This document shows, in pieces, positions 1-64,000 of a stretch of DNA of 64,000 nt (positions within the stretch are counted from its first letter, which is position 1; the number at the start of each line of letters is the position of its first letter). Both the position numbers and the translations under genes were made by a program. The notes under the pieces were generated by a model. That model did no database searches. It was not told the origin of the DNA and saw only the letters and a program-made list of their open reading frames with translations. The DNA comes from a virus (taxonomy: Duplodnaviria; Caudoviricetes). The stretch lies in the IMG/VR virus record IMGVR_UViG_3300005686_000008, one strand, 5' to 3'.

Positions 1-2
1 GA

Positions 3-734
3 GGTGGCGCTCCTGGCGGGATGGATATGGGCATGGGCGGTGGAGCTCCTGGTATGGATGGTGGTATGGGCGGCGCTCCTGGTATGGATGGTGGCATGGG
101 CGGAGGAATGGGAGGTATGGGCGGAGGCATGGGAGGGGGCATGGGAGGGGGCATGGGCGGCGGTATGGGCGGTCCTATGGGCGCTGCCGCTGGAGGGTCT
201 CCTCAGAAGATATATAGGAAAGGCAAAGGCCCAAAAGATGATGACAAAGATATGCAACCTATGAGGCCGACATCTATTCCTTTGACTAAGCCCGAATCAA
301 AGATGTATAGAACGTTGTTATCAATGAAGTTGCCTTTCAAGCTTTTTGCTCAGTATAAGCAGCCGGTTCCAAATGATTCAAACTTCTATCTTATGGATTT
401 TGCAGTTCCGCAGATAGGTGTTGATATTGAGGTTGACGGTCAAAAATGGCATTCTTCTGAAGAAGATAGGCAAAAAGATAAAGAAAGAGATATGACTCTT
501 GCTTCTTTTGGATGGAGAGTTTTGAGATTTACTGAAGATGCAATTGGAGAACATATAGATAAGGTTCAACAAGTTATTAGTAAAGAACTTGCTGAGGCAG
601 CAAAAGAAAAGAAAGCAATGTCAAAGAAGGCTCAAGCGGGCGAAACATTGAAATATAATCATGTAGAATTTAGTCCATTTGAAGGCTGTGTCGTTTGTAA
701 GTATACTCTTTCGAGCGAGGTAAAAGAAGGATGA
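3..734 (+). CDS. 5'-truncated protein: Gly/Met-rich low-complexity segment followed by a Vsr/DUF559-like endonuclease domain; possibly the C-terminus of the portal protein
   Basis: The frame is open from the window edge. (GGM)n/GGAPGMDGGM repeats are followed by E..MY..L...AQY....Y.MDF.VP...VDIEVDG.KWH......KD.ERD..L...GWRVLRF, the DUF559 pattern. Portal identity is inferred only from its position upstream of the protease and capsid genes. Confidence 0.6.
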   Translation, partial: GGAPGGMDMGMGGGAPGMDGGMGGAPGMDGGMGGGMGGMGGGMGGGMGGGMGGGMGGPMGAAAGGSPQKIYRKGKGPKDDDKDMQPMRPTSIPLTKPESKMYRTLLSMKLPFKLFAQYKQPVPNDSNFYLMDFAVPQIGVDIEVDGQKWHSSEEDRQKDKERDMTLASFGWRVLRFTEDAIGEHIDKVQQVISKELAEAAKEKKAMSKKAQAGETLKYNHVEFSPFEGCVVCKYTLSSEVKEG

Positions 735-1174
735 GCAATCTCGTATATAACTTGAATAAGGTTGCTGGTCGTAAAAGGATCAAAGACCGAGGTATTAAGT
801 GGGAAGAGACTTACCGAGAAAGGTCTAAGCCTCTCAAGAAAAAGTTTGAAGAGCAGGTTGGTCCTGGATCTTACTACCGTTGGGAAGGTAGAGATTATAC
901 AACCAACTCAGTATATTATGTTGTTGTTGGTCCGTCTATGCAACACAATGTAGGTAAGGTTTTCTTTGCTGGTATCAAAAAGATTCCGCTTGAAGAATTT
1001 ACCAAAGACCCAGATACTAAAACCTATAGCCCTTATGGTGAATATTTCCCGACAATGAAGGGCGCTCTTATTTACGCAAGTCAAAGATGGGGAACTCCTG
1101 TTCCAAGAAACCAAGTTCCTTACAACAAAGATTCATTAGCAAACGCAGATATTCCGGAGCATGTTAAGGCATGA
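731..1174 (+). CDS. hypothetical head-region protein
   Basis: 147-aa ORF with ATGA overlaps on both sides; N-terminal NLNKVA (K-x-A) motif. Confidence 0.7.
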   Translation: MSNLVYNLNKVAGRKRIKDRGIKWEETYRERSKPLKKKFEEQVGPGSYYRWEGRDYTTNSVYYVVVGPSMQHNVGKVFFAGIKKIPLEEFTKDPDTKTYSPYGEYFPTMKGALIYASQRWGTPVPRNQVPYNKDSLANADIPEHVKA

Positions 1175-3066
1175 GTGATAATCCTAAAATTCTCATAGAT
1201 AAGATGCTAAAGCAAGCTGATATGCCAGCAATGCCTGGCTCTATCAATGTTAAAAATAGGGGTTTGGATTTTCATGTGTTTGACAGAAATAGGTTTAAGC
1301 AAAAGATATCAAAACTTCCGGATGTTGTGAAAGAAAGTATACAAAGACAGATTGCTGACTTTGATAGGGCGTTTAAGAAGTTTCCTGCTGCAAGAAGTCA
1401 AGATTATTCTGGTATGCTTAGAATAGCATATGCGGAAGATAGATTGATTGGAGAAAAGGAGCTTGGAGATCTTTCTAGAGAACAACCCGACCTAGTTAAT
1501 ACAGCAAACTTCGTAAGAGAATATGGAATACAACTTCCGTCCGATTCTGCTGGTTTTTCTGCGGGAGCTAAGGTTGATAAGGGTATAGGTTCTAATTATT
1601 GGTTTTCTATTTTTGGTTATGCATATCAAGATCTTGCAAGTCAAGGCCTTGAGTATCATGTTGCTCAAAAGAGAAATTCAATCCCAAGACATATACAAGA
1701 AAATGTTACTGGTAAGGAAAGACCAAATTCTGCGAATGGAACATTCCAAGTCGTTCCTGCTGGTAATGGATTTACTTTTGGCATTGTTAATGAAAATGGA
1801 GTTACTAATATATTTGATCCAGCGGTGTCTTCGAATACAGTTATTATGAGGAAGTTCTTTAACGACCCAATTATAATGAACAGAAGCGCTGTTTATGTTT
1901 CTCCTATAGATGGCTTTGTTCCTGATGAACAAGCGGTCCAGTTTCAGTTCAATCCTGAATCTACATTTATCAAATATGTCAATAATGCTGATGCCATGAT
2001 TAGGAATAACGAACAGCAAGCGAAGTTTATTTGGGGTATTTTTTCAGATCCAAATAACGGAGCATTTTATATACAGAAGAAGCAGAGATACGGAGCAGGA
2101 GGAAGACCTGTAATAGATAAAGAGACAGGACAGAAGGTTGAAAGAGTTATTGGAGATAAAATTGTTCTTAACTTTGAACAGGTTTCTTCTTTGGCAAATA
2201 AAGATACTATAGGTAGAGTTTATAGTGTTACCGCTCAGTCTGAGGGAGAGATTTTTGATAAGTCGGAGGTTGCGAGCGGATATAAATATGCATATGCTAT
2301 TGAAGATGAAAATACTCTTCAAAAAATTATGAATCCAAGAAATAGAGAAGAGTTTACTTATTCTGTTCCTGCTCTAAGGCAACTTAAGAAATGGATTGAT
2401 GATAGATCAAGCCGTTATTCTTTTGACGAAGATGGAAATGCTATTCAGTCATCATCGGGTTCTCATACAGCTTTAGAGGGTTTTGTTATTTATATGGCTG
2501 GTCCTGATTTTAGTATTGGATACAATCCTGACCAAGCAACTGCTTTGGGTAAGCCAGATATGACTCAGTATAAAGATCTTCCTGGTGGAGAAGTTGAAGA
2601 TTCTACGGGTTCTTTTCTTCATGTAAATAGAATGTCTTTCGTTGTTGTTGCTAAACAAATATCTATACCAAGAATGATGGCTAGCGAAAGATATTATGAA
2701 AACAAGTTTGGTCAAAAGAAAGTTATACTTTCTCCTTGGAGAGAAGTAAGAACAGGACTTCCTTCTTTGTCTGCTGCTGTGGCTGAAATGAAGAAAATTA
2801 TAGTAGGACAGGGAGGAAAAATTGTAGAGGATGATGAAGGGAATATAATTGAGAAAGATCCTTTGCCGAATCTTAGTCCAGATGCTAGGGGAGTTCAGAG
2901 GGCTGATAAAGTATTTGATCAATTTGTTGGAAGAGAACCGATACAACCTATTAAGAAGCAACCTCTTATGCGTCCCCCAGTTGAAGATGTAGGCCCAGAC
3001 CACCCGGACGCCCAAGCCTCTAATCTAGCTAAGAAGATAATCAGGAGTTTCAATAACAATGTTTGA
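1171..3066 (+). CDS. hypothetical protein, probably virion/head-associated
   Basis: 631-aa ORF coupled to both neighbours; N-terminal MLKQAD motif; no recognisable family. Confidence 0.65.
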   Translation: MSDNPKILIDKMLKQADMPAMPGSINVKNRGLDFHVFDRNRFKQKISKLPDVVKESIQRQIADFDRAFKKFPAARSQDYSGMLRIAYAEDRLIGEKELGDLSREQPDLVNTANFVREYGIQLPSDSAGFSAGAKVDKGIGSNYWFSIFGYAYQDLASQGLEYHVAQKRNSIPRHIQENVTGKERPNSANGTFQVVPAGNGFTFGIVNENGVTNIFDPAVSSNTVIMRKFFNDPIIMNRSAVYVSPIDGFVPDEQAVQFQFNPESTFIKYVNNADAMIRNNEQQAKFIWGIFSDPNNGAFYIQKKQRYGAGGRPVIDKETGQKVERVIGDKIVLNFEQVSSLANKDTIGRVYSVTAQSEGEIFDKSEVASGYKYAYAIEDENTLQKIMNPRNREEFTYSVPALRQLKKWIDDRSSRYSFDEDGNAIQSSSGSHTALEGFVIYMAGPDFSIGYNPDQATALGKPDMTQYKDLPGGEVEDSTGSFLHVNRMSFVVVAKQISIPRMMASERYYENKFGQKKVILSPWREVRTGLPSLSAAVAEMKKIIVGQGGKIVEDDEGNIIEKDPLPNLSPDARGVQRADKVFDQFVGREPIQPIKKQPLMRPPVEDVGPDHPDAQASNLAKKIIRSFNNNV

Positions 3067-6000
3067 AAAAAGAGCAAAAACATCGACTCAAATGGCTGTT
3101 GAAGCCCTGCATGTCCCGAAAGGCGGGGCATGGGACTTTTATAATACTTCTCGAATTAAGGTCGCTTCTATAGATAAAACTAAGCAATCAGATCTTGGAG
3201 GATTTGACCTTAAGGCCGCAATAGAGAAAAACCCAGACAATCTATTTGTTAAGGTTTTTGCTATTAAAGCAAATGAAGTGAATGATAACGGAGATTGTTT
3301 TTCTACTGAAGAACTTAAGAAGGCTGCTCACACCTTCGTTGGCGTTCCTGTTTTTGTAAACCATCAAAATGATAATGTAGAGAATGCTAGAGGTAAGGTT
3401 GTTCATTCTTGGTGGGATGAATCTTCAAACGGGATTTACTGTATCAATATGGTTGATAGAGCAGCCTACCCACGACTTGCAAGAGGCATCGAAGAAGGCT
3501 ATATAACAGGAACTTCGATGGGCGCTCAGGTTTCTTATTCTATATGTTCAATTTGCCATAATAAGGCGCATACCGCAGATGAGTTCTGCTCCCATGTTAA
3601 GGGAGGTAAAAACAGAAAACTTAGCGGTAAGCATGAATGTAAGTATCATGATAGTCCATGTAAACCGCAAGATCCATGTCCTCTTGACGGGAAAAAGGTG
3701 GGCGAGGCAAAAGAGATTTTGCACAAAGAATCAAAAGTCTATGAATGGAACTATGACATAAAATTCATAGAAGATAGCTTTGTGGTCAATCCTGCATGCC
3801 ATGATTGTTTAGTATGCGATATATTGAACCTAGATGTCCTAAAAACTACGGTATCTTCTAAGATTGAAGAACTTAAAAAGGTTGCTTCTGTTCTTAGCGA
3901 TTCTGTTAGCAAAATGACGGAAGGTTCAATGGAAAAAACTGCTGGGAAGACAGAGCTTCAGGCTTTGACTCAGGCTATGAATCTTATGGAGCATGTTGCT
4001 CGCTCTATGATGGCTCAGAAACAGCAAATACAACTTGATTATGTTAGCGATCTTGTTGAGCAACTAGCTAAGGTTCAGTCTCTAACGGATGAATTAACAG
4101 AGATGGGTTATGCTCAACTTCCATCTCCGCCAGAGCAGTCTATTGCTCTTGGTAATGTTATGTCTTTGGACCCTCAATCTGCTTCTCAGCAAGTAATGAA
4201 TCCTGGCATGGTTGGACAGCAATCTCAGCAGCCTCAAATGCCAGCACAAAGTTTAACACAACCAAGCGGAACTCCTCAATCTGGTTCTCTTGATGGTATA
4301 GGAAGTGTAACTAGACCATCATTTTCGGGAGCTTCTCAAGAAATTAAAGAGGAATTTTTAAAGCAATCTGCGTATATTAGCGATAAGCTAGAAAATGTTA
4401 GTTCTGCATTGCGCGCCTCGATGGTTTTGCTAGCACAAAGGAGTACGGAAGTGGCAAATTCTGAACACGTTGCAGAGTTTACTAATGATGGATATAAGAT
4501 TACCATTGCTAATGTAGAAGGCAATGGTATTGTTGTTGGTAAATGGAAGGATAGCAAACTCGTAAGTTGGGCTTCCGTAGATGAATTCGGCGATGAAATT
4601 AAGTCGCTTGTATCTTCGAATCCGCAAGAGGCCGCAAAACTCATACTTAGTCATTATCAGAAAGAATCAGGAGTCAATATGTCTGCAAACAAAACAACCA
4701 AGGTAGCATCGGGTGATACCGCTCAGCAGGAAGTTATTACACAAGCACAACTTGAAAACGTAAGTTCCGCTATTGGAGCGAGAGAAGGAAAATATCCTGA
4801 AGTTACTACGCAAGCTCAGCTTGACGGTAAGGCTGAACTTAAGCCTTTAAATGACACCACTTCTGATAGCCCACAGGTTCGTAAGGGCGACTATCCAGAG
4901 GTTATAACCCAAGCGCAGCTTGATGAAATTGATAGTGATTCTCATGCTCGTTGGGATAGCTATCCAGAAGTTATAACTCAGGCACAATGGGATGAAATGA
5001 GCCGCAGAGTTTCTTCGTCTCTTGGTTCTGATTACACGGATCAAATTACTCAGGCTCAGTTGCAGTCTTTGCAGAAGTCTCATAAGTGGACTATGCCAGA
5101 GACGATTACTCAAGATCAACTTAATGATCAAAAGAAGGTTTCTCCAGAAGGTAAAGCAGATTCTGTTCGTTGGGCTTCCGCAAAGATGCTTGTTAAGGCA
5201 GCATCTAGCGCAGTTGCTGATGCGATTGCGAACTACGGACTTACCCCAAGCGACATTAACTCTGTAATGAATCAAATCAATGCATCTCCTTACACAGCTA
5301 TTAAGGCTTCGTATCTTGTTCTTATCAATGCATCTCCTAACAAGGTTAAGGCTCGCACAGCTTCTCGTAATCGCAAGAATTATTTTGCGAAGGTTGCAAA
5401 CTCTTCTAATAATGTTAATGCCATTGACGGCTTGCTCTCAGCTATGGGAGATAACATTGGAAACCTTAAGGGCGAAGACTTTGTTGATGCTATCAAGTTT
5501 GTAGTTTCTGATAAGAAGGCATTTGCATCTGCTGAACAAGCAGCTCACATTAAACTTGCCGCTTCTGAAAATACAGAGGAAGTCGTTAGCAAGGAAGAGT
5601 CTTTCCGTCAAGCTTTTGCTGAATTGGATCGTCCAGAAGACGGTCTTTATAAGATTTGCGGAACTCTTACGGAAGACGTAAAAGTAGATCCAGCAAATAA
5701 GAGTGAATTCATGAAAGCCTTGTTTACATTCGCCAAGAGCAATATAGATGTTCCATTTGTTATTGCTAAGGTTGACTTGGACAAGGAAGCTGGCGTATTT
5801 GAGATGACTTGCAAGGAAGAGGGTGTTTGCTCTGATGCAGAGAAGAAAGCCTTTGCTTCTGCAATGAATGCTCAGTTCAAGACTGCAACTCAGAAGCCTC
5901 AGAATGATAAGAAAGAGACTCGCGCTTCTTCGAGAACCGCACTTGTTAAGGAAGCTCAGATGATGGGCGGACAGATGGGCGGCGGAATGGGCGGCGGCGG

Positions 6001-9000
6001 TCCTGCTGGCGGAATGGGAGCAACCATGCCTGGCGCTGACGCCGGAATGGGCGGCGATCCTGCTGCTGAAAATCTCGGCGGCGGAATGGATGACCTTGGC
6101 GGCGGCGAAGAAGATATGGCAGGCGAAGGCGATATGCAGCCTAAGCCACCTGGCACAATCTGTCCAGTTTGCGGTTCTAGCGACGTTGATGTTCTAGACG
6201 GCAAGGGTAAGTGCGGAAACTGCTCTGCTGAATTCGCTTATAAGGTTGAACTTGAAATTACAAAGTATCCTGGCCTCCTTGATTCTGGCAATGAAGACAA
6301 GGGCGATGAGGGTGGCTTGGGCGATGAAGGCGGAGAAGGCTTCGCTCTTCCAGAAGCCGGTGGCGAGGGTGGAATGGGCGGCGAAGAGCCAGCATCTCTC
6401 CCTGTTGCAGCTATGACTCGTTTGACTTCTCAGATGCTTAAGAAGGCCGCTGAAGATGCAGCAGCCAAGAATCAGAAGTGGTCTCTTGGGTCAATCAGCC
6501 CTTACACTGGTTCTACCAGCGTAATGAAGCTCGATAATAACAAGTTCTTGTGCCTTGATACTGGCGCAACTTATGAAGTTCATGTTGCTGGTGTTGAGAA
6601 GGGCGGAAAGAAGGCTGTTTATGCAGAGTGGAGATTCAATGCTCTTCCTCTCTCTCGCGGCTGCGCAAGTTGCCGTCGTAAGAGCGCTATTTTCGCCAAG
6701 GCTCTCAAGGCTAGCGGAATATCTGAAGATACCTTTAGTTCAATGATGCTTGCTGATAAAGGCAAGACAATCTTGGCTATGAAGGATAAGGGTTTGTTCA
6801 ACAATGTAAAGACAGCATCTGTTGGTTCTGTTCTTGCTGGTCTCAAGAAGACAGCATCTTTCGGAAGCAAGTTCCCAATTGAGACTTGCCGCGAGAAGAT
6901 TGCTCGTAAGTATGGACAAGACGCTCTTGCAATGAGCGGACCATGCGAAGGTAAGAATCTTGCTGATTGCGTTTGTCAGAAACTCTCCACCGCTGGTGTT
7001 TATGCCAACGATGTAGCAGTCAAGCTTGCAAGCGTATGGGCAGCGCCAGATCAGATGGTACAGTGCGTTGAAGATTTCATTCGTTCTAAGCAGTTCAATA
7101 TGAAGCAAGCATGCTTCATCTGCGATCAGCTTAAGACTAAGTATGCTCAGTTTGAAGATCATCTTTCTGATGAGTTGTCAGCCGAACCATCCTCTCCTCC
7201 TCCAATTGGTGGAGAGCCAGCCCCTGAAGGCGATATTGGCGGCGATGTTGGCGGCGAGCTTGGCGGAGATATAGATCCATTTGCTAGCGACATGGGCGGA
7301 GAAGCCCCTGTTGGCGAAGCTCCTCTTGGGGGCGAAGCTCCTCTTGGGGGCGAAGCTCCTCTTGGGGGCGAAGGATCGCTCGGTGGTCAGACTATAACAA
7401 TCGAATTGCCTCTTGATGTTATCGAGCAGTTTGATGCAGCTATAGATTCTGCTAAGGGAGAAAATCCAGCAGCAGAACCTCATCACCAGATGCCTTTAGA
7501 TGGAACCGCAACGATTTCTCTTCCTGGCGAAGTTGCTGAAGGTGTAGACCAAGCAGCCGACCAAGCTCTTGAGACCGCAGTAGATGCAACTCAGGATGTT
7601 GGAAGCGCCGTTGGCGGGGCTATTGATGCTGTTCAGGATGCTGTTCAAGAGGCACCTGGCGTAACTGATGCAAATCCTGTAGAACTTAAGACTGATGCAG
7701 CTCCGGCTCCTGGCGAGACCGAAGTTTCCGCTCCTGCTCCAGAAGGCGAAGTCTCTGAACCATCCGAAGAGGCTCATGAATCTAATGAGCCAGAAGAAGG
7801 TGGAGAAGAGAATTCTGAAGAAAATTCGGAAGAAAAAGAGGATTCTGATTCAGACTTCTTGAAGAGTGGCGAAGAGGAGACGGTTGATCATATGGCACAG
7901 TCCGCAGCAAATACATTCAAGAAGGGCAAGATTTCTTCCGCCGCAGGTGGAAGTAGCCTTGACCTTACTAATGTTATGAAGGTTCTAGCCTCTCAAGGAA
8001 AGATTGCTAAGGAAGTAACTCTTAAGAACGTCCAAGACCATACCGAAGATTTTGGTAAGGTAAAGGACGGCGGAACAATGGGTCATGAAGAGAAGTTTGA
8101 CGCCAAGAAGCCAGAAGTCTTCAGCGGCGATGCAACGATGGGCGGCGAAAAGGATGCTGGACTTGCTCCTGCAACTAATAAGCCAGAATTCGATGCTGGT
8201 AGCGGAGAAATGGGTCATGAGAAGGAAGTAGGTTATACTTCCGAGAAGACTCACGAAGCAACTGGTGGATTCCAGGGCGCTGGAAACCATGCTGCTTCTA
8301 GTAAGGCTCGTACAGCCTCTCTTGCAGAGAGAATAATCACTGCAAGCGCAAAGAAGACCGCTTCTGATAAGAAGCTCGAAAAAGCAGCTCCTGTTTCTGA
8401 AGATGGCGATACAAAGCCATATGCAGCAAATAAGGACTTGCCAAAGAGCGGCAACCCAATAACTCCTCAAGAATCAGCAGATATTGGTAAGATTGAAGCC
8501 GGAGATTCCAGCTTCATGGGTCATGAAAAAGAAACATTAGTAAGCGTACCAAAGGAAGAAAACGCTGCACCAAGCATTCCTGCTGGCGGCGGAACGAATC
8601 CTAAGTACGATAACAACGAAAAGAATGCGCCTGAAAAACAAACAGCGCATAAGGGAACGGTCATTGCTGGTGGCGATGCAGAGTCCTTGGCGGCAAAGAA
8701 AGAAGCTGCTACAAGAATCGCAGGTCGTAAGCTCAAGGCAGGCATGATTGAACTTGATAAGCTTGCCTCAGAAATCGAGAAGCTTTCTCGTTATGAGCCA
8801 TCCGACTTGAAGGATCTTGAGACAGCCCTTTTCGGAGCTACCAAGAAGGGACTCGACACCGTTGCGAAAGGCACAGAAAAGCCTTTGGTAATATCCGAAC
8901 GTTCTAACCAAAGAAAAATTGGTTCAGAATTGAAGGAATCCATTCAGAGTATGTTTACTCTAAATAGGAATAATCAGCTCGCGCAGGACGATCCTAGCAC

Positions 9001-9034
9001 CGAGTTGAACACAAACTTTAGAAGGTTCAAGTAA
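3059..9034 (+). CDS. giant prohead protease / scaffolding protein
   Basis: The N-terminal domain has N.NGD.F...EL....TF.G.PVFVNH...ARG.V, SMGA.V..S.CSIC.N...FC.H and F.E.SFV.NPA, typical of large-phage prohead proteases. It is followed by long acidic, Gly/Pro-rich and helical regions with several CxxC pairs. It lies directly upstream of the decoration-like and capsid genes. Confidence 0.75.
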   Translation: MFEKRAKTSTQMAVEALHVPKGGAWDFYNTSRIKVASIDKTKQSDLGGFDLKAAIEKNPDNLFVKVFAIKANEVNDNGDCFSTEELKKAAHTFVGVPVFVNHQNDNVENARGKVVHSWWDESSNGIYCINMVDRAAYPRLARGIEEGYITGTSMGAQVSYSICSICHNKAHTADEFCSHVKGGKNRKLSGKHECKYHDSPCKPQDPCPLDGKKVGEAKEILHKESKVYEWNYDIKFIEDSFVVNPACHDCLVCDILNLDVLKTTVSSKIEELKKVASVLSDSVSKMTEGSMEKTAGKTELQALTQAMNLMEHVARSMMAQKQQIQLDYVSDLVEQLAKVQSLTDELTEMGYAQLPSPPEQSIALGNVMSLDPQSASQQVMNPGMVGQQSQQPQMPAQSLTQPSGTPQSGSLDGIGSVTRPSFSGASQEIKEEFLKQSAYISDKLENVSSALRASMVLLAQRSTEVANSEHVAEFTNDGYKITIANVEGNGIVVGKWKDSKLVSWASVDEFGDEIKSLVSSNPQEAAKLILSHYQKESGVNMSANKTTKVASGDTAQQEVITQAQLENVSSAIGAREGKYPEVTTQAQLDGKAELKPLNDTTSDSPQVRKGDYPEVITQAQLDEIDSDSHARWDSYPEVITQAQWDEMSRRVSSSLGSDYTDQITQAQLQSLQKSHKWTMPETITQDQLNDQKKVSPEGKADSVRWASAKMLVKAASSAVADAIANYGLTPSDINSVMNQINASPYTAIKASYLVLINASPNKVKARTASRNRKNYFAKVANSSNNVNAIDGLLSAMGDNIGNLKGEDFVDAIKFVVSDKKAFASAEQAAHIKLAASENTEEVVSKEESFRQAFAELDRPEDGLYKICGTLTEDVKVDPANKSEFMKALFTFAKSNIDVPFVIAKVDLDKEAGVFEMTCKEEGVCSDAEKKAFASAMNAQFKTATQKPQNDKKETRASSRTALVKEAQMMGGQMGGGMGGGGPAGGMGATMPGADAGMGGDPAAENLGGGMDDLGGGEEDMAGEGDMQPKPPGTICPVCGSSDVDVLDGKGKCGNCSAEFAYKVELEITKYPGLLDSGNEDKGDEGGLGDEGGEGFALPEAGGEGGMGGEEPASLPVAAMTRLTSQMLKKAAEDAAAKNQKWSLGSISPYTGSTSVMKLDNNKFLCLDTGATYEVHVAGVEKGGKKAVYAEWRFNALPLSRGCASCRRKSAIFAKALKASGISEDTFSSMMLADKGKTILAMKDKGLFNNVKTASVGSVLAGLKKTASFGSKFPIETCREKIARKYGQDALAMSGPCEGKNLADCVCQKLSTAGVYANDVAVKLASVWAAPDQMVQCVEDFIRSKQFNMKQACFICDQLKTKYAQFEDHLSDELSAEPSSPPPIGGEPAPEGDIGGDVGGELGGDIDPFASDMGGEAPVGEAPLGGEAPLGGEAPLGGEGSLGGQTITIELPLDVIEQFDAAIDSAKGENPAAEPHHQMPLDGTATISLPGEVAEGVDQAADQALETAVDATQDVGSAVGGAIDAVQDAVQEAPGVTDANPVELKTDAAPAPGETEVSAPAPEGEVSEPSEEAHESNEPEEGGEENSEENSEEKEDSDSDFLKSGEEETVDHMAQSAANTFKKGKISSAAGGSSLDLTNVMKVLASQGKIAKEVTLKNVQDHTEDFGKVKDGGTMGHEEKFDAKKPEVFSGDATMGGEKDAGLAPATNKPEFDAGSGEMGHEKEVGYTSEKTHEATGGFQGAGNHAASSKARTASLAERIITASAKKTASDKKLEKAAPVSEDGDTKPYAANKDLPKSGNPITPQESADIGKIEAGDSSFMGHEKETLVSVPKEENAAPSIPAGGGTNPKYDNNEKNAPEKQTAHKGTVIAGGDAESLAAKKEAATRIAGRKLKAGMIELDKLASEIEKLSRYEPSDLKDLETALFGATKKGLDTVAKGTEKPLVISERSNQRKIGSELKESIQSMFTLNRNNQLAQDDPSTELNTNFRRFK
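4724..5121 (+). repeat. six (P)EVITQAQL-type peptide repeats in the scaffold region
   Basis: QEVITQAQL, PEVTTQAQL, PEVITQAQL, PEVITQAQW, DQITQAQL and PETITQDQL, spaced about 20-35 aa apart. Confidence 0.85.
7313..7366 (+). repeat. 18-bp tandem repeat x3 (GEAPLG)
   Basis: Three exact copies of ggcgaagctcctcttggg. Confidence 0.95.
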
Positions 9035-9071
9035 TAATCTGTACTAATAAGTACACAAAGGAGATTTTCAA

Positions 9072-9701
9072 ATGGCTTTAATTCCTCGTTATCACACAGC
9101 AGTCGCTATGTTCCCAGTTGATCCAGCAGACGTTACCTTGATCAACAACGGATCATCTGACGCAACCTATGGTATTTACCAAGGTCAAGTTGTCGGTCTA
9201 ACAAGCGCCGGCTACATCAAGCACGCAACGGCAAGCAACGCCTCCCCAACCATTCTTCCGATTGGTTTGGCTGGTGATTCTCTTGCAGCCGCCGCTGGTC
9301 ACACTGCATACCAAGCTAGCTTGGTTGTAAGCCCAGGCGGAACAACGAAGAGTACGCAGAACAGAGTTTCTGACTACTTCAATGAAACCCTTGGTTCAGG
9401 TCTTATGACCGTTTATATCACGGGCGGAGAGTTCTATACGGATATGTTCCTCTCAACTGATACGTTCACGGTTGGTGCCAAGGTTTATGCAAACCCAGTT
9501 GCTGCCTATACAACGGCAAACGCTGGTCTTGTAACTTGCTCCACAACCTCCAACGCAAGCCAGGTCGGTGTTTTGACCGCTGGTGTTAAACAGTATCCAA
9601 ACGGTGTCCCTGGCGTAGACGGTGGCGCAAACTTGGATTACTCGATGCAGCTTAATTCCTACAACGGAAGCGGCTTCATTGGTTTCGTTATGCAGCTCTA
9701 A
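9072..9701 (+). CDS. putative capsid decoration/cement protein
   Basis: Lies between the protease/scaffold and the MCP. Small, beta-rich G/A/T protein with GQVV.L...GY, PIGLA and G..VY....GLVT......VG motifs. Strong AAGGAG RBS. Confidence 0.65.
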   Translation: MALIPRYHTAVAMFPVDPADVTLINNGSSDATYGIYQGQVVGLTSAGYIKHATASNASPTILPIGLAGDSLAAAAGHTAYQASLVVSPGGTTKSTQNRVSDYFNETLGSGLMTVYITGGEFYTDMFLSTDTFTVGAKVYANPVAAYTTANAGLVTCSTTSNASQVGVLTAGVKQYPNGVPGVDGGANLDYSMQLNSYNGSGFIGFVMQL

Positions 9702-9810
9702 TGTTGCATTGTCTTAGAAGGATTGTATCTTCTAGGAAAAGGGTTACTTTTATACTGTTACCTTATGGCCTATTCAAAGGGTACACAAGGAACACTAAGG
9801 AGAATATAAA

Positions 9811-10707
9811 ATGAGTCTCGTAAAGTCTTATACAGATGAACAGAAAGAAATGGTTATTGCTCAAGCCCTTGAGACCGATGAGGGTCGTACCGCTCTCGCT
9901 CAGGCAATGGTAGAACCAATCCGCCGCTCGCTTGAATATCAGGCGGTAGGCCGTAAGCTTCTTATGGTTGACGAGTTGCCACAGGGCGCTCTCGCTCGTT
10001 ATGAGAGAGACGTTGCTGCAATCGCATTCGTCGTCTCCCGTAGAGGCGCAGTTCCTGATCAGATCCAAGAAGGCGAGGAAATCCTCGTTCCAACTTGGGA
10101 AATCGCAGCGAACCCAACGATCCGCCTCAGCGAAATAAAGGCACGCCGCTTCTATATCGTTGACCGCGCTCAGATCAAGGCTAAGGAAGCCATCCAAAAG
10201 GAAGAGGATGAGCAGATTTTCAACGCATGCATCAACGCTCTCCGCGCTGATCAGGTTGTTTCTGGTCAAACAACTCCTCTAACCCCAGCAATGCTCAACA
10301 GCGCATTCCGCGAAATCGAACAGCACGACCTTGTTTGCACCAAGATCGTTATGAACGCTTTCCGCTATGCTGATGTTCGCCAGTTCAATCAGGGTGGAGC
10401 TGCTTCTGCTAATATCAACCCATTCTACGATCAGGCAACTGTCCGCGAAATCCTTACAACTGGTCTTTACGGCCACTTGTGGACCGCTGACCTCCACGTT
10501 TCCTCTCGTATGCGTTCCGATTACGTTCTTCTTCTTGCTTCGCCTGATACGGTTGGTGCATTCCCGATTCGTCAGGATATCACCGTCCTTCCAGCAGACG
10601 ATCCTAAGAAACTCCGCCTCGGCTGGGTTATCTATGAGGAAGTCGGCGTAGCAATCATCAACGACTACGCTCTCAGCGCAGTATCGTTCACTGGTTCCGT
10701 AACCTAA
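9811..10707 (+). CDS. major capsid protein (HK97-like fold)
   Basis: ALAQAMVEPIRRSLEYQAVGRKLLMVDELPQGAL.RYE, IVDRAQ.KAKE.IQ.EED and GWVIYEEVG.AI.N motifs. AAGGAG RBS, codon use skewed to C-ending codons, strong terminator downstream. Confidence 0.85.
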   Translation: MSLVKSYTDEQKEMVIAQALETDEGRTALAQAMVEPIRRSLEYQAVGRKLLMVDELPQGALARYERDVAAIAFVVSRRGAVPDQIQEGEEILVPTWEIAANPTIRLSEIKARRFYIVDRAQIKAKEAIQKEEDEQIFNACINALRADQVVSGQTTPLTPAMLNSAFREIEQHDLVCTKIVMNAFRYADVRQFNQGGAASANINPFYDQATVREILTTGLYGHLWTADLHVSSRMRSDYVLLLASPDTVGAFPIRQDITVLPADDPKKLRLGWVIYEEVGVAIINDYALSAVSFTGSVT

Positions 10708-10748
10708 TAGGTTATTGATAATGGTGCTAGTCTACCTTGAATGACTAG

Positions 10749-10784
10749 AAGACTGCCGATCAAATGATCGGCAGTCTTTATTTT
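10749..10784. terminator. bidirectional intrinsic terminator between MCP and the convergent HNH gene
   Basis: Perfect inverted repeat aagactgccgatca-aa-tgatcggcagtctt followed by tatttt. Confidence 0.85.
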
Positions 10785-11176
10785 AAGTGATGTTCTTTTC
10801 TATGGCAATTGGCACAAAGAATATCGCATTTGTCAAGCTCTTTTTTTACAGTTTCATCAAGACATCGAGAAGGATATTTGCAAATGCCAAAGTCTTTCAT
10901 TTTTGGATCTCGATGATGGAAGTCATATACTGATGGATGATCTATTAACCCGCATTTCATGCATTTTCCGCCTTTATAGACAACGCATTTCCTTTTGAAC
11001 TCTCTTTCGTTTTGTCTTCGTTTTTCGTAGTATCCGTTTTGTTTTCGTTGTTGGTGTTTATTTTTTTGAATTTCTGCTTTTTTCTTGGGAGATAATTTTC
11101 TCCATCTTTCTTTTGCCTTTTTTCTGTAGGTTTCTATTTCTTTTTGTGTCCACCCATCGTATGTTTTTGCTTTCAT
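10778..11176 (-). CDS. HNH homing endonuclease
   Basis: GGKC..CG......YDFHH.DP..K.F.I...........EL.KC.ILCANCHR.EH. Basic N-terminus and own AAGGAG RBS. It is the only convincing minus-strand gene. Confidence 0.9.
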   Translation of the reverse strand: MKAKTYDGWTQKEIETYRKKAKERWRKLSPKKKAEIQKNKHQQRKQNGYYEKRRQNEREFKRKCVVYKGGKCMKCGLIDHPSVYDFHHRDPKMKDFGICKYPSRCLDETVKKELDKCDILCANCHRKEHHLK

Positions 11177-11313
11177 TTTATACTCCTTATTTATCCATAT
11201 TTACAAAACAGAAAAAGTCCTTTATATGATGGCCCTTTTTCTTTTAACTCGTAAGAAGATTTGGTCGATACAGCTTATGAAACAACAGCGTATTGTAAAC
11301 GGAGGAATTTAGA

Positions 11314-11685
11314 ATGAAGATCACGCTTAGAGATGTAACACCAATGTTTGATAGCCTTAATGTTTTGATGAACTTACCGCTGCCGGCAAAGGATTCTTAT
11401 AGGCTTAGTCTTGCAGCTAAAACAATACAAGAAAAACTTGTTGCTTATGAGCAAGTAAGGCGTGGATTGGTGACAAAGTATGGAGAGAAGGTAGATAACG
11501 AAGATGTTATTAGAGTTAAGCCGGAAAACGCTGCTGCATTTCAAAAGGAAATGGAAGGATTGTTGAACGAAGAGATTGAAGTTAATTTCAAGCCCATATC
11601 AATTGCTTTGCTTGGAGAAAACAAGATAAGCGCTAGAGACATGGCAAATCTTTCGCCCTTCTTATGCGATACAGAGGAACAATGA
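11314..11685 (+). CDS. conserved phage protein (DUF1617-like)
   Basis: L..L....LP.K.SY.L......I...L..YE..R..LV.KYG...F..E...LL..EIEV pattern; GGAGG RBS. Confidence 0.6.
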   Translation: MKITLRDVTPMFDSLNVLMNLPLPAKDSYRLSLAAKTIQEKLVAYEQVRRGLVTKYGEKVDNEDVIRVKPENAAAFQKEMEGLLNEEIEVNFKPISIALLGENKISARDMANLSPFLCDTEEQ

Positions 11686-11847
11686 AAGACTCTGACCCTA
11701 AAAAGTTTGAAATATGCGTTCCGTATGTTAAGGAGAAACACAAGTAACATACCTATCGAACCTCTCCCGTAAGGTGACGTTCATTTTGGATAGGTCTTAA
11801 TCGAGAACACAGAGAATTAGAGAAAAATGAGGGTTCTTCAGAGTCTT

Positions 11848-11878
11848 AAACCGCCATCTTTGATGGCGGTTTTCTTTT
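11848..11878 (+). terminator. intrinsic terminator
   Basis: aaaccgccatc-ttt-gatggcggttt followed by tctttt. Confidence 0.85.
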
Positions 11879-11888
11879 GCGTCGATAA

Positions 11889-13265
11889 ATGAATATGAAG
11901 TTTATCAATACAACGAAGAATACGGTTCAAATAGATGATATTGGTCTTTCTGTGGAATATCAGAATGATACTCCGCAAGAGATAGATACAGAACTTGTAA
12001 AAAAGAGTTTAGCCTTTCAAAAAATGGTATCTATGGGCTGTTTCAGAGTTGTAGAGGTATCTGATGAAAGGATTGAAAAAAACCTATTTAAAGTCAGTCA
12101 AAGGGCCGTTTTTCAAGAACCTATAGTCCCGGAAAGGGGAAAAAGCGGTTCAAAGACAGAAACTATCATAAGAGGTCATTTTTACGACGCCTCCGGGTAT
12201 GCAAAAGTTAACAGAAACCTTGCATTGACATTATATAGAAAAGGAGTTTGTGTTGAAATAGATCCTGTTACCATAAGAGGAAACTGTCTCAACGAAATAG
12301 AGGCCAAGATAATGTCTGTATTCAGGAGACCAGTTGGTAAGGATGCTATTCAGATCGATAGCGTGATTCCAACGCAAGCGAAGCCTTTGGATGGTAATTA
12401 TAACATATTGTATACAACAGCAGAGTCTTCTGGCGTTCCTAATCAGTTTGTAAAAGCAGCAAATCAGTATAACGAGTTATGGGTTACAAGCTCTTTTAGC
12501 GCTCGTTCGTTTATTGATAGCGGTTATAATGGCAAGGTTACAGTTGTTCATCCTGTAGTCAATCCTAATCTATATAACCCTCAAGTACAGTCTTGCGAAT
12601 TTAGACCAGGTCTTCGTTCTTTTTCGTTTCTAAGCGTTCAAACTTGGGGATATAGAAAAGGTTCAGAAGTTCTATTGCGAGCATTTTGCGATGCGTTTAC
12701 GAATAAGGATGACGTATCTCTTGTTCTTCTTATTTCTGAAAGTTCAAGAACGCAACAGTCTAAGATAAAAGAAGAGGTAGGAAAGATTCTTTCTGAATAT
12801 CCTTGTAAGCCTCATATTTTGATATCTCATAAAGGCATTCCTGAATATCAAATGCCATCGTTTTATAAGTCATTCAATGCATTTGTTCTTCCGTCAAGAG
12901 GAGAGGGTTTTGGATTACCATATTGCGAGGCGGCTCTTTGCGGACTTCCTGTTATTGCAACAAAGTATGGCGGAAGTTTAGATTTCTTAGATGAGAATAA
13001 CTCATATCTTGTTGATGTTGATGGGTTTGAAATTGCTGAAAAAGGAAAGACAGGAATTCATTATTGGGATGGACAGAGATTCCCTAAGCTTGGAGGCGAG
13101 TTTATTAGCGGGTTGTCGGACTCTTTGAGATTGGTGGCTTCTGATAAGAATCTGAATAGCAGAAAGGCGGCATTGCTTAGGAGTAAAGTTATTGATATGT
13201 TTAGCGGCGAAAAAACCGGAAAACAGACGAAAGAAATAGTAGACAAGATATGGGAGGCAAGATGA
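11889..13265 (+). CDS. GT4-family (GT-B) glycosyltransferase with an extra N-terminal domain
   Basis: SGYA...R.L, YRKG...LL.AF...F and FVLPSRGEGFGLPYCEAALCGLPVIAT..GG, with the E-x7-E motif intact. Confidence 0.9.
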   Translation: MNMKFINTTKNTVQIDDIGLSVEYQNDTPQEIDTELVKKSLAFQKMVSMGCFRVVEVSDERIEKNLFKVSQRAVFQEPIVPERGKSGSKTETIIRGHFYDASGYAKVNRNLALTLYRKGVCVEIDPVTIRGNCLNEIEAKIMSVFRRPVGKDAIQIDSVIPTQAKPLDGNYNILYTTAESSGVPNQFVKAANQYNELWVTSSFSARSFIDSGYNGKVTVVHPVVNPNLYNPQVQSCEFRPGLRSFSFLSVQTWGYRKGSEVLLRAFCDAFTNKDDVSLVLLISESSRTQQSKIKEEVGKILSEYPCKPHILISHKGIPEYQMPSFYKSFNAFVLPSRGEGFGLPYCEAALCGLPVIATKYGGSLDFLDENNSYLVDVDGFEIAEKGKTGIHYWDGQRFPKLGGEFISGLSDSLRLVASDKNLNSRKAALLRSKVIDMFSGEKTGKQTKEIVDKIWEAR

Positions 13266-13792
13266 TACTCGTTTATATAGATTCAGAAAGCAGAATAGTT
13301 ACGTTGGTTATGGACAAGGTTGTAAAAACATATCCCTTTTCATTCATTAGAGATATTGCTAAAGAAATAGAAGGGAAGGAAGTCGTATATGTTTCAGAAA
13401 CTCTAGCGTCTAGCGGAGATGAAGTTATTGCGTTGGTTGAAGAGTTATTAGAGTCTGATAATGAAGAATCAATACAGAATGGAACGCTTTATCTCCGAGT
13501 AACAACAGCTAGTAAGAATCTTGTTAAACATGGCAACCTATCGTTTTATTTTCAAGGCATGTATGATTTCAAGCCTCTTTCTTCTTTGCCAAGCGATTTT
13601 ACAGAAACATGCAAGGTTGTTTCTGATGGACTCAAAAGCGGTTTGTTTGAAATAGTCAACGAGCAAACCAAGATATATTTAGAGCATCAGAAGCAGCAGC
13701 AACAAGAAGAAAAAGAAGAAAAGATTAGAAGAGCCAAAGAGAGCAGAAATAGGGAAGGCTCTATTGACAATCCTATTCAGATAGAGTTGTAA
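13262..13792 (+). CDS. hypothetical protein
   Basis: ATGA overlap with the GT4 gene and a GGAGG RBS; charged coiled C-terminus. Confidence 0.65.
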   Translation: MILVYIDSESRIVTLVMDKVVKTYPFSFIRDIAKEIEGKEVVYVSETLASSGDEVIALVEELLESDNEESIQNGTLYLRVTTASKNLVKHGNLSFYFQGMYDFKPLSSLPSDFTETCKVVSDGLKSGLFEIVNEQTKIYLEHQKQQQQEEKEEKIRRAKESRNREGSIDNPIQIEL

Positions 13793-13796
13793 ACAT

Positions 13797-14594
13797 ATGA
13801 ATATAGCAATTGTAAACAAAGATAAACCTTGGCTTGTTCTTGCATCAACAAGTCTTATAAAAGGTTTGCAGAAGAAATTTCCAGATGCTTCGATAACTTT
13901 CTTTATTGAACCGGAAAGTCTTCCTGTTTTACTTTTCAATAAGAAAGTTCAAACCATGATTGAACTGTTTTCTGAACAACAGTTTGATTTGGTTATAAAT
14001 ATGACTCCAACTGCGGAGTCTTCTGTTTTTTCTTCATCTATTTGTTCTGGTAATCTAGTTGGATTTATGGAAAAACCCGGAGGAGTTTCTTGTACAACCG
14101 TTGGGGCTGAAGAATATTATAAGGTTTTGTTTGAGAATAATAAAACCGAAAGACACTTGCTTCAAGTTTTGTACAGATTATGCGATATGACATGGAAGGG
14201 CGAAGGCTATGATTTGAGTTATTATCCAAAGAATAGAGCAAAGAAAAACAGTATTGGGGTCGGTATATCTAGCGGAGGATTGAGAGAGTTTGTAAGGAAT
14301 AATTTGGGTAGGACAATGGACAATGTTTATTTGATACCTGATAGAAAGAATCTTTTCAAGAAAATGGATGAAATCAATAGACATATGTATGTTGTTACTG
14401 ATGACCTTTTTACTCTGCACTCTTCAATTGCTCTAAGGAAGGATGTTGAGTTTTTGGATACGGCAGGATTGCCATATAGAATGGAGTTTTTTGGTCGCGG
14501 TAACTATTACGGAATATTTTATGCAGAATGGAAATCCCAAATGCAAAAAGACGAGTGTAAAGAGAATCCGCTCGTCCCCAACTCATCGGGTTGA
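13797..14594 (+). CDS. GT9 (heptosyltransferase)-like protein, apparently degenerate
   Basis: VL.ST.LIKGLQKKFPDASITF and VVTDD.F.LH..IAL.K match the GT9 N- and C-lobes. The usual GD motif reads PW. Confidence 0.6.
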   Translation: MNIAIVNKDKPWLVLASTSLIKGLQKKFPDASITFFIEPESLPVLLFNKKVQTMIELFSEQQFDLVINMTPTAESSVFSSSICSGNLVGFMEKPGGVSCTTVGAEEYYKVLFENNKTERHLLQVLYRLCDMTWKGEGYDLSYYPKNRAKKNSIGVGISSGGLREFVRNNLGRTMDNVYLIPDRKNLFKKMDEINRHMYVVTDDLFTLHSSIALRKDVEFLDTAGLPYRMEFFGRGNYYGIFYAEWKSQMQKDECKENPLVPNSSG

Positions 14595-15351
14595 GTATTC
14601 CTCTTCAATGTTCGGTTTTCAGAAGACGCATGGAGACGGGAAGTTTGTAAGGCTTGCTATTATAGATAGCGGCGTTCCTACTCATGATGATATAAAAACC
14701 GACTTGTTCAAATCTGTAAATTTAACAGAAAGCGGAAGCGTGTATGATGTTTTTGGGCATTCTACCGCTCTTGCTGGTATTATTGCGGCAAATGGGAATA
14801 AGGGAATAAAAGGATTAGCGATAAACACTGATTTGTATTTTGCTAAATCTCTTGCTGATAATGATGGAGATGGGAATTTTGATGCTGTAATAAAAGGAAT
14901 ATTGTGGGCTATAACAAGGGATGTTGATATTATTCTTATGTCGTTTGGTTGTCAGACGGAGCATTCTGGATTAAGGGATGCTATTAAAAAATGTCACAGA
15001 AGCGGTATCTCAATGTTTGCGGCTGGAGGAAACTGTACTAATAGAACAAAAGATGTAGACTTTCCTGCAAGATATGACGAGGTTTTTTCGGTTGGTTACT
15101 CGAATAACATAAGCAGGACAGAGGTTATTATGGCTGATGGTAATGCAAAGGGAATTATCTTGCCATCGCAAGATTTTGAAACAACTTTTGCAGATTCAAA
15201 ATTTGCTGTACTAACAGGAAGTAGTTTATGCGCAGCTGCTGTAGCTGGAATTGGAGTTTTGGCTTTTCAGGATCTTAGACACAAAGGATGCGACATTAAA
15301 AATCCTCAAGTTCTATATAATGAAATTGGAAGATTGGCGGCAAGGGAGTGA
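14521..15351 (+). CDS. S8 subtilisin-like serine protease (start uncertain: 14521 or 14608)
   Basis: AIIDSG (Asp), GHSTALAGII (His), AAGGN (oxyanion Asn) and TGSS.CAAAVAG (Ser). Confidence 0.88.
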   Translation: MQNGNPKCKKTSVKRIRSSPTHRVEYSSSMFGFQKTHGDGKFVRLAIIDSGVPTHDDIKTDLFKSVNLTESGSVYDVFGHSTALAGIIAANGNKGIKGLAINTDLYFAKSLADNDGDGNFDAVIKGILWAITRDVDIILMSFGCQTEHSGLRDAIKKCHRSGISMFAAGGNCTNRTKDVDFPARYDEVFSVGYSNNISRTEVIMADGNAKGIILPSQDFETTFADSKFAVLTGSSLCAAAVAGIGVLAFQDLRHKGCDIKNPQVLYNEIGRLAARE

Positions 15352-15360
15352 ATACTAAGA

Positions 15361-15747
15361 ATGCCTCATGTTCCTCGTAACAAATGTTGCTATCCAGACG
15401 CTGTACAGGTGTCATATACTCCTCTTGACAATAATAGTTGGTCTTCAAGTCCGAGTAGTGTTCAATATGCGCTAGATGATCTTGCTGCCAGAGTTTATGA
15501 TATAGAACTAAATGGAGGAGGCGGAGGAACTGGCAAGTATGCAGAAACCATAACAGGTAATAACATATTGAACCAGTTTAATATAGAACATGGACTTGCA
15601 ACTGAAGATGTTGTAGTTCAAATCTTTGATTCAAATAATCTTCTTGTTTCTTCTCAAGTCGAAATAGTGGATACTAATAATGTTCTTGTAACTTTCTATA
15701 ATCCGCCGGGTAATGGGATTAGTTATAGGGTAGTGGTGGTAGGATAA
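15361..15747 (+). CDS. small virion structural/fibre-associated protein
   Basis: VQ.ALD.L helix and a C-terminal I.H.L.T.DVVVQ.FD....V...V...D.NNV.VTF beta domain, common in phage fibres. Confidence 0.6.
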   Translation: MPHVPRNKCCYPDAVQVSYTPLDNNSWSSSPSSVQYALDDLAARVYDIELNGGGGGTGKYAETITGNNILNQFNIEHGLATEDVVVQIFDSNNLLVSSQVEIVDTNNVLVTFYNPPGNGISYRVVVVG

Positions 15748-17790
15748 ATGGGTTATCAATTTCTAACTCCGATTCTTTTTGGCGAAAATCTCGTCCAAGT
15801 TGCCTATGGAACAGGAAGTCCAGAGGGGGTTGTTACAGCTCCCGTTGGAAGCGTATATCTTCGTTCTGATGCCTCTGGCTCATCGGACGCTTTGTGGGTA
15901 AAAGGAAGCGGAACTGGTAATACTGGTTGGTCTCAAATTACGGCTGGCGTTGGAGCGTCCGGTTATTCAGGTTATTCAGGATATTCAGGCTTTAGTGGCT
16001 ATTCAGGATTTTCAGGATATAGCGGTTCTGGCTTTAGCGGTTACTCTGGTTATGGAACTTCTGGTTTCTCCGGTTATTCAGGAAGCGTTACAGATGCAAC
16101 GTTTGTTCCTCTTGGAACTCCTACCGATGGATTCTGGACTGACGGACTTAATCCTTGGACTGTTTCGACAACCGTTGCTGATGCATTAGATGATTGTAAT
16201 GAACTTTTTAGTTATCTTGCTCCTGCAAATGCATCTGATTTGTCTGGTAATCTTACAATGGCAAACACAACATTGTATACTGGATATGTTTCAAATGGAA
16301 ATACAAACTATAAAACTGGACTAGGAGCTGGATCTCAATATACGACAATTATTAATGACCCAACATTCACGCTAACAAGTCCAAGTACGTCAACAGCTTT
16401 CAATAAAGCAGATGAAGGTTATACTCGTTGGTATATTGCTGTTGGAACTGGATCTTATGGCGCTGCAACTGATGAAGTTAATCATGCGACAAATTTCGTT
16501 GAAGGAAGTAGAGCAGGAACTCAGGGTACGACTCCTTGGACTGATGGACAGCTTTCTGTTACTTCTGTTGCATGGTATAACTCTTTCCCGAAATGGCAAA
16601 AAGGAAACGCTGTTATAACTATTACGGCTGCTCAGTTGTCTCAGGGATATAATAAGATGAAGATGACCAGAGAGGGAAGCTTTACAACTCAGTCGTCAAA
16701 TGATTATGAGGTTTTCTACGACAATGATGCAGGCGCTAATCCATCTGTTTCTGGAACTCCAACAGCGGTAGAAGGGGCAACTGTTAATACGAGATATCTT
16801 TCTGGAGTTAAGTTTTATGATAGAGGAACAACGTTCAAAGTTGGTTGCGTTGGACTAGATTGTTTTGATAATGTTTATGTTCTCAATCCTCTTGTAATTA
16901 CTTCATCGAATAGCAATTCTATGGGGAACGCTTCTATTCCCTGGAATGACGCCACGGTAACAGGAGTTTCTGCTATTCCTGTTATTGGAGAGACAATGAC
17001 TGTTACTGATAAGGTAATAACAGTACCATCTAGTAACGTTAGAAGCACGAACGCTCGTGTTACTATAACACCATCCGATCCTTACGGGTCATATTCTGCG
17101 GTATCTTCTGCTTCGGAAAATAGATTGATTGATGGTTATTTGAATAATGCATCAGGAACATCCACTGATACAGCAGAATATTTTGATGATGAATGGTATA
17201 GGATGTTATCAAACTTTAATACTCTAAGCACTACCTATTCTTCTGGAGGAACAGGAGGTTGGGACTCTTCAGTGTCGTTAGTATCTGGAACGACTGGATA
17301 TGATGGTTTGCAATGCTTTAATGGAGGATTAAAGTATCCAGTTACTAACTATACAAGTGGATATTTACCATCAACGGGTCAGGTTAATTATTCTTCTGCA
17401 TCAGGAAATAGGGTCTATATTAGATATTTTTATGTTGGAGCAGGAATTCAGAACTTAGTATTTACATTAGCGAATCAGTCCGGAACAACAAGTTTTGTTT
17501 CAGTAGCGACTGGTCCAAGTTCTAATAATCTAACTCTAGAAATGCTTGCTCCTGCAACAACCGTGGATGGGTCTTCTGTTGTTGAATGGAAAGATTGTTA
17601 TGTTGATTACACAATAGATACGGACATAGGATGTTATGTTAGCGGAACAAAATCTTCATCAACAAGTAACTGGGCTTGTACTTTAGGAACAAAATCAACA
17701 TCAACTAGCGGAAATGTTATTGCTATTAGGATTACAGCGGCGGCAGCTTGGACTGGGGTTTTGGAGACAATATCGGTATCAGGATCATAA
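15748..17790 (+). CDS. Ser/Thr/Gly-rich fibre-like structural protein with (SGY/F)n repeats
   Basis: GTGSPEGVVTAPVGS.YLR.D....LWVK.SGTGNTGW fibre motif, an SGYSGFSG tract and beta-rich S/T domains. Confidence 0.7.
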   Translation: MGYQFLTPILFGENLVQVAYGTGSPEGVVTAPVGSVYLRSDASGSSDALWVKGSGTGNTGWSQITAGVGASGYSGYSGYSGFSGYSGFSGYSGSGFSGYSGYGTSGFSGYSGSVTDATFVPLGTPTDGFWTDGLNPWTVSTTVADALDDCNELFSYLAPANASDLSGNLTMANTTLYTGYVSNGNTNYKTGLGAGSQYTTIINDPTFTLTSPSTSTAFNKADEGYTRWYIAVGTGSYGAATDEVNHATNFVEGSRAGTQGTTPWTDGQLSVTSVAWYNSFPKWQKGNAVITITAAQLSQGYNKMKMTREGSFTTQSSNDYEVFYDNDAGANPSVSGTPTAVEGATVNTRYLSGVKFYDRGTTFKVGCVGLDCFDNVYVLNPLVITSSNSNSMGNASIPWNDATVTGVSAIPVIGETMTVTDKVITVPSSNVRSTNARVTITPSDPYGSYSAVSSASENRLIDGYLNNASGTSTDTAEYFDDEWYRMLSNFNTLSTTYSSGGTGGWDSSVSLVSGTTGYDGLQCFNGGLKYPVTNYTSGYLPSTGQVNYSSASGNRVYIRYFYVGAGIQNLVFTLANQSGTTSFVSVATGPSSNNLTLEMLAPATTVDGSSVVEWKDCYVDYTIDTDIGCYVSGTKSSSTSNWACTLGTKSTSTSGNVIAIRITAAAAWTGVLETISVSGS

Positions 17791-17799
17791 AGGTAATTC

Positions 17800-20001
17800 A
17801 TGTCTTTTTCAGTTGAATCATTAACTCAGGCGGCATTTAAGAAACTCTTCGGTTTAGCTCATACCGAAGTCAAGGGCTATCCGCTTGGGAATGAAGGTAT
17901 TGCAAGCCAAATTACTATTGTGGCTTCTGATGTTTATGTTGATACTATTCCGGCGACAGCGGGAGCTGTTGCAAACGTTATTGTTGCTTGTACAAATGCT
18001 ACAAACGGTCAAACTGATAGTTATTTGACTGTTTCTCAAAATCTTTCTGTTGCTCCAGATGGTTCTGGAGAGGGTCACGCTTATCTTGTAACGGTTCCTG
18101 CTGGACACGGTTTGATTGGAGAAATTAATCCACTTACTGGTGTTGCATATGCAGAGGGTAGCGTTGTTATGTCCATAATTCCAAAGAAGTTTGGAACGAC
18201 ATGGCGACCAATATTGTATGATTCTGGAAAAGTAGAAATTCCTCCGCTTTCAAGTCTTGATTGGATTCTTGATGAGAGAGGTATTATTGTTATACGAGAC
18301 AATTCTACAGCGCCTGCATACCTTGGATGTTATGTTTATATTGGAGATACGTTGGCTGATACTGCTGGCGTTTCTGGTTATTCAGGTTATTCATCAGCTT
18401 CCGGTTTTAGCGGCTATTCATCAACTTCAGGCTTCTCTGGATATTCATCGACTTCAGGTTTTTCAGGATATTCTGGTTCAGGCTTCAGCGGTTATTCAGG
18501 ATATGGACAGTCTGGATTTAGTGGATATTCTGGTTATGGAACATCGGGCTTTTCTGGTTATTCAGGACCGGCAGGCATAGGAACTCAAGGAGATTCAGGG
18601 TTTTCGGGCTATTCTGGCCTCAGCGGTTTCTCTGGTTATTCTGGCCGTTCAGGTTTTAGCGGATATTCTGGTGCAGGTTTCGTTTGGCAAGGTACTTGGT
18701 CTTCAATGGGGGCTTATGTAACAAACGATGTTGTTTCTTATAATGGAAGTTCTTATATATGTATTTCATCTTTGGACACTTGGCCGGCAGATCCACCTGA
18801 TATTGATGCTTTACATTGGAGCTTAATGTCTTCTTCTGGATATTCTGGTTATTCTGGCAGATCTGGCTTTTCTGGTTATTCAGGCTTTAGTGGATATTCT
18901 GGCTTTTCTGGTTTCTCAGGATATTCAGGCTTCTCTGGATATTCCGGCTTTAGCGGCTTCTCAGGTTATTCATCAACGTCAGGTTTTAGTGGATATTCTG
19001 GCTTTTCAGGCTATTCTTCAACATCTGGCTTTAGCGGATATAGCGGCTTTAGTGGTTTCTCTGGATATTCAGGGCGTTCTGGATTTAGCGGATATTCAGG
19101 TTTTAGCGGCTTCTCAGGTTATCGAGGAGTTTTTGGTGGAGACAGTCAGCCTCAGTGGTTTGATACAGGAACAACAGCGACGGACCCTGGCGCTCCTTAT
19201 GTAGCGTTTAATAATGCTACATATTCTTCTGTAACTGAGATATATATAAGTAATACAAATTCAGATGGGGCTAACACTGATCCGTGGCTTGGGTTTCTTG
19301 GCGATTCTACAAATCCTGTTAAAGGAATTTTAAGAGTTGTTTCTAGAAATAATTCTGCCAATTTTGCAATATTTAGCGTTGCAAGTGTTTTAAATAATAC
19401 AGACTGGTTTACTATAGGAGTTAGTTATATAATTCATAATAATGCTTTTTCTGCGTCTGAAGAAGTAATTGTTACTTTTGCTCATGCAGGAGATTCTGGT
19501 TTCTCAGGATATAGCGGCTTTAGTGGATATTCAGGACGTTCCGGTTTCTCGGGATATTCAGGATTTAGTGGTTATTCTGCATTTTCCGGTTATTCCAGCT
19601 TTAGCGGTTATTCTGGATTCTCAGGATATTCAGGAGCAGGTTCAACAAAGCTTGTATCAGCAGTTCTTTCAACTGCTGGCGATGTTGCTTTTGTTACTTC
19701 TCCTGTTACTGGAACTATTACGGCTTCTTATATTACAGGACATTCTGCAACCGGCGCAGCAACTGCTGGATCTGCGGTTGTTGATGTATGGAAAGATACA
19801 AACGCAAATTATCCGCCAACAGTAGCGGATACTATAACCGCATCTGCTAAACCAACAATAAGTTCTGCTAACAAGTCTGTAGATACAACTCTTACAGGAT
19901 GGACAACTGCGGTGACTGCTGGCGATTGGTTGGTGTTTAAATTAGATTCGATATCAACAGTAGCATATGTTATATGCTCTTTGAAAATAACAATACCTTA
20001 A
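17800..20001 (+). CDS. fibre protein with three (S-G-Y/F)n tracts and a CBM5/12-like module
   Basis: Gly-every-third tracts at about 18373-18670, 18835-19120 and 19495-19635. WQGTW....Y..NDVVSYNGSSYIC......PP.....W resembles a small carbohydrate-binding module. Confidence 0.72.
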   Translation: MSFSVESLTQAAFKKLFGLAHTEVKGYPLGNEGIASQITIVASDVYVDTIPATAGAVANVIVACTNATNGQTDSYLTVSQNLSVAPDGSGEGHAYLVTVPAGHGLIGEINPLTGVAYAEGSVVMSIIPKKFGTTWRPILYDSGKVEIPPLSSLDWILDERGIIVIRDNSTAPAYLGCYVYIGDTLADTAGVSGYSGYSSASGFSGYSSTSGFSGYSSTSGFSGYSGSGFSGYSGYGQSGFSGYSGYGTSGFSGYSGPAGIGTQGDSGFSGYSGLSGFSGYSGRSGFSGYSGAGFVWQGTWSSMGAYVTNDVVSYNGSSYICISSLDTWPADPPDIDALHWSLMSSSGYSGYSGRSGFSGYSGFSGYSGFSGFSGYSGFSGYSGFSGFSGYSSTSGFSGYSGFSGYSSTSGFSGYSGFSGFSGYSGRSGFSGYSGFSGFSGYRGVFGGDSQPQWFDTGTTATDPGAPYVAFNNATYSSVTEIYISNTNSDGANTDPWLGFLGDSTNPVKGILRVVSRNNSANFAIFSVASVLNNTDWFTIGVSYIIHNNAFSASEEVIVTFAHAGDSGFSGYSGFSGYSGRSGFSGYSGFSGYSAFSGYSSFSGYSGFSGYSGAGSTKLVSAVLSTAGDVAFVTSPVTGTITASYITGHSATGAATAGSAVVDVWKDTNANYPPTVADTITASAKPTISSANKSVDTTLTGWTTAVTAGDWLVFKLDSISTVAYVICSLKITIP

Positions 20002-20020
20002 AACATAAAGGAGAATAGGT

Positions 20021-20329
20021 ATGAGAATAGATAATGATACAGTTCAAGTAATTAAAGCAACAAGAAGTGGAACAGCACTTGCGCCAACAAATATTGAGAT
20101 ACAACTACAATGGAATGATTCAAATGGAAATGTTATGGGAACATTTACGTTTTCTTTTGCAGATCTTGATGATATTAAGAGAGTTATTGCAGAGCAGGAT
20201 AGCGGAGATATTATACGTTCGCTTGTGACTCTTTTGGTTGATAGAAACAATGGTTCATTCAATCCTTTAGTATTTAATCAAATGGAGGGGTCAACGTATA
20301 GAATTACAACAAGGGCAACAAAGATATGA
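20021..20329 (+). CDS. hypothetical protein (fibre block)
   Basis: 102 aa, AAGGAG RBS, ATGA-coupled to the next gene. Confidence 0.65.
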   Translation: MRIDNDTVQVIKATRSGTALAPTNIEIQLQWNDSNGNVMGTFTFSFADLDDIKRVIAEQDSGDIIRSLVTLLVDRNNGSFNPLVFNQMEGSTYRITTRATKI

Positions 20330-21405
20330 AAATAAGCGCACTTGTATCAAGTCCGTTGTTTATGGGAAACCACTATGTGAATTCAGGTACTCGTACCTCA
20401 TTCTCTCTAAACTCTGCATATGTTAACAATACAAGTGGATTTGGTGTTGGTGTTCGTTATCATGCGAAAACAACAGATACTTTAGATGAGTTTTATGTTA
20501 TGCTTGATGCTAATACTGGAACTCTTGGCAATATAACTATGCAATGTATAATTAATAACGAAAACGGGGCAACCAGAGCTGGATCAACAACGAGAGCAAC
20601 ATCAACCGCAACCGCAATGCCTAATGCTGTTGATAAGTGGATTAAGTTTACATTTGGTACACCATATACTCCTGCTATTGGGGAAATATTATGGTTTATT
20701 GCATACAATACATCAGCAGCTCCAACAACAGATTATCCGCAAATTCTAACAGTTACAACTGCTCAATATAATAACATTATATCAGCTTATGGAGTAACAA
20801 ACGCATATTCTACAACGAACGGATTTAGCGCTGGCGGTTCAGCAATAAGTGAAACTCCATTTGTTATAAAACAAGGAAGCATGTATGTTGGCAATCCTTT
20901 TACCGCTTATCAAGCAACAACAACAGGGTCAAACACTCTTGAAAGGGGCATACAGATTACGCTTACAAGTCCCGTCACTATTAGCGGAGTAATGATTTAT
21001 GCAGGCGCATCCAATATAAATGAACTAAAAATCTACGATTCAACTACAGCGCCGGGAGGAACAACAATAGCAACGATTGACTTGGATAGTACAGCAAATA
21101 TGACAACCGGAGATACAAGCGGAGGTTTTTCGTTTTCTCCTATTACATTACCTGCCGGAACTTATAATATTGTGCTGTCTATTAGCGCTAACTCAACGTT
21201 GCCTGCTTCTGGTGTTATAGAAGATTATTCTAGCTATAGCACCATGTTTGATAGCATGAGAGCGCAAGACACACTGCATAATCCTATTGGAGTTGTTGAT
21301 GACGGGGCTGGGGGATGGACGTTGCTGAAAGATTTGTGTCCAGGTATTTTGTTGTATATTGATGATTTTCCATACGCAAGGTATCCGGCTGCATTTTTCG
21401 CATAA
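20326..21405 (+). CDS. Ser/Thr-rich beta-sandwich structural protein
   Basis: 359 aa, T/S/G/A-rich, apparently two similar beta domains. Confidence 0.55.
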   Translation: MKISALVSSPLFMGNHYVNSGTRTSFSLNSAYVNNTSGFGVGVRYHAKTTDTLDEFYVMLDANTGTLGNITMQCIINNENGATRAGSTTRATSTATAMPNAVDKWIKFTFGTPYTPAIGEILWFIAYNTSAAPTTDYPQILTVTTAQYNNIISAYGVTNAYSTTNGFSAGGSAISETPFVIKQGSMYVGNPFTAYQATTTGSNTLERGIQITLTSPVTISGVMIYAGASNINELKIYDSTTAPGGTTIATIDLDSTANMTTGDTSGGFSFSPITLPAGTYNIVLSISANSTLPASGVIEDYSSYSTMFDSMRAQDTLHNPIGVVDDGAGGWTLLKDLCPGILLYIDDFPYARYPAAFFA

Positions 21406-21546
21406 TATTCAAAATTACAAGATAATTTTCCTGTATTTAACTGAATTTGAAATGTACTCTCCATCCATTTGTAGAGAGGATTATCATAGTGTTTTTTTGT
21501 AGATAATTGATAGTTTTACTAAAATAATGTAAAGGATGTCTGTAGT

Positions 21547-24500
21547 ATGGCTAGTTTCACAGAAAGATATGTAACTGTTTCTGGTGCCGGAAGCAATGAT
21601 GGAACATCAGAAGCTAATGCTTGGTCATGGTCTCAAATGATTGCTAATGTTGCTACTGATTTTACAAATCTTGCAGGAGTTGGAAGTATTAGAGTCAATG
21701 TCAAGAGCGGTTCTTATGGGTCTATTGGAGCTACTACTCTGATTGGCGGAGCAGCAATGAGACCTCTTGTTTATCGAGGTTATAGTTCTTCTATAGGAGA
21801 TTTGGATGCACAAGGTAGGAATCCAGACGGTTCGTTGAATGTTACAAATTTCCCAACAATTACTGTTACGGCATCTTGGACGCCTGCGGCTCATATAGTG
21901 TTACAAAATATAAACTTTAGCGGAAGCGTAAATGGAGAATTGATTTTATCATCAGCGGTTGATAACTGTATATTGATTCAAATTAAGATGGTCAATTCTG
22001 CTAATAATGCTTCTGCTTCTTGTTTGAGATTAGACGATTCAATAGTCTTAATTATGTGTGATTTTGAATGTTCTGGAGCTAGTCATACAACAGTTGTTAA
22101 TACAGATGTACATGCAAGATATATTGATTGTAGATTCAAGGGAGTTGCGTCGGCTGCTTTAGTTAGTCCGAATGACGGTCCTATTATTAATCGTTGTCTT
22201 TTTATTGGTTCTTCTGTAACAGGAACTGGAATAAGTATAACTTCACCGGGCGCGTTCCCTATATCTATATTTAATTGCACTTTTTATAATTTAGATACTT
22301 GTATGTTGTTTAGCAATGACGCTCCAACAGCTTGTGCTTATGTTATGTTCAATAATCATGCAACTGATTGTACCAAATATATAGAGAATTTGTATACAAC
22401 TCAAGATCTGGCGATATTTGAAATTACCAATAGAACTAGAGATATAGGAACTTTGCTTACTGGCGTGTTAACTAATGCTTCTTCTGGCAATATTACTACT
22501 GATACTGGAGGGGCAGAAACCGATTATACTGATGCCGCTTCTGGTAATTTCAATCTTATTTCTGGCGCTGGCGCATTGCTTTATGGAACGTCTACAACCG
22601 CTTTGGCTTCTCTTGCTGCTGGTTCTTCTACTCAAGTTCTTCATGGAGGGGCGACTCCATCGTGGGCGTCTGTAAGTCTAACCGCTGATGTAAGCGGAAT
22701 CCTTCCGGGCGGGAATGGCGGAACAAATAATGCGTTTATGCAGTTCTCTGGGCCAACAACATCTATTAAAACGTATACCCTTCCAGATACATCTACAACC
22801 ATTCTTACAACGGCTGCAACTGTTACTGTTGCTCAGGGAGGTACTGGCAGGGCAACTCTTACTGCAAATAATGTTTTGCTTGGAAATGTAACCTCTCCAG
22901 TTGGACTAGTTGCTCCAAGTACAAGCGGAAACGTTCTTACATCCAATGGTACAACATGGATTTCTCAGGCTCCTGCAACTGCTTCGATGTCAATAGGAGC
23001 AACTGTTACAAGCGGAACCGCTGGTTCTGTATTGTTTGTCGGAAGCGGTCCTGTTTTATCTCAGAACAATACAAATTTCTATTGGGATAATACAGTAAAT
23101 GCTAATTATCTAAGGCTTGGCTCCGGGACTGCTGCTGGAGAAATAAGGCTTACTCAGAATAGCGGAGGAAATTATGTAAGTCTGAAAGCTCCCGCATCGC
23201 TAGCGTCTAGCACTCCATATATTTTGCCAAACGCTTATCCGGTTGGAAGCGGATATGTTCTTTCTTCTGATGTTTCCGGCAATTTGTCATGGATTGCTGG
23301 TAGCGGGGTTTCGTTTGACCTAATTACTACAGGAGTTAATGTAAGCGGTCAAATAATGACAGTTCAAGATCCGTCAAGAATGTATTTCTATCCGCTTAGT
23401 ATGCAGTTCTATAATAGCGGCGGAAGCTTAACTTATAATCTAAGCAGCGGAACAACTTCTTCTGCGTATAATTATACTCAACAGTTTACTGTTGGAGATC
23501 AGTGTATACAAATAGCCCACGGAAGATATACTCCTGCAACTCTTTCTGCTAATGCAACCAAATATTCTATAGGATTCCATGAAAACTATATAAAGATAGC
23601 AGGAGATACAGGAGATCCTCCGAGAAGGCTTCAGGGTATGGACTATAATTTCGCGGGAAGAAGAGTCTATATAAGAAACGCAGGAGAGTACGACATCCTT
23701 GTATGCCATGAAAGTTCAAGCGCTTATTCCGCAGCAAAGAGAATTGTAACTCCATATGGCGTTGATTTGCTTATGAGGCCAAAAGACGAGTTTACTTTTA
23801 TGTGGGATGACGAGGCCGGCGGAGATGGATTAGGAAGATGGCTACTTGTAAATGGACACGATACTGTTGTTGAAGATCCAATGTGTGTTGCAAAGATGTA
23901 TGAAGAGTTTTGGGGAGGAATAACAACCTCTGGTAGTATTGGAAATACTGGATATCTTTTACAGGCTTCTGGTGGGTCTGTTTTGCAAAACGTAAGCGGG
24001 ACTAGCACAGACGAACAAGGTTGGGTTCAGATTCAGACTGGAACAGGAACTACAGGATATGCAACCCTTCATTATAATGCTGCAACCCAAAAGACAAGTA
24101 ACATTCTTAATGGAACTATTTGGGAATGTCTTATAAGACTTCCAACTATTGCTGATGGGACTAATGATTATAAAGTAATATTGGGGACATCAGATTCTAA
24201 TACAACGTTTGGTTCTACGAATGCGTTTATTGGATTTATCTACGATAGAGCAACATATGGCGATTATTGGTACATGAGATGTCATGACGGCTCAACAACA
24301 ACCGACGTTGTAACAAATATTGCTGTTGATACAAACTGGATTAGTTTGAAATGGATACTTTCTAGCGATAGAACCAAAGTATCATTCTATATCAATAACG
24401 GGTTTATTTATGACATAACAACTTCAATACCTCTTGCTACTACAAGGGTTCATCCGTCTATACTAGGTATATTTAAGACTGCTGGAACTTCAACAAGATA

Positions 24501-24645
24501 TGTCGATATAGAAATGACAAAGCTTATGGTTTTCTATCAGAATAGAAGGCTGATAACTCCAAGCTCTGCTGGAATTGAGAAAGGTGCTGGCGGAAGATCA
24601 TCTTATCCTGGGGCTAATCCTCCGGCTCCTGTTATTGAATGGTGA
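21547..24645 (+). CDS. fibre/spike protein with N-terminal beta-helix and C-terminal lectin-like domain
   Basis: YV...GAG.NDGTS.ANAW, periodic NC.F/CDF beta-helix repeats, ..GGTG fibre repeats and a C-terminal W..L.......V.FYIN ConA-like motif. Confidence 0.65.
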   Translation: MASFTERYVTVSGAGSNDGTSEANAWSWSQMIANVATDFTNLAGVGSIRVNVKSGSYGSIGATTLIGGAAMRPLVYRGYSSSIGDLDAQGRNPDGSLNVTNFPTITVTASWTPAAHIVLQNINFSGSVNGELILSSAVDNCILIQIKMVNSANNASASCLRLDDSIVLIMCDFECSGASHTTVVNTDVHARYIDCRFKGVASAALVSPNDGPIINRCLFIGSSVTGTGISITSPGAFPISIFNCTFYNLDTCMLFSNDAPTACAYVMFNNHATDCTKYIENLYTTQDLAIFEITNRTRDIGTLLTGVLTNASSGNITTDTGGAETDYTDAASGNFNLISGAGALLYGTSTTALASLAAGSSTQVLHGGATPSWASVSLTADVSGILPGGNGGTNNAFMQFSGPTTSIKTYTLPDTSTTILTTAATVTVAQGGTGRATLTANNVLLGNVTSPVGLVAPSTSGNVLTSNGTTWISQAPATASMSIGATVTSGTAGSVLFVGSGPVLSQNNTNFYWDNTVNANYLRLGSGTAAGEIRLTQNSGGNYVSLKAPASLASSTPYILPNAYPVGSGYVLSSDVSGNLSWIAGSGVSFDLITTGVNVSGQIMTVQDPSRMYFYPLSMQFYNSGGSLTYNLSSGTTSSAYNYTQQFTVGDQCIQIAHGRYTPATLSANATKYSIGFHENYIKIAGDTGDPPRRLQGMDYNFAGRRVYIRNAGEYDILVCHESSSAYSAAKRIVTPYGVDLLMRPKDEFTFMWDDEAGGDGLGRWLLVNGHDTVVEDPMCVAKMYEEFWGGITTSGSIGNTGYLLQASGGSVLQNVSGTSTDEQGWVQIQTGTGTTGYATLHYNAATQKTSNILNGTIWECLIRLPTIADGTNDYKVILGTSDSNTTFGSTNAFIGFIYDRATYGDYWYMRCHDGSTTTDVVTNIAVDTNWISLKWILSSDRTKVSFYINNGFIYDITTSIPLATTRVHPSILGIFKTAGTSTRYVDIEMTKLMVFYQNRRLITPSSAGIEKGAGGRSSYPGANPPAPVIEW

Positions 24646-24664
24646 TATTTGGGAGATTTGAATA

Positions 24665-25657
24665 ATGCCTAGAGCGATAGTTATTTCGGTCAACCTTGGA
24701 GCTGGATTTGCTGGCCTTAATCTTGTTGCGCAAATTATTAGGCCTGATGGCACCAATATGACGGGACTTATTGCTGATGGATTTTATGAGGTTGGAGAAG
24801 GATTCTATATTTGGGAATATCTCAATTTCCCTGATAATTTTAGAGGCGGAGTCAAGTTTTACAATCAAGCTGATACTTCAAGGGTTCTTTCGTTCATAGA
24901 TGTTACATCTGAAGACGTAACAGGATGTACTTCTAATGAGGAGTGCGTTCCGGAAATAGGAGAAACGTTTGATATAACCTATAGCGATCAACCAAACCTT
25001 AACTTCTATGCATTGTTGTTTTCTGCTGAAGATGGTACAAAAGCTTGGGTTCCAGCAACGTCAACATTTGAAACGTATCTCTTGTCAAGTCATTCAAACT
25101 TTGTTATGCCTTTGGTGCAAGACCCGGATAGACTTGGATGGTATGAATATACAATAACTAATGTTGCAAATATTCCGGTTGTTGTTGGTGGGCAGTATTA
25201 TTTTGTAGAAGTTTGGCAAAGAAGAGGGGCTTCTCCAGATAGAACTGCCGATCTTAATACTGGAACTCTAAGGGTATGCTGGGGCGCTCAAGAGGGAGAA
25301 TGGCTTGAAATTGCTCGCAGAGTTTGGGAATATGGAACAAGAACGTTGACTGATTTCAACGGCATTACCCCTCAACAAATTTGGGAATATTCGACAAGAA
25401 CTCTTACAGAGGGCGGAATAGCCGATTGCGATTATACAGAACTTGAAAAGCATATTTTGGCAGCGATAGCGATATCTACGGGCAAGACAATCGAAGAGAT
25501 ACATCAAGGAGATGCTGCTTTGGCCGTTAGTATACAGAAGACATTTGATTTGTTAAAGGTATGTTGCGCCAAGACGAAGGGCACTCCTAACATTCAAACT
25601 CCTCGAATAGGACCAAGAGGCTCCAAGGGAAGAAATCCAGACGTAAGGTTCAAGTAA
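24665..25657 (+). CDS. structural adaptor protein (paralogue of 46895-47419)
   Basis: GF.EVG.G.Y.W.Y..FPDNFRGGVKFY is shared with 46895; tandem VWEYGTRTLT/IWEYSTRTLT repeats. Confidence 0.6.
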   Translation: MPRAIVISVNLGAGFAGLNLVAQIIRPDGTNMTGLIADGFYEVGEGFYIWEYLNFPDNFRGGVKFYNQADTSRVLSFIDVTSEDVTGCTSNEECVPEIGETFDITYSDQPNLNFYALLFSAEDGTKAWVPATSTFETYLLSSHSNFVMPLVQDPDRLGWYEYTITNVANIPVVVGGQYYFVEVWQRRGASPDRTADLNTGTLRVCWGAQEGEWLEIARRVWEYGTRTLTDFNGITPQQIWEYSTRTLTEGGIADCDYTELEKHILAAIAISTGKTIEEIHQGDAALAVSIQKTFDLLKVCCAKTKGTPNIQTPRIGPRGSKGRNPDVRFK

Positions 25658-25714
25658 TAGGGTGTAATTCAGTTTGCGTTTGTCGATAATCGTTAAGTAA
25701 ACGAGGAATCGAAA

Positions 25715-28700
25715 ATGCAAAATGTGAAGTATTCGATTGTAATTCCGACCTACAATCATCTTGAAGACTGCCTTAAGCCCTGTATTGAAAGCATTATTAG
25801 GTATACAGACCTCTCAAATGTAGAGGTTATTGTTGTTGCTAATGGTTGTACAGATGGAACGAGGCAGTATGTTGAAAGTCTTGGCGAACATTTTAGACTT
25901 ATTTGGGCCGACGCTCCTCTCGGTTACATAAAACCAACTAATATGGGTATTAGAGAGGCAAAAGGCGAATATGTCGTCCTTTTGAATAATGATGTTATCT
26001 TATGCGAACAGCCTAAGAATCTTTGGTTATTTATGCTGGAAAGCCCGTTTATCAAAGATCCTAAAACGGGAATAACTGGTCCATATAAAGACATTCTTTT
26101 TTATTGGGAAAGCGGTAGGATAAACTTCAGAAATGAGTTTATTGCATTTTTCTGCGCAATGTTCAAAAGATCTATTATCAGTTTGGTGGGTCTTTTAGAT
26201 GAAGATTTTGGCTTAGGATATGAAGAAGATGTAGAGTTTTGCACAAGAATAACCAAGGCTGGATTCAAAGTTGTTGAAGTTCCAGATGACATGCATTATG
26301 ATCTAAATATAACAAGAGAATATCTAGAAGCAAATCCTAATATCAACACAAAGTATCCTCTGATTCATCTTGATAGGATGACCTTTAAGCATATTACTCT
26401 TCCTCGCCAAAGCAGTCCGCTGTTGAAAAAGCATAGGCCTCCAAAGTATTCCATTATAATTCCAACCTACAATCATCTCGAAGATTGCCTCAAGCCTTGC
26501 ATTGAAAGCATTATTAGGTATACAGATCTTTCAGAAGTAGAGGTTATCATCGTTGCCAATGGGTGTACAGATGGTACTGAAGAATATGTAAGGAATCTTG
26601 GATATCCATTTAAGCTATTGCATATTAAAGAGGCTGCTGGATATACAAAATCTACGAATGAGGGCATTAAGGTATCGCAAGGCAAGTACGTTATATTGCT
26701 CAATAATGATAACGTGATTATGGAATCTCCAAAGCATGAATGGATAAAGGCTTTAGAGAGACCGTTTAGAGAGCAAAGTAATGTCGGAATAACTGGCGTT
26801 GCCAAAGATGTTCATTATGGAACAGGTTGCGAGTTCTTGTTGTTTTTCTGTGTAATGATTGATTACAATGTTTTTAGGAAAATCGGGTTCTTGGATGAGG
26901 TATTCAATCCCGGTTATGGAGAGGATATAGATTTTTGTAACAAAGTAAAGAGGAATGGTCTAAAGGTTGTACAGGTTCCCGAAGATTGCACTTTGACCAG
27001 ACCGAGACTTGCTCATGAACATGGTCTTAATTTTCCTATTTGGCATAAAGGAAGCAAAACGGTGTCTACATTCAAGGACTGGGATAAGACTGTTCCTAGA
27101 AATGAAAAGATACTCTTTGAAAGATATGGTAAGGCATCCTATCCAAAGTATTCGATTGTAATTCCAACCTACAATCACTTTCAGGATTGTCTCAAACCTT
27201 GTATTGAAAGCGTTATTAGGCATACGAACCTTTCAAACGTAGAGGTTATCGTTGTTGCTAATGGTTGTACAGATGGAACTAGAGAGTATGTTGAAAGCCT
27301 TGGAAGTCCATTTAGGCTTATTTGGAATGAGGCTCCTCTTGGATATATAAAGCCAACCAATATGGGCATCAGGGAGGCAAAAGGCGAGTATGTTATACTG
27401 TTAAATAATGATACGCAAATAGTTGCGCCAGGATGGATTGAGATTCTCGCTTCTCCTTTTGCATCAGGCAATATTGGTATAACTGGCCCCAGAAAGGCAT
27501 GGAGAGATGATGTAAAGAAAGAGTATATCCTTTTCTTCTGCGCTATGATAAAGAAAGAGGTTTTCAACAAGATAGGTTTATTAGATGAGAGTTTTGGTAT
27601 CGGGTATAATGAGGATACGGATTTCTGCATACGAGCAGTAAAAGCAGGTTATGAACTTGTTGAAGTTCCGTATGATATCAAGTATAGCGATAGCAATAAG
27701 GGAAATGATAGCAGAGAAATGCCATTCCCGATTTGTCATACAGGCGGAAGAACATTTTCGAGCATGTTTGAGAGTTCTGCGGCAGGGGCATCTAAGAATG
27801 TCCATTTATTGTATGCAAAGCATTGTCCAAAGGTTTATGACTGTTTCATGTTTTTCAATGAGCTTGATTTGCTTGAAATAAGACTTAATGAACTTGATGA
27901 GGTTGTGGATAAGTTTGTACTTATTGAAGCAAGATACACTCACCAAGGCAAACCAAAGCCTCTTTATTTTGACGAGAACAAGCAAAGGTTTGCTAAGTTC
28001 TTACACAAGATTGATCATATTGTAGTTGAAGAGTTTCCAGAGGCAAAAAGTAAATGGGACAATGAGATTTTTCAGCGTAATGCAGCGATGAATGTTTTGA
28101 AGGATGCTATTCCTAATGCTGTTGTTATATTGTCAGATGTAGACGAGATACCTAGTAAGTCGGCTATACTTGAGTATTTTTCTTTGACAGGAATTTATAC
28201 GTTAGAGCAGAGGGTTTTCTACTATCATTTGAACTGCGAGATTCCTGATTCTAAATGGACATTGGCTAAGATATGTAGATATTCAGATATTGGCAATAGA
28301 ACGATAAACGATATTAGAACATCTCCTGTTGTTAATGTTTTGAAAAACGCAGGTTGTCATTTTAGTTACATTGGAGGAAGCGAGCAGATAATATCTAAGA
28401 TCAAAGCTTTTTCTCATCTTGAATATAATCAAGAACACATTGTAAACAAGAATGCAATAGAAAGTAGGGTGAGCGAGTGTAAAGATGTTTTTGGTAGAGA
28501 TATTTCTTTCCAGTTGGTTGAAGATCTTTCGTATTTGCCTTCATTTGTTTTGAATAATCTTGATAAGTATAGAAGACTAGGGCTTATTAGAAGCGCAAAA
28601 GAAGACGGAAGGCCAAAGGTTTATGACTGTTTCATGTTCTTCAATGAGATGGATGTTTTGGAAATAAGGCTCAATGAGCTTGACGAGGTTGTTGATAGGT

Positions 28701-31700
28701 TCGTTCTTGTTGAGGCCAAATATACTCATCAAGGCAAGCCAAAGCCTCTTTATTTTGATGAGAACAAGCAAAGATTTGCTAAGTTCTTACACAAGATTGA
28801 TCATATTGTAGTTGAAGAGTTTCCAGAAACGAATGACCCTTGGGTTAGGGAGCCTTTTCAGCGAAATCAGATTATGAGAGGGCTTAAGAACTGTAAACCA
28901 GATGATATCATTATTGTTTCAGATGTAGATGAAATCCCCAAAGCGTCTGTTGTGAAACAATATAGAAAAGAGATGGGCTTAACTTGTATTCAAACAAGGC
29001 TCTTTTATTACAAACTGAACTATTTATGCCCTGTAAAGTGGTTTAAACTAAGGATTTTCCCATTCTCTGAGCTTAGAGGGGGAGAAGTTCAGCAAGTTAG
29101 AGGCTCTAGAGATTATGACTATAAAACCGTTATTGATGACGGAGGTTGGCATTTTAGCTTCTTGGGCGATAGAGAGCATATAAGGCAGAAAATTGAAAGT
29201 TATGGTCACATTGAGTTCAATAACGATCTTATAAAAAGTGACGAGAATATAGATAAGGCGATTAATGAGGGAAGAGATGTTTTCGGTAGGCCTCAGGTTC
29301 AGTTTGAGACTGTTGCTATTGATGATTCTTTCCCGAAATTCGTTATTGACAATTTAGATAAATACAGAAAAGCAGGATTAATAGGCGGAACAAAAATGAA
29401 GACTATGAAAGAAAGAATGCAGGAAGAACATAGTGGAACTTATGATGAAATGTATATGTATGACGTTTATAGTCTAGAAGACAAGGATATTAGAAACAAG
29501 GTTATTGTTGATATTGGTGCTAATTTTGGTTTCTTTTCTTTTAGATGCTTGGAAATGGGAGCTAAAAAGTGTTATTGCTTTGAGCCGCAATCAGATAACT
29601 ATAAAAAGCTAGTTGAACTCATAGATGAATTTGGTTTCAAAGAGAAAATTGATGCGAAGAAGTTGGCCGTTCTTGATGGTAGCGTAAGCGAAGTTGTAAT
29701 GGGAGGGAAAGATGTCTTCAGTAATATTTGGGGACAAGGCGACTCTAATAAGGTAAAATGCATTTCTTTCCAAGAAGCCTTTTCGTATGTAAAAGAGAAT
29801 GAAGATTTGGTTCTAAAGGTTGATTGCGAGGGTTCTGAGTTTGAGATTATCTTCAATTCTCCTCCTGAAATATTAAAGAGATTTTCTTTCATGTATATAG
29901 AAATACATGATGATATGAATCCTAATTATAAGGGAAGAATGGAAGACCTTATAAAGTATATAGAAGATCTTGGCTTTATTCAAGAGAAGCATGGCCCTCA
30001 GTTTGGTATGTTTTGGGCTGATGGGTCGTTTACTCCGTCTCCAATTAAGTGTATACGTTTTAGAAGGAAAGCAGAGGCGTCGTTGCCAGATGGGTGGTTT
30101 GGAGAAGAGGACGTATCCGTATATAAGAGTTTAGTGTCAGCGGTGCCTGAAAATGGGAAGATGGCAGAAATCGGAGTGTGGCAAGGAAGGTCTCTTTGCT
30201 CTGTTGCCAAGATAATCAAAGATAAAAACTTACAAGTCGCAGCTATTGATACGTTCAAGGGAAGCGAAGGAGAAAAAGAACATACATCTTTGGCCGAGAA
30301 GATTAGTATTTTGGATGCGTTTAAGAATAACATACTTAGATTTGGTCTAGAAAAGAACATTTCTATATATAGTATGACTTCTGCTTCTGCTTCCGCCGCA
30401 ATTCCTAATCGTTCATTAGATTTTGTGTTTATAGATGCAAATCATTCGTATGAATATGTTTTGCAAGATATAAAGCTTTGGTTGCCCAAAGTGAAGGATG
30501 GAGGAGTTATTGCTGGACATGATTTCTTGTATAGCGAAGGAGTTAGAACCGCTGTGCATGAAACTTTTGGCAATTCTTTTGATGTTCAATCTAATCTTTG
30601 GTTTACAACAGTAAAGAGATCTTCTGTTACTCCGTCTACTCCAAAGTATTCGATTGTAATTCCGACTTACAATCATCTTGATGATTGCCTCAAGCCTTGC
30701 ATTGAAAGCATTATTAAGCATACAGACCTTTCAAATGTAGAGGTTATTGTTGTTGCTAATGGATGCACAGATGGGACGAGAAGTTATGTTGAAGGCCTTG
30801 GAAGTCCGTTCAAGTTAGTATGGATGGACGAATCTGCTGGATATACTAGAGCCGCAAATGAGGGAATAAAAGCCTCCAAGGGAGAGTTTGTTGTTTTGCT
30901 TAATAATGATGTCATTCTTCTTGACTATCAAAAGAAAAATGAATGGCTAGATTTGATGGCAAGGCCATTTAGTAGTAAAGATAAGGTTGGAGTTACTGGG
31001 CCAAGCAAAAACTATTGCAATTTCTTAGATGCTTTTGATAACAAAGATGGTGAATTTCTTATATTTTTCTGCGTAATGATTCCTAGGAAGTTGTTTGATG
31101 AATTGGGGTTATTAGATGAAAGATTCAATCCTGGAGCCGGAGAAGATTTTGATTTCTGTATCAGAGCGAAAGCCGCAGGCTATTCCCTAGTACAGGTTCC
31201 TGATAATGACCAATATGTTCATTCTGGTCCGGGTGTCGCAACAAGTCCTTACCCTCTATGGCACAAGAACGCCTCCACAAGAGGAGAGGACCACACGAAC
31301 ATAAAAATCAATAATGTAAAGCTTATCAATAAGTATAAGACAAAGAATCTAAAGATAAACTTCATCAATGCTGAACAAAACTTGCCAGGATTCTTTTCTG
31401 CTGATATGGATACTTCAAAAACGCATCTTATGTTAGATGCTAGGAAAATGGATTTAGAAGATAACTCTGTCACAGAGATTGTTCTTCAGAATTTGCTTGA
31501 GAGATTTGGTATTAATGATATAACAAGCGTCATTAAAGAGAGTAATAGAGTTCTAACGGATGGCGGCAAGATAGTTGTTGTTACAGAGGATGGAGCAAAA
31601 GACTTCTTAGTAAGTCAGCTATTGGCTACTGGATTTTCTTCTTTGTTTGCTCAGTATTCAAATGGGAAGCTTCATCTTTCTGCCGTAAAAGAGAAAAGGA

Positions 31701-33199
31701 AGGTATTTGATTGCTTCCCCTTTTTCAATGAACTAGACTTATTGGAGATTAGGCTTAATGAGCTTGACCCATATGTTGATTATTTTGTTTTATCAGAGAT
31801 GACAATAACTCATCAAGGCAAGCCAAAGCCTCTTTATTTCAATGAGAACAAGCAAAGATTTGCTAAGTTCTTACACAAGATAGTCCATGTTATAGTTGAT
31901 GATTGTCCAAGATTTAGCGATCCTTGGTTAAGGGAGCATTATCAGAGGAATGTTTTGGATAGGGGCTTGAAAGATTGTAAGCCCAAAGACATTATTATTT
32001 TGTCTGATATTGACGAGATTCCAAGAGGAGAGAAGATAAAAGAATATGATCCTTCTTTGAGTTTTATGTGTTTTGAGATGAATCAGTATAACTATTACCT
32101 CAATATGAATGTTGGAATTGGAGAGTTGGAAACGGGGGTTTTTGGAAGGATAACAACTCTTGAAAATCTCAGAAAAATGAACGCATGGTTGACTGATTTG
32201 AGATATGCGGAGTGCGGAAAAGACCGACTTATACACAATGGAGGTTGGCACTTTAGTTGGATTGGAGGGGCAAATAGGATAATAGAAAAGCTTGAATCTT
32301 ATGCTCATGAAGAGATAAATCAGGATCAATACAAAAAGATTGAACTCATAAACAAGAATATTTCTGAAAGCACTGATGCATTTGGAAGAGAGAATCCTCC
32401 TCACAAGCCAATGCTTGTTGAGGTTGATAATTCTTTTCCAAAGTTCATCCGAGACAATTATGACGATCTCGTTGGAAAAGGTTTGATCAAGCCAATAGAG
32501 AAGTCATCTAAAGTTGCTATTATAATGCCGTATTACAATGATAGTTCTTTGATGATATCTTCTGTTATGGGAATATTGAATCAAACGTATAGAGACTGGG
32601 TTCTCTTCTTAGTTGATGACGGTTCTTCAGAAAACAATAAGGCGGCAAAGGTTCTTGGTCGTCACTATCCAAGCCGTATAAGGATTATAGAAAAAGAAAA
32701 CGGAGGAGTTAGTTCCGCTAGGAATGCGGCATTAGATCTTGTTAGAAAAGATCCATCGTTTGCTTATATTGCATATTGCGATTCTGACGATGTATGGGAT
32801 GAGGGGTATTTGGAATCTCAGATTGAAGCTATTCAAAATTGCGACCTTGTTTATTGCTATCCAAGACACGAGTTTGACAATGGAGAAAAAGCGTATCCTC
32901 AAGGAATCCCAAATCCGCCAGAGTTTCCGGGTTGGAAGTTCATGCTCAATAATGCCTTTATGTATATATCAGGAGTTGTTCATAAGAGAAACTGTATGGC
33001 TGTAGGAGATTTTGATGGGACTATTAACTCTATAGAGGATTGGGATATGTGGATAAGGATTGCTAAGGCAGAATATTCTATCAAGAAGAACGAAAAAGCA
33101 TCTTTTACCTACATAGTGAAGATCAATGGAAACATGGCTTCTAAAAGAACGCAGGAAATATTAGATAGATTCAAGGCTAAACATGGAGTAATCGCATGA
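25715..33199 (+). CDS. giant multimodular glycosyl/methyltransferase: GT2-GT2-GT2-GT17-GT17-FkbM MTase-Methyltransf_24-GT2-(degenerate MTase)-GT17-GT2
   Basis: Four KYSI.IPTYNH..DCLKPC...LLNND modules (about 25727, 26444, 27146, 30644). Three KV.DCF.FFNE.D.LEIRLNELD...SD.DEIP...G.HFS modules (about 27830, 28616, 31700). Also VDIGANFG...LKVDCEGSE; EIGVWQGRS...FIDANHSY...GGVIAGHD; and a terminal IIMPYYN..LVDDGS..CDSDD..EDWD.W GT2. Confidence 0.92.
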   Translation: MQNVKYSIVIPTYNHLEDCLKPCIESIIRYTDLSNVEVIVVANGCTDGTRQYVESLGEHFRLIWADAPLGYIKPTNMGIREAKGEYVVLLNNDVILCEQPKNLWLFMLESPFIKDPKTGITGPYKDILFYWESGRINFRNEFIAFFCAMFKRSIISLVGLLDEDFGLGYEEDVEFCTRITKAGFKVVEVPDDMHYDLNITREYLEANPNINTKYPLIHLDRMTFKHITLPRQSSPLLKKHRPPKYSIIIPTYNHLEDCLKPCIESIIRYTDLSEVEVIIVANGCTDGTEEYVRNLGYPFKLLHIKEAAGYTKSTNEGIKVSQGKYVILLNNDNVIMESPKHEWIKALERPFREQSNVGITGVAKDVHYGTGCEFLLFFCVMIDYNVFRKIGFLDEVFNPGYGEDIDFCNKVKRNGLKVVQVPEDCTLTRPRLAHEHGLNFPIWHKGSKTVSTFKDWDKTVPRNEKILFERYGKASYPKYSIVIPTYNHFQDCLKPCIESVIRHTNLSNVEVIVVANGCTDGTREYVESLGSPFRLIWNEAPLGYIKPTNMGIREAKGEYVILLNNDTQIVAPGWIEILASPFASGNIGITGPRKAWRDDVKKEYILFFCAMIKKEVFNKIGLLDESFGIGYNEDTDFCIRAVKAGYELVEVPYDIKYSDSNKGNDSREMPFPICHTGGRTFSSMFESSAAGASKNVHLLYAKHCPKVYDCFMFFNELDLLEIRLNELDEVVDKFVLIEARYTHQGKPKPLYFDENKQRFAKFLHKIDHIVVEEFPEAKSKWDNEIFQRNAAMNVLKDAIPNAVVILSDVDEIPSKSAILEYFSLTGIYTLEQRVFYYHLNCEIPDSKWTLAKICRYSDIGNRTINDIRTSPVVNVLKNAGCHFSYIGGSEQIISKIKAFSHLEYNQEHIVNKNAIESRVSECKDVFGRDISFQLVEDLSYLPSFVLNNLDKYRRLGLIRSAKEDGRPKVYDCFMFFNEMDVLEIRLNELDEVVDRFVLVEAKYTHQGKPKPLYFDENKQRFAKFLHKIDHIVVEEFPETNDPWVREPFQRNQIMRGLKNCKPDDIIIVSDVDEIPKASVVKQYRKEMGLTCIQTRLFYYKLNYLCPVKWFKLRIFPFSELRGGEVQQVRGSRDYDYKTVIDDGGWHFSFLGDREHIRQKIESYGHIEFNNDLIKSDENIDKAINEGRDVFGRPQVQFETVAIDDSFPKFVIDNLDKYRKAGLIGGTKMKTMKERMQEEHSGTYDEMYMYDVYSLEDKDIRNKVIVDIGANFGFFSFRCLEMGAKKCYCFEPQSDNYKKLVELIDEFGFKEKIDAKKLAVLDGSVSEVVMGGKDVFSNIWGQGDSNKVKCISFQEAFSYVKENEDLVLKVDCEGSEFEIIFNSPPEILKRFSFMYIEIHDDMNPNYKGRMEDLIKYIEDLGFIQEKHGPQFGMFWADGSFTPSPIKCIRFRRKAEASLPDGWFGEEDVSVYKSLVSAVPENGKMAEIGVWQGRSLCSVAKIIKDKNLQVAAIDTFKGSEGEKEHTSLAEKISILDAFKNNILRFGLEKNISIYSMTSASASAAIPNRSLDFVFIDANHSYEYVLQDIKLWLPKVKDGGVIAGHDFLYSEGVRTAVHETFGNSFDVQSNLWFTTVKRSSVTPSTPKYSIVIPTYNHLDDCLKPCIESIIKHTDLSNVEVIVVANGCTDGTRSYVEGLGSPFKLVWMDESAGYTRAANEGIKASKGEFVVLLNNDVILLDYQKKNEWLDLMARPFSSKDKVGVTGPSKNYCNFLDAFDNKDGEFLIFFCVMIPRKLFDELGLLDERFNPGAGEDFDFCIRAKAAGYSLVQVPDNDQYVHSGPGVATSPYPLWHKNASTRGEDHTNIKINNVKLINKYKTKNLKINFINAEQNLPGFFSADMDTSKTHLMLDARKMDLEDNSVTEIVLQNLLERFGINDITSVIKESNRVLTDGGKIVVVTEDGAKDFLVSQLLATGFSSLFAQYSNGKLHLSAVKEKRKVFDCFPFFNELDLLEIRLNELDPYVDYFVLSEMTITHQGKPKPLYFNENKQRFAKFLHKIVHVIVDDCPRFSDPWLREHYQRNVLDRGLKDCKPKDIIILSDIDEIPRGEKIKEYDPSLSFMCFEMNQYNYYLNMNVGIGELETGVFGRITTLENLRKMNAWLTDLRYAECGKDRLIHNGGWHFSWIGGANRIIEKLESYAHEEINQDQYKKIELINKNISESTDAFGRENPPHKPMLVEVDNSFPKFIRDNYDDLVGKGLIKPIEKSSKVAIIMPYYNDSSLMISSVMGILNQTYRDWVLFLVDDGSSENNKAAKVLGRHYPSRIRIIEKENGGVSSARNAALDLVRKDPSFAYIAYCDSDDVWDEGYLESQIEAIQNCDLVYCYPRHEFDNGEKAYPQGIPNPPEFPGWKFMLNNAFMYISGVVHKRNCMAVGDFDGTINSIEDWDMWIRIAKAEYSIKKNEKASFTYIVKINGNMASKRTQEILDRFKAKHGVIA

Positions 33200-34155
33200 G
33201 TATATTTGTAACTGGTGGTGCAGGTTTTATAGGTTCAAACTTTATAAGATTACTTCTTAACAGCGGTCACAAAGTTACCAATGTTGATAGTCTAACTTAC
33301 GCTGCAAATCCAGAAACAATTAGAGACTTCGAGAAGAATCCTAATTATAGGTTTGTTAATGCTGATATAAGAGATAAGAAGGCTATGTATGATGTTATTG
33401 ATAAGGGTTCTTTTGTTTTCAATTTTGCAGCAGAAAGTCATGTTGATAACTCTATAAGAAACCCTTATATCTTTTTGGAAACCAATGTATTTGGAGTACA
33501 GAATCTACTTGAAGTATGTAAAGATAAAAAGGTAGACCTGTTTGTTCAGATTAGCACTGATGAAGTGTATGGTTCTCTTTCTATGGATCAAAAGTCTTCT
33601 CAAGAGACTGATATTCTTTGTCCGTCTTCTCCATATAGCGCTTCAAAGGCTGCTGCTGAAATGTTGTGTTTTGCTTATATGAGAACGTTTAAGGTTCCGA
33701 TTATTGTAACACGATCTTCTAATAATTTCGGTCCATATCAGTTTCCAGAAAAGATTATACCGTTGTTCATTTCTAACCTTATGAGCGGTAAGAAGGTTCC
33801 GGTATATGGTAATGGAGGTAATATAAGGGATTGGATATTTGTAGAAGACAACTGCGAAGCAATATTGGCTGTTGCCAATAGAGGTGTTACTGGTGAGATT
33901 TATAACATTGGCGGAGGAAATGAAGTCAAAAACATAGATCTAACGAAAATCATACTTGAAAAAATGGGTAAAGATGAATCTAGTATAGAGTTTGTTGAAG
34001 ATAGGCTTGGACATGATCTAAGGTATTCTCTTGATTGTTCTAAAACAATGGATCTTGGATGGAGTCCTAAAAATAGCTTTGAAACGAACATATCTAAAAC
34101 GGTTGATTGGTATTTGAAAAATAGACAATGGTGGGAACCTCTTAGAAAGAAGTAA
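33196..34155 (+). CDS. rmlB: dTDP-glucose 4,6-dehydratase
   Basis: VTGGAGFIGSNF, D.LTYA, FAAESHVD.SI, STDEVYG, PSSPYSASKA, NNFGPYQFPEK, RDWI.VED and DR.GHD.RY. Confidence 0.96.
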   Translation: MSIFVTGGAGFIGSNFIRLLLNSGHKVTNVDSLTYAANPETIRDFEKNPNYRFVNADIRDKKAMYDVIDKGSFVFNFAAESHVDNSIRNPYIFLETNVFGVQNLLEVCKDKKVDLFVQISTDEVYGSLSMDQKSSQETDILCPSSPYSASKAAAEMLCFAYMRTFKVPIIVTRSSNNFGPYQFPEKIIPLFISNLMSGKKVPVYGNGGNIRDWIFVEDNCEAILAVANRGVTGEIYNIGGGNEVKNIDLTKIILEKMGKDESSIEFVEDRLGHDLRYSLDCSKTMDLGWSPKNSFETNISKTVDWYLKNRQWWEPLRKK

Positions 34156-34156
34156 A

Positions 34157-34987
34157 ATGAATAACAATGTTCTTGTAATTGGTAATGGCTATTTGGGGAA
34201 TAAGGTTGCAGAATATTTTGATTGCTACTTATTCGAAGAAAAATTGTGTACGCAGGCTGAGGCTGATTTTTGTATTAAGGTATGGAAGCCTAAGTTTGTA
34301 ATCAACTGCGCTGGTAAAACTGGAAGACCAAATATTGATTGGTGCGAAGTCCATAAAGAAGAGACATTCTTCGGTAATGTTATTCTTCCTACTTATATTC
34401 AATCAGCATGTAATAAATTTGGCGCAAAAATGGTTCATGTCGGTAGCGGATGTATCTATCAGGGAAACTATGATGGAAATGGGTTTACAGAAGATGCTGC
34501 TCCAAATCATGACTCAAGTTACTATAGTTGGACAAAGATAGTTTCAGAAAGATACTTGAATGGTCACGATGTTTTGCAACTTAGAATTAGAATGCCGCTT
34601 AGTTCTGATAGGAGTCCAAGGAATCTTCTTTCAAAGCTTCTTGGATACAGCATGGTTGTAGACGCTCCAAATTCAATAACTTATATTCCTGATCTTTTGG
34701 AGGTTATGAGGTCTCTTATTTCAATGAACGCTTCTGGTATTTACAATGTTGTTAATCCAGACCCGATATTGCATAGTGAAATACTTAAGAAGTATGAACA
34801 GATAAGCGGTAAAACGTTATCTTATAAGACAATAACAGCAGATGATTTGGATTCTATTACTTTGGCAAAAAGGTCTAACTGTGTTCTATCAATAAAGAAA
34901 TTGAATGCTCTTGGTCTACAAATGAGACCGTCAAGTTATGCTGTTGATGATTGTATTAGAAAATATGTTGAAGGAGGCAATGTATGA
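34157..34987 (+). CDS. rmlD: NDP-4-keto-6-deoxyglucose 3,5-epimerase/4-reductase (RmlD-fold, NRS/ER-type)
   Basis: CAGKTGRPNIDWCE.HK.ET...NV, GSGCIY, F.E.D..N...S.YS.TK, LR.RMP......RNL..KL..Y..V...NS.T and RSNC.L. Confidence 0.85.
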   Translation: MNNNVLVIGNGYLGNKVAEYFDCYLFEEKLCTQAEADFCIKVWKPKFVINCAGKTGRPNIDWCEVHKEETFFGNVILPTYIQSACNKFGAKMVHVGSGCIYQGNYDGNGFTEDAAPNHDSSYYSWTKIVSERYLNGHDVLQLRIRMPLSSDRSPRNLLSKLLGYSMVVDAPNSITYIPDLLEVMRSLISMNASGIYNVVNPDPILHSEILKKYEQISGKTLSYKTITADDLDSITLAKRSNCVLSIKKLNALGLQMRPSSYAVDDCIRKYVEGGNV

Positions 34988-35091
34988 AAGGAGTAATTCT
35001 TGCAGGAGGAACTGGGTCTAGACTTTTTCCAATTACGAAGGTTACGAACTGTATTTTATTTATTGTTTTGTCGATAGATATAGTATGCTAA
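34984..35091 (+). pseudogene. rmlA: orphaned original 5' end of rmlA (35-aa stub)
   Basis: ATGA-coupled ORF reading MKGVILAGGTGSRLFPITKVTN, then unrelated CILFIVLSIDIVC*. Not in the supplied ORF track. Confidence 0.85.
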
Positions 35092-35983
35092 AGAAATTAG
35101 ATATATTAGATTCTGAAATAAGAAGATTGTATTTTGTTGAAAAGAAATCTCAAAAAGCCATATCGAAAGAGCTTGGGGTTTCGCAGTGGACTGTTTTTCA
35201 AAGAATGAAAAACTCCAATATGAAAGCATTTCCCAAAGAAAGATTTCTTAGTCATCAGGTTTATTGTATTAAGCAAGATGTTTTAGATTGTATTACTACT
35301 GATGTAGCTTGGATTCTTGGGTGGTTTCTCTCTGATGGTTTTGTATCTAAAGATGCAAATTATTTTGGATGTAAAGTTGCAATAAAAGATCAATCCATAT
35401 TAGAGAAAATTAAAGACTTTTTTGGATATTCTGGTCCAATTCTTGAACAAAACTCTTATCTAAAGAAAACAAAGAAAATCTATAAAAACAAATTGCTTAA
35501 AATGTCTTCTAAAGTATTGCGAAATAAGATTATTGAGCTGGGTATAAAGCCAGCAAAAACTAGCAAAGAAAGATATTTGAAATGTATTAACGGAGAAGAA
35601 TTGGATAGGGCTTTTATTAGAGGAATATTTGAAGGGGATGGCAGTCTTCTTGTTTATCCGCATAGGGAATCTTATTGTTTTCAGATTGTTGGTACAAAAG
35701 AATTGTTGCTTGAAATACAAAAAAGACTGATTGGATATCTTGGAATTCAAAAAACAAAGTTGTATTGTCAAAATGAAAAATCAAATCATTATATGATGAG
35801 ATATACTGGTAAGCATCAGGTTTATAAAATATCTGAATGGATATATCGTGATAATCCAAAAAATAGACTTGAAAGAAAATACTTGAAATATCAAGAAATG
35901 GAGGCAATATGTCAGTGAAGAAGGGTGTTCTATTGGCTGGCGGTACAGGTTCTCGTCTTGGCCCTCTTTGTAAAGTAACGAAT
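35050..35983 (+). mobile_element. free-standing LAGLIDADG homing-endonuclease cassette carrying a replacement rmlA 5' end
   Basis: Homology of the stub to RmlA breaks after codon N22 (35049). A second recoded copy ending ...KVTN (35983) joins KHLLP at 35984. Confidence 0.75.
35085..35918 (+). CDS. LAGLIDADG homing endonuclease with N-terminal HTH
   Basis: LY....KSQ..I.KELGVSQ.TV..R HTH; WILGWFLSDG and FIRGIFEGDGS motifs; C-terminal L.RKY. Confidence 0.9.
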   Translation: MLKKLDILDSEIRRLYFVEKKSQKAISKELGVSQWTVFQRMKNSNMKAFPKERFLSHQVYCIKQDVLDCITTDVAWILGWFLSDGFVSKDANYFGCKVAIKDQSILEKIKDFFGYSGPILEQNSYLKKTKKIYKNKLLKMSSKVLRNKIIELGIKPAKTSKERYLKCINGEELDRAFIRGIFEGDGSLLVYPHRESYCFQIVGTKELLLEIQKRLIGYLGIQKTKLYCQNEKSNHYMMRYTGKHQVYKISEWIYRDNPKNRLERKYLKYQEMEAICQ

Positions 35984-36634
35984 AAACATTTGCTTCCAAT
36001 ATACAATAAGCCAATGATTTTTTATCCATTGCAGACTCTTATTGGAATGGGAATAAAAGATATTCTAATCGTTTCTGGAACTGAACATTGCGGACATATT
36101 TTGCAACTGCTTGGTAGCGGTAAAGACTTTGGAGTAAGCATTTCTTATAAAGTACAAGATGAGGCTGGCGGCATTGCTCAGGCTCTGGGCTTAGCAGAGA
36201 ATTTTGTTGGAGATAATTCCGTTGCCGTTATTCTTGGAGATAATATTTTTGAAGACAAGTTTGATGTACATGATTTCACAACAGGAGCAAGACTTTTTAT
36301 CAAAGAAACAGATGAGCCTCGTAGGTTTGGTGTTCCAACTATTGTTAATGGAAAGATCGTTTGGATTTTGGAAAAGCCAAAAGACCCTCCATCTAATTAT
36401 GCGGTTACTGGTTTGTATGTATATGATAAGGACGTTTTTACTATCATTAGAAAACTGAAGCCTTCATCAAGGGGAGAGCTTGAGATAACTGACGTTAATA
36501 ATGCTTATATCAAAAAGGATGGCGGCGTACATTATAGCGTTGTGAAAGGCGAGTGGACAGATGCTGGAACATTCGAGAGCCTTTTCAAGGCTAACAATAT
36601 AGCAAGGAATATTGTAGTTAAAGCGGAGAAATAA
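35909..36634 (+). CDS. rmlA: glucose-1-phosphate thymidylyltransferase (short form)
   Basis: LAGGTGSRL.PL....NKHLLPIY.KPMI.YPL, Q....GIAQAL, LGDNIF, EKP..P.SNYAVTGLY.YD, PS.RGELEITD.N and W.DAGT.ESL. Confidence 0.95.
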   Translation: MSVKKGVLLAGGTGSRLGPLCKVTNKHLLPIYNKPMIFYPLQTLIGMGIKDILIVSGTEHCGHILQLLGSGKDFGVSISYKVQDEAGGIAQALGLAENFVGDNSVAVILGDNIFEDKFDVHDFTTGARLFIKETDEPRRFGVPTIVNGKIVWILEKPKDPPSNYAVTGLYVYDKDVFTIIRKLKPSSRGELEITDVNNAYIKKDGGVHYSVVKGEWTDAGTFESLFKANNIARNIVVKAEK

Positions 36635-37660
36635 ATGAAAAATGTTGAAGTAACAGCAGAAGTATCAACTAAAGACCGTTACTATACAACTCTTCCGATG
36701 TGTATAGTTGCGATTGCTAATCAAACTCATAAACCTAAGAAGATACTTATATTTGATGATGGAGAACAAAAAGATCTAAGAAATGATCCTACATATGCCA
36801 GTATATTTGGCTTATTGTTTTCTAAGGGAATTGATTTTCAAGTTATTTTTGGTCAAAAGAAGGGACAGGTTGCTAATCACCAAATAGCTATTGGACTGTC
36901 TCAGACTGAATGGATATGGAGAGTAGATGATGATGATGTTCCAGAGCCAAACGTGCTTGAAATTTTGGTCCGTAACATCAAAGATGATGTTGGAGTTATA
37001 AGCGGTCTTGTTTTGATTCCTGGACAGCCAGAGGCGAATCCTGCAAGTACATCTGGCAGAATAGAAGACATTTTTACTAGCGCAAATGTTCAATGGTCAA
37101 GGTTCAAGGGAGTCAAAGAAGTTGACCATATGAACAATACGTTTTTGTTTAGAAAGTCAGCGGCAACTCATGGATATTGTTTGAAACTAAGTCCTGCCGG
37201 ACATAGAGAAGAAACAATGTTCACATACGAGTTCAAGAGGAAGGGATTCAAACTTCTTGTTGATCCAGAAGCTATTATATGGCATATGAGGTCTCCTCAA
37301 GGAGGAATCCGTTCATATACCCAGGAATTTTTCTGGGAACACGACGAAATGATATTCCATAAGTATTTAGAAGATGTTGGAATTTCTGTAGATAGGCCGC
37401 AACTTATTGTTTTAGATAGCGGTCTTGGAGATCATTACGCTTTCAAAATGATTATGCCAGAAATAAAGGCTAAGTACAAGAATCTAACGCTTGCTGTTTG
37501 TTATCCTGAAGTTTTTGAAGATGAAGGCGTAAGACTTATTTCTATAGCGGAAGCTTACTCTATAGGAGTAGATAAAGATAAACACAATGTGTATAAATTC
37601 ATGACAGATCGAGGTTGGACAGAAAGCCTTGTTGAAGCTTATAGGAAAATGTGGTTATGA
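36635..37660 (+). CDS. GT2 glycosyltransferase fused to a GT9-like N-terminal lobe
   Basis: ST.DR.....C...I.NQT.KP..I.IFDDG and WRVDDDD; C-terminal LDSGLGDH..F.M..PEIK.KY. Confidence 0.8.
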   Translation: MKNVEVTAEVSTKDRYYTTLPMCIVAIANQTHKPKKILIFDDGEQKDLRNDPTYASIFGLLFSKGIDFQVIFGQKKGQVANHQIAIGLSQTEWIWRVDDDDVPEPNVLEILVRNIKDDVGVISGLVLIPGQPEANPASTSGRIEDIFTSANVQWSRFKGVKEVDHMNNTFLFRKSAATHGYCLKLSPAGHREETMFTYEFKRKGFKLLVDPEAIIWHMRSPQGGIRSYTQEFFWEHDEMIFHKYLEDVGISVDRPQLIVLDSGLGDHYAFKMIMPEIKAKYKNLTLAVCYPEVFEDEGVRLISIAEAYSIGVDKDKHNVYKFMTDRGWTESLVEAYRKMWL

Positions 37661-38136
37661 AAAAGATTATTATAAGTCCATTCTCAAAAAAGTTAAGAAG
37701 GTTTAATTTGAATGAACCAGAAAAGGATAATCCTAAAAACTATCCATTTTGGGAGGATGTTGTAAAACTTTTGCGAAGTAAAGGCTATTATGTTATACAG
37801 GTCGGAGTCTCGGGTGAGCTTCAAATCGGAGCTAATGAGGTTCGATACGATTTGAGTTTGAAAGATTTGAAAAAATTACTAGACGAAGTAGATACTTGGG
37901 CTTCGGTTGATAATTTCTTCAATCATTTTGCTACTTATTATAAAAAAAGAGGAGTTGTTGTTTTTGGTCGTTCAGATCCAAAGATTTATGGCTATCCTGT
38001 AAATATTAATTTGTTAAAAGATAAAAAGTTTCTAAGAACAGACCAGTTTGGACTGTGGGAAAGTCTTGATTTTAAACAAGATGTTTTTGTTGAACCATAC
38101 ATGGTTGTTTCGGCTATAGAAACAATTTTTGTTTAA
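37657..38136 (+). CDS. GT9-like C-terminal lobe (split glycosyltransferase)
   Basis: K.YP.W..VV.LL......VIQVG, SL.DL..LL......SVD.F..HFA....K.GVVVFG.SDP..YGY..N.NL; ATGA-coupled. Confidence 0.75.
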   Translation: MKKIIISPFSKKLRRFNLNEPEKDNPKNYPFWEDVVKLLRSKGYYVIQVGVSGELQIGANEVRYDLSLKDLKKLLDEVDTWASVDNFFNHFATYYKKRGVVVFGRSDPKIYGYPVNINLLKDKKFLRTDQFGLWESLDFKQDVFVEPYMVVSAIETIFV

Positions 38137-38138
38137 AA

Positions 38139-38163
38139 AGGAATTTATAACATATATTGGAAT
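38139..38163 (+). promoter_or_regulatory. sigmaH-like promoter AGGA-N17-GAAT
   Basis: Intergenic; the same 17-nt spacing recurs at 49334, 51401 and 60301. Confidence 0.55.
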
Positions 38164-38214
38164 TTACAATATAGTGTATGGTCCTATTTTAAAGATAATA
38201 TAGGAGATTAAATA

Positions 38215-38871
38215 ATGCCTTTGGGTGTTAGAATTATAGATAAAATATCAGAATTATCTGACATTTCTGTAGTAAATGTTCAGGATAATGATGTTTTAAT
38301 ATATAATTCTACGAATCAAAAATGGGAGAACGGATCTTCATCTGGAGGCGGTCCTCATACTCACCCTTGGACTGATATAACTTCAACTCCTACCACGTTG
38401 TCTGGTTATGGAATTACTGACGCCGCTTCTTCTTCTCATAATCATAGTGGAGTTTACGCACCGGCTTCTGGCTCTATAGATATTGTTACTCTTGGAACAA
38501 TTGTAACAGGAACTTGGAATGCTAGTACAATTCCTATTACAAAAGGAGGAACAGGTCAAACTAGTGCTTCTGATGCGATTAACGCTTTACTTCCTTCTCA
38601 GGTTGGAAATACAGATAAGTTTTTGAAAACTAATGGAACAACCGCTTTATGGGCGACTCCTCCTTCGGGAAGCGGTGCGGCAGAATTATCAAAAAGTTTT
38701 ACATATGATGGAGATGGTCGCCTTTCTGTTATTACTGATTCTAGCGGAACGAAGACCCTTTCTTATAATTTAGATGGGACATTAAATCAGATCGTTGGCA
38801 CAGGTCCATATGTTACGAAGACCTTTAGCTATAATTTGGATGGAACTCTTTCAGGAATATCGGTTTCATAA
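38215..38871 (+). CDS. short fibre protein (HxH repeats, GGTG motif, YD-like C-terminal repeats)
   Basis: ELSD.......NDVL.YN....KW.N, HTHPW.DIT..PTTLSGYGITDA, HNH, PITKGGTG and SYNLDGTL x2. Confidence 0.7.
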   Translation: MPLGVRIIDKISELSDISVVNVQDNDVLIYNSTNQKWENGSSSGGGPHTHPWTDITSTPTTLSGYGITDAASSSHNHSGVYAPASGSIDIVTLGTIVTGTWNASTIPITKGGTGQTSASDAINALLPSQVGNTDKFLKTNGTTALWATPPSGSGAAELSKSFTYDGDGRLSVITDSSGTKTLSYNLDGTLNQIVGTGPYVTKTFSYNLDGTLSGISVS

Positions 38872-38888
38872 CATAAGGAGAGTGTTTT

Positions 38889-39086
38889 ATGAAATATGTG
38901 GTTATAAAATCAATAGATGGGAAAAATATTGGTAAAGTATTTGATTCATTGCCTTTTGTTGGGCAAGATATATTACTTGATTTTGGTTATATATTTGAAG
39001 TTGTTGAAATTAGAAAATTAGATAATATTTGGGAAGTGTCTAATCCAAATTACATCTTGTTTTTGGAAGAGAAAAAAGAGGAATAA
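38889..39086 (+). CDS. small hypothetical protein
   Basis: 65 aa with AAGGAG RBS. Confidence 0.55.
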   Translation: MKYVVIKSIDGKNIGKVFDSLPFVGQDILLDFGYIFEVVEIRKLDNIWEVSNPNYILFLEEKKEE

Positions 39087-39133
39087 CCATATTTTTTTTG
39101 TAGTTTATGGTATAACATTTTGGAGTTTAGCAA

Positions 39134-41044
39134 ATGGCATTAATCACAGATCCTGACAACTTAAATGATCACGCAAGTAATAATACAGCAACAGAAGTTT
39201 TTATAGATACTTCTGGAAAGACAATAAAACTAAATCAAACAGGTAATCTTTCTACGGATGGGGTTACTCTTAAGTGTTTATATTCATTCTTGAAAGAAGA
39301 GTGGAGAGATGATACTAATAGCAAGAATCTTGCAGCATTCCCGTTTCCAATGACCCCTATTACTGATGAATCTTTTGAGTTTATTGAAGGATGGGATTTT
39401 GATTCGGATTCAAGTAGGTATCTTATTAGAACGGCAGGATGGACAGTTAAGAATACCTCAGGAAATACCACTCAAAAATGGGCAGGAATTATAGGTCTTG
39501 GTACAATTGAGTCAGACGATCAATTGTATTTTCAGCAATCAAGCGGTGGTTCCGCAGTAAACGTTCAACTTACAGGACAGGTGAATCAGGCCGTTCAAAT
39601 CTTAAGAGATGATGATGGTGATGCTAACTATGCAGAAGGTTCTGATTATGACAGAAGAACTGTTTTTAATCTTTTCTGTCGTGAATATAATCAGTTATAT
39701 GGAAAGTCAAGCTTAAGCGATATCGGTGTTACTACAATGGACTCTATTGCTTATCGCTTTCCTATATCTACGGGTACTGACCTTAAAATCACTGATGATG
39801 ATACTGCCGTAGGTGCTGATTCTCCGTATACCGAAATTCTTGTTAGATATTTTGATCAAGCCTTTACAAGAGATGTTGATTCTTCAACTGATAGAAACTT
39901 TGGCATTGTTGTTGATGTTGGAACTCATTCTGGTGTTGATGGATCGTGTTCTTCTGGCGGAACCGTGTTTACAACTTCAGAAGGCGGTATAAATACTTCT
40001 GGAAATCCTTATGCAGGAGGAACATTAACTATACATGAAGGAGCTAATGCTGGAACTTATACAATATCAGGAAATCCAACAGCAACTCAAGTAACTATCA
40101 CTGGAGGAACTTTTGCAGGTACAGTTTCCAATCAAAGCTTTACCTTGCAAAGAGGAACTCCTATTGTTGCTACAGCGGAAGAAATTTATACAAAAGTTCA
40201 ATATCTTCTAAGACAGAATTCTGATATTGATACAACAGATCAGTCTGTAACAGGAAAGACTGCTGATGCTCTTATGAGATTCGTTGGTGATACGCTCGTT
40301 TGTGGAAATCCATCTCCAACAAATCCAAACTCAGGTGGTTCAGGTGTTATTATTGAAGGATTTAGTTCAAGTGATACTAACAGAATCCAGTTTTATGATA
40401 ATACTGGAACTCAAAGAACGTTCCCATATGTTGCTGTTCTTACAATAAACTTTGGAGACAACTTGAGATTGGATGCAAGTGCTAAATATTGGATATATTT
40501 CACATATACCCATCAGGCTACTAATACTGGATTTGCTATAACAAGCGCTTCTGCTCAAACAGCTACGCTTACAAGCTCAACAACGGATCTTTCTCAGATA
40601 CTTGATAATGAAGAATTTTATATTAGCGGGTTTGCTACAACTGCTAATAATGGACTATATAGGGCTACCGCCGGGGGATCAAGCGGTTCGGTTGCTGTTG
40701 AAAAAGCCGATACTGGAGATTCTAACTTTACAAACGAATCAGCAGGTGCTAGCGTAACTATTCAGTTTAATCCGTTTGGTAGTGCTAGTGCTGTAATAGT
40801 TGATAATAATGCTGGAGCAGATATGACAGCTAGCGTTTCTAGTCAATCTAGCGTTCAATTGTCATTCAATTATGATGGAAATGTTCAAGGTGGTAGAACG
40901 GCAGCTGTTGATGCTGCTATAACGGCAGTTGGTATTGGTTTGAATACAGGTCAGTATGTTAAGGCAACAGGAACTATAGCCCGTTCTACCGCAAATAGCG
41001 TTTCTCTAGTTGCTCCTCTTGAACGTAACTATGCTAATGCATAA
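39134..41044 (+). CDS. virion structural protein (S/T-rich)
   Basis: 636 aa. N-terminal GVTL..LYSFLKEEW....L..F.FPM..I.....E...GW; C-terminal ERNY.N. Confidence 0.62.
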   Translation: MALITDPDNLNDHASNNTATEVFIDTSGKTIKLNQTGNLSTDGVTLKCLYSFLKEEWRDDTNSKNLAAFPFPMTPITDESFEFIEGWDFDSDSSRYLIRTAGWTVKNTSGNTTQKWAGIIGLGTIESDDQLYFQQSSGGSAVNVQLTGQVNQAVQILRDDDGDANYAEGSDYDRRTVFNLFCREYNQLYGKSSLSDIGVTTMDSIAYRFPISTGTDLKITDDDTAVGADSPYTEILVRYFDQAFTRDVDSSTDRNFGIVVDVGTHSGVDGSCSSGGTVFTTSEGGINTSGNPYAGGTLTIHEGANAGTYTISGNPTATQVTITGGTFAGTVSNQSFTLQRGTPIVATAEEIYTKVQYLLRQNSDIDTTDQSVTGKTADALMRFVGDTLVCGNPSPTNPNSGGSGVIIEGFSSSDTNRIQFYDNTGTQRTFPYVAVLTINFGDNLRLDASAKYWIYFTYTHQATNTGFAITSASAQTATLTSSTTDLSQILDNEEFYISGFATTANNGLYRATAGGSSGSVAVEKADTGDSNFTNESAGASVTIQFNPFGSASAVIVDNNAGADMTASVSSQSSVQLSFNYDGNVQGGRTAAVDAAITAVGIGLNTGQYVKATGTIARSTANSVSLVAPLERNYANA

Positions 41045-41076
41045 TAGCATAATATTTTTTTGGACGATAGTAAAAT

Positions 41077-44000
41077 ATGGCAGCAATAGTCGCAAACGTT
41101 AGTAACAATGTTGACGTTCTTGATAGTAACGCATTTATGGCGGTAATTACTGGTTCAAGAACGAGAACTACGTCTATTGACGGCGTAACGTGGTCAACTG
41201 GTACGAACGCTCTCTCTGCGGCAAACTCTTGGAATGCTGTTTGTTGTGGAGACCCCGCTGGAAATGGAAATTCCGTTGCTGTTGCTGTTGCAGCAAGCAC
41301 TAGAGTCCTTAATTATAGTTATGATTGCGCTACTTGGACGGCAAATGCAACAGGCATGCCTTCGACTGCTGTTTGGACTTCTTTGGTTTTTGGCGAAGGT
41401 AAATTTGTTGCTGTTTCAACAACATCTTCAACTGCTGCTGCTTATTCAACGGATGGTATAACTTTTACAGCTGCAACTTTACCATCTTCTGCAAACTGGT
41501 TATCTGTTGCTTATGATTCTGTAAATGGTAATTTTGCCGCTGTTTCTGGCGGTACTTCAACTGCGGCGGCATATTCAACGGATGGAACTTCTTGGAGTGC
41601 CGCAACTTTACCGTCCTCTGGTGATTGGAGATGCGTCGCGGCTGGAGGAGGAACTCTTGTTGCTTTGCGATACAATTCAACAGCAGGAGCTTATTCAACG
41701 GATGGAGGAGCTAACTGGACTGCTTGTAATACTTTGCCTGTAACAGGAAACTGGACTTCTATAGCTTATGGAAATGGGGTTTTTGTTGCAGTTGCAACTG
41801 GTGGTACTGTTGCTCTAACTTCTACTGATGGAATAGATTGGACTCAAAGAGTTTTGCCGGTTTCTGGTAACTGGTCTTCTATTTCTTATTCAACAAGTCT
41901 TAAACTTTTTGGCGCAATAACAAATGCAACAACGAACGGTCTTGCAACATCGCCTGACGGAATTGATTGGACAGGTGGAACCCTAACTTCTGCTGCTTAT
42001 ACATCTGTTTGCGAAACTCCAATAAAGTGGAACTCAGGCGATACCTTGACCATTAATAATGGCGCAATTATAACAGTTGATACAGACCAGACTAAATTTT
42101 GGAAAACAATAACGATTAATAATGGTAAATTGTTGATTACAAATAGTTCTACTTCAACTCCAATACAGTTTGCTATGGGTCGCAATACTGGTGCTACTGT
42201 TAATTCAATAGTTCCTGCAAGTGGTCTTGGAACTGTTGAGGTAACTGGCAATTGGATTGAAATAGATACAGGAGATGGAACTTCAAATCAAACAATGACA
42301 CTTCCTTATAGAAACCATTGTCCTTGTATTTGGGTTGAAACGGGAAGCGGAACTGGAATTTATGAGATTTGGAACAATGTAACAGGATCTTACTCTGGTG
42401 TTACCCCTCTTATTAGAGATGGTATTTCTGGAGTTAGTTCGGGAGTTAGGGGTAATTTCTTTACTCAAGACGCAGATTCAACCGTTTATGGAACGAGCGT
42501 TGTTAATTATGGACCTCTTTCTGTTACTGGTGGTTCTTCTACAGTTTCCAAGTATGTTACTGTTACATCAACGTCTGGAATTATAGAAGGCGCTGCAATA
42601 TCTGGAACAGGAATTGCAGCTAACTCGGTTGTGGATGCGGTTATTTCGGCAACAGTCTTGAGGCTTAATCTGGTTACTACAGCCTCTGCTGGTCCTAATA
42701 CATATACTGTCTATAATCCTTATAAATCTCAATTAACTTCAACCATAAGGTTCGGCGATGGAACAAATGGTAATGTAGTTCCTAATGGAGCAAAAGTTAG
42801 GGTTCCAAATATTGTTATTGACGACTTGACTCCTGCAAGCTTGCAGACTTCTTCTTTAGTCTTAAGCGCAAATATATTGCTTACATCTGGTGGAAACATA
42901 ACTGTTGATAAAGCTATTTTTTCCGAGTCATATAACAACTTTACTCAGTCTAAGATTTGCTCTTTGAAGAATTGCGGTTTTTCGATTATTCCGCTTATCT
43001 CAGAAACATATAATCTTCTTATTGAATCTGTTGGCATGGGTTTGCATCCTGATAGATTGTTTTTTGGTTCTTCTGCATGGCAAACAAGAAGAGGTAGATT
43101 TGGTACTAATGCTCTTTGGAGTTATATATCAAATGCATCTGTAACAGATTTGAAGATTGTTGTTTCTAATCCGCAAGCTCTTGCTGCTGCTGCTGCTGTA
43201 ACGGGTATTCTTGGTTTGTCATTCACGCAAGATGCAATATTTGATAAACTAAGATTATTTTGTTTGCATCCAACAAAAACTTCTTCATTTGGGCTTTATT
43301 TGCTTGATTCTGTTTTTGATTGTTCTTTTTCTAATATAGATATTCATGGTTGCGCGCCATATAACTTAATTAGATCTAATAATAATACATTTACAAATAC
43401 GTCAACGTCTCAAAGTATGTTTTATGGTAGAACAATATATGTTGCTGGCGCTAGATATGGATACGATCCTAATCTGGGTGATAAAATGCTTGATGATACG
43501 AAGTATTATTTCAAGCAAAGAAGCTACAGGGACTGGTCTGATTTAACAAGTTATCAAGAAAGTAGATTGTATTCTGTTACTCCTTATTTGGGAGATGATA
43601 AATTTCATCCATTCAACTTCGGTGTTGTAAATACAGCTTCAGGTACAAATGTCTTAACATGGACACAAAGAGCTCCCTCTGCTGCGACAGTTGTTTATGA
43701 AATATACCGAGGAACTTCTGCTGGATTTACTACAAGAGATGCTACAACTAGATTATATCAAAACGGAACAGCAGCAACTGTAACAGCAACAGACAATGGT
43801 TCTCTTTTGCTTTCTGCTCCTTCTAATGGAACTACATATTATTATGTTCTTAGAAAATATAATGTTAGAATTGCAGGAGGCACCGGATCCGGCTCTGGAG
43901 GCTCGACAACAGTAACAACGTCAGGCAACTTTAACGCTGTTGCAACGATAACAAACTGTAAAGGAAAATCTGGAAAGAATATAATTCTAGCTATAGGATC

Positions 44001-46431
44001 TAACTTTGACACAGTAGGTATTGTTGCTGGCATGCCTGTTTCTGGAACTGGAGTTCCTGCAAATACTACCGTTTCAAGTGTTGATTCTTATTATCAAATT
44101 ACTCTCAATAATAATCTAACGCAAGATATACTTGGTGTTACTCTTACTTTTGGTCTTGTTGCAGGAATGTATGTTTTTGGAACAAATATAGGTCAAAATG
44201 CTCAAATACAATCTGTTGATTCAAATACATCAATGACTGTTACTGTTGCTAATGCTGGAACAATTTCTGGAACTTTGAATTTTGCTTCGGGAACAGAGTC
44301 AGCCGAACAGTCTTGCTATACTCATGGTGCTGCAACAACTGTAACTAATTTACTTTTGAATACAGATGACTTTAGTAGTGCTTCTTGGACAAAAACAACA
44401 ACAACAGTTACTACAAACGTTGATATACCTCCAACTCAGATTTATTTTTCTACAGCAGCAATAACAGGCACAGCAGACCGATTGGCTGCTACAGGTAATA
44501 ACGCAACAACGACTCAATCAATAACAACAGTCGTTAGCACTCAGTATACTTTTTCAGTTTACATAAGATCTGATATTGCTACTCCTCAAAACGCAACAGC
44601 TGGAAGCATTAGCTTTGGAACTGCAACTCAAGCTTTTACAGCAAGCTTGCAATGGCAAAGAGTTTCTGTAACATTTACAGCAACAGGTGTTTCAACAACG
44701 GCAACAATAACAATTAACACAACAGGACAAAATATAATTGTTGGATCTGCTATGGTAAATACCGGAGCAACTGCCGCTCCTTATGTTGCCTCTGCTGGTT
44801 CTGCAACAACTGCTGGTGCTACGGAAATTTCAGCTTTACTTGCTTGGTCAAAAGCAAATTCTGGAGAAGCAGAAAATCAAGGTGTTGCTATAACAGTGTC
44901 TGCTCAAGGTGTATTATGGGAAATGTACATGAGTACAAATTCTGGATTTACTCCAAGCTCTTCAAATAGAACATTAGCAAACTTTGGTGCTACAACTGCA
45001 ATGCATATTTTGGCAAATAGTAATGGTAATGTTTTTGATACATTTGAAGAAATTGGAGGAGGCATAACTGCTGCGGTTATTTCTCTTACAACTTCCTCAA
45101 ATAATAGATTTTTGAACTATGATATAGGGCTTGATTATGGAAATGCGGCTACGGGATATATTACTACTATATCAAATCTTTGTAATAACAATTTCCTTCA
45201 TAACTGGGATATAAGAAATCCAGTTAATGCTGTTGCTGCAATTTATCCTTTTGGAGGAACTTCGGGTACTACGAATAACAACTCAGGCTTGATTTTGCAA
45301 AATATAAAAATGAATGCATATAGTCTTCCTTTGAATAATAACTATCTTGGAGTTATTTGCAAAGGGGTTAGCGGTGCTTCTTTTTCGCCTCTTTCAGGAT
45401 CTGCAACAACTGCGGTTATAACATCAACAACTGATGGTTTGGCAAATGGATATACAACGATATATGATACAATCTTTAATGAGCTTTATCAAGGAGCGAG
45501 TAATGGAGCTTTGGCTTTGACTTTTAATGCTTCCGCTCTTGATACTCCTCCTTATACTTTGAGCGGAGCATCTTTCTCTAATGCAGGACGTTTGTATTTC
45601 AAAAATTCTGGAGATTATGCCGAATATATATGGCCTCATAAAATATATGGAGTAACAGGTTTTCGTAGTTTAATGTATAAAGTAAACGTAAATGATTGCG
45701 GCAATGATGCAACAACGGGTTATGGTATTAAAATTGAATATGCCATAAATACTGGATCTGGATATGGATCTTATAAAGAGGCCACACCAGAAAATCTTGT
45801 TGCAGAAACTTTACCAGATGCTGATGTCGGTTTTTATCTTAAAATTAAGTTAACAGCAACAACGTTTATGAAATATACTTCGTTCACCTCAAGATTTGTT
45901 ATTGGCGAAACTATTAACGGAGCTACTTCTGGAGCGACCGCTGTTATTGACGACGAAGAAGCTGGAGCTTCTGGTATAGGCGGGACTCTTAGATTATCAA
46001 GTGTTACAGGAACATTCATTCCTGGAGAGGTTATAAGGAGTGGCGTTACAAATAGGGCAACAAATTCTGCAACTAACGGTTTTGCTCTTGGTCCAAGTTT
46101 TACAAGCTATATAGATGGTTTGATAATATTTACAACTGTTGATAAAACAGCTTTATATCCAGAGGAAACTCCAACTATTACGTTGACAGGATTGAGATCT
46201 GGATCAAAAATAACATTTGTAAAAATTTCAGATGGATCTTCTTTGGGTGGAACGTCTAGTAGCGGAACGTCTTTTTCTTTGACATATGATTATTATGCAA
46301 ATGTCGATGTAAATATAGTTATTCAGAACTATGGATATTTACATTTAACCATTCCTTATACATTGACAAATGAATCCGTTTCAATTCCAGTGCAGCAAGT
46401 TATTGATAGGAATTATCTTAACCCGGTTTAA
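41077..46431 (+). CDS. large fibre/spike protein: N-terminal beta-propeller, beta-helix and carbohydrate-binding-like domains
   Basis: About 7 repeats of W.S.A.G.G.FVAV.......YSTDG..W...TLP. TNLL..TDDF....W...YTFSVY.R...WQR.S.TFT is a CBM4/9-like pattern. Very T/S/N-rich; ends DRNY.NP. Confidence 0.72.
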   Translation: MAAIVANVSNNVDVLDSNAFMAVITGSRTRTTSIDGVTWSTGTNALSAANSWNAVCCGDPAGNGNSVAVAVAASTRVLNYSYDCATWTANATGMPSTAVWTSLVFGEGKFVAVSTTSSTAAAYSTDGITFTAATLPSSANWLSVAYDSVNGNFAAVSGGTSTAAAYSTDGTSWSAATLPSSGDWRCVAAGGGTLVALRYNSTAGAYSTDGGANWTACNTLPVTGNWTSIAYGNGVFVAVATGGTVALTSTDGIDWTQRVLPVSGNWSSISYSTSLKLFGAITNATTNGLATSPDGIDWTGGTLTSAAYTSVCETPIKWNSGDTLTINNGAIITVDTDQTKFWKTITINNGKLLITNSSTSTPIQFAMGRNTGATVNSIVPASGLGTVEVTGNWIEIDTGDGTSNQTMTLPYRNHCPCIWVETGSGTGIYEIWNNVTGSYSGVTPLIRDGISGVSSGVRGNFFTQDADSTVYGTSVVNYGPLSVTGGSSTVSKYVTVTSTSGIIEGAAISGTGIAANSVVDAVISATVLRLNLVTTASAGPNTYTVYNPYKSQLTSTIRFGDGTNGNVVPNGAKVRVPNIVIDDLTPASLQTSSLVLSANILLTSGGNITVDKAIFSESYNNFTQSKICSLKNCGFSIIPLISETYNLLIESVGMGLHPDRLFFGSSAWQTRRGRFGTNALWSYISNASVTDLKIVVSNPQALAAAAAVTGILGLSFTQDAIFDKLRLFCLHPTKTSSFGLYLLDSVFDCSFSNIDIHGCAPYNLIRSNNNTFTNTSTSQSMFYGRTIYVAGARYGYDPNLGDKMLDDTKYYFKQRSYRDWSDLTSYQESRLYSVTPYLGDDKFHPFNFGVVNTASGTNVLTWTQRAPSAATVVYEIYRGTSAGFTTRDATTRLYQNGTAATVTATDNGSLLLSAPSNGTTYYYVLRKYNVRIAGGTGSGSGGSTTVTTSGNFNAVATITNCKGKSGKNIILAIGSNFDTVGIVAGMPVSGTGVPANTTVSSVDSYYQITLNNNLTQDILGVTLTFGLVAGMYVFGTNIGQNAQIQSVDSNTSMTVTVANAGTISGTLNFASGTESAEQSCYTHGAATTVTNLLLNTDDFSSASWTKTTTTVTTNVDIPPTQIYFSTAAITGTADRLAATGNNATTTQSITTVVSTQYTFSVYIRSDIATPQNATAGSISFGTATQAFTASLQWQRVSVTFTATGVSTTATITINTTGQNIIVGSAMVNTGATAAPYVASAGSATTAGATEISALLAWSKANSGEAENQGVAITVSAQGVLWEMYMSTNSGFTPSSSNRTLANFGATTAMHILANSNGNVFDTFEEIGGGITAAVISLTTSSNNRFLNYDIGLDYGNAATGYITTISNLCNNNFLHNWDIRNPVNAVAAIYPFGGTSGTTNNNSGLILQNIKMNAYSLPLNNNYLGVICKGVSGASFSPLSGSATTAVITSTTDGLANGYTTIYDTIFNELYQGASNGALALTFNASALDTPPYTLSGASFSNAGRLYFKNSGDYAEYIWPHKIYGVTGFRSLMYKVNVNDCGNDATTGYGIKIEYAINTGSGYGSYKEATPENLVAETLPDADVGFYLKIKLTATTFMKYTSFTSRFVIGETINGATSGATAVIDDEEAGASGIGGTLRLSSVTGTFIPGEVIRSGVTNRATNSATNGFALGPSFTSYIDGLIIFTTVDKTALYPEETPTITLTGLRSGSKITFVKISDGSSLGGTSSSGTSFSLTYDYYANVDVNIVIQNYGYLHLTIPYTLTNESVSIPVQQVIDRNYLNPV

Positions 46432-46445
46432 CGTAGTGAGATTTT

Positions 46446-46892
46446 ATGGGATATTCGTTTGATGGTTCTCAAAAAATTATTACACTAACGTCAGGAACAA
46501 CAACACTGGACGTTAAGGATTTGTATTCCAGATGGAAAGACTGGGTTTTATTAAGTGATAATAGTAAATGGGATCTTGCTTTTTTGGTTTCCGGTGGAGA
46601 TACTATTGATCCGGGGGCTGGAACAGCTGTTCCTTTATATGCATTTTTGGCAAATGGATGGAGAATAAAGCCTCAAGAATCAAATCATACTCTAAATGTT
46701 ACAAACGGAGTTCTTCTTGTTGATGGAGGTGGGGATCCTTTTGTTGATACAACTGGTAGCTATATAGTTCGTATAAATTATCAACAACCAGTTCAAGCTA
46801 TTACTGTTGCAACAGGAGGTTTGACTGGTCAACAATCTCAAGATTTGTCTGCTATTAAAAGAATGACAGATCTAATCCCTGGAGCTTTGTAA
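46446..46892 (+). CDS. structural protein related to the N-terminus of 39134
   Basis: FDG..K.I.L.....LDV.DLYSRWKDW...GGD...Y.FL.NGWRI.P.E. Confidence 0.6.
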   Translation: MGYSFDGSQKIITLTSGTTTLDVKDLYSRWKDWVLLSDNSKWDLAFLVSGGDTIDPGAGTAVPLYAFLANGWRIKPQESNHTLNVTNGVLLVDGGGDPFVDTTGSYIVRINYQQPVQAITVATGGLTGQQSQDLSAIKRMTDLIPGAL

Positions 46893-46894
46893 TT

Positions 46895-47419
46895 ATGGCG
46901 TACACTCTTGATATATCCTTAGCTTTGGGTTCAAGTAAGGCTGGTATAACATTAAATGCTCAACTTGTTGATTCTTCTTTATCTGTTGTTGGTGGCAGTG
47001 TGTCTACGGGTTTTAGTGAAGTTGGCAATGGTTATTATCTTTGGCATTATGAGGGTTTTCCAGATAATTTTAGAGGTGGCGTTAAATTCTATGAACAAGG
47101 GTCTCCGAATAGTATTTTGACTTTTGTTTCTATAAATCCTCAAGAGACTGAAAATGCAGATGTTAAAGTTTCTGAAGTGTGTTCTGGTGGAACATCTGGA
47201 TCTGTTAGTGTAAATGTTGGACATTCTAGTGTTGTTGTTCAAAATTCCACAGAAACAAGTGTTGGTAATAATAGAACAATAGAAATTACAAAAGGTTCTG
47301 AAACTGTTGGTTCTAATGTTGTTTTTGGTGAAAATAAAGAGGTTTTACCTTCAGAAACAATCAATATAATTACAGGGTCTCAAGGTTCTTCTGTTAGGAT
47401 TACTCCTGGAGTTAGGTAA
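46895..47419 (+). CDS. structural adaptor protein (paralogue of 24665-25657)
   Basis: Shared L.AQ....GF.EVG.G.Y.W.Y..FPDNFRGGVKFY domain. Confidence 0.6.
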   Translation: MAYTLDISLALGSSKAGITLNAQLVDSSLSVVGGSVSTGFSEVGNGYYLWHYEGFPDNFRGGVKFYEQGSPNSILTFVSINPQETENADVKVSEVCSGGTSGSVSVNVGHSSVVVQNSTETSVGNNRTIEITKGSETVGSNVVFGENKEVLPSETINIITGSQGSSVRITPGVR

Positions 47420-47422
47420 GAA

Positions 47423-48718
47423 ATGGCAACAAAGAAGATATTTATTGAATACAAAGTTGATGGGTCTTTATCTTCAGCTTATTCTGTTGAGCTTGCTTCT
47501 GATGATTCTTCTTATGGAGTTAAGAAGCAAGACGGAACTGTTGTGGTTTCTAGCGGAACTGCTGTTACAAATTCTTCTACAGGTGTATATGAATATGATT
47601 TATCCGTAGATGATGGAATTATTTATGTCGCTTCTTGGAAGATAATTTCTTCTGTAGGATCTGAGCCTGTTTATGCGATACAATCTCTTGGTCCTTTTTA
47701 TACGGTCGCAGAATCTCCTATCAAATCAACTCCTGATTATAGAGGAACATTTGTTCAAGGAAACCTATGTACTCTTTTCTTAAGTCTTACAGATGTTCAT
47801 GGTAATCCTCTTACGGCAGAATCAATTTCTCTTGCAATTACGAAAGATGGAGAGGCTGTTCTTTCGGATATTAGTCCTGATTTTATTCGAGCAGGTTTTT
47901 ATGCATTTGATTGGACTATTCCATCTGATTTATCTGCTGGCAGTTATCTAGTAACATGGACCTATGTGGCTGAGGGTTTTTCTGGAACAGAGCTTCAACA
48001 AATTGTTGTTTCTGCTAGCGGGGATACAGCTAATTCTTCTATTCAATTATATGGCGCTCGTTTAAGTGCTTTTAGAACGGCATTAAGCGAAATGATTTGT
48101 TGCGCGCAAAAGATTCCGGTTTATCACGAACAGTCTCTTCCGAATATTGATTATACTACATTTAAGTTTACATTTCCAAGATGGAATCAGGCATATGGGA
48201 CGAGGATATTTAGGAATAACAAGCTCATAGAAAACGAGTATGAGATAAACTATTTCAAGGGAACTGTTATTTTTGATACACCCATGACTTCATATGATAC
48301 GATTTATGCTGATTATAATTTTAGATGGTTTTCTGATGAACAAATGGATAGGTTTTTAGAAAATGCTGCTATGGTTATAAACTATTACCCTCCTCAGAGC
48401 GGATATAGCATACTGACAATTCCTGACTTGTACGTTCCTCTTGTTCTTTATGGAGCAGCAAAAGATGCTCTTAGAGAACTTCTTATGTGTCTCAATTTTC
48501 AACAGCCTCAACAGGTTTTTGGGGGTTCGGATGCGGCCCAAAAAGCGTTTTCTAATATGGAAACATTGAAGAAGAACTATGAAGAAGAATTTACAAGGCT
48601 TTTAGAGCAGAAGAAGTATGGCAAGTATCCAAGAACAAAAGGTATTGTCACACCAGAGTTTACCTTGCCAGGCGGACGTTCAAGATGGTTTAGATATATG
48701 TTTGGAGGGGGCACTTAA
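47423..48718 (+). CDS. putative neck/head-tail adaptor protein with N-terminal Ig-like domains
   Basis: TGVY.Y and AG.Y.FDW.IP....G.Y.VTW Ig-like strands. C-terminal FSDEQM..FL..A...IN.YPP...IP.....LVL.GA...AL is a connector-like helical domain. Confidence 0.55.
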   Translation: MATKKIFIEYKVDGSLSSAYSVELASDDSSYGVKKQDGTVVVSSGTAVTNSSTGVYEYDLSVDDGIIYVASWKIISSVGSEPVYAIQSLGPFYTVAESPIKSTPDYRGTFVQGNLCTLFLSLTDVHGNPLTAESISLAITKDGEAVLSDISPDFIRAGFYAFDWTIPSDLSAGSYLVTWTYVAEGFSGTELQQIVVSASGDTANSSIQLYGARLSAFRTALSEMICCAQKIPVYHEQSLPNIDYTTFKFTFPRWNQAYGTRIFRNNKLIENEYEINYFKGTVIFDTPMTSYDTIYADYNFRWFSDEQMDRFLENAAMVINYYPPQSGYSILTIPDLYVPLVLYGAAKDALRELLMCLNFQQPQQVFGGSDAAQKAFSNMETLKKNYEEEFTRLLEQKKYGKYPRTKGIVTPEFTLPGGRSRWFRYMFGGGT

Positions 48719-48720
48719 TT

Positions 48721-48963
48721 ATGAAGTTTATTCAGTCTAATTCGCATAGAGATGCGTTTCCCGAGCAGTACAATCATTCCATGTGCGGTAAGCGAGTTAG
48801 GGTTAGAATCCAAGGAAATCCGGGCGCTTCTGGTAATGCTGCCAGAAAACCCATAGAAGGCGTTGTGTTAAGGGTTGTTCCTTCTCGATTTGGTGAGTTG
48901 GCTTTGATATCAGGAGCTGGAAAAGATTACTATTCTGTGCGAGACCTAGATGTTATTGGCTAA
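48721..48963 (+). CDS. small hypothetical protein (SH3/KOW-like beta barrel?)
   Basis: 80 aa; GKRVRV...EG.V..V pattern. Confidence 0.5.
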   Translation: MKFIQSNSHRDAFPEQYNHSMCGKRVRVRIQGNPGASGNAARKPIEGVVLRVVPSRFGELALISGAGKDYYSVRDLDVIG

Positions 48964-48981
48964 ATATGCCGAAGTATTAGT

Positions 48982-49332
48982 ATGGAAAATAACAAACCGA
49001 CGACTGGTGAATTTCTTGCAAAGCTTAGGAAGCTTGGCATAGAGAATGAGATAGATTTTTATTTTCTTCCCTCTAAAGAACTAAAAGAAAAGATTATTAG
49101 AGGGGGAGACCCGATTATAGACAAATTGCCTAAATTGGCTAAAACTTCGTTTTTAGAGTTGCCATATGGCAAAGGAATTGCATTGTACACTCCAATGGTT
49201 ATTAAATATATTGATGGAACCTTAGATAAGAACAATTCATATATATTTGATTTGGGAGAAATTAGAGTAAGAAATGCAAATGAACTTATGATAAAATGTT
49301 TAAATAGAAGTAAAATTGCTGAGAAAAAATAA
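48982..49332 (+). CDS. hypothetical protein
   Basis: 116-aa ORF filling the gap. Confidence 0.55.
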   Translation: MENNKPTTGEFLAKLRKLGIENEIDFYFLPSKELKEKIIRGGDPIIDKLPKLAKTSFLELPYGKGIALYTPMVIKYIDGTLDKNNSYIFDLGEIRVRNANELMIKCLNRSKIAEKK

Positions 49333-49333
49333 G

Positions 49334-49358
49334 AGGTATTTTATCTGTAATTTAGAAA
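49334..49358 (+). promoter_or_regulatory. sigmaH-like promoter AGGT-N17-GAAA upstream of phoH
   Basis: Intergenic; matches the recurring bipartite motif. Confidence 0.5.
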
Positions 49359-49404
49359 ACTAATATCGTTGAAAGTGTTATATTTAGAAAGATTTTGTTT
49401 GCAA

Positions 49405-49473
49405 ACGACCTTCCTTATTGCGAGTCAGAGAAAAGACTTGCTTCCCTCTAGTTAGAGGGAAACGGAAGGTTGT
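49405..49473 (+). ncRNA. candidate three-way-junction RNA in the phoH 5' leader
   Basis: P1 49405-14/49464-73, P2 49420-26/49435-41 and P3 49442-49/49454-61 all pair, with G-U pairs on the + strand. Confidence 0.55.
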
Positions 49474-49505
49474 ATTGTTTTAAGCCTCTACTAAAAGGAG
49501 AGTAC

Positions 49506-51353
49506 ATGGCACGAAAGAGTAAGAGTAAGAAGGGTGAAGATTTTGTCTTTACTAAAGATTCTCCATCGAAGCTTTTGATATCAGTATCTGCGAAAAATGC
49601 CGGACAGAAAAAAGCTCTTAAAGCCATTTCTGAAAATCAAGTCACATTTATTTATGGTGCACCAGGAACCGGAAAGGCGCAGCCTTTGGATTCTACTGTT
49701 TTTACTCCAAATGGGCCAGTAAAAATGGGTAGTTTGCAAAAAGGAGACAAAGTATGTACGCCTGATGGGTCTTCTTCAAAGATTTTAGCAATATTCCCAC
49801 AAGGCAAGAAAGATATATATAAGCTAACCTTTGCAGATGGTTCTTCCGTAGAGTGTTGTAAAGAGCATCTTTGGAGAATAACAGAGAGAAATTCTTCAGA
49901 TAGAGATGAAAAGAAAGTCGTAGACACGGATTACATAATAAACAATCTTCATACAAATCTTGGTGAAAGAAACATTTACATAGAACTTTCTTCTGCTGTA
50001 GGGTTTTCTAAGAAAAATCTTCTCATAGATCCATATATTCTTGGTGTTTTGATTGGAGATGGAAATATATGTAATGCAAACGTTTGTGTTTCTTCCGCAG
50101 ATGAAGAGATTCTTGCTGCTATACAAAATGATATACCAAGTGGTTATTCTTTAAAGAAAAGTTTTGGGGAATATGATTATAGAATTGTAAAAACAACGCT
50201 TCATAATTTGAATGGTTCTCAGTCAAACATATATAAAGATTCTTTAAGACTATATGGGCTTTGGGGTAAGAAGTCTTACGAAAAGTTTATACCAGAAGAT
50301 TATCTGTATTCTTCAGAAGAAGATAGATGGGCTATATTGCAGGGACTTATGGATACCGATGGCTCTGTAAACAAAAAAACAGGTCAGGCATATTTTTGTA
50401 CATCTTCTGAAATTCTCGCTTCTGATGTTAAATTACTTGTTGACTCTCTTGGAGGATTGTGTACTATTTCAGAAAAGAATCCTACATATACATATTTAGG
50501 AGAAAAGAAGCATGGAAGAAAATCTTATATATGTTTCTTAAATCTTCCAGATTGTTCTATGGCTTTTAGATTAGCAAGAAAAAAGAATCTTGCTAAACCA
50601 AAAACAAAGTATGCGCCGAAGAAGAGGGTTTTGCAATCTATTGAAAAAATAGGAGAAAAGGAAGCTCAATGTATTCTTGTTGACAGTGAAGACCATCTAT
50701 ATTTGACAGATGGTTTTGTTGTAACACATAACACTCATTGCGCTGCCGGTTGGGGAATTCAAGAAATGATGAAGGGTAACTTTGAGAGAGTTATCTTTAC
50801 AAGACCATATGTTGAGGCTGGCGAAAAACTAGGCTTCCTCCCAGGAAACTCAGACAACAAGTTTGCTCCTTTTGTTATGCCTCTTTATGAGGTCGTGTCA
50901 GACTATCTCAGTCAAGAAGACCTAAAAGAATTGATTGAGGCAAGAAAGATTGTTGTTTATCCTCTTGCCTATATGAGGGGTATTACTTTCAAAAAGTCAT
51001 ATGTTATTGCTGATGAGGTTCAGAATTCAACTATTGCTCAGATGAGAATGATGCTTACTCGTATCGGAGAAGGATCTAAGATTGTTTGCACCGGAGACGT
51101 TGAGCAATCAGACCTTGGAGCAAAACTTAATGGTCTTGCTGACGCTATCAATAGGCTTCAGGGAATACAAAATCTTGAGTTTGTTGAACTTGATTATTCC
51201 TCTTGCGTTAGAGAAAAGATTGTTTCTGATATTGATCAAAGATATAAGGATGGCAATTCCCATGTTAGTCTTGCTGCTATTAGAGAGCATGCAAAGCTTC
51301 TTAATGGGAAACAGAATTCCTCCAATGATGTTAGTAAAACAGAGTACGATTGA
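49506..51353 (+). CDS. phoH: PhoH-family ATPase containing an intein
   Basis: AKN.GQ, GAPGTGK|T Walker A, TRP.VEAGEKLGFLPG, PLAYMRG.TF, DEVQN.T..QMRM.LTRIGEGSK.V.TGD..QSDL. AAGGAG RBS before the ATG at 49506. Confidence 0.95.
   Translation: MARKSKSKKGEDFVFTKDSPSKLLISVSAKNAGQKKALKAISENQVTFIYGAPGTGKAQPLDSTVFTPNGPVKMGSLQKGDKVCTPDGSSSKILAIFPQGKKDIYKLTFADGSSVECCKEHLWRITERNSSDRDEKKVVDTDYIINNLHTNLGERNIYIELSSAVGFSKKNLLIDPYILGVLIGDGNICNANVCVSSADEEILAAIQNDIPSGYSLKKSFGEYDYRIVKTTLHNLNGSQSNIYKDSLRLYGLWGKKSYEKFIPEDYLYSSEEDRWAILQGLMDTDGSVNKKTGQAYFCTSSEILASDVKLLVDSLGGLCTISEKNPTYTYLGEKKHGRKSYICFLNLPDCSMAFRLARKKNLAKPKTKYAPKKRVLQSIEKIGEKEAQCILVDSEDHLYLTDGFVVTHNTHCAAGWGIQEMMKGNFERVIFTRPYVEAGEKLGFLPGNSDNKFAPFVMPLYEVVSDYLSQEDLKELIEARKIVVYPLAYMRGITFKKSYVIADEVQNSTIAQMRMMLTRIGEGSKIVCTGDVEQSDLGAKLNGLADAINRLQGIQNLEFVELDYSSCVREKIVSDIDQRYKDGNSHVSLAAIREHAKLLNGKQNSSNDVSKTEYD
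49677..50732 (+). mobile_element. class-3 (Ala1, WCT) intein with LAGLIDADG endonuclease, 352 aa, in the PhoH P-loop
   Basis: Starts AQPLD after GTGK. Block B C.EHLW, LGVLIGDG and LQGLMDTDG, block F AQCI.V, and ends VVTHN|T. Confidence 0.92.
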
Positions 51354-51400
51354 CGATAATTGATAGTCTGTTGTTATTTAGCTGTTCTTCCAAACATTAG

Positions 51401-51425
51401 AGGAAGATTCGGTATTTTATCGAAT
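51401..51425 (+). promoter_or_regulatory. sigmaH-like promoter AGGA-N17-GAAT
   Basis: Intergenic, about 30 nt before the 1034-aa gene. Confidence 0.55.
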
Positions 51426-51456
51426 TACTGAATACCGACAGTTACGGAGTAAAGAA

Positions 51457-54400
51457 ATGAATGCTATAACATTTATTAAAGAAATGAGCGAGGCTCTTTT
51501 GAAAGAAGCAGCAACTCTTAGGCCATATAAGCATCGCCCTTTTACGGGTGATGAGTATGAAACTCCATTGCATGACCCTTCTTCTATTCCTCCAATGGTT
51601 AATAAAGGATATCCTGATAAGCCATTGGTTCCTAAGCCCATGTCTAAAGCGCCTTCTCAAGAGTCTTCCGATTCAGGCGTTGTTGCTCCGTATCTTGGCG
51701 GTCAAAATGCTATTCCCACTTCTTCTATAACCGTTTCAATGTGGGTTGAGGCTTTTAAGTTCAAATTCAATAAGATGATTGAAGAGTATACGAGTAATAA
51801 TGAAATTACTCCTGAACAAATAAAAGATCAGTTCAGAACCTTTGTTAAGGATGAAAAAGAAAACAAGCTTAGTCCTGAAAATAAACCTCTTACTAAAGAA
51901 CAAACACAGAAGAAATTTGAAGCCATAAGTATATTTGAAAGAGCATTTGAAACGGCTTTTAATAAGTATTATAGAGAAGGAGATATTGAAGAACCCGGGA
52001 TGAAGCCCGAAGATGTTTCTATTCCAAGAAATCTTTCAAAGGGAGAAGTTAAGGCTATTTTTGATAGAAGTAGATACTTACAACAGGGCAGAGAGAAGGC
52101 TGAGAAGACTCTTGAAGGTCTTTTGAAGTTACCGGAATTTGCAAGAAATGATTCTAATAGAAAACTTTTGGAAGAAGTTGCTGCTGAGCAAATGGGTTCG
52201 GCAGTTGCTAGCTCTATAAGCGAAGAAGATAGAAAATCTCTTTCTAAACTCTTTTTGGATAGTTATTTGAACAATAAACAAGACCCAGAATCTCTTGTAA
52301 GATGGAGCTTATTGCTTGGTCAGCCATTGAGCGGAAAGCAAAAAGCAATGCGAGATCAAAAGAGGCAAGAGAGGGGAGAAAAAGGCCCTCCTCCAATAAT
52401 CCCTAAGCAGATTATGGAAAGTATTGACCCATTTTCATTTATATCAAACGATCTGTTTTTCCCGGATAGTAATAACAAAGATATTTTCTTGTCCTTCTTT
52501 TTAGAGCCATATGCAAGACAAGATATGTTTAATGCTATTGGTCCGGATCTTGACCCGATTGAAAGCGAACTACTTGTATCTGCAAAAGAAGGTACATATA
52601 GAGCTAATGCGATGGATGTTCTTCAAAGGCATGCGGATGCTCTTGTTGTAGAAATGAAAGATATTATATCGAATCCTGGAAATCATTTACATCATAAATT
52701 CTTTGATTGGGTTCTAAAAGAAATTGTAAGAGGGGCTAGTAGTAAGATTGGCAAAGAGATTCAGTTTACTCCAGATGCTCCTAAAAAGGGAGATAAAATG
52801 GTTGACCCATTTGAAAGCGCTCCTGATAGAGGGTTTAGAAGCGATTTTAGAATTGAAATGGGTAAAAATGTCTTTGAAACTGAGGGGCTAAGAATTGAAG
52901 GTCCAAAAGCGGAAAAAGGCGATTTAGTTGATGTTGATAAGGCGGATAGTTTGCGAAATAACTGGAATAGACTTAACCAGTTTATGATGGCTCTTTCTGG
53001 AAAATTAGATGCTCTATATGCAAAATCAACCAGTCCTGATCAAAAAATAAACGCAATGAGAAAGAAGATTCTTTGGTCAAGAGTTAGACAATCTTGCGAG
53101 TTGTCTGTAAAACAAACCTTGGAAGCGATATCAAGAGGAGTTAAGAGTATAACTGACGAGAGAATGCTTAACATTATCAATCAAGACTGGAGCGAGCTAT
53201 TCAAGTTGGAGCATCTGAGCGATAAATCTTTCTCTCCTACAGAGCCGGATATAGCAGAAGCAATTCAAAAGTTGGTTGCTGATGGTGTTTGTAAAGCGAA
53301 GGTGGATAAGAATACTGGCAATGTTGCAATGACAGCACAACAGTCTGCTTATGATGAACTTGTAACTTTAAGTGCTATAGATTATCCTCCAAATATGAAA
53401 GTTAATGGAAAAAAAGATCCTAATTACATGAAGGTAAATAATACAAGAAATATCATACAGCAAAAAGCTTATGGAACTATGGAGAACTTGAAAGAAGTTT
53501 TGTTAGATCCAGATTTGATTACTCAGTTTGGAAATGACACTCTTGTGTCCTTTATTGAAGTTGTTGGGTTCTTCCCGGAGACGGCTGCTATTGGAGCTTT
53601 ACTTGCTAAAAAGAACAGAGGAACATTTGATGATAAGATTAACTATCTTACACAACTTGTAAGAAGAGGTGTTGATTTAGGTAAGACTGAAGAAGAAATA
53701 GAAGTTATGTCTCCTCAAGAAATCTCTGCTATCTTTGATAACGTAAGAGGAATGCTTGAAACGCTGTATTCAACGTCTGAAGAGATAAGGACTAGGCTTT
53801 CTGATCCTAATTCGTTCTTCAAGGATGAGGATGTTTCTAGATTTGCGGCTGCTGCCGGCTTGGGAAATGTTAGAAGTAAAACTGATTTTGCTAAGCTGAA
53901 TGATGAAAGCAAAGATGCTATTATAAATGAACTTGACAAGAGCGAGTTTAAGAAATATTGCGTAGATCAAATTACTGCTATTAATGCAATGAAGTCTTTC
54001 TTGGAAAAGTATATTTCGTATAGCACTGGTGACCAGGCTTTCTTGCAAAGAAATGGGTTCAAGAGTAAGGATGATTTTTATAGGCATATTGGAGTTAAGG
54101 GAGGAAGCGTTGATGAGTTTTTGGATAAGTCTCCAGATAGAAGAATATTCCAAGTAGCGCAAAGATACTATCCGAAACTTTTTGATGCCTATAATAGGGG
54201 CTTATTAAAGAAGACCGAGGGAGATAAGGCTGAATCTTCCAAGATACAAAAAATTGTTGATGATTTGCTTGCAGGCGCAGAGAATGCTCCTGTTGATCTT
54301 AAGAGTTCCAAAAGGCCATATGGTCCATCAAGACAAAAAGCTAAAGATGCCTTGTTCTTTGCTCAAATTTTGGATGCTGAATCTCCTCAGAGATTTGCTG

Positions 54401-54561
54401 TAAGAATGCAATCGCTCAAGAAGATTGCAAATCAAAGAAAGGTTGCTAAGGCTATATCTGTAAGACAAAAGTTTGTTAAGATGAACGCCGATATAACTAT
54501 AGTAGACGCATTAATCCAAGGATTAAAAAATGGCGGAAGACAAAGCATGGGACTTGAGTAA
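51457..54561 (+). CDS. large alpha-helical hypothetical protein, possibly an internal head protein
   Basis: 1034 aa, charged and helical; K-x-A motifs at both termini (LLKEAA; LKKIAN, RKVAK). Confidence 0.6.
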   Translation: MNAITFIKEMSEALLKEAATLRPYKHRPFTGDEYETPLHDPSSIPPMVNKGYPDKPLVPKPMSKAPSQESSDSGVVAPYLGGQNAIPTSSITVSMWVEAFKFKFNKMIEEYTSNNEITPEQIKDQFRTFVKDEKENKLSPENKPLTKEQTQKKFEAISIFERAFETAFNKYYREGDIEEPGMKPEDVSIPRNLSKGEVKAIFDRSRYLQQGREKAEKTLEGLLKLPEFARNDSNRKLLEEVAAEQMGSAVASSISEEDRKSLSKLFLDSYLNNKQDPESLVRWSLLLGQPLSGKQKAMRDQKRQERGEKGPPPIIPKQIMESIDPFSFISNDLFFPDSNNKDIFLSFFLEPYARQDMFNAIGPDLDPIESELLVSAKEGTYRANAMDVLQRHADALVVEMKDIISNPGNHLHHKFFDWVLKEIVRGASSKIGKEIQFTPDAPKKGDKMVDPFESAPDRGFRSDFRIEMGKNVFETEGLRIEGPKAEKGDLVDVDKADSLRNNWNRLNQFMMALSGKLDALYAKSTSPDQKINAMRKKILWSRVRQSCELSVKQTLEAISRGVKSITDERMLNIINQDWSELFKLEHLSDKSFSPTEPDIAEAIQKLVADGVCKAKVDKNTGNVAMTAQQSAYDELVTLSAIDYPPNMKVNGKKDPNYMKVNNTRNIIQQKAYGTMENLKEVLLDPDLITQFGNDTLVSFIEVVGFFPETAAIGALLAKKNRGTFDDKINYLTQLVRRGVDLGKTEEEIEVMSPQEISAIFDNVRGMLETLYSTSEEIRTRLSDPNSFFKDEDVSRFAAAAGLGNVRSKTDFAKLNDESKDAIINELDKSEFKKYCVDQITAINAMKSFLEKYISYSTGDQAFLQRNGFKSKDDFYRHIGVKGGSVDEFLDKSPDRRIFQVAQRYYPKLFDAYNRGLLKKTEGDKAESSKIQKIVDDLLAGAENAPVDLKSSKRPYGPSRQKAKDALFFAQILDAESPQRFAVRMQSLKKIANQRKVAKAISVRQKFVKMNADITIVDALIQGLKNGGRQSMGLE

Positions 54562-54751
54562 AGAAGTAGATAATAGTTGCAAACTTGTTGCTGTATGTAT
54601 GCATTGTAGACATCACGCTCATAATCCTACTATAGAGTTCAATTTTGGCGATAGCAAAGTTTATTGGCTTTGTCCTTCATGCACAAAGATGAATGAAATG
54701 GATTTTTCTAAGAGACTTCCTCCTGCTTATCCTAAAACAAGGAGACAATGA
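54530..54751 (+). CDS. small zinc-ribbon protein
   Basis: CMHC...CPSC. Confidence 0.6.
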   Translation: MAEDKAWDLSKEVDNSCKLVAVCMHCRHHAHNPTIEFNFGDSKVYWLCPSCTKMNEMDFSKRLPPAYPKTRRQ

Positions 54752-55336
54752 GTGTATATAGTTAAAAACAATACATCTCATGATTTGTCCGTGCCAGAGT
54801 TGAGTTTAACTTTGGGTCCGGGAAATAAGATTGACTTGGACATGATAACTTCAAGGCATTATATTGACCAATCTAGAACTCTTAGAAATCTTCTTTCAAC
54901 TAACAAGATGATATGTATAGTTAGAGATGATGGATCTGGGGCTTATCAGATAAAAAGAGTTCATGTACAAGAATCCAAACCTCAATCGCCTTCGTCTTCT
55001 GATGTAATGGAATCAATTAAGCAGCTAGAAGACAAGATTACAAAGAGGATTGATGAGAAAGTTGCAAACTCTCAGCCTCAAATAGATGTCAATGCTTTGA
55101 ATAATGCAATTTCAGCGTTACAAGCCTTGACTGGCGGTTCCGGAAAAATATCGCATATTGCTGAACAGAAGATTGAAGAGGCAAAAAGCGAAATAGATCC
55201 TAAACGACTTGTTGATATACAGAAAAGAACGGTTGGTAGGCTTGTTAATAATGCAGAATCTAATGTAAAGCATGATGAACAGATAACCGATAAAGATGTA
55301 GCGAAGAACGCTAGGGAATTAGAAGGGCTGTTGTAA
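54752..55336 (+). CDS. hypothetical protein with a small N-terminal beta/alpha domain and coiled-coil
   Basis: GTG start 7 nt after AAGGAG; directly upstream of the actin-like gene. Confidence 0.65.
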   Translation: MYIVKNNTSHDLSVPELSLTLGPGNKIDLDMITSRHYIDQSRTLRNLLSTNKMICIVRDDGSGAYQIKRVHVQESKPQSPSSSDVMESIKQLEDKITKRIDEKVANSQPQIDVNALNNAISALQALTGGSGKISHIAEQKIEEAKSEIDPKRLVDIQKRTVGRLVNNAESNVKHDEQITDKDVAKNARELEGLL

Positions 55337-55356
55337 TAGAGAAAAGGAGAACAGAG

Positions 55357-56400
55357 ATGAGTAGAGTTATAGGGTGTGATCCCGGAACGATGTTTTTTCA
55401 GGTTGCTGAAATGGTTGATGGGATCGTAAAGGTAAAAAATACGAGAAATGCGTTTGTTGAGCTTCCAAAGGGCGATGACGTTGAAGATGTCCTTAGAGGT
55501 AATAATTGGCAATTCGTAAAAGACAACGACACTTATTATGTTGTTGGAGATGATTGCATAAAGGTTGCTAATATTTTCCCCGGCAAGGTTGAAGTTCGTA
55601 GACCTATGGCTGATGGAGTTTTGAATAAAAACGAGGATAAGAAACTTGTTGTTCTTGCGGAAATTATCAAGGCTTCTGTTGGTCAGGCTCCAGACGATGC
55701 TTCGTGGGTATGTATTTGCGTAAGCTCGGAGTCCGTTGACAGCTCGGTTGATTCATCTTTCCATAAAAATAGACTTTCGGCGTTGTTTGAAAGACTTGGA
55801 TGGAATGTAAAGGTTATCGAGGAAGGTCACGCCGTTGTTCTAAGCGAAAGGCCAACTATTACAGAAGAAGATGGCACGGTTGTTCCATATTCCGGCATTG
55901 GCGTTAGTTTTGGGGCTGGAAGAGTAAACTGTCTTTTGGCCTATAAAGGTCTTCCTGTTATAGGAATGAGCGTTGCTCGTAGCGGAGATTGGATTGATAA
56001 GCAAGTTTCCGACCAGACAGGTGTTGCTATTTCTCAAGTAATATCCGCCAAAGAAAAGAAGCTCGATTTTACCAATCTTGATGAAAATGATGATATTGTT
56101 TTTGCTTTAGATACCTACTATGATGCCATGATTGAGCATGTATTTAAGCATTTTGGCAAGAAATTCCAAGAAGTTAAGAGTCAGTTTACTCAACCCCTTG
56201 ATATTATTGTTGCTGGTGGAACTAGTATGCCAAAGGGTTTTTGCGAAAAATTAGATAAGATAGTAAGGGGAATGAATCTTCCTTTTGCGATCAAAGATGT
56301 AAGACTTGCGAAGAGTCCTAGAAACGCCGTAGTAGAAGGTTTGCTCACTCAAGCCATGATTACGCAAAAGAAGGAGAATGCAAACAGAGTAATGGGGTAA
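55357..56400 (+). CDS. actin-fold ATPase (volactin/MreB/ParM superfamily)
   Basis: Phosphate-1 G.DPGT, connect EG.AV, phosphate-2 G.SFGAG..N, ARSGDWID, adenosine IIVAGGTS.P.GF and P..AV..GLL. Confidence 0.88.
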   Translation: MSRVIGCDPGTMFFQVAEMVDGIVKVKNTRNAFVELPKGDDVEDVLRGNNWQFVKDNDTYYVVGDDCIKVANIFPGKVEVRRPMADGVLNKNEDKKLVVLAEIIKASVGQAPDDASWVCICVSSESVDSSVDSSFHKNRLSALFERLGWNVKVIEEGHAVVLSERPTITEEDGTVVPYSGIGVSFGAGRVNCLLAYKGLPVIGMSVARSGDWIDKQVSDQTGVAISQVISAKEKKLDFTNLDENDDIVFALDTYYDAMIEHVFKHFGKKFQEVKSQFTQPLDIIVAGGTSMPKGFCEKLDKIVRGMNLPFAIKDVRLAKSPRNAVVEGLLTQAMITQKKENANRVMG

Positions 56401-56404
56401 GTAA

Positions 56405-57127
56405 ATGGCATATGCAACAGCACAACAGGTCTACGAGATTTTAGCTCAAGCTCTTACAACTGCAACAAGCCCTGTTGTTAATGGGCAGCCTGTCCCTCTT
56501 TGGCGTTTTGGTAAAGAAAGAAGTAGTAACGTTATATCTGATGATACAGTAAATCAGTATATCGTTTGGGCTAGCGACCAGATAGATGCCTCTATAAGCG
56601 AGCTGTATGTTACTCCGTTAGAAGAAAAAACAGATTTAGAACTTAGGTTGATTGCGGATATAGATGCTTATAATAATGATGTTCAGGTTGATAAGCCGGG
56701 ACCGATAAGCGCTGGCGATATTCTTGTGTTTATAGACTCTCTTACAGAAGAGAGGGCAATTGTTTCTTCTGTATCAGGATATGTTATTATTTTGGATACA
56801 GCTCTTTATGGAATCTATATGGCAGAAACAACAAGAGTTTTGAGAGTAAAGTTTCCTCCAACTATCAATCTAATTTGCGCTCGCCTTGCTGCTGCTAACT
56901 TGTACGATAAGTTTTTTGCATCGCAAGCTAATCCCAATATTTCTGATTATGGCAAAAATCTTCGAAAGTGGGCTTTATCTGATTTGAATTCAATCTTGCA
57001 GGGTATCATAATACTGCATGGTCAAAAGAGAATTGGTCATCGTTTCTTCAATCCAACGCTTAGAGATAGGTATGGATTACCTGGTCTTGAAGGCGGAGAT
57101 AGAGAGATGAAGGGCGGTGACGCATGA
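56405..57127 (+). CDS. head-tail connector (Mu gp36/DUF1320-like) with an inserted beta domain
   Basis: MAYAT...V, I..AS..IDA.I...Y.TPL, P..I..ICA.LAA..LY and A...L..I..G.I.L. Confidence 0.7.
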   Translation: MAYATAQQVYEILAQALTTATSPVVNGQPVPLWRFGKERSSNVISDDTVNQYIVWASDQIDASISELYVTPLEEKTDLELRLIADIDAYNNDVQVDKPGPISAGDILVFIDSLTEERAIVSSVSGYVIILDTALYGIYMAETTRVLRVKFPPTINLICARLAAANLYDKFFASQANPNISDYGKNLRKWALSDLNSILQGIIILHGQKRIGHRFFNPTLRDRYGLPGLEGGDREMKGGDA

Positions 57128-57393
57128 GCGAGGATTCTAAGCAGTTTTCTGAACAGATAAGCGATTTTGCTAAATCTGTTTCAAATATCTCAAGCAAAAC
57201 AAAGATAACTGATGTTGGTTTGAAAATGGAATCAATAGTATCTCCAGATAAAGAATCTGCCATAAAGAGATATGATTATGAACAGTATATGAAAACGTCT
57301 GATATTGAAGTCAATCTTGAAAATGAAGAAGAAATAGATAAGAAAATCGAAGATGTTGTTAATGAATTTCTTGATGATTTGTTTGGTAGGTAA
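57124..57393 (+). CDS. small acidic hypothetical protein (head-tail region)
   Basis: 89 aa, ATGA-coupled. Confidence 0.55.
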   Translation: MSEDSKQFSEQISDFAKSVSNISSKTKITDVGLKMESIVSPDKESAIKRYDYEQYMKTSDIEVNLENEEEIDKKIEDVVNEFLDDLFGR

Positions 57394-57398
57394 CTATA

Positions 57399-58304
57399 AT
57401 GATAGATATTCTTGAAAGCGTCAGGAGAACCATATACCGTTGGGTAAACACTAATGTTGCCCTTACGGAAGATGCTCCATATAATACCACAACTCTTAAA
57501 GTCACTTCTTCGATTAGATTCAAGGCTGGCGATGAGGTTGCTCTTCACAATGGAGTTGATGGAGAGCCTGGTCTTAGAATATATGAAGTTCCAGATAACA
57601 ATACGATTATTCTTGAAACTCCTATACAGGTTATTACTGGATGGAGAGTTTCGAATAACGCTATGCTTACAAAGACTTATAATGGACAGTTTATGCAGGC
57701 AATTTATATTGGAGAGCCAGATGTTATTCCAATGTATCCTGCCATAACCATTCTTGGACAAAAAAGGTCTTCGGAATGGTTTACTCTTGGTACTACCAAA
57801 GAGAGATATTCTCTTCAAATTGCCATTTATTCTGCTGCTGATAATCATGAAGATTCATATAGAACCGTTATGCAGCTTGCTGATATTATTCAGCTTGGTT
57901 TGAAAAAGAACATCTTCCCTCTTGTGGGACAATACGAAACAACAACCATTACGGCTGACATAGCCGCAGAAGATACTTTTATTAAGGTTGCTGATTCTTC
58001 AATATTCCAATGCGAGGATAAGATAGTTGTTGAGAATATATATCAGGCGGAAGAACTTAGGGTTGCGGCAATTCCAGATTCAACAACTATACAAGTATTT
58101 CCAAATCCTCACTTCCCTTACCTTGTAAGCGAACAAACAAAGGTTATCAGATTGACTAGGTTTATTTACAATTCATGGCCTAGCGATATTGAATATGGTT
58201 TTAAGTACAAGGGAACTCTATTGCATGCTGCAAGTATTTCATGGTTTGCTGAAGAGCAAGAAATACAGACTCGTCATGGATGGTCAGACCCTCAGTTGTC
58301 GTAA
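57399..58304 (+). CDS. putative tail completion/terminator protein
   Basis: IY.GEP..IP.YPAI.I....R..EW......E.Y...I..Y pattern with two inserted beta modules; position between connector and tube. Confidence 0.55.
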   Translation: MIDILESVRRTIYRWVNTNVALTEDAPYNTTTLKVTSSIRFKAGDEVALHNGVDGEPGLRIYEVPDNNTIILETPIQVITGWRVSNNAMLTKTYNGQFMQAIYIGEPDVIPMYPAITILGQKRSSEWFTLGTTKERYSLQIAIYSAADNHEDSYRTVMQLADIIQLGLKKNIFPLVGQYETTTITADIAAEDTFIKVADSSIFQCEDKIVVENIYQAEELRVAAIPDSTTIQVFPNPHFPYLVSEQTKVIRLTRFIYNSWPSDIEYGFKYKGTLLHAASISWFAEEQEIQTRHGWSDPQLS

Positions 58305-58307
58305 TAT

Positions 58308-58607
58308 ATGTGGTACAAGCAAGCAAATCATCCTTATTTTGATATAGGTCATAAGCCTTCAAAAGGTAAACCTATTACGTTGTGGTGGTGGGATGGTAGG
58401 CTTTGGACTAGAGATACGGAAGACCCCAGGTTTGGTCATTCTGAAGTTGTTTCTCCTTCTATTTACAATGCAAATCTATGTAGAGGCAGATATGACCCAT
58501 CTACTAATATGGTAAGTATAATGGCTTTGGGCGGTATTCCAGAAGGATGCGTTGATGCCATTAAGAAGCAATGGCCTTCTGCTCAGATTAAGTTATTTCG
58601 CAAATAA
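58308..58607 (+). CDS. small hypothetical protein with an N-terminal MWYKQA motif
   Basis: 99 aa; Y.DIGH...LW.W and RGRYD motifs. Confidence 0.6.
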   Translation: MWYKQANHPYFDIGHKPSKGKPITLWWWDGRLWTRDTEDPRFGHSEVVSPSIYNANLCRGRYDPSTNMVSIMALGGIPEGCVDAIKKQWPSAQIKLFRK

Positions 58608-58655
58608 GTCGATATCTCCTAATGAGTCAAGTCAGACTCAAAAGGAGATGTTCCT

Positions 58656-59114
58656 ATGGAAAAAATAGAATCTGGTAGAAGGTGCGGCAAGTTATATTCT
58701 TGCCTTGTTTCTTTAATAGAGCTTTTGCAAGACAGAAGAAAAGAAATTGATTCGGTATCGCATTGTTTGCCTAGACTGAAATATGCAAAAGAGTTTGGAA
58801 CGATCAAACTTTGTACAGCAAGAGGATGCGGTCATACTTCTGCTTTGGCGAAAATTATTGAGGAAAAGTTTGATAAGGCTATTGTAGTCTTTCATACTCT
58901 CAAGATTTCTGCGATATTTCAGAAACAGTATCCAAATATAAAAAACAAGATTACCATCATTACTCCTGAAACTTTTGACAAGTTATGGGGTCATGCTGAT
59001 GTAGATGTTGTTATTGTTGATTGTTGTTCTTTGCTGTCGCAATCAAAGATAGATGAGTTATATGACATAACGGCGTATGCGATGAAGAACCCTATGTATA
59101 TACTTATGGAGTAA
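58656..59114 (+). CDS. small degenerate P-loop NTPase-like protein
   Basis: ARGCGHT (Walker A-like, K>H) and VVIVD (Walker B-like); AAGGAG RBS. Confidence 0.5.
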   Translation: MEKIESGRRCGKLYSCLVSLIELLQDRRKEIDSVSHCLPRLKYAKEFGTIKLCTARGCGHTSALAKIIEEKFDKAIVVFHTLKISAIFQKQYPNIKNKITIITPETFDKLWGHADVDVVIVDCCSLLSQSKIDELYDITAYAMKNPMYILME

Positions 59115-59117
59115 AAA

Positions 59118-60281
59118 ATGAAAATATTGACTATTGGAGCATCTCCTTATTTGCTTGTTCGTAATGGCAAAATGAATGCGGATGTTATTGAGAGATTTAT
59201 TTCTGAAGGACACCAGGTTTCTTCTGCTGTTTGGCATCATGATGAAGGCTATTTCATGCCATCTGATGAGGGAGTTCATGCGTATGAGAAAGATGGTAGA
59301 ACTATTTGTCAACTATACCCCTTTACTCCTAAAACAGAAGAGGCTTCTCCGTTTATCTATGAGCTTATGAAAAGAATACAGCCAGATTTGGTTGTTACTA
59401 TAGGAGACCATAAGGATACAAACTTTATCTATGCGATTAAGGCAATGTATCCAACCCTGTTTAAGTGGATAGCTATATATACTTTTGATTCTAAGGGATT
59501 GTCTCCGTCCTTGAAGGATGCTTTTGAATATGCTGACTGTTCTTTGGTTACGAGCGATTTTGGTGCAGAAGAAATCTTGGCTGTTGCTAATGTAAAATGC
59601 ATTTGTAATCCATATGGAGTAAATCATCAAATCTTTAACTATATTGATGGATTTGATAGGGATACGGTTTTGTGTTCGGCAAGGAACGCTCAAGCAAGTA
59701 ATTTGCCAGCATTCATAATGGCTATGGCCGGAACTGGGATAAAATCCTATTTGCATACCAATTTATACGATCCGGGCGATTACAACATAGATTTACTCAA
59801 AGAGAGGTACAAAGCGGATAATTTAGAGTATACGAGCGATTATTGCTCTATAAAAGACGGCATCCCTTCCTCCAAATTGAATGAGATTTATAACAAGTCA
59901 GCAGTTATTGTTGATTGTTCAATTAAATCAGCCACAGGGCTTTCGTTATTGGAAGGAATGGCTTGCGGATGTGTTCCTGTTGGCCCTAATTATGGTAGAG
60001 TTGGAGAAATAATTTCGCAAATGCCGGAAGGACTTAAGTTCACAGTTTCGTATAATACATTTATAGGGCAAAATGAAGAAGAATTTGCCATAATTTCTCC
60101 TACCGAACTTCGTTCTATAGTTTATGATGTAATGAGCGATAAGGGTAGGCTTAAAGAAGCATCTGAGGCAGCAAAGCAGTTGGCCGTAATCTATTCTAGT
60201 AACAGATTTTTAGACAATCTTATGGCTGCTGTAAAAGAAACTGCTTCTTCTAAGCAATGTATGGTTTTGGATTCTGTATGA
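59118..60281 (+). CDS. GT4-like (GT-B) glycosyltransferase
   Basis: MKIL.I, ..PD.V.T.GD, PYGVN...F, ARN....N.P and LNEIYN...V.V..S..ATGLSLLEGMACG..PV. The first Glu of E-x7-E is absent. Confidence 0.8.
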   Translation: MKILTIGASPYLLVRNGKMNADVIERFISEGHQVSSAVWHHDEGYFMPSDEGVHAYEKDGRTICQLYPFTPKTEEASPFIYELMKRIQPDLVVTIGDHKDTNFIYAIKAMYPTLFKWIAIYTFDSKGLSPSLKDAFEYADCSLVTSDFGAEEILAVANVKCICNPYGVNHQIFNYIDGFDRDTVLCSARNAQASNLPAFIMAMAGTGIKSYLHTNLYDPGDYNIDLLKERYKADNLEYTSDYCSIKDGIPSSKLNEIYNKSAVIVDCSIKSATGLSLLEGMACGCVPVGPNYGRVGEIISQMPEGLKFTVSYNTFIGQNEEEFAIISPTELRSIVYDVMSDKGRLKEASEAAKQLAVIYSSNRFLDNLMAAVKETASSKQCMVLDSV

Positions 60282-60300
60282 ATTAGTTCCTCCAATTAGA

Positions 60301-60325
60301 AGGATTTTCGATAGGCTTTTAGAAA
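60301..60325 (+). promoter_or_regulatory. sigmaH-like promoter AGGA-N17-GAAA upstream of the tail genes
   Basis: Intergenic; recurring motif. Confidence 0.5.
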
Positions 60326-60416
60326 AAAAGAGGAGACTCTGTATTTTATGTGAATAAGATATAGAGTGCGGGACTTGCTTATCGGGGACCAAGCTTAGAA
60401 AGAGGAGTTAACACAA

Positions 60417-60860
60417 ATGGCATCTAACAATGTTATATCAGGAATAGATTATCTGGCTATCGCAACATACTATTCCGATTCAAGGGCTAATAACCTCGGC
60501 TCTGTTACTTATCTATATGATGCGGTATACAAAATCGTTCTGTCAGACAATGTTTACCCAACAATTGATCTTGTAAATGAATTCTGGACAAGTTATCTTG
60601 TCAATACTGACATTTATCGCTCTCCAACTACATATTTGAGCGCTGTAAGATCAATAAACAATCACGTTGTAAACAGAGCTGGAAACGATCAATGGGGTAA
60701 TGCGATTACGGACATAAACGACTACCTTATAGATCAGAATATTACGGTCCCGCTTGGGTGGGCAGATCTTTGCAAGATAACAGGGGTTCTTATTTGTAGA
60801 GACAATATTACTGGTAGTCCTGCGACATATACTGATGGTACAGCAACCCCAGCATGCTAA
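60417..60860 (+). CDS. hypothetical tail-associated protein
   Basis: 147 aa with AGGAG RBS, immediately upstream of the tail tube gene. Confidence 0.6.
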   Translation: MASNNVISGIDYLAIATYYSDSRANNLGSVTYLYDAVYKIVLSDNVYPTIDLVNEFWTSYLVNTDIYRSPTTYLSAVRSINNHVVNRAGNDQWGNAITDINDYLIDQNITVPLGWADLCKITGVLICRDNITGSPATYTDGTATPAC

Positions 60861-60893
60861 TGGCGGCGTTCACTTAAGTTAGGAGTTACAAAA

Positions 60894-61952
60894 ATGCCTA
60901 TTCCGACAGCACAAATGGGATTTGTTGGTTCCGTAAGATTCAGCGGTGGGTCTATCGGTCAAGAAATCTTTGTAAGGGCTAAGTCCTGCGATATCAGAGC
61001 AAAGCAAGAAATTACATATCCAGACGTAGTTGATGGTCGTATTGATAGAACCCTCTACCAAGTTGGTCCCCGCATGGTTGATGGTTCTTGCGATTTTCCT
61101 CTTGTTCATGAAGGTATTCAGAATGGAACAGCAAAGGATTGCGGAGAGCCAACCGCAACATGCCAGACAAACCTAGCAAATCGTTTGTGGAGAATTGCTT
61201 CTCAAAGAGACTCGGTTGGTAGACTTATAAATCAGTTCAATGTTGATGTTCGCTATACCGATAATACCGCTTTTCGTTATCCTAACTGTATCATAAATAC
61301 AATGAGAATTAACGTTACGCAAGCAGATATTGTAAATATGAACTTTGGAGTTATAGGCGGAGCCAATGTAACTGATAACGTAAGAGAAGCTTTGACAACC
61401 GAAAGAGATCCAACTTTCCTTTCTCCTGCTCGTATTGTAACATGGAATGACTTTAGAATCAATATATTTGCTAGAGAAGAGTCTATTGTTGTTCCGGGTT
61501 CGTTTATTCGTTCGTTTGAAGTTACCCTAAACAACAATGCAGACCGTTTCTACACCTTGAATGGAAAACTTGTTCCTCAAGACATTACTGCTCGTAAGAG
61601 AACAATTGAGGGTAGTGTTGCTTTTATGGGTTTCGCAAATAAGCAGTTCCATGACTTTGTATATAATAACCAGAATCGCTTTACTTCTCAAACAAAGATT
61701 CAGTTTGGATACACTTTGGGCAGTTCCATTGTTCCTTATTGGGCAACGGCTCTTTGGGGAGTTATTTTCCAGATTGAAGAAGTCGCAATTTCTAATGACC
61801 TCATTGAAACTAGAATGCCGTTTAGCGCTCTTGGCGATTGCGAAAACGATTATGAGGCTATTGAAATCGGAGCTTGCAATACTTCTGTTGATAATTCTTC
61901 TAATACATTCGGAGGGCCAACGGCTCCTGGATATTTCTCGCCTCTTTCCTAA
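60894..61952 (+). CDS. putative major tail tube protein
   Basis: Y..C.I.....V....V...F and I.SFE.TL.NN....YTL.....PQDI...KR.I.G.V; followed by frameshifting chaperone genes. Confidence 0.72.
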   Translation: MPIPTAQMGFVGSVRFSGGSIGQEIFVRAKSCDIRAKQEITYPDVVDGRIDRTLYQVGPRMVDGSCDFPLVHEGIQNGTAKDCGEPTATCQTNLANRLWRIASQRDSVGRLINQFNVDVRYTDNTAFRYPNCIINTMRINVTQADIVNMNFGVIGGANVTDNVREALTTERDPTFLSPARIVTWNDFRINIFAREESIVVPGSFIRSFEVTLNNNADRFYTLNGKLVPQDITARKRTIEGSVAFMGFANKQFHDFVYNNQNRFTSQTKIQFGYTLGSSIVPYWATALWGVIFQIEEVAISNDLIETRMPFSALGDCENDYEAIEIGACNTSVDNSSNTFGGPTAPGYFSPLS

Positions 61953-61991
61953 GTGAAAGATTTGCATAAATGACGATATGTTCATAGGGCA

Positions 61992-62016
61992 ATGCCTTCG
62001 TTACAAACGAGGGCAT
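61992..62016 (+). promoter_or_regulatory. stem-loop between tail tube and chaperone genes
   Basis: atgccttcgtt-aca-aacgagggcat (11 bp); no strong U-tract. Confidence 0.6.
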
Positions 62017-62041
62017 GTTCTGTTGTCGCTAAGGAGGAATC

Positions 62042-62488
62042 ATGGCAAAGTCGTTAATTGTAGAAGAAGGGGAAAATCTCATACATATTCCTTTATACTA
62101 TCAAGCAAAAAAGAATAAGTACGGAGTTCTTCAGTATAAAATACTGTCAGACGAGGAAGGTAAGAAGCTTGTTGAGAAAAAAGATGAAAGCGTTGATATT
62201 CTAAATACTAAATGGATAAGTCCAACGTGGAAGTCTAATAATACAATTGTAAGATCATCTACTTATTATAATCCATCTGACGGTACAAATAGAATAGATT
62301 GGTCAAAGTATCAAGACAATGTTTTTAGAAACTGTTTGAGAGAATGGGATGTTGTTGATGGAGAAGGAAAGCCCATTCCGGTTAATTCTGATACAATAGG
62401 ATCTCTGCCTTCTATTATCGCAAGCGCATTGCTTGAGAAGTACGATAAGAGTATTTCGATAGACGAGGACGAGAAAAAAAAATCATAA
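62042..62488 (+). CDS. tail assembly chaperone (lambda G-like)
   Basis: CL.EWD.VD.EG.PIP...D.I..LP..I...L......S..EDEKK; ends on an A9 slippery run. Confidence 0.8.
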   Translation: MAKSLIVEEGENLIHIPLYYQAKKNKYGVLQYKILSDEEGKKLVEKKDESVDILNTKWISPTWKSNNTIVRSSTYYNPSDGTNRIDWSKYQDNVFRNCLREWDVVDGEGKPIPVNSDTIGSLPSIIASALLEKYDKSISIDEDEKKKS

Positions 62489-62715
62489 CTGATGCGGCAA
62501 ACTTGCTTAGCGGCAAAGATATAGATGAAAGTCTGCACGAATCGATCAAAGAACATTTGCTTGCATCAGAATATGGATGGTCTCTTGAATATATTAGGTC
62601 TTTGGATATTCGAGACATGAAAATTCACACAATGGTGTGTTTGATGAAAAAGAAAATAGAACAAAAACAGATGGAATCATTTGCAGGACTAAATGCGATA
62701 AGGAGAATGGTATGA
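62474..62715 (+). CDS. -1 frameshift extension of the chaperone (lambda GT-like)
   Basis: A9 at 62474-62482. The -1 frame reads KKIITDAANLLSGK...LASEYGWSLEYIRSL...* and has no good own start. Confidence 0.78.
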
Positions 62716-63116
62716 GTATTTTTGTTGGTAAAGACGAAGAAATTGTTGTTGAAGTATATACTATCGAGGTCAATGGCATTCATTTTTGTTGGACAAAAAA
62801 TGGTAAGGGGACTAAACCGGATGGAGTAACAGAAACCTCTGATGGTGTAAAGTCATACAAAGTGTTTTTCAGAATTCCAACATATCGAGATACGATAGAT
62901 TTTGTAGATACTGGTATACAGTTTTCCCCTAATGGAGATTTCAAGGTTTCTTCAGGAGCTGTATCGTTTTATAGGTTTGTAAAGCTATTGAAGTCTTGGA
63001 CCTTTGAAGATGCTCAGGGAGAGCCTATTCCTGCTAATCAAGAAATGGTTTCGTTGCTAAATCCTAAGCTTGCTCAATGTATAAATGCTGACCTTGAAGA
63101 GCAGTTACCTCAGTAA
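62712..63116 (+). CDS. second tail-assembly-chaperone-like protein (paralogue of 62042)
   Basis: ATGA-coupled; LLKSWTFEDAQGEPIPANQEMVSLL versus CLREWDVVDGEGKPIPVNSDTIGSL. Confidence 0.7.
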   Translation: MSIFVGKDEEIVVEVYTIEVNGIHFCWTKNGKGTKPDGVTETSDGVKSYKVFFRIPTYRDTIDFVDTGIQFSPNGDFKVSSGAVSFYRFVKLLKSWTFEDAQGEPIPANQEMVSLLNPKLAQCINADLEEQLPQ

Positions 63117-63197
63117 GTTAGGTAAGCGTTTGCATCCAAGACTTTTGTGCTGGCTAAACTTTCTTGTAACTTCTGCATAGAGTAGATGGATTAGGAG

Positions 63198-63821
63198 ATG
63201 AAAATGCTCTACGAAACAGAAGGTTTAGAGAGAAAAGCATTAGGGCTATCTGGCCGAGTTTTTCCTTCGCCTCTCAATTTCCTGTTGGTTGTATTGAGGA
63301 TTGAGTTGTGGCTTTTTGTTTTTGGCATTATTGTTTGTGTTGCCAAGGGTCTTCTTTGGGGATTGTGGGATGGACATGGATTTTTGGCTTCATTGAACAG
63401 CGGTTTGTTACCGTTGGTGATTCCAACAGGTATATTGGTTATTTACTTTATTTTCATATGCCTTATGCCTGAGGTTTTGAGACTTATTCTTACAATCCCA
63501 ATACTAACGTACATGCTTCATTTTGTTTTCTTTTTTGGAATACCTGAATCTGGTCATTTTAGCGGAAATGAACAAAAGATTGGTATTGTGGAATCTTCTC
63601 GTTCAGCGGCTATTGAAACTAGGGATTTGTATAATAAGGCGATTGATAATCCGAACGGTCCAGAGGCGGAAATCGTTGCTAGGTGGAAGTCTTATAATCC
63701 CGGGAAAACATACGAATCTTACATTGTTGAACTTGAACAAAAGGCTAATAAAGAGGCCGAACAAGCCAAAAAAATCGAAGAGAGTCATGGCCTGTTTTTT
63801 AGGTTCTTATTTAGGGATTAG
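63198..63821 (+). CDS. membrane protein (about 3 TM helices plus a C-terminal coiled-coil)
   Basis: Long hydrophobic stretches at residues ~28-115; AGGAG RBS; own terminator. Confidence 0.7.
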   Translation: MKMLYETEGLERKALGLSGRVFPSPLNFLLVVLRIELWLFVFGIIVCVAKGLLWGLWDGHGFLASLNSGLLPLVIPTGILVIYFIFICLMPEVLRLILTIPILTYMLHFVFFFGIPESGHFSGNEQKIGIVESSRSAAIETRDLYNKAIDNPNGPEAEIVARWKSYNPGKTYESYIVELEQKANKEAEQAKKIEESHGLFFRFLFRD

Positions 63822-63850
63822 TTTTCTAGAATAGAATATGGCATTTTGAG

Positions 63851-63884
63851 ACCGTACAATTCAAGGATTGTACGGTTTTTTCTT
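63851..63884 (+). terminator. intrinsic terminator
   Basis: accgtacaat-tcaagg-attgtacggt followed by tttttctt. Confidence 0.85.
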
Positions 63885-63918
63885 GTAATAAGTGTTTATC
63901 ATAGGACGATAAACACTT

Positions 63919-64000
63919 ATGCCATTTGATCCAAACAATTTACCCAAAAACATAAAAGAGATTCATGCTAGGCTAGTTGTACAGTGTGGCGCTGTAAAAG
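63919..64000 (+). CDS. 3'-truncated gene, possibly the tape measure or another tail gene
   Basis: ATG with an open frame to the window end (MPFDPNNLPKNIKEIHARL...), preceded by the GACGATA motif. Identity is by position only. Confidence 0.35.
   Translation, partial: MPFDPNNLPKNIKEIHARLVVQCGAVK

Follow-up and report, generated by a model that had tools for sequence, protein, structure and literature searches.

The window analysed here, a 64,000-nt stretch (IMG/VR record IMGVR_UViG_3300005686_000008), comes from an uncultured phage whose genome is a 370-kb contig. All of the genes that a first-pass annotation had named across the interval from the major capsid protein (MCP) to the head-to-tail adaptor were recovered in place, and all are on the plus strand. 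These two genes form the edges of a hypervariable region that holds a glycosyltransferase (GT) and protease module, two blocks of fibre genes (A and B) and, between the blocks, a 12.4-kb sugar island:

9811–10707 (+), major capsid protein (phrog_2522 major head protein, E = 1.9e-60); left edge of the hypervariable region
10748–10779 and 11848–11872 (+), two strong terminator-like hairpins (14-bp and 11-bp stems with T tracts)
11889–13265 (+), GT4 glycosyltransferase (Pfam Glyco_trans_1_4, 53 bits, and Glycos_transf_1, 50 bits, both over cut-off; phrog_2170)
13250–13792 (+), 180-aa protein, conserved between the GT4 and GT9-like genes and present in 14 MCP loci
13797–14594 (+), GT9-like (GT-B fold) protein (ESM Atlas GT9 clusters, feature score 0.95, TM 0.80)
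14443–15351 (+), S8 subtilisin-like protease (Pfam Peptidase_S8, 87.9 bits)
15361–15747 (+), small fibre-block protein with a C terminus that matches phrog_8309, phrog_16122 and phrog_2647 (a domain common to phage virion and decoration proteins)
15748–17790 (+), fibre protein with a (Gly-Tyr/Phe-Ser)n tract at about residues 56–112 (Ser+Thr 26.5%); candidate glycan acceptor
17800–20001 (+), fibre protein with four long (Gly-Tyr/Phe-Ser)n tracts (about residues 190–293, 345–445 and 564–612; Pfam Collagen, 82 bits); main candidate acceptor
20021–24645 (+), rest of fibre block A (102, 359 and 1,032 aa), assigned by composition
24665–25657 (+), 330-aa protein with two Ig-like sandwiches and C-terminal helices (model pLDDT 66, generic Ig matches)
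25715–33199 (+), 2,494-aa assembly-line enzyme of 11 domains (five GT2, three GT17, three methyltransferase)
33196–34155 (+), RmlB, dTDP-glucose 4,6-dehydratase (TIGR01181, 439.5 bits; cut-off 365.1)
34157–34987 (+), NRS/ER-type bifunctional 3,5-epimerase/4-reductase (PDB 4qqr, 1.3e-44; Mimivirus L780, 7jid, 1.5e-30)
34984–35918 (+), dead-end copy of the rmlA N terminus, then a free-standing LAGLIDADG homing endonuclease
35909–36634 (+), short RmlA-type sugar-1-phosphate nucleotidyltransferase (Pfam NTP_transferase, 178.9 bits)
36635–37660 (+), GT2 with a full catalytic-domain match (Pfam, 48.7 bits); cassette core
37651–38136 (+), 161-aa half-GT9, one Rossmann-like lobe (Atlas score 0.98); cassette marker
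38215–46892 (+), fibre block B (218, 636, 1,784 and 148 aa), assigned by composition
46895–47419 (+), 174-aa protein, 42% identical over 84 aa to the N-terminal domain of the 24665–25657 protein
47423–48718 (+), head-to-tail adaptor with two N-terminal Ig/macroglobulin-like domains (model pLDDT 77); right edge of the hypervariable region
59118–60281 (+), marginal GT4-like gene (Pfam, 25.4 bits against a cut-off of 26.4; 26.4 bits in a second search)
60894–61952 (+), tail tube protein with a Ser/Thr/Asn/Pro-rich C-terminal tail (Pfam Phage_tube_2, 51.7 bits)

The capsid protein shares 50% identity with gp27 of Bacillus phage G and 23–25% with the capsids of cluster C mycobacteriophages, which belong to the same broad family. 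After position 11872 no comparable terminator-like hairpin occurs until past 48.8 kb, and 11.9–48.7 kb forms a same-strand block without a strong terminator, with the island inside and the capsid and adaptor genes flanking it. The gene previously called a neck gene indeed has a head-to-tail adaptor fold: its model matches at least ten phage portal–tail or neck entries with VIA Z scores of 9–11 (including 8jov_G, 9nwi_A, 9gb5_I, 7z47_A and 9ums_E), and the gene is present in 17 of 21 relatives. The N-terminal 84 aa of the 330-aa Ig-like protein are duplicated in the 174-aa protein, and in distant relatives the C-terminal part of the Ig-like protein directly precedes the adaptor gene. The extra GT4 gene proposed among the head–tail genes exists, two genes before the tail tube gene and conserved at 59–69% in four relatives, but its Pfam scores leave the GT4 assignment marginal.

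Beside the capsid gene, the GT4 gene is conserved in 18 of 20 relatives in the synteny table and is kept together with the S8 protease gene in 15 of 20. The 180-aa protein has no Pfam, PHROG or NCBIfam match. The label 'GT9-like' for its neighbour draws on Atlas GT9 neighbours but finds no Pfam match, and is a lead rather than proof. The protease was absent from the gene list of the first-pass annotation. This module is a separate part from the sugar island and is conserved across the phage family.

The largest gene of the island encodes an enzyme with, from the N terminus on, three GT2 domains (residues 5–700), two GT17 domains (705–1230) and FkbM and TylF-like methyltransferases (1247–1621), followed by a further GT2 (1643–1860), a methyltransferase (about 1880–1960), a GT17 (1980–2260) and a SpsA/chondroitin-synthase-like GT2 (2264–2452). 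The GT2 modules are 54–63% identical to one another, as expected of recent internal duplications, and metagenomes hold at least 80 related clusters of 1,400–3,000 aa. None of the proteins encoded in the island shows a convincing transmembrane segment, and the earlier statement that no flippase or membrane GT is encoded here was borne out. The phage thus encodes a predicted soluble multi-GT/methyltransferase enzyme. At the other end of the island, the half-GT9 homologue always adjoins a GT2 (23 of 23 loci), and fused 654-aa GT2–GT9 forms are present in viral clusters. Neither protein resembles any characterized protein O-glycosyltransferase.

As first proposed, the phage encodes the means to make its own nucleotide sugar, a complete NDP-L-rhamnose route of RmlA, RmlB and a bifunctional NRS/ER. 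The 34157–34987 protein matches bacterial RmlD at 3e-8, far more weakly than it matches the NRS/ER enzymes, and no RmlC is encoded in the 370-kb contig. The RmlA-type protein scores 232 bits with TIGR01207, under the cut-off of 360. In the relative G005 the NRS/ER–rmlA junction is uninterrupted. Judging from the enzyme families, the final glycan may contain rhamnose and be O-methylated.

The fibre blocks contain 22–28% Ser+Thr and 3–5% Lys+Glu, against 10–14% and 13–17% for the enzymes, and a scan of the gene strand across the 370-kb contig finds such a composition in just seven ORFs of at least 200 aa, all in these blocks. The fibre proteins are also rich in Gly. Their description as very Ser/Thr-rich is somewhat overstated because such composition is typical of phage fibres. 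In the 17800–20001 protein the repeat contains 0% Pro, and Ser occupies position Y in 90% of triplets; the protein also carries a CBM5/12-like motif and a 118-aa module (residues 448–565), which among the loci compared occurs only in phages with the GT2 + half-GT9 pair (this phage, G005, L106 and L005). The remainder of block A has no repeat tracts and no family matches, and its 1,032-aa protein is 65% identical in the cassette-free relative G004. Block B likewise has no repeat tracts; G004 keeps it at 68–94% identity without the island, and block B is probably independent of the island. Gene order suggests that the fibres may attach to the head or neck.

The first-pass annotation had envisaged a general glycan coat that covers every Ser/Thr-rich fibre of both blocks as a fibril-like layer on the head or neck. 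Several features would suit this: blocks A and B flank the island and share a fibre composition, the capsid and adaptor genes enclose the region, and more GT genes are interspersed with presumed tail genes. The giant GT also has fibre-like ORFs no more than 10 kb away in 6–7 of 9 unrelated contexts, compared with about 27% of 26-kb windows drawn at random from this genome. Among relatives, however, the predicted co-occurrence of island and fibre blocks is not seen. The island is sporadic (4–5 of 20 related phages, with the giant GT in 4 of 20 and rml genes in 2 of 20), G004 has block B (82–94% identity) without it, and in L108 and G014, which have the giant GT, the interval is devoid of fibre-like ORFs. 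Within the family the association of giant GT and fibre-like genes is nil (counts 2/2/10/6, Fisher p = 1.0); for fibres in general, the pattern is largely the one expected if island and fibres were unlinked. We consider a general coat unlikely, as the association is sharp for the Gly-Tyr/Phe-Ser repeat proteins only. The enzymes, the same-strand structural block and the lack of membrane parts still favour a virion-fibre glycosylation system, but not one linked to both blocks. The surviving claim is narrower, namely a cassette tied to (Gly-Tyr/Phe-Ser)n proteins, which here belong to block A and not to block B.

This genomic linkage is observed directly. Runs of G-(Y/F/I)-S triplets occur in 10 of 13 cassette-bearing local contexts and are absent from all 15 family members that lack the cassette (Fisher p = 2e-5; on a conservative count, 1e-4), although these counts are phylogenetically non-independent because the cassette-free set is one phage family. 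The ten contexts are this phage, G005, G003, G014, L105, L106, L107, L110, L137 and L138; the run in G014 is minimal (9 triplets). Across whole records, a strict five-triplet pattern is confined to G005 and the phage studied here, where all 12 occurrences fall in the two repeat-bearing genes of block A; 0 of 8 complete cassette-free relatives (138–548 kb) have it. A forward test started from 23 IMG/VR loci with a homologue of the half-GT9, dereplicated to 11 groups, and found repeats within 10 kb in 9 of these, compared with 0 of 77 cassette-free MCP loci. The reverse test, from repeat-bearing contigs, found the half-GT9 in 6 of 21 searchable records and in 3 of the 4 complete ones; most of the 15 records without it are fragments. 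Repeat-bearing contigs found by DNA pattern lacked the cassette in the short stretch fetched in 72 of 80 cases.

Individual phages point both ways. Of 50,697 cultured phage records, a single one, Methylophilaceae phage P19250A (38.7 kb), contains a half-GT9 homologue, and it is the sole cultured phage with the GT2 + half-GT9 pair. Two genes upstream of this pair it encodes a 1,202-aa protein in which G-(Y/F/I)-S repeats span over 800 aa. In L138 the cassette sits among DNA-metabolism genes and is directly followed by a gene for a repeat-bearing 596-aa protein. G004 serves as a natural control, having neither cassette nor repeats while retaining block B and a related block A. L108 and L136 have the cassette and no Gly-Tyr/Phe-Ser repeats in the DNA examined, L109 pairs it with conventional collagen-like repeats and 2OG-Fe(II) oxygenases in their place, and giant-virus MAG contigs contain such repeats without the cassette.

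Because cassette and repeats co-occur across many phages, the cassette probably coats proline-free, collagen-like Gly-Tyr/Phe-Ser fibres with sugar. On balance, we think it probable that (Gly-Tyr/Phe-Ser)n tracts are O-glycosylated in the cytoplasm, here those of the block A proteins 15748–17790 and 17800–20001; the acceptor role of the repeats and the linkage chemistry are our reading of the genomic pattern. The island would then be a soluble, phage-encoded protein-glycosylation system with a preference for the proline-free collagen-like tracts of virion fibre proteins. RmlA, RmlB and NRS/ER would produce NDP-L-rhamnose inside the infected cell; the GT2 + half-GT9 pair, the universal core of the cassette, would probably initiate or recognize repeat glycosylation, most likely at the Ser of each triplet; and the 11-domain enzyme, accessory and highly variable, would elongate the product to a complex, partly O-methylated glycan. 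The sugar might stabilize or solubilize a triple helix that has no proline and one aromatic residue per triplet, and could lend the fibre a variable glycan surface.

It is quite unlikely that the island instead remodels the host envelope, extending or altering surface polysaccharide against superinfection or the sticking of progeny to debris. Multi-domain GT2/methyltransferase enzymes do resemble bacterial O-antigen and S-layer glycan synthases, and the island is sporadic among relatives. For similar sporadic, polymorphic NDP-sugar/GT clusters of jumbo cyanophages, a role in changing the outer polysaccharides of the host has been proposed (Iyer et al. 2021, PMC7824862). Here, however, no membrane-anchored GT, flippase, ABC transporter or ligase accompanies the enzymes, the island lies within the structural-gene block, away from early genes, and envelope remodelling fails to predict a cassette that tracks one phage protein type across unrelated phages, down to the 38.7-kb one.

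Co-occurrence carries no direction, and the two might cooperate with the repeats not as acceptor: the sugar could go to another virion protein or into a free polymer bound by the fibres, or the pair could be a non-catalytic chaperone. The half-GT9 supplies just a single GT-B lobe, and the CBM5/12-like motif in the 17800–20001 protein would fit a fibre that binds glycan. Against this, the GT2 retains its full catalytic-domain match, fused GT2–GT9 forms exist, the Ser of each triplet is an obvious acceptor and glycosylated collagen-like proteins are a known kind; we regard such cooperation as improbable. DNA hypermodification, with glycosylation of modified bases in the phage genome, is less probable still, given the structural position in 8 of 10 contexts, the repeat protein directly after the cassette even in L138, and eight GT domains, three methyltransferase domains and a rhamnose pathway, for which we know of no matching DNA glycan. 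In its favour are the giant-enzyme homologue in L138, found among topoisomerase, dNMP kinase and DNA methylase genes, and the diverse glycans with which phage GTs decorate DNA (Pyle et al. 2024, as cited in PMC12619734).

The proposed fibre glycosylation has a close cellular counterpart in BclA, the collagen-like glycoprotein of the hair-like nap of the Bacillus anthracis exosporium. There the Thr of GPT repeats carries rhamnose-containing, O-methylated oligosaccharides, and the rhamnose operon adjoins the structural gene. Both systems combine a Gly-X-Y repeat that has a hydroxy amino acid at Y with rhamnose genes beside a structural gene. BclA, by contrast, is a cellular spore protein with Gly-Pro-Thr repeats and bacterial RmlABCD, whereas the phage repeat is Gly-Tyr/Phe-Ser without proline and NRS/ER stands in for RmlC and RmlD. 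In the hydroxyproline-poor cuticle collagen of Riftia pachyptila, galactosylated Thr at position Y stabilizes the triple helix, which offers a physical rationale for pairing glycosylation with a proline-free collagen-like repeat, whose triple helix in the phage is putative. The Riftia collagen is an animal extracellular protein galactosylated in the secretory pathway, in contrast to the cytoplasmic modification proposed here.

Among viruses, chlorovirus PBCV-1 A064R fuses rhamnosyltransferases and a methyltransferase in one polypeptide. A111/114R of the same virus is another multi-domain glycosyltransferase (PMC7826918). Like the phage enzyme, these combine several transferase activities in one soluble viral polypeptide, theirs building the capsid-protein glycan; they have three domains against eleven here, and PBCV-1 glycans are N-linked. 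Giant viruses (Megavirinae) glycosylate their fibrils with their own nucleotide-sugar enzymes and GTs, in clade-specific, variable gene sets (PMC10117803; reviewed in PMC9614988). The phage shares this self-sufficiency, and its epimerase–reductase is of the NRS/ER type of Mimivirus L780 (UDP-L-rhamnose synthase, 7jid), but it differs in its bacterial host, tailed virion and GT families. Its rhamnose pathway is a hybrid, in which NRS/ER stands alongside a dehydratase and a nucleotidyltransferase that belong to the bacterial RmlB/RmlA type. The jumbo cyanophage clusters (PMC7824862) are similarly sporadic and polymorphic; they too belong to very large phages and bring together enzymes of nucleotide-sugar synthesis with GTs of several families. 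The present cassette differs in having no membrane parts and in following one type of phage structural protein. In mycobacteriophages, glycans are reported on the C termini of the subunits that form the capsid and the tail tube (Freeman et al. 2023, Cell Host Microbe, as cited in PMC12619734). By the same account, soluble phage GTs, whose genes lie within structural modules or close to them, act in the cytoplasm on structural proteins of the virion, as the genes suggest here. The phage studied here would differ in its signal, the internal collagen-like tracts of fibre proteins suggested by genomic linkage, and in its enzyme set of GT2 + half-GT9, an 11-domain enzyme and its own NDP-rhamnose pathway.

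The window belongs to an IMG/VR phage contig of 370,652 bp that originates from bioreactor sludge and is estimated to be 73% complete. The sequencing-run listing places the full contig in four bioreactor-sludge DNA runs, which may be its source sample, and lists no RNA run. Its major capsid protein shares 50% identity with gp27 of Bacillus phage G and has at least 80 relatives in IMG/VR at 61–87% identity, many on contigs of 250–550 kb; given this identity and the size of the relatives' contigs, we assign the phage to an uncultured clade of phage-G-like megaphages. Bacillus phage G carries nothing resembling the studied region after its capsid gene, and a DNA-similarity comparison of window positions 9–33 kb with cultured phages gave no match. 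All the genes that a first-pass annotation had named from the capsid gene to 48.7 kb were found, on the + strand, together with an S8 subtilase that it did not mention. The features needed here are as follows.

Main features of the window
9811-10707, + strand: major capsid protein (phrog_2522)
11889-13265, + strand: GT4, between the capsid gene and fibre block A
14443-15351, + strand: S8 subtilase
25715-33199: 2494-aa giant enzyme, with modules in the order GT2 (three), GT17 (two), FkbM-type methyltransferase, TylF-type methyltransferase, GT2, a third methyltransferase, GT17 and an SpsA/chondroitin-synthase-like GT2
35085-35918: free-standing LAGLIDADG endonuclease gene, between a dead-end and a live RmlA start
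36635-37660, + strand: GT2, adjoining the half-GT9
37651-38136, + strand: half-GT9, one lobe of a GT9-like fold (Pfam E 0.0035, below the cut-off)
60894-61952: tail tube gene, followed by about 58 kb of giant same-strand ORFs

The first-pass annotation had proposed that the 12.4-kb sugar island, which runs from the giant enzyme through the rhamnose genes to the GT2 and half-GT9, builds a glycan coat on the fibres encoded in block A (15361-24645) and block B (38215-46892), in which case island and fibres should be linked among relatives. The capsid-to-adaptor interval, reconstructed for 20 members of the family, proved hypervariable, at 5 to 41 kb. Fibre-like ORFs were present in 12 of the 20 intervals, the giant enzyme in four, the pair of GT2 and half-GT9 in five and the rhamnose genes in only two. 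One relative, G004, keeps block B (82–94% identity) immediately beside its homolog of 24665-25657 and lacks the island; the intervals of two others, L108 and G014, hold the giant enzyme but lack fibre-like ORFs. A link between the island and fibre-like ORFs in general was therefore rejected within the family (Fisher p = 1.0), and by the criterion that the first-pass annotation itself had set, the broad glycan-coat claim fails. The GT4 and the S8 protease were found in 18 and 15 of the 20 intervals, respectively, including phages that lack fibres there. Such a distribution implies that the module has a target of its own that is conserved, and we treat it as separate from the island. Next to it, the 13797-14594 protein groups with GT9 clusters in the ESM Atlas (feature score 0.95, TM 0.80) and has no Pfam match.

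A narrower linkage joins the cassette, that is, the GT2 and half-GT9 with or without the giant enzyme and rhamnose genes, to one kind of fibre sequence. Across 13 cassette contexts, comprising five family members and eight unrelated contigs whose giant-enzyme homologs are only 38–58% identical, runs of G-(Y/F/I)-S triplets were found within the examined DNA in ten, compared with none of 15 cassette-free members of one phage family (p = 2e-5, or 1e-4 when counted conservatively). The run in G014 is minimal, at nine triplets, and the other three cassette-bearing contexts had no G-Y/F-S repeats in the DNA examined. At the level of whole records, a strict five-triplet DNA pattern occurs 12 times in this phage, always inside 15748-17790 and 17800-20001, once in the relative G005, and nowhere in eight complete cassette-free relatives of 138–548 kb. 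A 118-aa module, residues 448–565 of 17800-20001, likewise occurs, among the loci compared, in cassette-bearing phages only.

In a forward test in IMG/VR, the GT2 adjoined a half-GT9 homolog in all 23 loci, and repeats lay within 10 kb in 9 of 11 dereplicated groups, compared with none of 77 cassette-free capsid loci. In the reverse direction, the pair was found in 8 of 80 repeat-pattern contigs within the few kilobases fetched, and somewhere in 6 of the 21 records, out of 50 repeat-bearing loci, that were searchable (3 of the 4 complete ones). Many repeat-bearing contigs, including giant-virus MAG contigs, show no cassette. The repeat DNA pattern matches many GVMAG contigs (L141, L165, L174, L207, L210 and others), with up to 309 triplets per locus, and no homolog of the phage cassette was found in the stretches fetched from them. 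One contig (L138) has its cassette amid DNA-metabolism genes, with a repeat-bearing protein still encoded directly 3′. Among 50,697 cultured phage records, a half-GT9 homolog was found in only one, Methylophilaceae phage P19250A (38.7 kb), in which the protein encoded two genes upstream of the GT2 and half-GT9 has 1202 aa, of which over 800 are G-(Y/F/I)-S repeats. Its gene (L131, record 21390-24995), whose product has 26% Gly and 27% Ser+Thr, is annotated as a tail length tape-measure protein; the product is probably a collagen-like fibre instead.

The proteins of blocks A and B contain 22–28% Ser+Thr and 3–5% Lys+Glu, compared with 10–14% and 13–17% in the enzymes, and no other ORF of at least 200 aa on the contig's gene strand has such a composition. 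Three of the fibre proteins (1032, 636 and 1784 aa) gave nothing informative against Pfam, PHROGs and PDB sequences, and a related-locus search with the 1032-aa fibre found no relative. Block A matches Pfam Collagen at 82.1 bits (cut-off 27.2), with 58 triplets in runs of at least eight. The repeats are of the form (Gly-Tyr/Phe-Ser)n, with 0% Pro, Tyr or Phe at X in 78% of triplets and Ser at Y in 90%, and we do not regard these 'collagen' matches as ordinary collagen. An 84-aa N-terminal Ig-like domain is present twice (24665-24916 and 46895-47146; 42% identity); the copies begin the genes that end blocks A and B, bracket the island plus block B, and resemble a recombination-insertion scar. 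Two other repeat types were seen: the interval of G008 (L125-L127) holds 248 Gly-Ser-Ser triplets without a cassette, and in L109 collagen-like repeats of the conventional kind neighbour a giant GT and two 2OG-Fe(II) oxygenases that resemble prolyl hydroxylases.

Pfam and PDB sequence matches, together with internal repeats, resolve the giant enzyme into eleven catalytic modules. Its GT2 modules are 54–63% identical to each other, and part of the enzyme therefore grew by recent internal duplication. The half-GT9 has an Atlas feature score of 0.98, and both GT9-like proteins reach TM 0.80–0.90 to GT9-annotated clusters; fused GT2–GT9 proteins of 654 aa are present in viral clusters, so the earlier wording, a GT2 with a split GT9, fits. 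In G003 (L102, about 9056-11161) the GT2 homolog is split by around 1.1 kb between residues 97 and 97, which suggests an intron or a homing-endonuclease insertion.

The rhamnose genes would encode a hybrid three-enzyme route, RmlA-type, RmlB and NRS/ER, to NDP-L-rhamnose (dTDP or UDP). RmlB passes the curated cut-off of TIGR01181 (439.5 versus 365.1 bits). The RmlA-type protein is short at 241 aa and matches Pfam NTP_transferase at 178.9 bits; its best NCBIfam models, rmlA (232 bits) and rmlA_long (215 bits), are both under their cut-offs. We class 34157-34987 as a putative member of the NRS/ER type (UER1 / Mimivirus L780), enzymes that combine 3,5-epimerase and 4-reductase activities on an NDP-4-keto-6-deoxyglucose; in sequence it is far nearer to plant NRS/ER (PDB 4qqr, 1.3e-44) and Mimivirus L780 (7jid, 1.5e-30) than to bacterial RmlD (3sc6, 3.3e-8). 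The bacterial dTDP-L-rhamnose pathway consists of RmlA, RmlB, RmlC and RmlD; RmlB is shared, whereas the cupin 3,5-epimerase RmlC (PF00908) is absent from the 370-kb, 73% complete contig, with 11 of 14 control genomes positive. Between 34984 and 36019 the first approximately 20 residues of RmlA are present twice, as a dead-end copy coupled to the end of the NRS/ER gene and as a live copy after the LAGLIDADG gene; the same NRS/ER–rmlA junction is uninterrupted in G005.

The earlier reading of a neck gene at the far end of the interval was borne out. The 47423-48718 protein was folded from an alignment of 19 family members (pLDDT 77), and its residues 211–431 align to adaptor chains from at least ten solved phage necks (Z 8.8–11.1, VIA), from which we take it to be a head-to-tail adaptor, a fold match rather than proof of position. 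The model places two Ig/macroglobulin-like domains in its first 200 residues. Foldseek of this model and of that of the 24665-25657 protein against PDB returned generic Ig-like matches only, the adaptor fold appearing only with exhaustive VIA; a BFVD match of the protein is named 'Head-to-tail adaptor', and comparison with cultured phages gave no match. Consensus matching places two strong hairpins of terminator type behind the capsid gene, at 10748-10779 and 11848-11872, and none comparable from there to beyond 48.8 kb, so the GT4, fibres, island and adaptor gene could form one late transcription unit. The giant ORFs behind the tube gene give the phage a separate, presumed tail module, a label based on position after the tube gene and on ORF size; a PHROG scan of it, downstream of the window, gave almost no matches. 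Blocks A and B, lying on the head side of the adaptor, would encode extra fibres.

Three further proteins of the window lie outside this interval. The 1991-aa protein at 3059-9034 matches a head maturation protease PHROG in its first 190 residues only, the remainder being family-conserved. PhoH (49470-51353) is interrupted at roughly residues 72–389 by some 318 aa that include a LAGLIDADG_3 domain; this insert looks intein-like and is missing from the homologs of four close relatives. An actin-fold protein (55357-56400; Pfam Volactin, 211 bits), 81–85% conserved in four relatives, is encoded directly before a Mu gp36-like neck gene.

The simplest reading of the linkage would make the cassette the enzyme and the repeat tracts its substrate. 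The GT2 and half-GT9 would be the constant core of a glycosylation system, the giant enzyme and rhamnose pathway optional elaborations, and the acceptor most likely the Ser of each triplet, with Tyr also possible. The proposed substrate relationship would explain why G004, with neither repeats nor cassette, keeps block B. A proline-free helix with an aromatic residue in each triplet would plausibly need sugar to fold or stay soluble, a role that glycosylated Thr serves in Riftia cuticle collagen; BclA of Bacillus anthracis is a collagen-like surface protein that bears rhamnose and methyl-sugars. It is possible that cassette and repeats are partners in another sense, such as binding or chaperoning, and that the repeats are not the acceptor. 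Modification of the host envelope, the published reading of sporadic sugar clusters in jumbo phages (PMC7824862), is weakened by the position of the island in a structural operon, by the tie of the cassette to a type of phage protein and by the apparent lack of a membrane component: a Kyte–Doolittle scan of the island proteins gave no convincing transmembrane segment, and none matched a membrane GT, flippase or polyprenol-step Pfam family. DNA glycosylation by the island enzymes is unlikely, given a giant enzyme with eight GTs and three methyltransferases.

Starting from the enzyme–substrate reading, we offer a fuller proposal, which we hold to be less likely than not: the GT2 and half-GT9 would be a dedicated pair that O-glycosylates every triplet, sugar replacing hydroxyproline in a viral collagen-like helix, and optional giant enzymes with the phage's own rhamnose pathway would add strain-specific methylated coats, in a widespread and undescribed phage system. 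If true, bacterial viruses would have their own equivalent of the glycosylated fibrils of giant viruses. Giant-virus MAG contigs also contain the G-Y/F-S repeat. Further GT genes are interleaved with structural genes. The extra GT4 reported among the head–tail genes corresponds to a GT4-like gene before the tube gene, the match being marginal. In the present contig (G000; window-equivalent coordinates), the presumed tail module contains a GT4 that shares its PHROG with 11889-13265 (78.5-79.7 kb; L134:7672-8796). Its last giant ORF is succeeded directly by a GT2–GT4–GT2 trio (122.7-125.3 kb; L132:2074-4624) and then by an exonuclease gene. Homologs of some extra GT genes were found in close relatives, so this clade may generally glycosylate parts of its virions, the island being one variable layer among others.

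Phage glycosyltransferases are usually interpreted as DNA-modifying or host-serotype-converting, and to our knowledge only a few actinophages provide documented cases of glycosylated virion proteins. Virion glycosylation in phages and collagen-like surface proteins that bear glycans are each already known in kind. In the literature searched, largely that outside subscription journals, we found no account linking phage GTs to collagen-like G-Y/F-S repeats, including under GT17 in phages and P19250A, and none of the cassette, of 11-domain GT/methyltransferase phage enzymes or of a phage NRS/ER-type rhamnose synthase. If the linkage is one of enzyme and substrate, a recognisable fibre type in phages of 38 kb to more than 370 kb is a glycoprotein, with a variable glycan that would matter for recognising hosts, for adhering to matrices (sludge flocs or mucus, for instance) and for evading antibodies or lectins. 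The proline-free repeat would add a new case of collagen-like structure stabilised by sugar, and the 11-domain enzymes, as compact and soluble assembly lines for glycans, would interest glyco-engineers. The tape-measure annotation in P19250A would also be corrected; that phage is cultured and so offers a direct experimental handle on the linkage.

Compared with known systems, the block A tracts share with collagen-like triple-helix proteins long stretches in which every third residue is Gly, but not the Pro/Hyp-rich X and Y positions that stabilise them. The membrane GT, flippase or polyprenol step of serotype-converting and O-antigen-modifying phage systems was not found in the island. The C termini were considered as acceptor tails of the mycobacteriophage type: the last 25 or so residues of the tube protein are rich in Ser, Thr, Asn, Gly and Pro, and the capsid protein has a short tail only. 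As in mycobacteriophage-type virion glycosylation, this phage encodes predicted soluble GTs inside its structural modules.

Follow-up and report, generated by a model that had tools for sequence, protein, structure and literature searches.

What a phage may do with a single polypeptide carrying eleven transferase modules is the question raised by the locus described here, which lies in a DNA window of 64,000 nt from a huge phage (genome ~500 kb) originating from bioreactor sludge. Glycan synthesis normally involves many separate enzymes, whose order of action is resolved one by one. In a literature search, no published multi-transferase enzyme with more than about four such units was found.

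Modular organization of P0001

The ORF, denominated P0001, encodes 2494 aa and has no internal stops. GAGGA is found 7 nt 5' of the ATG, and the stop codon overlaps the start of the RmlB gene in an ATGA. No transmembrane or hydrophobic segment was found in the whole protein. Searched against Pfam both as a whole and module by module, P0001 resolves into the units listed in Table 1, arranged as GT2-GT2-GT2-GT17-GT17-FkbM-Methyltransf_24-GT2-(truncated methyltransferase)-GT17-GT2. This is the order given in the preliminary description of the sequence, and the motifs quoted there are all found in the translation: LNND occurs four times, SD.DEIP three times and CDSDD is present, and GT17 units end in NLDKYR..GLI or DNYDD...GLI.

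Table 1. Features of the P0001 locus; positions refer to the 64,000-nt window
Feature	Coordinates	Strand	Evidence
Upstream set: GT4 glycosyltransferase, two unknown proteins, subtilase (S8)	11889..15351	+	conserved neighbours
Ser/Thr-rich protein, 680 aa, short (Gly-Tyr/Phe-Ser)n near N-terminus, candidate acceptor	15748..17790	+	
Collagen-like fibre, 733 aa, main candidate acceptor	17800..20001	+	Pfam Collagen E 2e-23; PHROG tail-fibre families E 8e-33
Whole gene P0001, multi-module glycosyltransferase/methyltransferase, 2494 aa	25715..33199	+	ORF; Pfam on whole protein and each module
Module 1, GT2 type A, aa 1-243, LNND and EED..FC motifs	25715..26443	+	PF00535 E 1.4e-19
Module 2, GT2 type A, aa 244-478	26444..27148	+	PF00535 E 1e-19; all conserved columns present
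Module 3, GT2 type A, aa 479-700	27149..27814	+	PF00535 E 1.8e-23
Module 4, GT17-like, aa 701-960, deviant copy	27815..28594	+	PF04724 E 3e-36
Module 5, GT17-like, aa 961-1215	28595..29359	+	PF04724 E 1.3e-35; 46/46 conserved columns
Module 6, FkbM-family SAM methyltransferase, aa 1216-1450	29360..30064	+	TIGR01444, PF05050
Module 7, Methyltransf_24 / TylF-like O-methyltransferase, aa 1451-1635	30065..30619	+	PF13578, TylF
Module 8, GT2 type A, aa 1636-1885	30620..31369	+	PF00535 E 1.1e-18
Module 9, truncated methyltransferase remnant, aa 1886-1978	31370..31648	+	PF08241 at cut-off; alignments
Module 10, GT17-like, aa 1979-2245	31649..32449	+	PF04724 E 6.9e-33; all conserved columns present
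Module 11, GT2 type B, aa 2246-2494, DDGS and DSDD	32450..33199 (incl. stop codon)	+	PF00535 E 1.4e-22
dTDP-glucose 4,6-dehydratase (RmlB)	33196..34155	+	TIGR01181 439.5 bits, cut-off 365
RmlD-like reductase, weak match	34157..34987	+	TIGR01214 43.6 bits (under cut-off); PF04321 E 1.6e-9
Glucose-1-phosphate thymidylyltransferase-like (RmlA-like)	35909..36634	+	PF00483 E 1.7e-52
Partner pair: 341-aa GT2 and 161-aa protein with faint GT9-like match	36635..38136	+	conserved neighbours

Eight modules are glycosyltransferases (four GT2 of type A, one GT2 of type B, three GT17-like). PF00535 (GT2) is matched five times, with per-module E values of ~1e-18 to 2e-23 and 68-84 bits against a cut-off of 23.3. 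The three matches to PF04724 (GT17; E 7e-33 to 3e-36, 114.6-125.6 bits, cut-off 26) cover profile positions ~63-299 of 348. Residue conservation was measured across about 480 related modules, in sets of 229 type-A GT2, 98 GT17, 69 FkbM, 32 Methyltransf_24 and 20 type-B GT2 modules. The eight glycosyltransferase modules and both full methyltransferases retain the family-conserved residues, the exceptions being module 4 and the remnant module 9, and in nine modules almost no column with ≥85% conservation among family copies has changed.

In module 1, the 31 family-conserved columns are intact save for one D to E change. The DxD position is occupied by DSDD in module 11 and by NND in modules 1, 2, 3 and 8, where only the last Asp is kept; NND is the consensus of the type-A family, and its last Asp is 96% conserved in 229 copies. 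The closest PDB relatives of modules 3 and 11 are, respectively, the A1 (E 8e-12) and the A2 (E 5e-16) domains of the chondroitin polymerase K4CP. Structure prediction, proposed earlier as a check, was run on modules 5 and 8 and gave a GT-A fold in both. The AlphaFold2 model of module 8 is confident across the GT-A part, and its top Foldseek matches (6p61, K4CP, WrtF, RmlT) are GT2 enzymes, with E values of 1e-9 to 8e-14. The module 5 model has a pLDDT of 96.8. Foldseek with the GT17 module model gave generic GT-A matches with TM <0.5, and comparison of a GT17 module to the PDB by sequence returned nothing meaningful, so that donor and acceptor of the GT17 modules cannot be read from structure. 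Module 4 is a deviant member of this group. It keeps 44 of 46 conserved columns, with A802 where Asp is 96% conserved and C881 where Trp is 97% conserved, and no clear ortholog was found in relatives. Having lost these two residues, it may be impaired, inactive or altered in specificity.

The preliminary description counted two or three methyltransferases, and two are intact. Module 6 exceeds the cut-offs of both TIGR01444 (67.2 bits, cut-off 37.7) and PF05050 (E 5e-8, 33.6 bits, cut-off 22.7). The glycine-rich SAM loop is present (D1266, G1268 and G1272 are retained), and no change affects columns with ≥98% conservation; two at about 90% differ, F1352 replacing Leu and M1393 replacing Ile. 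Module 7 matches PF13578 (E 2.7e-22, 80 bits, cut-off 26.3) and TylF (E 5.6e-5), and its conserved D/H residues D1574, H1577, D1585, H1602 and D1603 are retained. Module 9 is 93 aa long vs about 160 aa in most relatives. Its match to Methyltransf_11 is borderline (21-23 bits, cut-off 21.2) and limited to profile positions 47-95 of 95, and the predicted model is a small alpha/beta structure. The full Rossmann core and the glycine-rich SAM-binding loop of class I SAM methyltransferases are missing; in alignments, INFINAE takes the place of the LNLGxGG loop and the EH motif is gone. Being truncated and devoid of the SAM loop, module 9 is set aside as a remnant, and P0001 is credited with two predicted working methyltransferases, not three.

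Modules of the same type are not redundant copies. Paralogous modules within P0001 are 65-81% identical in their N-terminal (donor) parts and 33-41% identical in their C-terminal (acceptor) parts, while positional counterparts in other phages reach 73-77% and 53-70%, respectively. For ten of the 11 modules, identity to a module of some other protein equals or exceeds that to any internal paralog (47-72% identity for the nine with a full domain vs 45-58% among P0001 paralogs). Module 2 is 63% identical to the second module of the related protein P0003, and module 5 is 72% identical to P0003:1433-1686. Since most modules resemble their positional counterparts in other phages more than they resemble one another, redundancy, which had been raised as a possible objection, is not sustained, and identities of 47-72% with these counterparts argue for selection on each of nine modules.

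Gene context and distribution

P0001 shares one strand with the fibre and structural genes among which it lies. The 733-aa fibre, encoded 5.7 kb upstream, is the sole long GXY (Gly-X-Ser) ORF in the 370-kb phage record; in its triplets Ser is third in 60 of 64 cases, and Phe or Tyr second in 51 of 64. Genes of the P0001 family adjoin (Gly-Phe/Tyr-Ser)n collagen-like fibre genes, joined here by dTDP-6-deoxyhexose genes. The same type of fibre gene is found within 10 kb in loci L004, L005/6 and L008. Locus L007 has collagen-like ORFs, the Gly-Phe/Tyr-Ser reading there being an uncalled reverse-strand frame, and no Gly-X-Ser fibre was found in the flanks obtained for L009 and L010, which were fetched separately. 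In IMG/VR, 13 loci were scored as multi-module, one of which (L017) is really a single-module match; a gene for this type of fibre is located within 10 kb at 8 of these 13, vs 2 of 67 single-module loci; the Fisher p of 1.8e-6 overstates the link, because related phages are not independent samples.

The RmlA-like product has TIGR01207 as its top match (232 bits, under cut-off). RmlC was not found in the 370-kb record (73% complete), so that rhamnose is not necessarily the 6-deoxyhexose made; without RmlC, the RmlB and RmlD-like pair would be expected to give a D-configured 6-deoxyhexose instead of L-rhamnose. Within L011-L023 there are 12 fused-family loci, 11 of which have both members of the pair formed by the GT2 and the 161-aa protein; L020 has the GT2 only. 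The set made of GT4, two unknowns and subtilase is located directly upstream of the big gene in relatives L008 and L010. PF02397, PF00953, PF01061 and PF01943 (phosphoglycosyl transferase, Wzx, ABC-2 permease) had no match in the same 73%-complete record. Priming and export functions could come from the host. No protein O-glycosyltransferase family acting on Ser was identified.

P0001 belongs to a previously undescribed metagenomic family of at least 75 proteins, the largest with about 13 recognised modules; 59 architectures were counted in 77 proteins. The modules do not follow one another at random in this family, which fits either a functional order or inherited cassettes. P0001 and P0003 share the backbone A-A-...-A-S-F-...-A-x-S-B and differ by whole modules. 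Every module class is also found as a stand-alone gene in other phages, and stand-alone relatives of each occur in bacterial genomes, e.g. Bdellovibrio and Flavobacteriales. The PF04724 domain is carried by >13,000 proteins of a metagenome-wide library. A megablast search of the gene against GenBank phages gave no match, and by tblastn no fused relative was found, only single GT17-like or GT2 genes (Synechococcus phages, uncultured records such as LR756502). Literature searches returned nothing relevant on phage or prokaryotic multi-module GT17/GT2 enzymes, nor any study of what a GT17 member of a prokaryote or phage does; glycans are not mentioned in a 2026 jumbo-phage review.

Similarities to known systems

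The nearest viral parallel by description is found in chloroviruses. A064R of PBCV-1, a GT-GT-methyltransferase fusion, builds and methylates the capsid glycan (PMC9614988), and has been called in a review 'one of the few' with three transferase domains. A064R and A111/114R, the latter with three GT domains, add 6-deoxyhexose-type sugars and O-methyl groups to the virion-protein glycan in the cytoplasm (PMC9614988, PMC7826918). Like P0001, both are virus-encoded, soluble, multi-domain transferases. P0001 differs from A064R in having ten predicted working modules instead of three domains, and the domain families of A064R are not the GT2 and GT17-like types of P0001; the host is algal in one case, bacterial in the other.

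The closest solved relatives of both P0001 GT2 types are K4CP of E. coli K4 (PDB 2z86) and the Pasteurella heparosan synthase. Type A matches the A1 domain of K4CP and type B the A2 domain, at only about 15-20% identity. These enzymes also have tandem GT-A domains on one chain, each using a donor of its own. In contrast to the eight glycosyltransferase modules of three kinds in P0001, they use two alternating domains to make a homogeneous polymer, and have no methyltransferases. ABC-transporter-dependent polysaccharide synthesis of the WbdA/WbdD type works on a lipid-linked acceptor and relies on a priming transferase and a Wzm/Wzt exporter, neither of these two proteins being found in the 370-kb record (73% complete).

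Eukaryotic GT17 enzymes (MGAT3 / GnT-III) share PF04724 and the D-x-D-E-I-P motif with three P0001 modules. The beta-1,4-GlcNAc activity of MGAT3, named earlier as that of the GT17 family, is not transferable to these modules, because the PF04724 match is partial and there is no solved structure of a relative. MGAT3 has a type II membrane anchor, absent from P0001, and its bisected N-glycan acceptor is impossible in a bacterium. Judged by sequence, the P0001 GT17 modules are members of the family, not functional equivalents of MGAT3.

A further parallel is BclA, the collagen-like protein of the Bacillus anthracis exosporium, which carries an O-linked oligosaccharide with rhamnose/6-deoxyhexoses and a terminal methylated sugar (PMC6222408). 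BclA and the phage fibre both have collagen-like repeats with a hydroxyl amino acid third in the triplet, the repeats being Gly-Pro-Thr in BclA and Gly-Phe/Tyr-Ser in the predicted fibre. The Bacillus glycosylation enzymes are separate genes, P0001 is a fusion. In B. anthracis, rml sugar-nucleotide genes adjoin bclA; at the P0001 locus the Gly-X-Ser fibre gene is upstream, and RmlB, RmlA-like and RmlD-like genes are downstream. In mycobacteriophages, the virion glycosylation enzymes are separate small genes. As summarised in PMC12619734, which cites Freeman et al. 2023, phage-encoded glycosyltransferases decorate mycobacteriophage virion proteins. There the glycans are located at the C-termini of subunits of the capsid and the tail tube, instead of the collagen-like fibres proposed for P0001.

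The analogy with NRPS/PKS drawn in the preliminary description holds loosely. Both types of system feature many catalytic modules per chain, combinatorial architectures and a non-random order. NRPS/PKS however tether intermediates on carrier domains, and nothing points to a tethered intermediate in P0001: no carrier, thiolation or phosphopantetheine-binding domain was found by Pfam, and unassigned segments are all of about 30 aa or less.

Proposed function of P0001 and alternative explanations

The best explanation overall, held with moderate confidence, is that P0001 is a soluble cytoplasmic fusion that glycosylates and methylates virion fibres. Some alternatives concern the nature of the polypeptide itself. 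An assembly chimera of repeated modules has a negligible probability. Logan k=31 contigs do break inside the gene at shared words and do not span it, and by themselves neither prove nor disprove the module order; their depth is even, however, and no alternative joints were seen. No exact internal repeat exceeds 53 nt, inter-module DNA repeats being 70-89% identical across 215-267 nt. The order is supported by this short maximum repeat, by the occurrence of the identical protein on 11 contigs, the longest of 505,915 bp, and by a variant (99.8%, 4 of 2398 residues substituted) in which it is unchanged; relatives moreover share the backbone order. Within the reach of the methods used a chimera is excluded, and the ORF is not an assembly artefact. 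Cleavage of P0001, as a polyprotein, into separate enzymes by the subtilase of the same locus is very improbable. The subtilase gene is a conserved neighbour, and the stand-alone existence of each module class would suit such processing, but linkers are short, no common cleavage motif was seen beyond the conserved module starts, and fibre maturation is a simpler explanation for subtilases beside fibre genes. It is also improbable, if somewhat less so, that only a few modules are active, the others being decayed or purely structural, and that P0001 performs less chemistry than its size suggests. The remnant state of module 9, the residues lost in module 4 and the presence of NND instead of DxD in type-A modules speak for it; against it are the near-complete conservation of nine modules, their counterparts under apparent selection in other phages, and the finding that NND is itself the family consensus.

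The remaining alternative concerns the target. P0001 might remodel or make a host-surface polysaccharide (O-antigen, capsule, S-layer glycan), blocking superinfection or altering the infected cell. Such a role has been proposed by Iyer and colleagues for glycosyltransferase clusters of jumbo cyanophages, and jumbo-phage clusters of glycosyltransferase and NDP-sugar genes have been so interpreted (PMC7824862). The bacterial stand-alone relatives of every module class, and the fact that the nearest solved relatives are polysaccharide polymerases, go in the same direction. This role is nevertheless rather unlikely, as P0001 has no membrane segment, a priming transferase, flippase or ABC-2 exporter was not found in the 370-kb record, and the P0001 gene sits on one strand amid fibre and structural genes and co-occurs with Gly-X-Ser fibres. 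DNA glycosylation was set aside, the locus having no base-modification-like enzymes and a structural context.

For the favoured reading, modification of virion fibres, we infer donor sugars, acceptor and biological role as follows. Modules of one class share the donor-binding part and thus probably use the same or a similar nucleotide sugar, whereas their acceptor-side parts differ, so that linkages probably differ from module to module. Acting next to each other in the same polypeptide, the modules would assemble a hetero-oligosaccharide or short polymer and methylate it. The addition of several sugars and methyl caps by one polypeptide, as first suggested, is partly supported by the presence of eight predicted Leloir-type glycosyltransferases and two predicted SAM methyltransferases, the FkbM and TylF/Methyltransf_24 modules plausibly acting as SAM-dependent sugar O-methyltransferases. 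A dTDP-6-deoxyhexose supplied by the translationally coupled RmlB/RmlD-like/RmlA-like genes may become part of the glycan. Of possible acceptors, the most likely would be the serine run in the collagen-like (Gly-Phe/Tyr-Ser)n fibres, whose genes lie 6-10 kb upstream; the outcome would be a glycosylated fibre coat on the virion. The gain from fusion would be fixed stoichiometry and proximity, not template-directed synthesis.

A broader and much more tentative idea, which we consider doubtful, is that in this huge-phage clade the module content and order of a giant polypeptide specify the structure of the virion-fibre glycan. If true, relatives would diversify the fibre glycan by insertion, deletion and swap of whole modules, as the comparison with P0003 fits, and the system would amount to an assembly line for glycans that can be read from the genes and engineered, with a logic comparable to that of NRPS/PKS. 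Up to about 13 transferase modules on one gene, a family-wide grammar, natural module-swap variants and a plausible acceptor nearby are available in this family. They open the questions of whether module content predicts glycan structure, and of the role of prokaryotic GT17-like enzymes, none of which was found characterised among >13,000 domain carriers. P0001 modules might also serve as compact parts for glyco-engineering. For the phages themselves, the question raised is whether huge-phage fibres are coated with methylated sugars, as in giant viruses and some mycobacteriophages.

Gene and module organization

P0001, the multi-module glycosyltransferase/methyltransferase, is encoded by one uninterrupted frame of 2494 codons, preceded by a GAGGA ribosome-binding site 7 nt 5' of the ATG, and its stop overlaps the start codon of the downstream gene (ATGA). 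The source record, an IMG/VR virus of 370,652 bp with an estimated completeness of 73%, comes from bioreactor sludge metagenomes. All the large genes around P0001 lie on the same strand, and some neighbouring products belong by similarity to phage families of tail fibres, head proteases and terminase/PhoH.

Pfam, run on the entire protein and on eleven separate pieces, reproduced exactly the module order of the preliminary description, and all motifs quoted there are found in the translation. Scores are far over the curated cut-offs for all domains but Methyltransf_11. Neither unassigned stretches longer than about 30 residues nor transmembrane-like segments are found along the protein.

Modules of P0001 and coordinates of other features
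Feature	Position	Remarks
P0001 gene	window 25715-33199 (+)
Module 1, GT2	aa 1-243	Pfam
Module 2, GT2	aa 244-478	Pfam
Module 3, GT2	aa 479-700	Pfam
Module 4, GT17	aa 701-960	Pfam
Module 5, GT17	aa 961-1215	Pfam
Module 6, FkbM	aa 1216-1450	Pfam; TIGR01444 also passed
Module 7, Methyltransf_24/TylF-like	aa 1451-1635	Pfam
Module 8, GT2	aa 1636-1885	Pfam
Module 9, Methyltransf_11 half-match	aa 1886-1978	Pfam
Module 10, GT17	aa 1979-2245	Pfam
Module 11, GT2	aa 2246-2494	Pfam
1991-aa protein	window 3059-9034	head-maturation-protease PHROG match confined to N-terminal ~190 residues; remainder unassigned
GT4, subtilase, two fibre genes		5' of P0001
330-aa protein	window 24665-25657	immediately 5' of P0001; no known family; by phmmer, conservation limited to L011 and L012, the closest relatives; L011 and L004 are one record, in which the counterpart is called at 329 aa
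RmlB		3' of P0001; over equivalog cut-off
RmlD-like reductase		3' of P0001
LAGLIDADG homing endonuclease	window 35085-35918	between RmlD-like and RmlA-like genes
RmlA-like thymidylyltransferase, 341-aa GT2, 161-aa protein		3' of P0001
627-aa protein	window 49470-51353	N-terminal part similar to terminase-large-subunit-type ATPase PHROGs, C-terminal part to PhoH-like PHROGs
Five more GT2-like genes	G000:C1:295-1919 and 40410-42609	two sites of the same record, outside the window
Oxygenase gene set	L007:4165-9779	in a 338-kb relative
T4-type portal gene broken by an intein	L009:16757-20596	relative

Four GT2 modules share 47-57% identity among themselves, the three GT17 modules 44-52%, and inter-module stretches of 215-267 nt are 70-89% identical at the DNA level. 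Such a gene might be an assembly chimera of repeats, as considered in the preliminary description, and Logan k=31 contigs are interrupted at its repeated words. Depth is even, and these contigs offer no alternative joint. Exact repeats reach 53 nt at most, below ordinary read length; the identical 2494-aa sequence was recorded from 11 contigs (the longest of 505,915 bp), and a variant with 4/2398 residue differences has the same module order. A chimera is thus considered excluded, short of long reads. Calls in one assembly (P0002 / P0352, 42-kb contig, same phage type; P0002 is near-identical to P0001) divide the gene into 2403 + 85 aa, denoting a stop or frameshift within the last GT2 module, shortly past DSDD; the split reflects a truncation that occurs in nature or else an error of sequencing.

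Intact, decayed and divergent modules

Conservation was monitored in 76 relatives of 1371-2997 aa (P0002 left out), which contribute 229 type-A GT2, 98 GT17, 69 FkbM, 32 Methyltransf_24, 31 small-methyltransferase and 20 type-B GT2 modules. Columns were taken as conserved when at least 85% of the copies of a class have the same residue. The four type-A GT2 modules of P0001 keep 31/31 such columns, conservative changes aside, the type-B module 33/33, and GT17 modules 5 and 10 46/46. The Asp/Gly SAM loop of FkbM and the Asp/His set of Methyltransf_24 are similarly retained. In GT17 module 4, an Asp 96% conserved, six residues ahead of DxD, is replaced by Ala, and the Trp of the GGWHF motif by Cys. 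Module 9 measures 93 aa, the same domain being about 160 aa in most relatives; some 45 residues are deleted, INFINAE stands in place of the glycine loop LNLGxGG, the EH motif is missing, and the predicted model is just a small alpha/beta piece. Judged by its sequence, module 9 is a methyltransferase remnant. The predicted complement of P0001 is therefore eight modules for glycosyl transfer, of which one is doubtful, plus two intact methyltransferases rather than the up to three first counted. The idea of many active transferases on one chain seems right in substance; the analogy to NRPS, with its possible colinearity, is a loose one, as Pfam found no carrier domain.

Redundancy of the modules is contradicted by their relationships. 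For all but module 4, the nearest match in another protein (60-72% identity for glycosyltransferases, 47-49% for methyltransferases) equals or beats the paralogs within P0001 (45-58%). Duplications are accordingly older than the divergence of these phages, all copies being retained since. Within-class paralogs of P0001 are 65-81% identical in their N-terminal parts and only 33-41% in their C-terminal parts; the corresponding figures for equivalently placed modules of other phages are 73-77% and 53-70%. GT-A enzymes bind their nucleotide sugar through the N-terminal part, as far as DxD, and their acceptor in a site formed by the C-terminal part. This pattern suggests one donor type per module class, with acceptor or linkage differing module by module.

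A GT17 module modelled from a 71-sequence alignment has a GT-A fold (pLDDT 96.8). Among solved structures, those nearest to it are generic GT-A enzymes with TM < 0.5, and a PDB sequence search found no relative, so that the MGAT3 specificity known for the GT17 family is not transferable. Type-A and type-B GT2 modules resemble the A1 and A2 domains, respectively, of K4CP chondroitin polymerase, and GT2 modules further resemble 6p61, WrtF fucosyltransferase and RmlT rhamnosyltransferase. None of these GT17 or GT2 likenesses sets the donor sugar.

Sugar-nucleotide genes, fibres and the likely target

RmlD-like and RmlA-like genes are immediately adjacent in the syntenic relative L004. The LAGLIDADG gene, which overlaps the RmlA-like start by 10 nt, is hence an insertion in the present phage. 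As RmlC is missing from the 370,652-bp record (73% complete), the predicted sugar is a dTDP-6-deoxyhexose, not necessarily rhamnose. The additional GT2-like genes denote a phage with further glycan loci.

The 733-aa fibre encoded 5' of P0001 is the sole long GXY ORF of the record, and features Ser at the third position of 60/64 Gly-X-Y triplets and Phe/Tyr at the second of 51/64. The preceding gene encodes a 680-aa protein with a shorter Gly-Phe/Tyr-Ser stretch. In L004, L005/6 and L008, such fibres lie at most 10 kb from the multi-module gene. Collagen-like ORFs occur in L007 as well, where Gly-Phe/Tyr-Ser is read from a frame on the reverse strand that is not called as a gene. In IMG/VR, Gly-Phe/Tyr-Ser fibres were found within 10 kb at 8/13 loci scored multi-module (one, L017, is really single-module), versus 2/67 single-module loci. 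The 370-kb record (73% complete) yielded neither a phosphoglycosyl transferase for priming, nor a flippase, nor an ABC-2 exporter. Together with this result and the lack of membrane segments, gene neighbourhood and analogy favour the view that P0001 would glycosylate Gly-Phe/Tyr-Ser fibres in the cytoplasm. Precedents are the chlorovirus capsid glycans (PMC9614988) and the collagen-like fibre BclA, carrying an oligosaccharide with 6-deoxyhexose and methyl-sugar (PMC6222408). In L007, the stretch between the collagen-like genes and the multi-module gene holds a pair of 2OG-Fe(II) oxygenase genes, one methyltransferase and another two genes with GT2 domains; the oxygenases hint at fibres hydroxylated in addition to glycosylated.

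A combinatorial family

The family search gave 93 matches. The 77 members analysed fall into 59 different architectures; counted in six classes, recognised modules number at most 12 per protein, and the greatest length is 2997 aa. The first module is a type-A GT2 in 51/59. Denoting type-A and type-B GT2 as A and B, GT17 as S, FkbM as F, Methyltransf_24 as m and the small methyltransferase as x, adjacencies A-x, S-F, S-B, x-F and m-S are enriched, and S-A and F-A depleted, among what are related sequences. Module order is not random, in sequences that are kin and not independent. The closest relative P0003, found in a syntenic locus, has 13 modules by family profiles, and a further segment of about 200 aa is unassigned; its backbone, A-A-...-A-S-F-...-A-x-S-B, is also that of P0001, and whole modules set the two apart. 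Stretches of 145-540 aa matching none of the six classes separate modules in P0003, P0010, P0013, P0029, P0036 and others, and may be further transferase types.

When 1.84 billion representative proteins were searched by profile, the GT17-like domain was found in 13,135 of them, with lengths of 245-2846 aa among 150 matches listed; stand-alone copies are present in Bdellovibrio and Flavobacteriales. In IMG/VR most occurrences of the domain (66 of the best 80 loci) are stand-alone genes of about 260-310 aa, often close to stand-alone FkbM, Methyltransf_24 or GT2 genes. Fused forms, among these 80 loci, are confined to one clade. A search of GenBank phages gave no fused relative, and no paper on multi-module proteins of this kind was found in the literature. 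Multi-domain glycosyltransferases are already a known kind: a 2022 review describes the three-domain A064R as 'one of the few' having three transferase domains, and a Tupanvirus protein with four predicted GT domains. No description appears to exist of this scale, of such a combinatorial family or of a tie to the serine-collagen fibres of huge phages.

Follow-up and report, generated by a model that had tools for sequence, protein, structure and literature searches.

A homing-endonuclease cassette that probably colonises the rmlA gene of a giant phage by bringing its own gene start

Mobile endonuclease ORFs (mORFs) of fungal mitochondria make gene hybrids, as reported for atp6, atp9, cox2 and nad3 of Glomus (Beaudet et al., 2013; PMC3630166). 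The atp6 mORF of Allomyces macrogynus belongs to the same literature, to judge from its citation there (Paquin et al., 1994, as cited in PMC3630166), and C-terminal duplications of cob and atp6 are flanked by LAGLIDADG or GIY-YIG ORFs (PMC6279837). In phages, intronless homing is carried out by free-standing endonucleases such as those encoded by the seg and mob genes of T4, and gene-splitting insertions are represented by mobE in Aeh1 nrdA and mobA in T4 gene 39/60; T4-type elements spread through double-strand-break repair in which the flanks are co-converted (PMC2988022). The window analysed here, a 64,000-nucleotide stretch of DNA from a giant phage, carries an endonuclease cassette at the 5' end of rmlA that resembles each of these systems in part, and related cassettes are present on other metagenomic contigs.

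A first-pass annotation of the locus had described an rmlA stub, a GTCGATA motif, an HTH-LAGLIDADG gene and a second RmlA N-terminus overlapping the end of that gene, and ORF and Pfam analyses place all four where it had put them (Table 1). The ATG of the stub overlaps the stop codon of the upstream RmlD-like gene as ATGA, and the TAA that closes the stub frame (35089-35091) overlaps the endonuclease start codon as ATGCTAA. The replacement start provides the first 25 codons of RmlA, partly within the last codons of the endonuclease; its ATG lies inside the 3' end of that gene, 4 nt past a GGAGG, and it is read in frame with the rmlA body. Because KVTN codons close both the stub and the replacement segment, the position of the cassette can slide by up to 12 nt. 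A full NTP_transferase domain (PF00483) spans residues 5-231 of the product and the replacement start retains LAGGTGSRL and NKHLLP, preserving the N-terminal GGxGxRL motif, on which grounds we class the target gene product as a putative glucose-1-phosphate thymidylyltransferase (RmlA).

Table 1. Coordinates of the features of the rmlA locus in the window.
Feature	Coordinates	Strand	Basis or content
RmlD-like reductase gene, upstream	34157-34987	+	ORF list; Pfam RmlD_sub_bind and Epimerase
Stub, native rmlA codons 1-22, MKGVILAGGTGSRLFPITKVTN	34984-35049	+	Match to L013; motif score
Stub ORF, entire	34984-35091	+	22 rmlA codons, then 13 unrelated codons, then TAA
Cassette leader, 35 nt	35050-35084	+	Identity to L013 collapses; GTCGATA at 35070-35076
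Putative free-standing homing endonuclease gene, 277 aa	35085-35918	+	Pfam, AlphaFold model, Foldseek, conserved Asp
GGAGG ribosome-binding site (35900-35904) and replacement rmlA 5' end MSVKKGVLLAGGTGSRLGPLCKVTN	35900-35983	+	Low identity to L013; likeness to L025
Native rmlA body, KHLLP onward	35984-36634	+	86% nt identity to L013; Pfam NTP_transferase
Complete inserted cassette, 934 nt	35050-35983	+	Alignment of window to empty allele L013
Full RmlA, 241 aa	35909-36634	+	NTP_transferase 1.7e-52

An empty allele of the locus is found in L013, a single 1005-bp contig of approximately 1.2x coverage bounded by amplification-primer sequence, in which the 3' end of the RmlD-like gene is coupled to an uninterrupted rmlA. 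The first-pass annotation had proposed that the 5' end of such a relative be compared with the stub, and in L013 the stub peptide is joined directly to KHLLP, with 21 of 21 residues and 56 of 63 nt identical to the stub as against 40 of 63 nt for the replacement start; the empty allele thus resembles the stub and not the second copy. The cassette is polymorphic among close relatives, as L013 lacks it and has collinear flanks that are 86-90% identical to those of the window (89.6% over 385 nt of the upstream gene and stub, 86.0% over 565 nt of the rmlA body). Between these flanks, the leader matches L013 at 13/27 and 10/27 nt per bin and the replacement tract at 33/54 nt, compared to 467/540 for the 540 nt that follow (Fisher p = 1.3e-5). 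Identity steps from 61% to 86% at approximately position 35975, which corresponds to the break point of the stub, and in the rmlA body 20-26 of 27 nt are identical per bin, with a single bin at 17. The replacement rmlA start is foreign and sharply bounded, its tract stopping exactly at the stub break with no co-conversion into the rmlA body. The RmlD-like gene also lies directly 5' of an uninterrupted rmlA in the more distant relatives L001, L004 and L076. In IMG/VR a degenerate DNA pattern matched no additional empty alleles of the stub type, the upstream-gene protein retrieved no relatives among viral contigs, and a near-identity search of GenBank phage records returned no match. Among sequencing runs, the stretch itself occurs only in assembled contigs of bioreactor-sludge metagenomes, apart from a 176-nt piece in a freshwater run. 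None of these assembled sequences shows a joint that skips the cassette, a result silent on population variants; the cassette is present in all 23 contigs of the phage that were read, wherever upstream DNA is present, with no polymorphism seen within one population. No RNA dataset is listed among those with the stretch, which is silent on expression.

The resemblance of the stub to an rmlA start is not due to chance. In a motif scan the stub scores 20, against a background maximum of 11 plus one outlier at 16, the background being 103,057 windows in three forward frames of all 29 HEG loci. The stub and the second copy had been described as near-identical in protein and heavily changed at synonymous positions, and the divergence is real, with 17/21 residues and 38/63 nt identical and the same codon used at 3 of 17 same-residue positions. 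It is nonetheless at saturation rather than beyond it: across eight loci the stub and its copy share 42 of 132 codons, compared to 192 of 689 in cross-paired unrelated loci, and the binomial p for the window is 0.26. Directed recoding, that is, synonymous change in excess of saturation, was rejected on these figures, and what had been termed a recoded 5' end shows no more than the ordinary divergence to be expected of a foreign rmlA start. There is a related clade of RmlAs that combine a GxLC-type start with an N-terminal extension, within which the donor of the replacement start was sought; L076 is an endonuclease-free member having that start.

The phage cassette works like the gene-end-replacing mORFs, in that an endonuclease ORF enters a protein-coding gene and brings a foreign copy of a gene end that is fused in phase, the original end stays behind as a remnant, and no splicing is needed. 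Identity of the remnant to close relatives is 91-98% in Glomus mORFs and 89% for the phage stub, while the inserted copy is more diverged in both, at 64-81% in Glomus (PMC3630166) and 60-63% in the phage cassette. It lies outside that group, however; of the known cases the mORFs come nearest, and the cassette is their mirror image. Fungal mORFs are mitochondrial and replace the 3' end, whereas the cassette sits in a sugar-nucleotide gene of a giant phage and replaces the 5' end, leaving the remnant upstream with the old start retained, and it must therefore also supply a ribosome-binding site and start codon. A further difference is that a whole endonuclease subfamily is dedicated to the single rmlA site. 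As with T4-type elements, the endonuclease gene is free-standing in a phage operon and would depend on upstream transcription and overlapping or coupled translation, but T4-type elements are intergenic or divide a gene so that its product is made as two reassembling polypeptides (PMC2988022), in contrast to the replacement of a gene start. A duplicated gene end for T4-type elements is absent from that account (0 occurrences of "duplication" or "duplicated" in PMC2988022). T4-type enzymes are moreover of the GIY-YIG or HNH type and often cut far from the insertion, whereas the rmlA cassette encodes a LAGLIDADG protein and its foreign tract ends at the insertion point. With the LAGLIDADG endonucleases of introns and inteins (I-AniI, I-DmoI, I-Tsp061I, bI3 maturase and the I-OnuI family) it shares a monomeric double-motif fold, catalytic Asp residues, insertion in a conserved coding block and a presumed splitting of the target; unlike these, it would be rendered harmless by gene-start replacement instead of splicing, and the enzyme has an extra N-terminal HTH domain.

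At an endonuclease identity of 37% or more to that of the window, the gene is found at the 5' end of rmlA in all 30 loci (29 co-oriented with a gap of 0-50 nt, one divergent), and homologues of 34% identity or less never adjoin rmlA. The suggestion that rmlA is an unusual target holds for the literature searched, where no pairing of "homing endonuclease" with "thymidylyltransferase" was found, but not for this subfamily, for which it is the regular one. Intact stubs precede the endonuclease in eight loci (the window, L018, L025, L026, L027, L042, L044 and L052), and in each of them the break falls at codon 19-24. In L022 and P0130 the stub has decayed or is fused in frame. A search of the 150 best representatives of the broader HTH-LAGLIDADG family for proteins fused to an RmlA stub gave only P0126 and P0130. 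The window and L025 cassettes are homologous end to end, sharing a 35-nt leader with the same GTCGATA core, the ...ICQ-stop/ATGTCAGT overlap and the MSVKKG...PLCKVTN start, from which the stubs of both differ. Genome-wide, 13 of 22 GTCGATA matches fall in non-coding DNA upstream of genes (p = 1.2e-6); a scan for sigma-70 promoters and terminators showed no enrichment (15 found versus 20.9 expected). Between L026 and L027, 24% of stub bases but only 2 of 23 stub residues differ, as would fit stubs freshly derived from functional genes, and their leaders agree throughout the first 15 nt. Endonuclease and RmlA-body identities are weakly correlated (rho 0.18, reached by 211 of 2000 Mantel permutations), consistent with movement between diverged rmlA genes. 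The endonucleases of the window and L025 are, on the other hand, as divergent (66% aa identity) as the flanking genes (58-71%), so these two could share one old inherited insertion rather than represent two invasions.

It is improbable, in our estimation, that a free-standing intergenic endonuclease merely arrived by one-sided, partly illegitimate recombination with a diverged donor, leaving a meaningless stub and a substitute start that is the donor's own. Such an accident would sit well with the approximately two thirds of related loci that have no stub and with a synonymous divergence no greater than between unrelated loci, and the GxLC-type start of the endonuclease-free L076 rmlA means that the substitute start could be native to a donor. 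It does not account for stubs in at least eight loci that always break within the same few codons, for a foreign tract in the window that terminates precisely at the break without entering the body, or for leaders past the break that are conserved between cassettes (window and L025, L026 and L027) when the stubs are not. These three observations argue that a unit with fixed ends was inserted precisely, guided by homology.

The encoded protein matches LAGLIDADG_3 (PF14528; 9.3e-10) in both halves, and a Sigma70_r4-like HTH was detected at 2e-4, which fails the cut-off of that family. Its predicted architecture places a three-helix HTH at the N-terminus, ahead of a monomeric double-LAGLIDADG core in which the motifs ...LGWFLSDG... 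and ...IRGIFEGDG... are kept in 12 homologues; of the motif-end Asp residues, D185 is invariant and D84 is present in 11/12 homologues, being Asn in P0129. The AlphaFold model (pLDDT 90.9) has the pseudo-symmetric alpha-beta-beta-alpha-beta-beta-alpha fold, and its top Foldseek matches are bI3 maturase, I-AniI, I-Tsp061I and I-DmoI (E 1e-8 to 1e-5, probability 1.00), with TM-scores of approximately 0.4-0.6 normalised to query or target length, the lower values reflecting the extra HTH domain. With two motifs, conserved motif-end Asp and a confident model matching solved monomeric LAGLIDADG endonucleases, the enzyme looks active. Four other LAGLIDADG-bearing frames in the genome are long ORFs of 633-1208 aa and probably inteins, which would make this the sole free-standing endonuclease of the genome. 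WhiA, a DNA-binding regulator, has lost the motif-end catalytic Asp residues, and their retention here speaks against the protein being a domesticated, WhiA-like regulator of the rmlA operon beside a stub of unrelated origin. That reading draws on the strict linkage to rmlA across all 30 loci, the combination of HTH and LAGLIDADG core, WhiA structures among the fold matches and a weak Pfam LAGLIDADG_WhiA match, but we regard it as very unlikely given that close relatives differ in having the gene, that the gene-start duplication lies exactly at its borders, and that the endonuclease subfamily is found in unrelated genomic contexts.

Joining of stub and body as RNA (a group I or II intron) or as protein (an intein), with the second N-terminus irrelevant, can be dismissed as extremely improbable even though Staphylococcus phages have relatives of the endonuclease that carry an intron-encoded annotation and the stub breaks exactly where the body resumes: a covariance-model scan of positions 34700-36300 matched no Rfam family (best E = 2.7) and hence no group I ribozyme core (P3-P9), the 35 nt between stub and endonuclease ORF, together with the overlap of the ORF end and the RmlA start, leave no room for such a core, the stub frame stops and is out of frame with the endonuclease, which excludes an intein, and splicing is made unnecessary by an N-terminus that is complete, conserved and equipped with its own ribosome-binding site and start. 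The insertion is accordingly free of intron and intein, as had first been described.

We consider it probable that a mobile homing-endonuclease cassette colonises rmlA without intron or intein, bringing a ribosome-binding site and a substitute for the first 25 codons. The original proposal of an invasion that supplies a new 5' end without splicing is supported by L013, the foreign start and the 30 loci. We infer that the endonuclease would cut an endonuclease-free rmlA at or near codon 22/23, in DNA encoding the conserved ...KVTN|KHLLP... motif, and that repair would copy the cassette from an invaded genome, with the rmlA body as right homology arm and the donor's own stub as the probable left arm. 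The recipient's first 22 codons would be severed from the gene and left behind as the stub, while the start carried by the cassette would join the native body in frame so that full-length RmlA is still made. Since the target is split by the insertion and several bases just left of the junction are changed in the substitute start, invaded genomes should be protected from recutting, and the divergence of stub and substitute start (60% nt identity) would also hinder recombination that deletes the cassette. Relative to the reconstructed empty site, the replacement allele differs near the junction at approximately 6 of 15 bases to the left and at none to the right, suggesting that immunity may come chiefly from the splitting of the site in the stub and that the intact junction of replacement start and body might still be cleavable. 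The stub keeps the old start site and in the phage most likely serves to load ribosomes onto the endonuclease gene through termination-reinitiation; the RmlD-like gene, stub, endonuclease and rmlA are potentially chained by the successive overlaps ATGA, ATGCTAA and ATG...TGA.

More tentatively, and with the balance of our judgement somewhat against it, gene-start replacement could join introns and inteins as a third general strategy by which homing endonucleases reside in protein-coding genes of phages and small-genome prokaryotes. The stub would then be a working part, serving as left homology arm, as launch site for endonuclease translation and in precise losses that regenerate empty sites. 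The sister cassettes L053 and L054, which have short, stop-containing hairpin inserts at the same codon, would be a further variant needing ribosomal bypass or a mini-intron.

To our knowledge, homing endonucleases have been thought to survive within essential or useful genes only by means of self-splicing introns or inteins, and otherwise to be intergenic. The rmlA locus and its endonuclease subfamily of approximately 30 members point to another solution in phages, in which a spare gene start travels with the element. The layout narrows the probable site of cleavage and insertion to a single codon, providing a testable pair of enzyme and target (the L013-type site versus the window junction), and the subfamily enlarges the set of monomeric LAGLIDADG enzymes available for engineering by naturally diverse members whose target, albeit putative, is known and conserved. 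For annotation, gene-start replacement explains short, orphan fragment-like ORFs beside endonuclease genes, and for phylogenetics it implies that the history of such genes may not be the same over the first 20-25 codons as over the remainder.

The first-pass annotation described a stub of rmlA, an endonuclease gene and a second RmlA N-terminus that overlaps the end of the endonuclease gene and continues into complete RmlA, and this arrangement was confirmed within a sugar operon (see table). The RmlA product has a full-length NTP_transferase match (1.7e-52). Directly 5' of the rml genes lies a 2494-aa ORF (25715-33199) with many glycosyltransferase and methyltransferase modules. The virus record holding the window comprises 370,652 bp at an estimated completeness of 73%, and near-identical contigs of up to 505 kb derive from bioreactor-sludge metagenomes.

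Features of the interrupted rmlA and its operon (window positions)
Feature	Position	Remarks
rmlB-like gene	33196-34155	Tightly packed sugar operon around the cassette
rmlD-like gene	34157-34987	Directly before the interrupted rmlA
Stub ORF	34984-35091	ATG overlaps rmlD-like stop; 22 RmlA residues, then 13 unrelated
HTH-LAGLIDADG gene	35085-35918	277 aa; ATG overlapped by TAA of stub ORF
GGAGG	35900-35904	Precedes ATG of complete rmlA
Complete rmlA	ATG 35909	241-aa product; ATG overlaps last codons of endonuclease gene
GT2 glycosyltransferase gene	36635-37660	After the cassette, same operon

The closest RmlA relative (P0002, 89% amino acid identity) is encoded on a 1005-bp contig, L013, in which the 3' end of an rmlD-like gene is coupled to an uninterrupted rmlA starting with MKGVILAGGTGSRLFPITKVTN and then KHLLP. 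Such a relative had been proposed as a check on the insertion, and its rmlA 5' end resembles the stub and not the second copy. We take the stub to be the native rmlA start because it is identical to L013 at 56 of 63 nt (21/21 residues) compared to 40 of 63 nt for the second copy, noting that L013 is one contig, a single amplified fragment with a coverage of about 1.2x. Two blocks of the window align to L013: 34652-35036 (89.6% identity) and 35971-36535 (86.0%). In 27-nt bins, the second copy shares 16 and 17 positions with L013, then 24 to 26 from 35975 onwards, a step from 33/54 to 467/540 (Fisher p = 1.3e-5), and the end of this foreign tract coincides with the break point of the stub. These alignments show that a 934-nt insert (35050-35983) carries a foreign rmlA start, its position being ambiguous by 12 nt because KVTN codons end both the stub and the second copy. 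The rmlD-like gene and rmlA are also directly adjacent, with no endonuclease gene, in the more distant phage relatives L001, L004 and L076. The same 17-nt sequence, resembling a random-amplification primer, is found inverted at both ends of L013 (1-17 and 989-1005). In L004, a 187-kb viral contig, rmlB-, rmlD- and rmlA-like genes are each split into several overlapping frames (1857-4719), reflecting either many sequence frameshift errors or a decaying sugar operon.

The stub and the second N-terminus are identical at 17 of 21 residues and 38 of 63 bases, sharing codons at only 3 of the 17 same-residue positions. Synonymous divergence in the "recoded" 5' end is therefore real and strong, but special recoding is not supported, as its level is that of unrelated loci: pooled over eight loci with the cassette layout, 42 of 132 same-residue codons are identical, compared to 192 of 689 when stubs and copies are cross-paired between unrelated loci, and the window alone is no outlier (p = 0.26). 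The divergence of stub and copy is thus at saturation, as expected of a start from a distant rmlA.

A splicing element is highly unlikely, in agreement with the intron-less and intein-less claim of the first-pass annotation: an Rfam scan of 34700-36300 (E up to 10) returned only noise, the cassette has just 35 nt of non-coding DNA, the stub's reading frame is closed by a stop codon and not in phase with the endonuclease gene, and a separate start is available for RmlA. In two related loci, the rmlA following the endonuclease is itself broken exactly after codon 22 (...VTN, AAC) by short inserts with stop codons (L053:3298-3400, L054:3302-3450). The L053 insert is 33 nt with an 11-bp hairpin (MFE -14.9 kcal/mol, z = -3.1); its final bases are AAT, after which KHLLP follows in frame. 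That of L054 measures about 63-80 nt and has two hairpins. These could be scars, mini-introns, gene-60-like ribosomal bypasses (in L053 with take-off AAC and landing AAT, both Asn) or signs of a dead gene.

Both halves of the endonuclease are matched by PF14528, and its AlphaFold model (pLDDT 90.9) places a flexible linker between an N-terminal domain of three helices and a double alpha-beta-beta-alpha-beta-beta-alpha core, with Foldseek matches to bI3 maturase, I-AniI, I-Tsp061I, I-DmoI and the I-OnuI family. No other LAGLIDADG gene in the virus record is free-standing, and the wider family to which this one belongs is large, with 1,932 representatives (E of 1e-30 or better). Both LAGLIDADG motifs and their terminal Asp residues are conserved in the twelve homologues compared, with the exception of P0129 (L019:2501-3445), in which Asn replaces the first catalytic Asp (SNG for SDG). 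The N-terminal extension of P0129 resembles a decayed stub, and this protein may be a degenerating copy.

Protein and locus searches identified 30 loci with an endonuclease at least 37% identical, in 29 of which it lies directly 5' of rmlA and co-oriented, while upstream neighbours vary (rmlD-like, DegT, unknown and opposite-strand genes). Only in L017 (1727-3322) are the two genes divergent, 5' end to 5' end, which may reflect an inversion. No homologue of 34% identity or less was beside rmlA in the locus contexts inspected. Intact RmlA starts were detected by motif scan immediately 5' of the endonuclease gene at eight loci, namely the window, L018, L025, L026, L027, L042, L044 and L052 (scores of 18-20; background maximum 11 with one outlier of 16 in 103,057 windows), with break points after codon 19-24. 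Stub and endonuclease are fused in frame in L042 and L022, and P0130 begins with MALKGVILVGS. The endonuclease ATG is overlapped by the stop codon of the stub in the window and L018, and in L026 and L027 the gene carries a Shine-Dalgarno sequence of its own.

The cassette has a homologue from end to end in the same operon of L025, a 258-kb viral contig. Both have 35-nt leaders with a GTCGATA core, an ...ICQ-stop overlapping ATGTCAGT and a start of the form MSVKKG...PLCKVTN, and the stub of L025 (MKGIILAGGTGSRLMPLTKVTN) belongs to the ordinary type. Their endonucleases are 66% identical and, because this divergence is about that of the flanking genes (58-71% aa), a single old insertion may be common to both. 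The left 15 nt of the leader are identical between L026 and L027, whose stubs differ at 24% of bases and only 2 of 23 residues, the pattern that would be expected if each stub recently belonged to a working gene. Endonuclease and RmlA-body identities are weakly correlated (rho 0.18, reached by 211 of 2000 Mantel permutations). GTCGATA occurs six times in the window (35070-35076; 11264, 11881, 24502, 25682, 58608). All of these copies are on the + strand, and most are located within 50 nt 5' of a start codon. Of the 22 coding-strand copies in the full 370-kb record, 13 fall in that strand's 14% non-coding part (p = 1.2e-6), and the motif may serve this phage as a promoter or regulatory element.

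The L013 empty allele, the absence of splicing features and the recurrence at rmlA support the reading of a replacement-start cassette, best understood as classical double-strand-break homing with insertion at codon 22/23, in which a ribosome-binding site and gene start borne by the cassette would stand in for splicing. The presumed target is the conserved coding block around ...KVTN|KHLLP..., situated between the conserved GGxGxRL and NKHLLPIYNKPM blocks. The donor's stub would serve as left homology arm, and immunity would come from the split site and changed bases left of the junction, where codons differ (ACG to TGT, AAG to AAA, GTT to GTA, AAC to AAT). Translation of the endonuclease would be driven by the stub's start site through coupling. 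A phage-type RmlA clade (P0004-P0011, P0023, P0025; L076:2001-2714) has a cassette-like start, RLGxLC[KR]VTN, in many cases with a short basic extension at the N-terminus, and L076 has this start but no endonuclease. Members of the clade could be resistant alleles that persisted after endonuclease loss, or the source of the cassette's start.

The nearest precedent is provided by mobile endonuclease ORFs of fungal mitochondria, which supply a foreign C-terminal segment while the native C-terminus persists as a remnant, with very similar reported identity figures (PMC3630166; PMC6279837); they are a mirror image of this cassette, replacing the 3' rather than the 5' end. Free-standing endonucleases of T4-like phages either occupy intergenic positions or divide a gene so that two polypeptides result, and a review of them mentions no duplicated gene end (PMC2988022). 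Our literature search found no paper pairing "homing endonuclease" with "thymidylyltransferase", and no phage case of a duplicated 5' gene end. What appears new is 5'-end replacement in phages, as opposed to the known 3'-end replacement in fungal mitochondria. The system also offers a defined endonuclease subfamily together with a natural empty site on which it can be tested.
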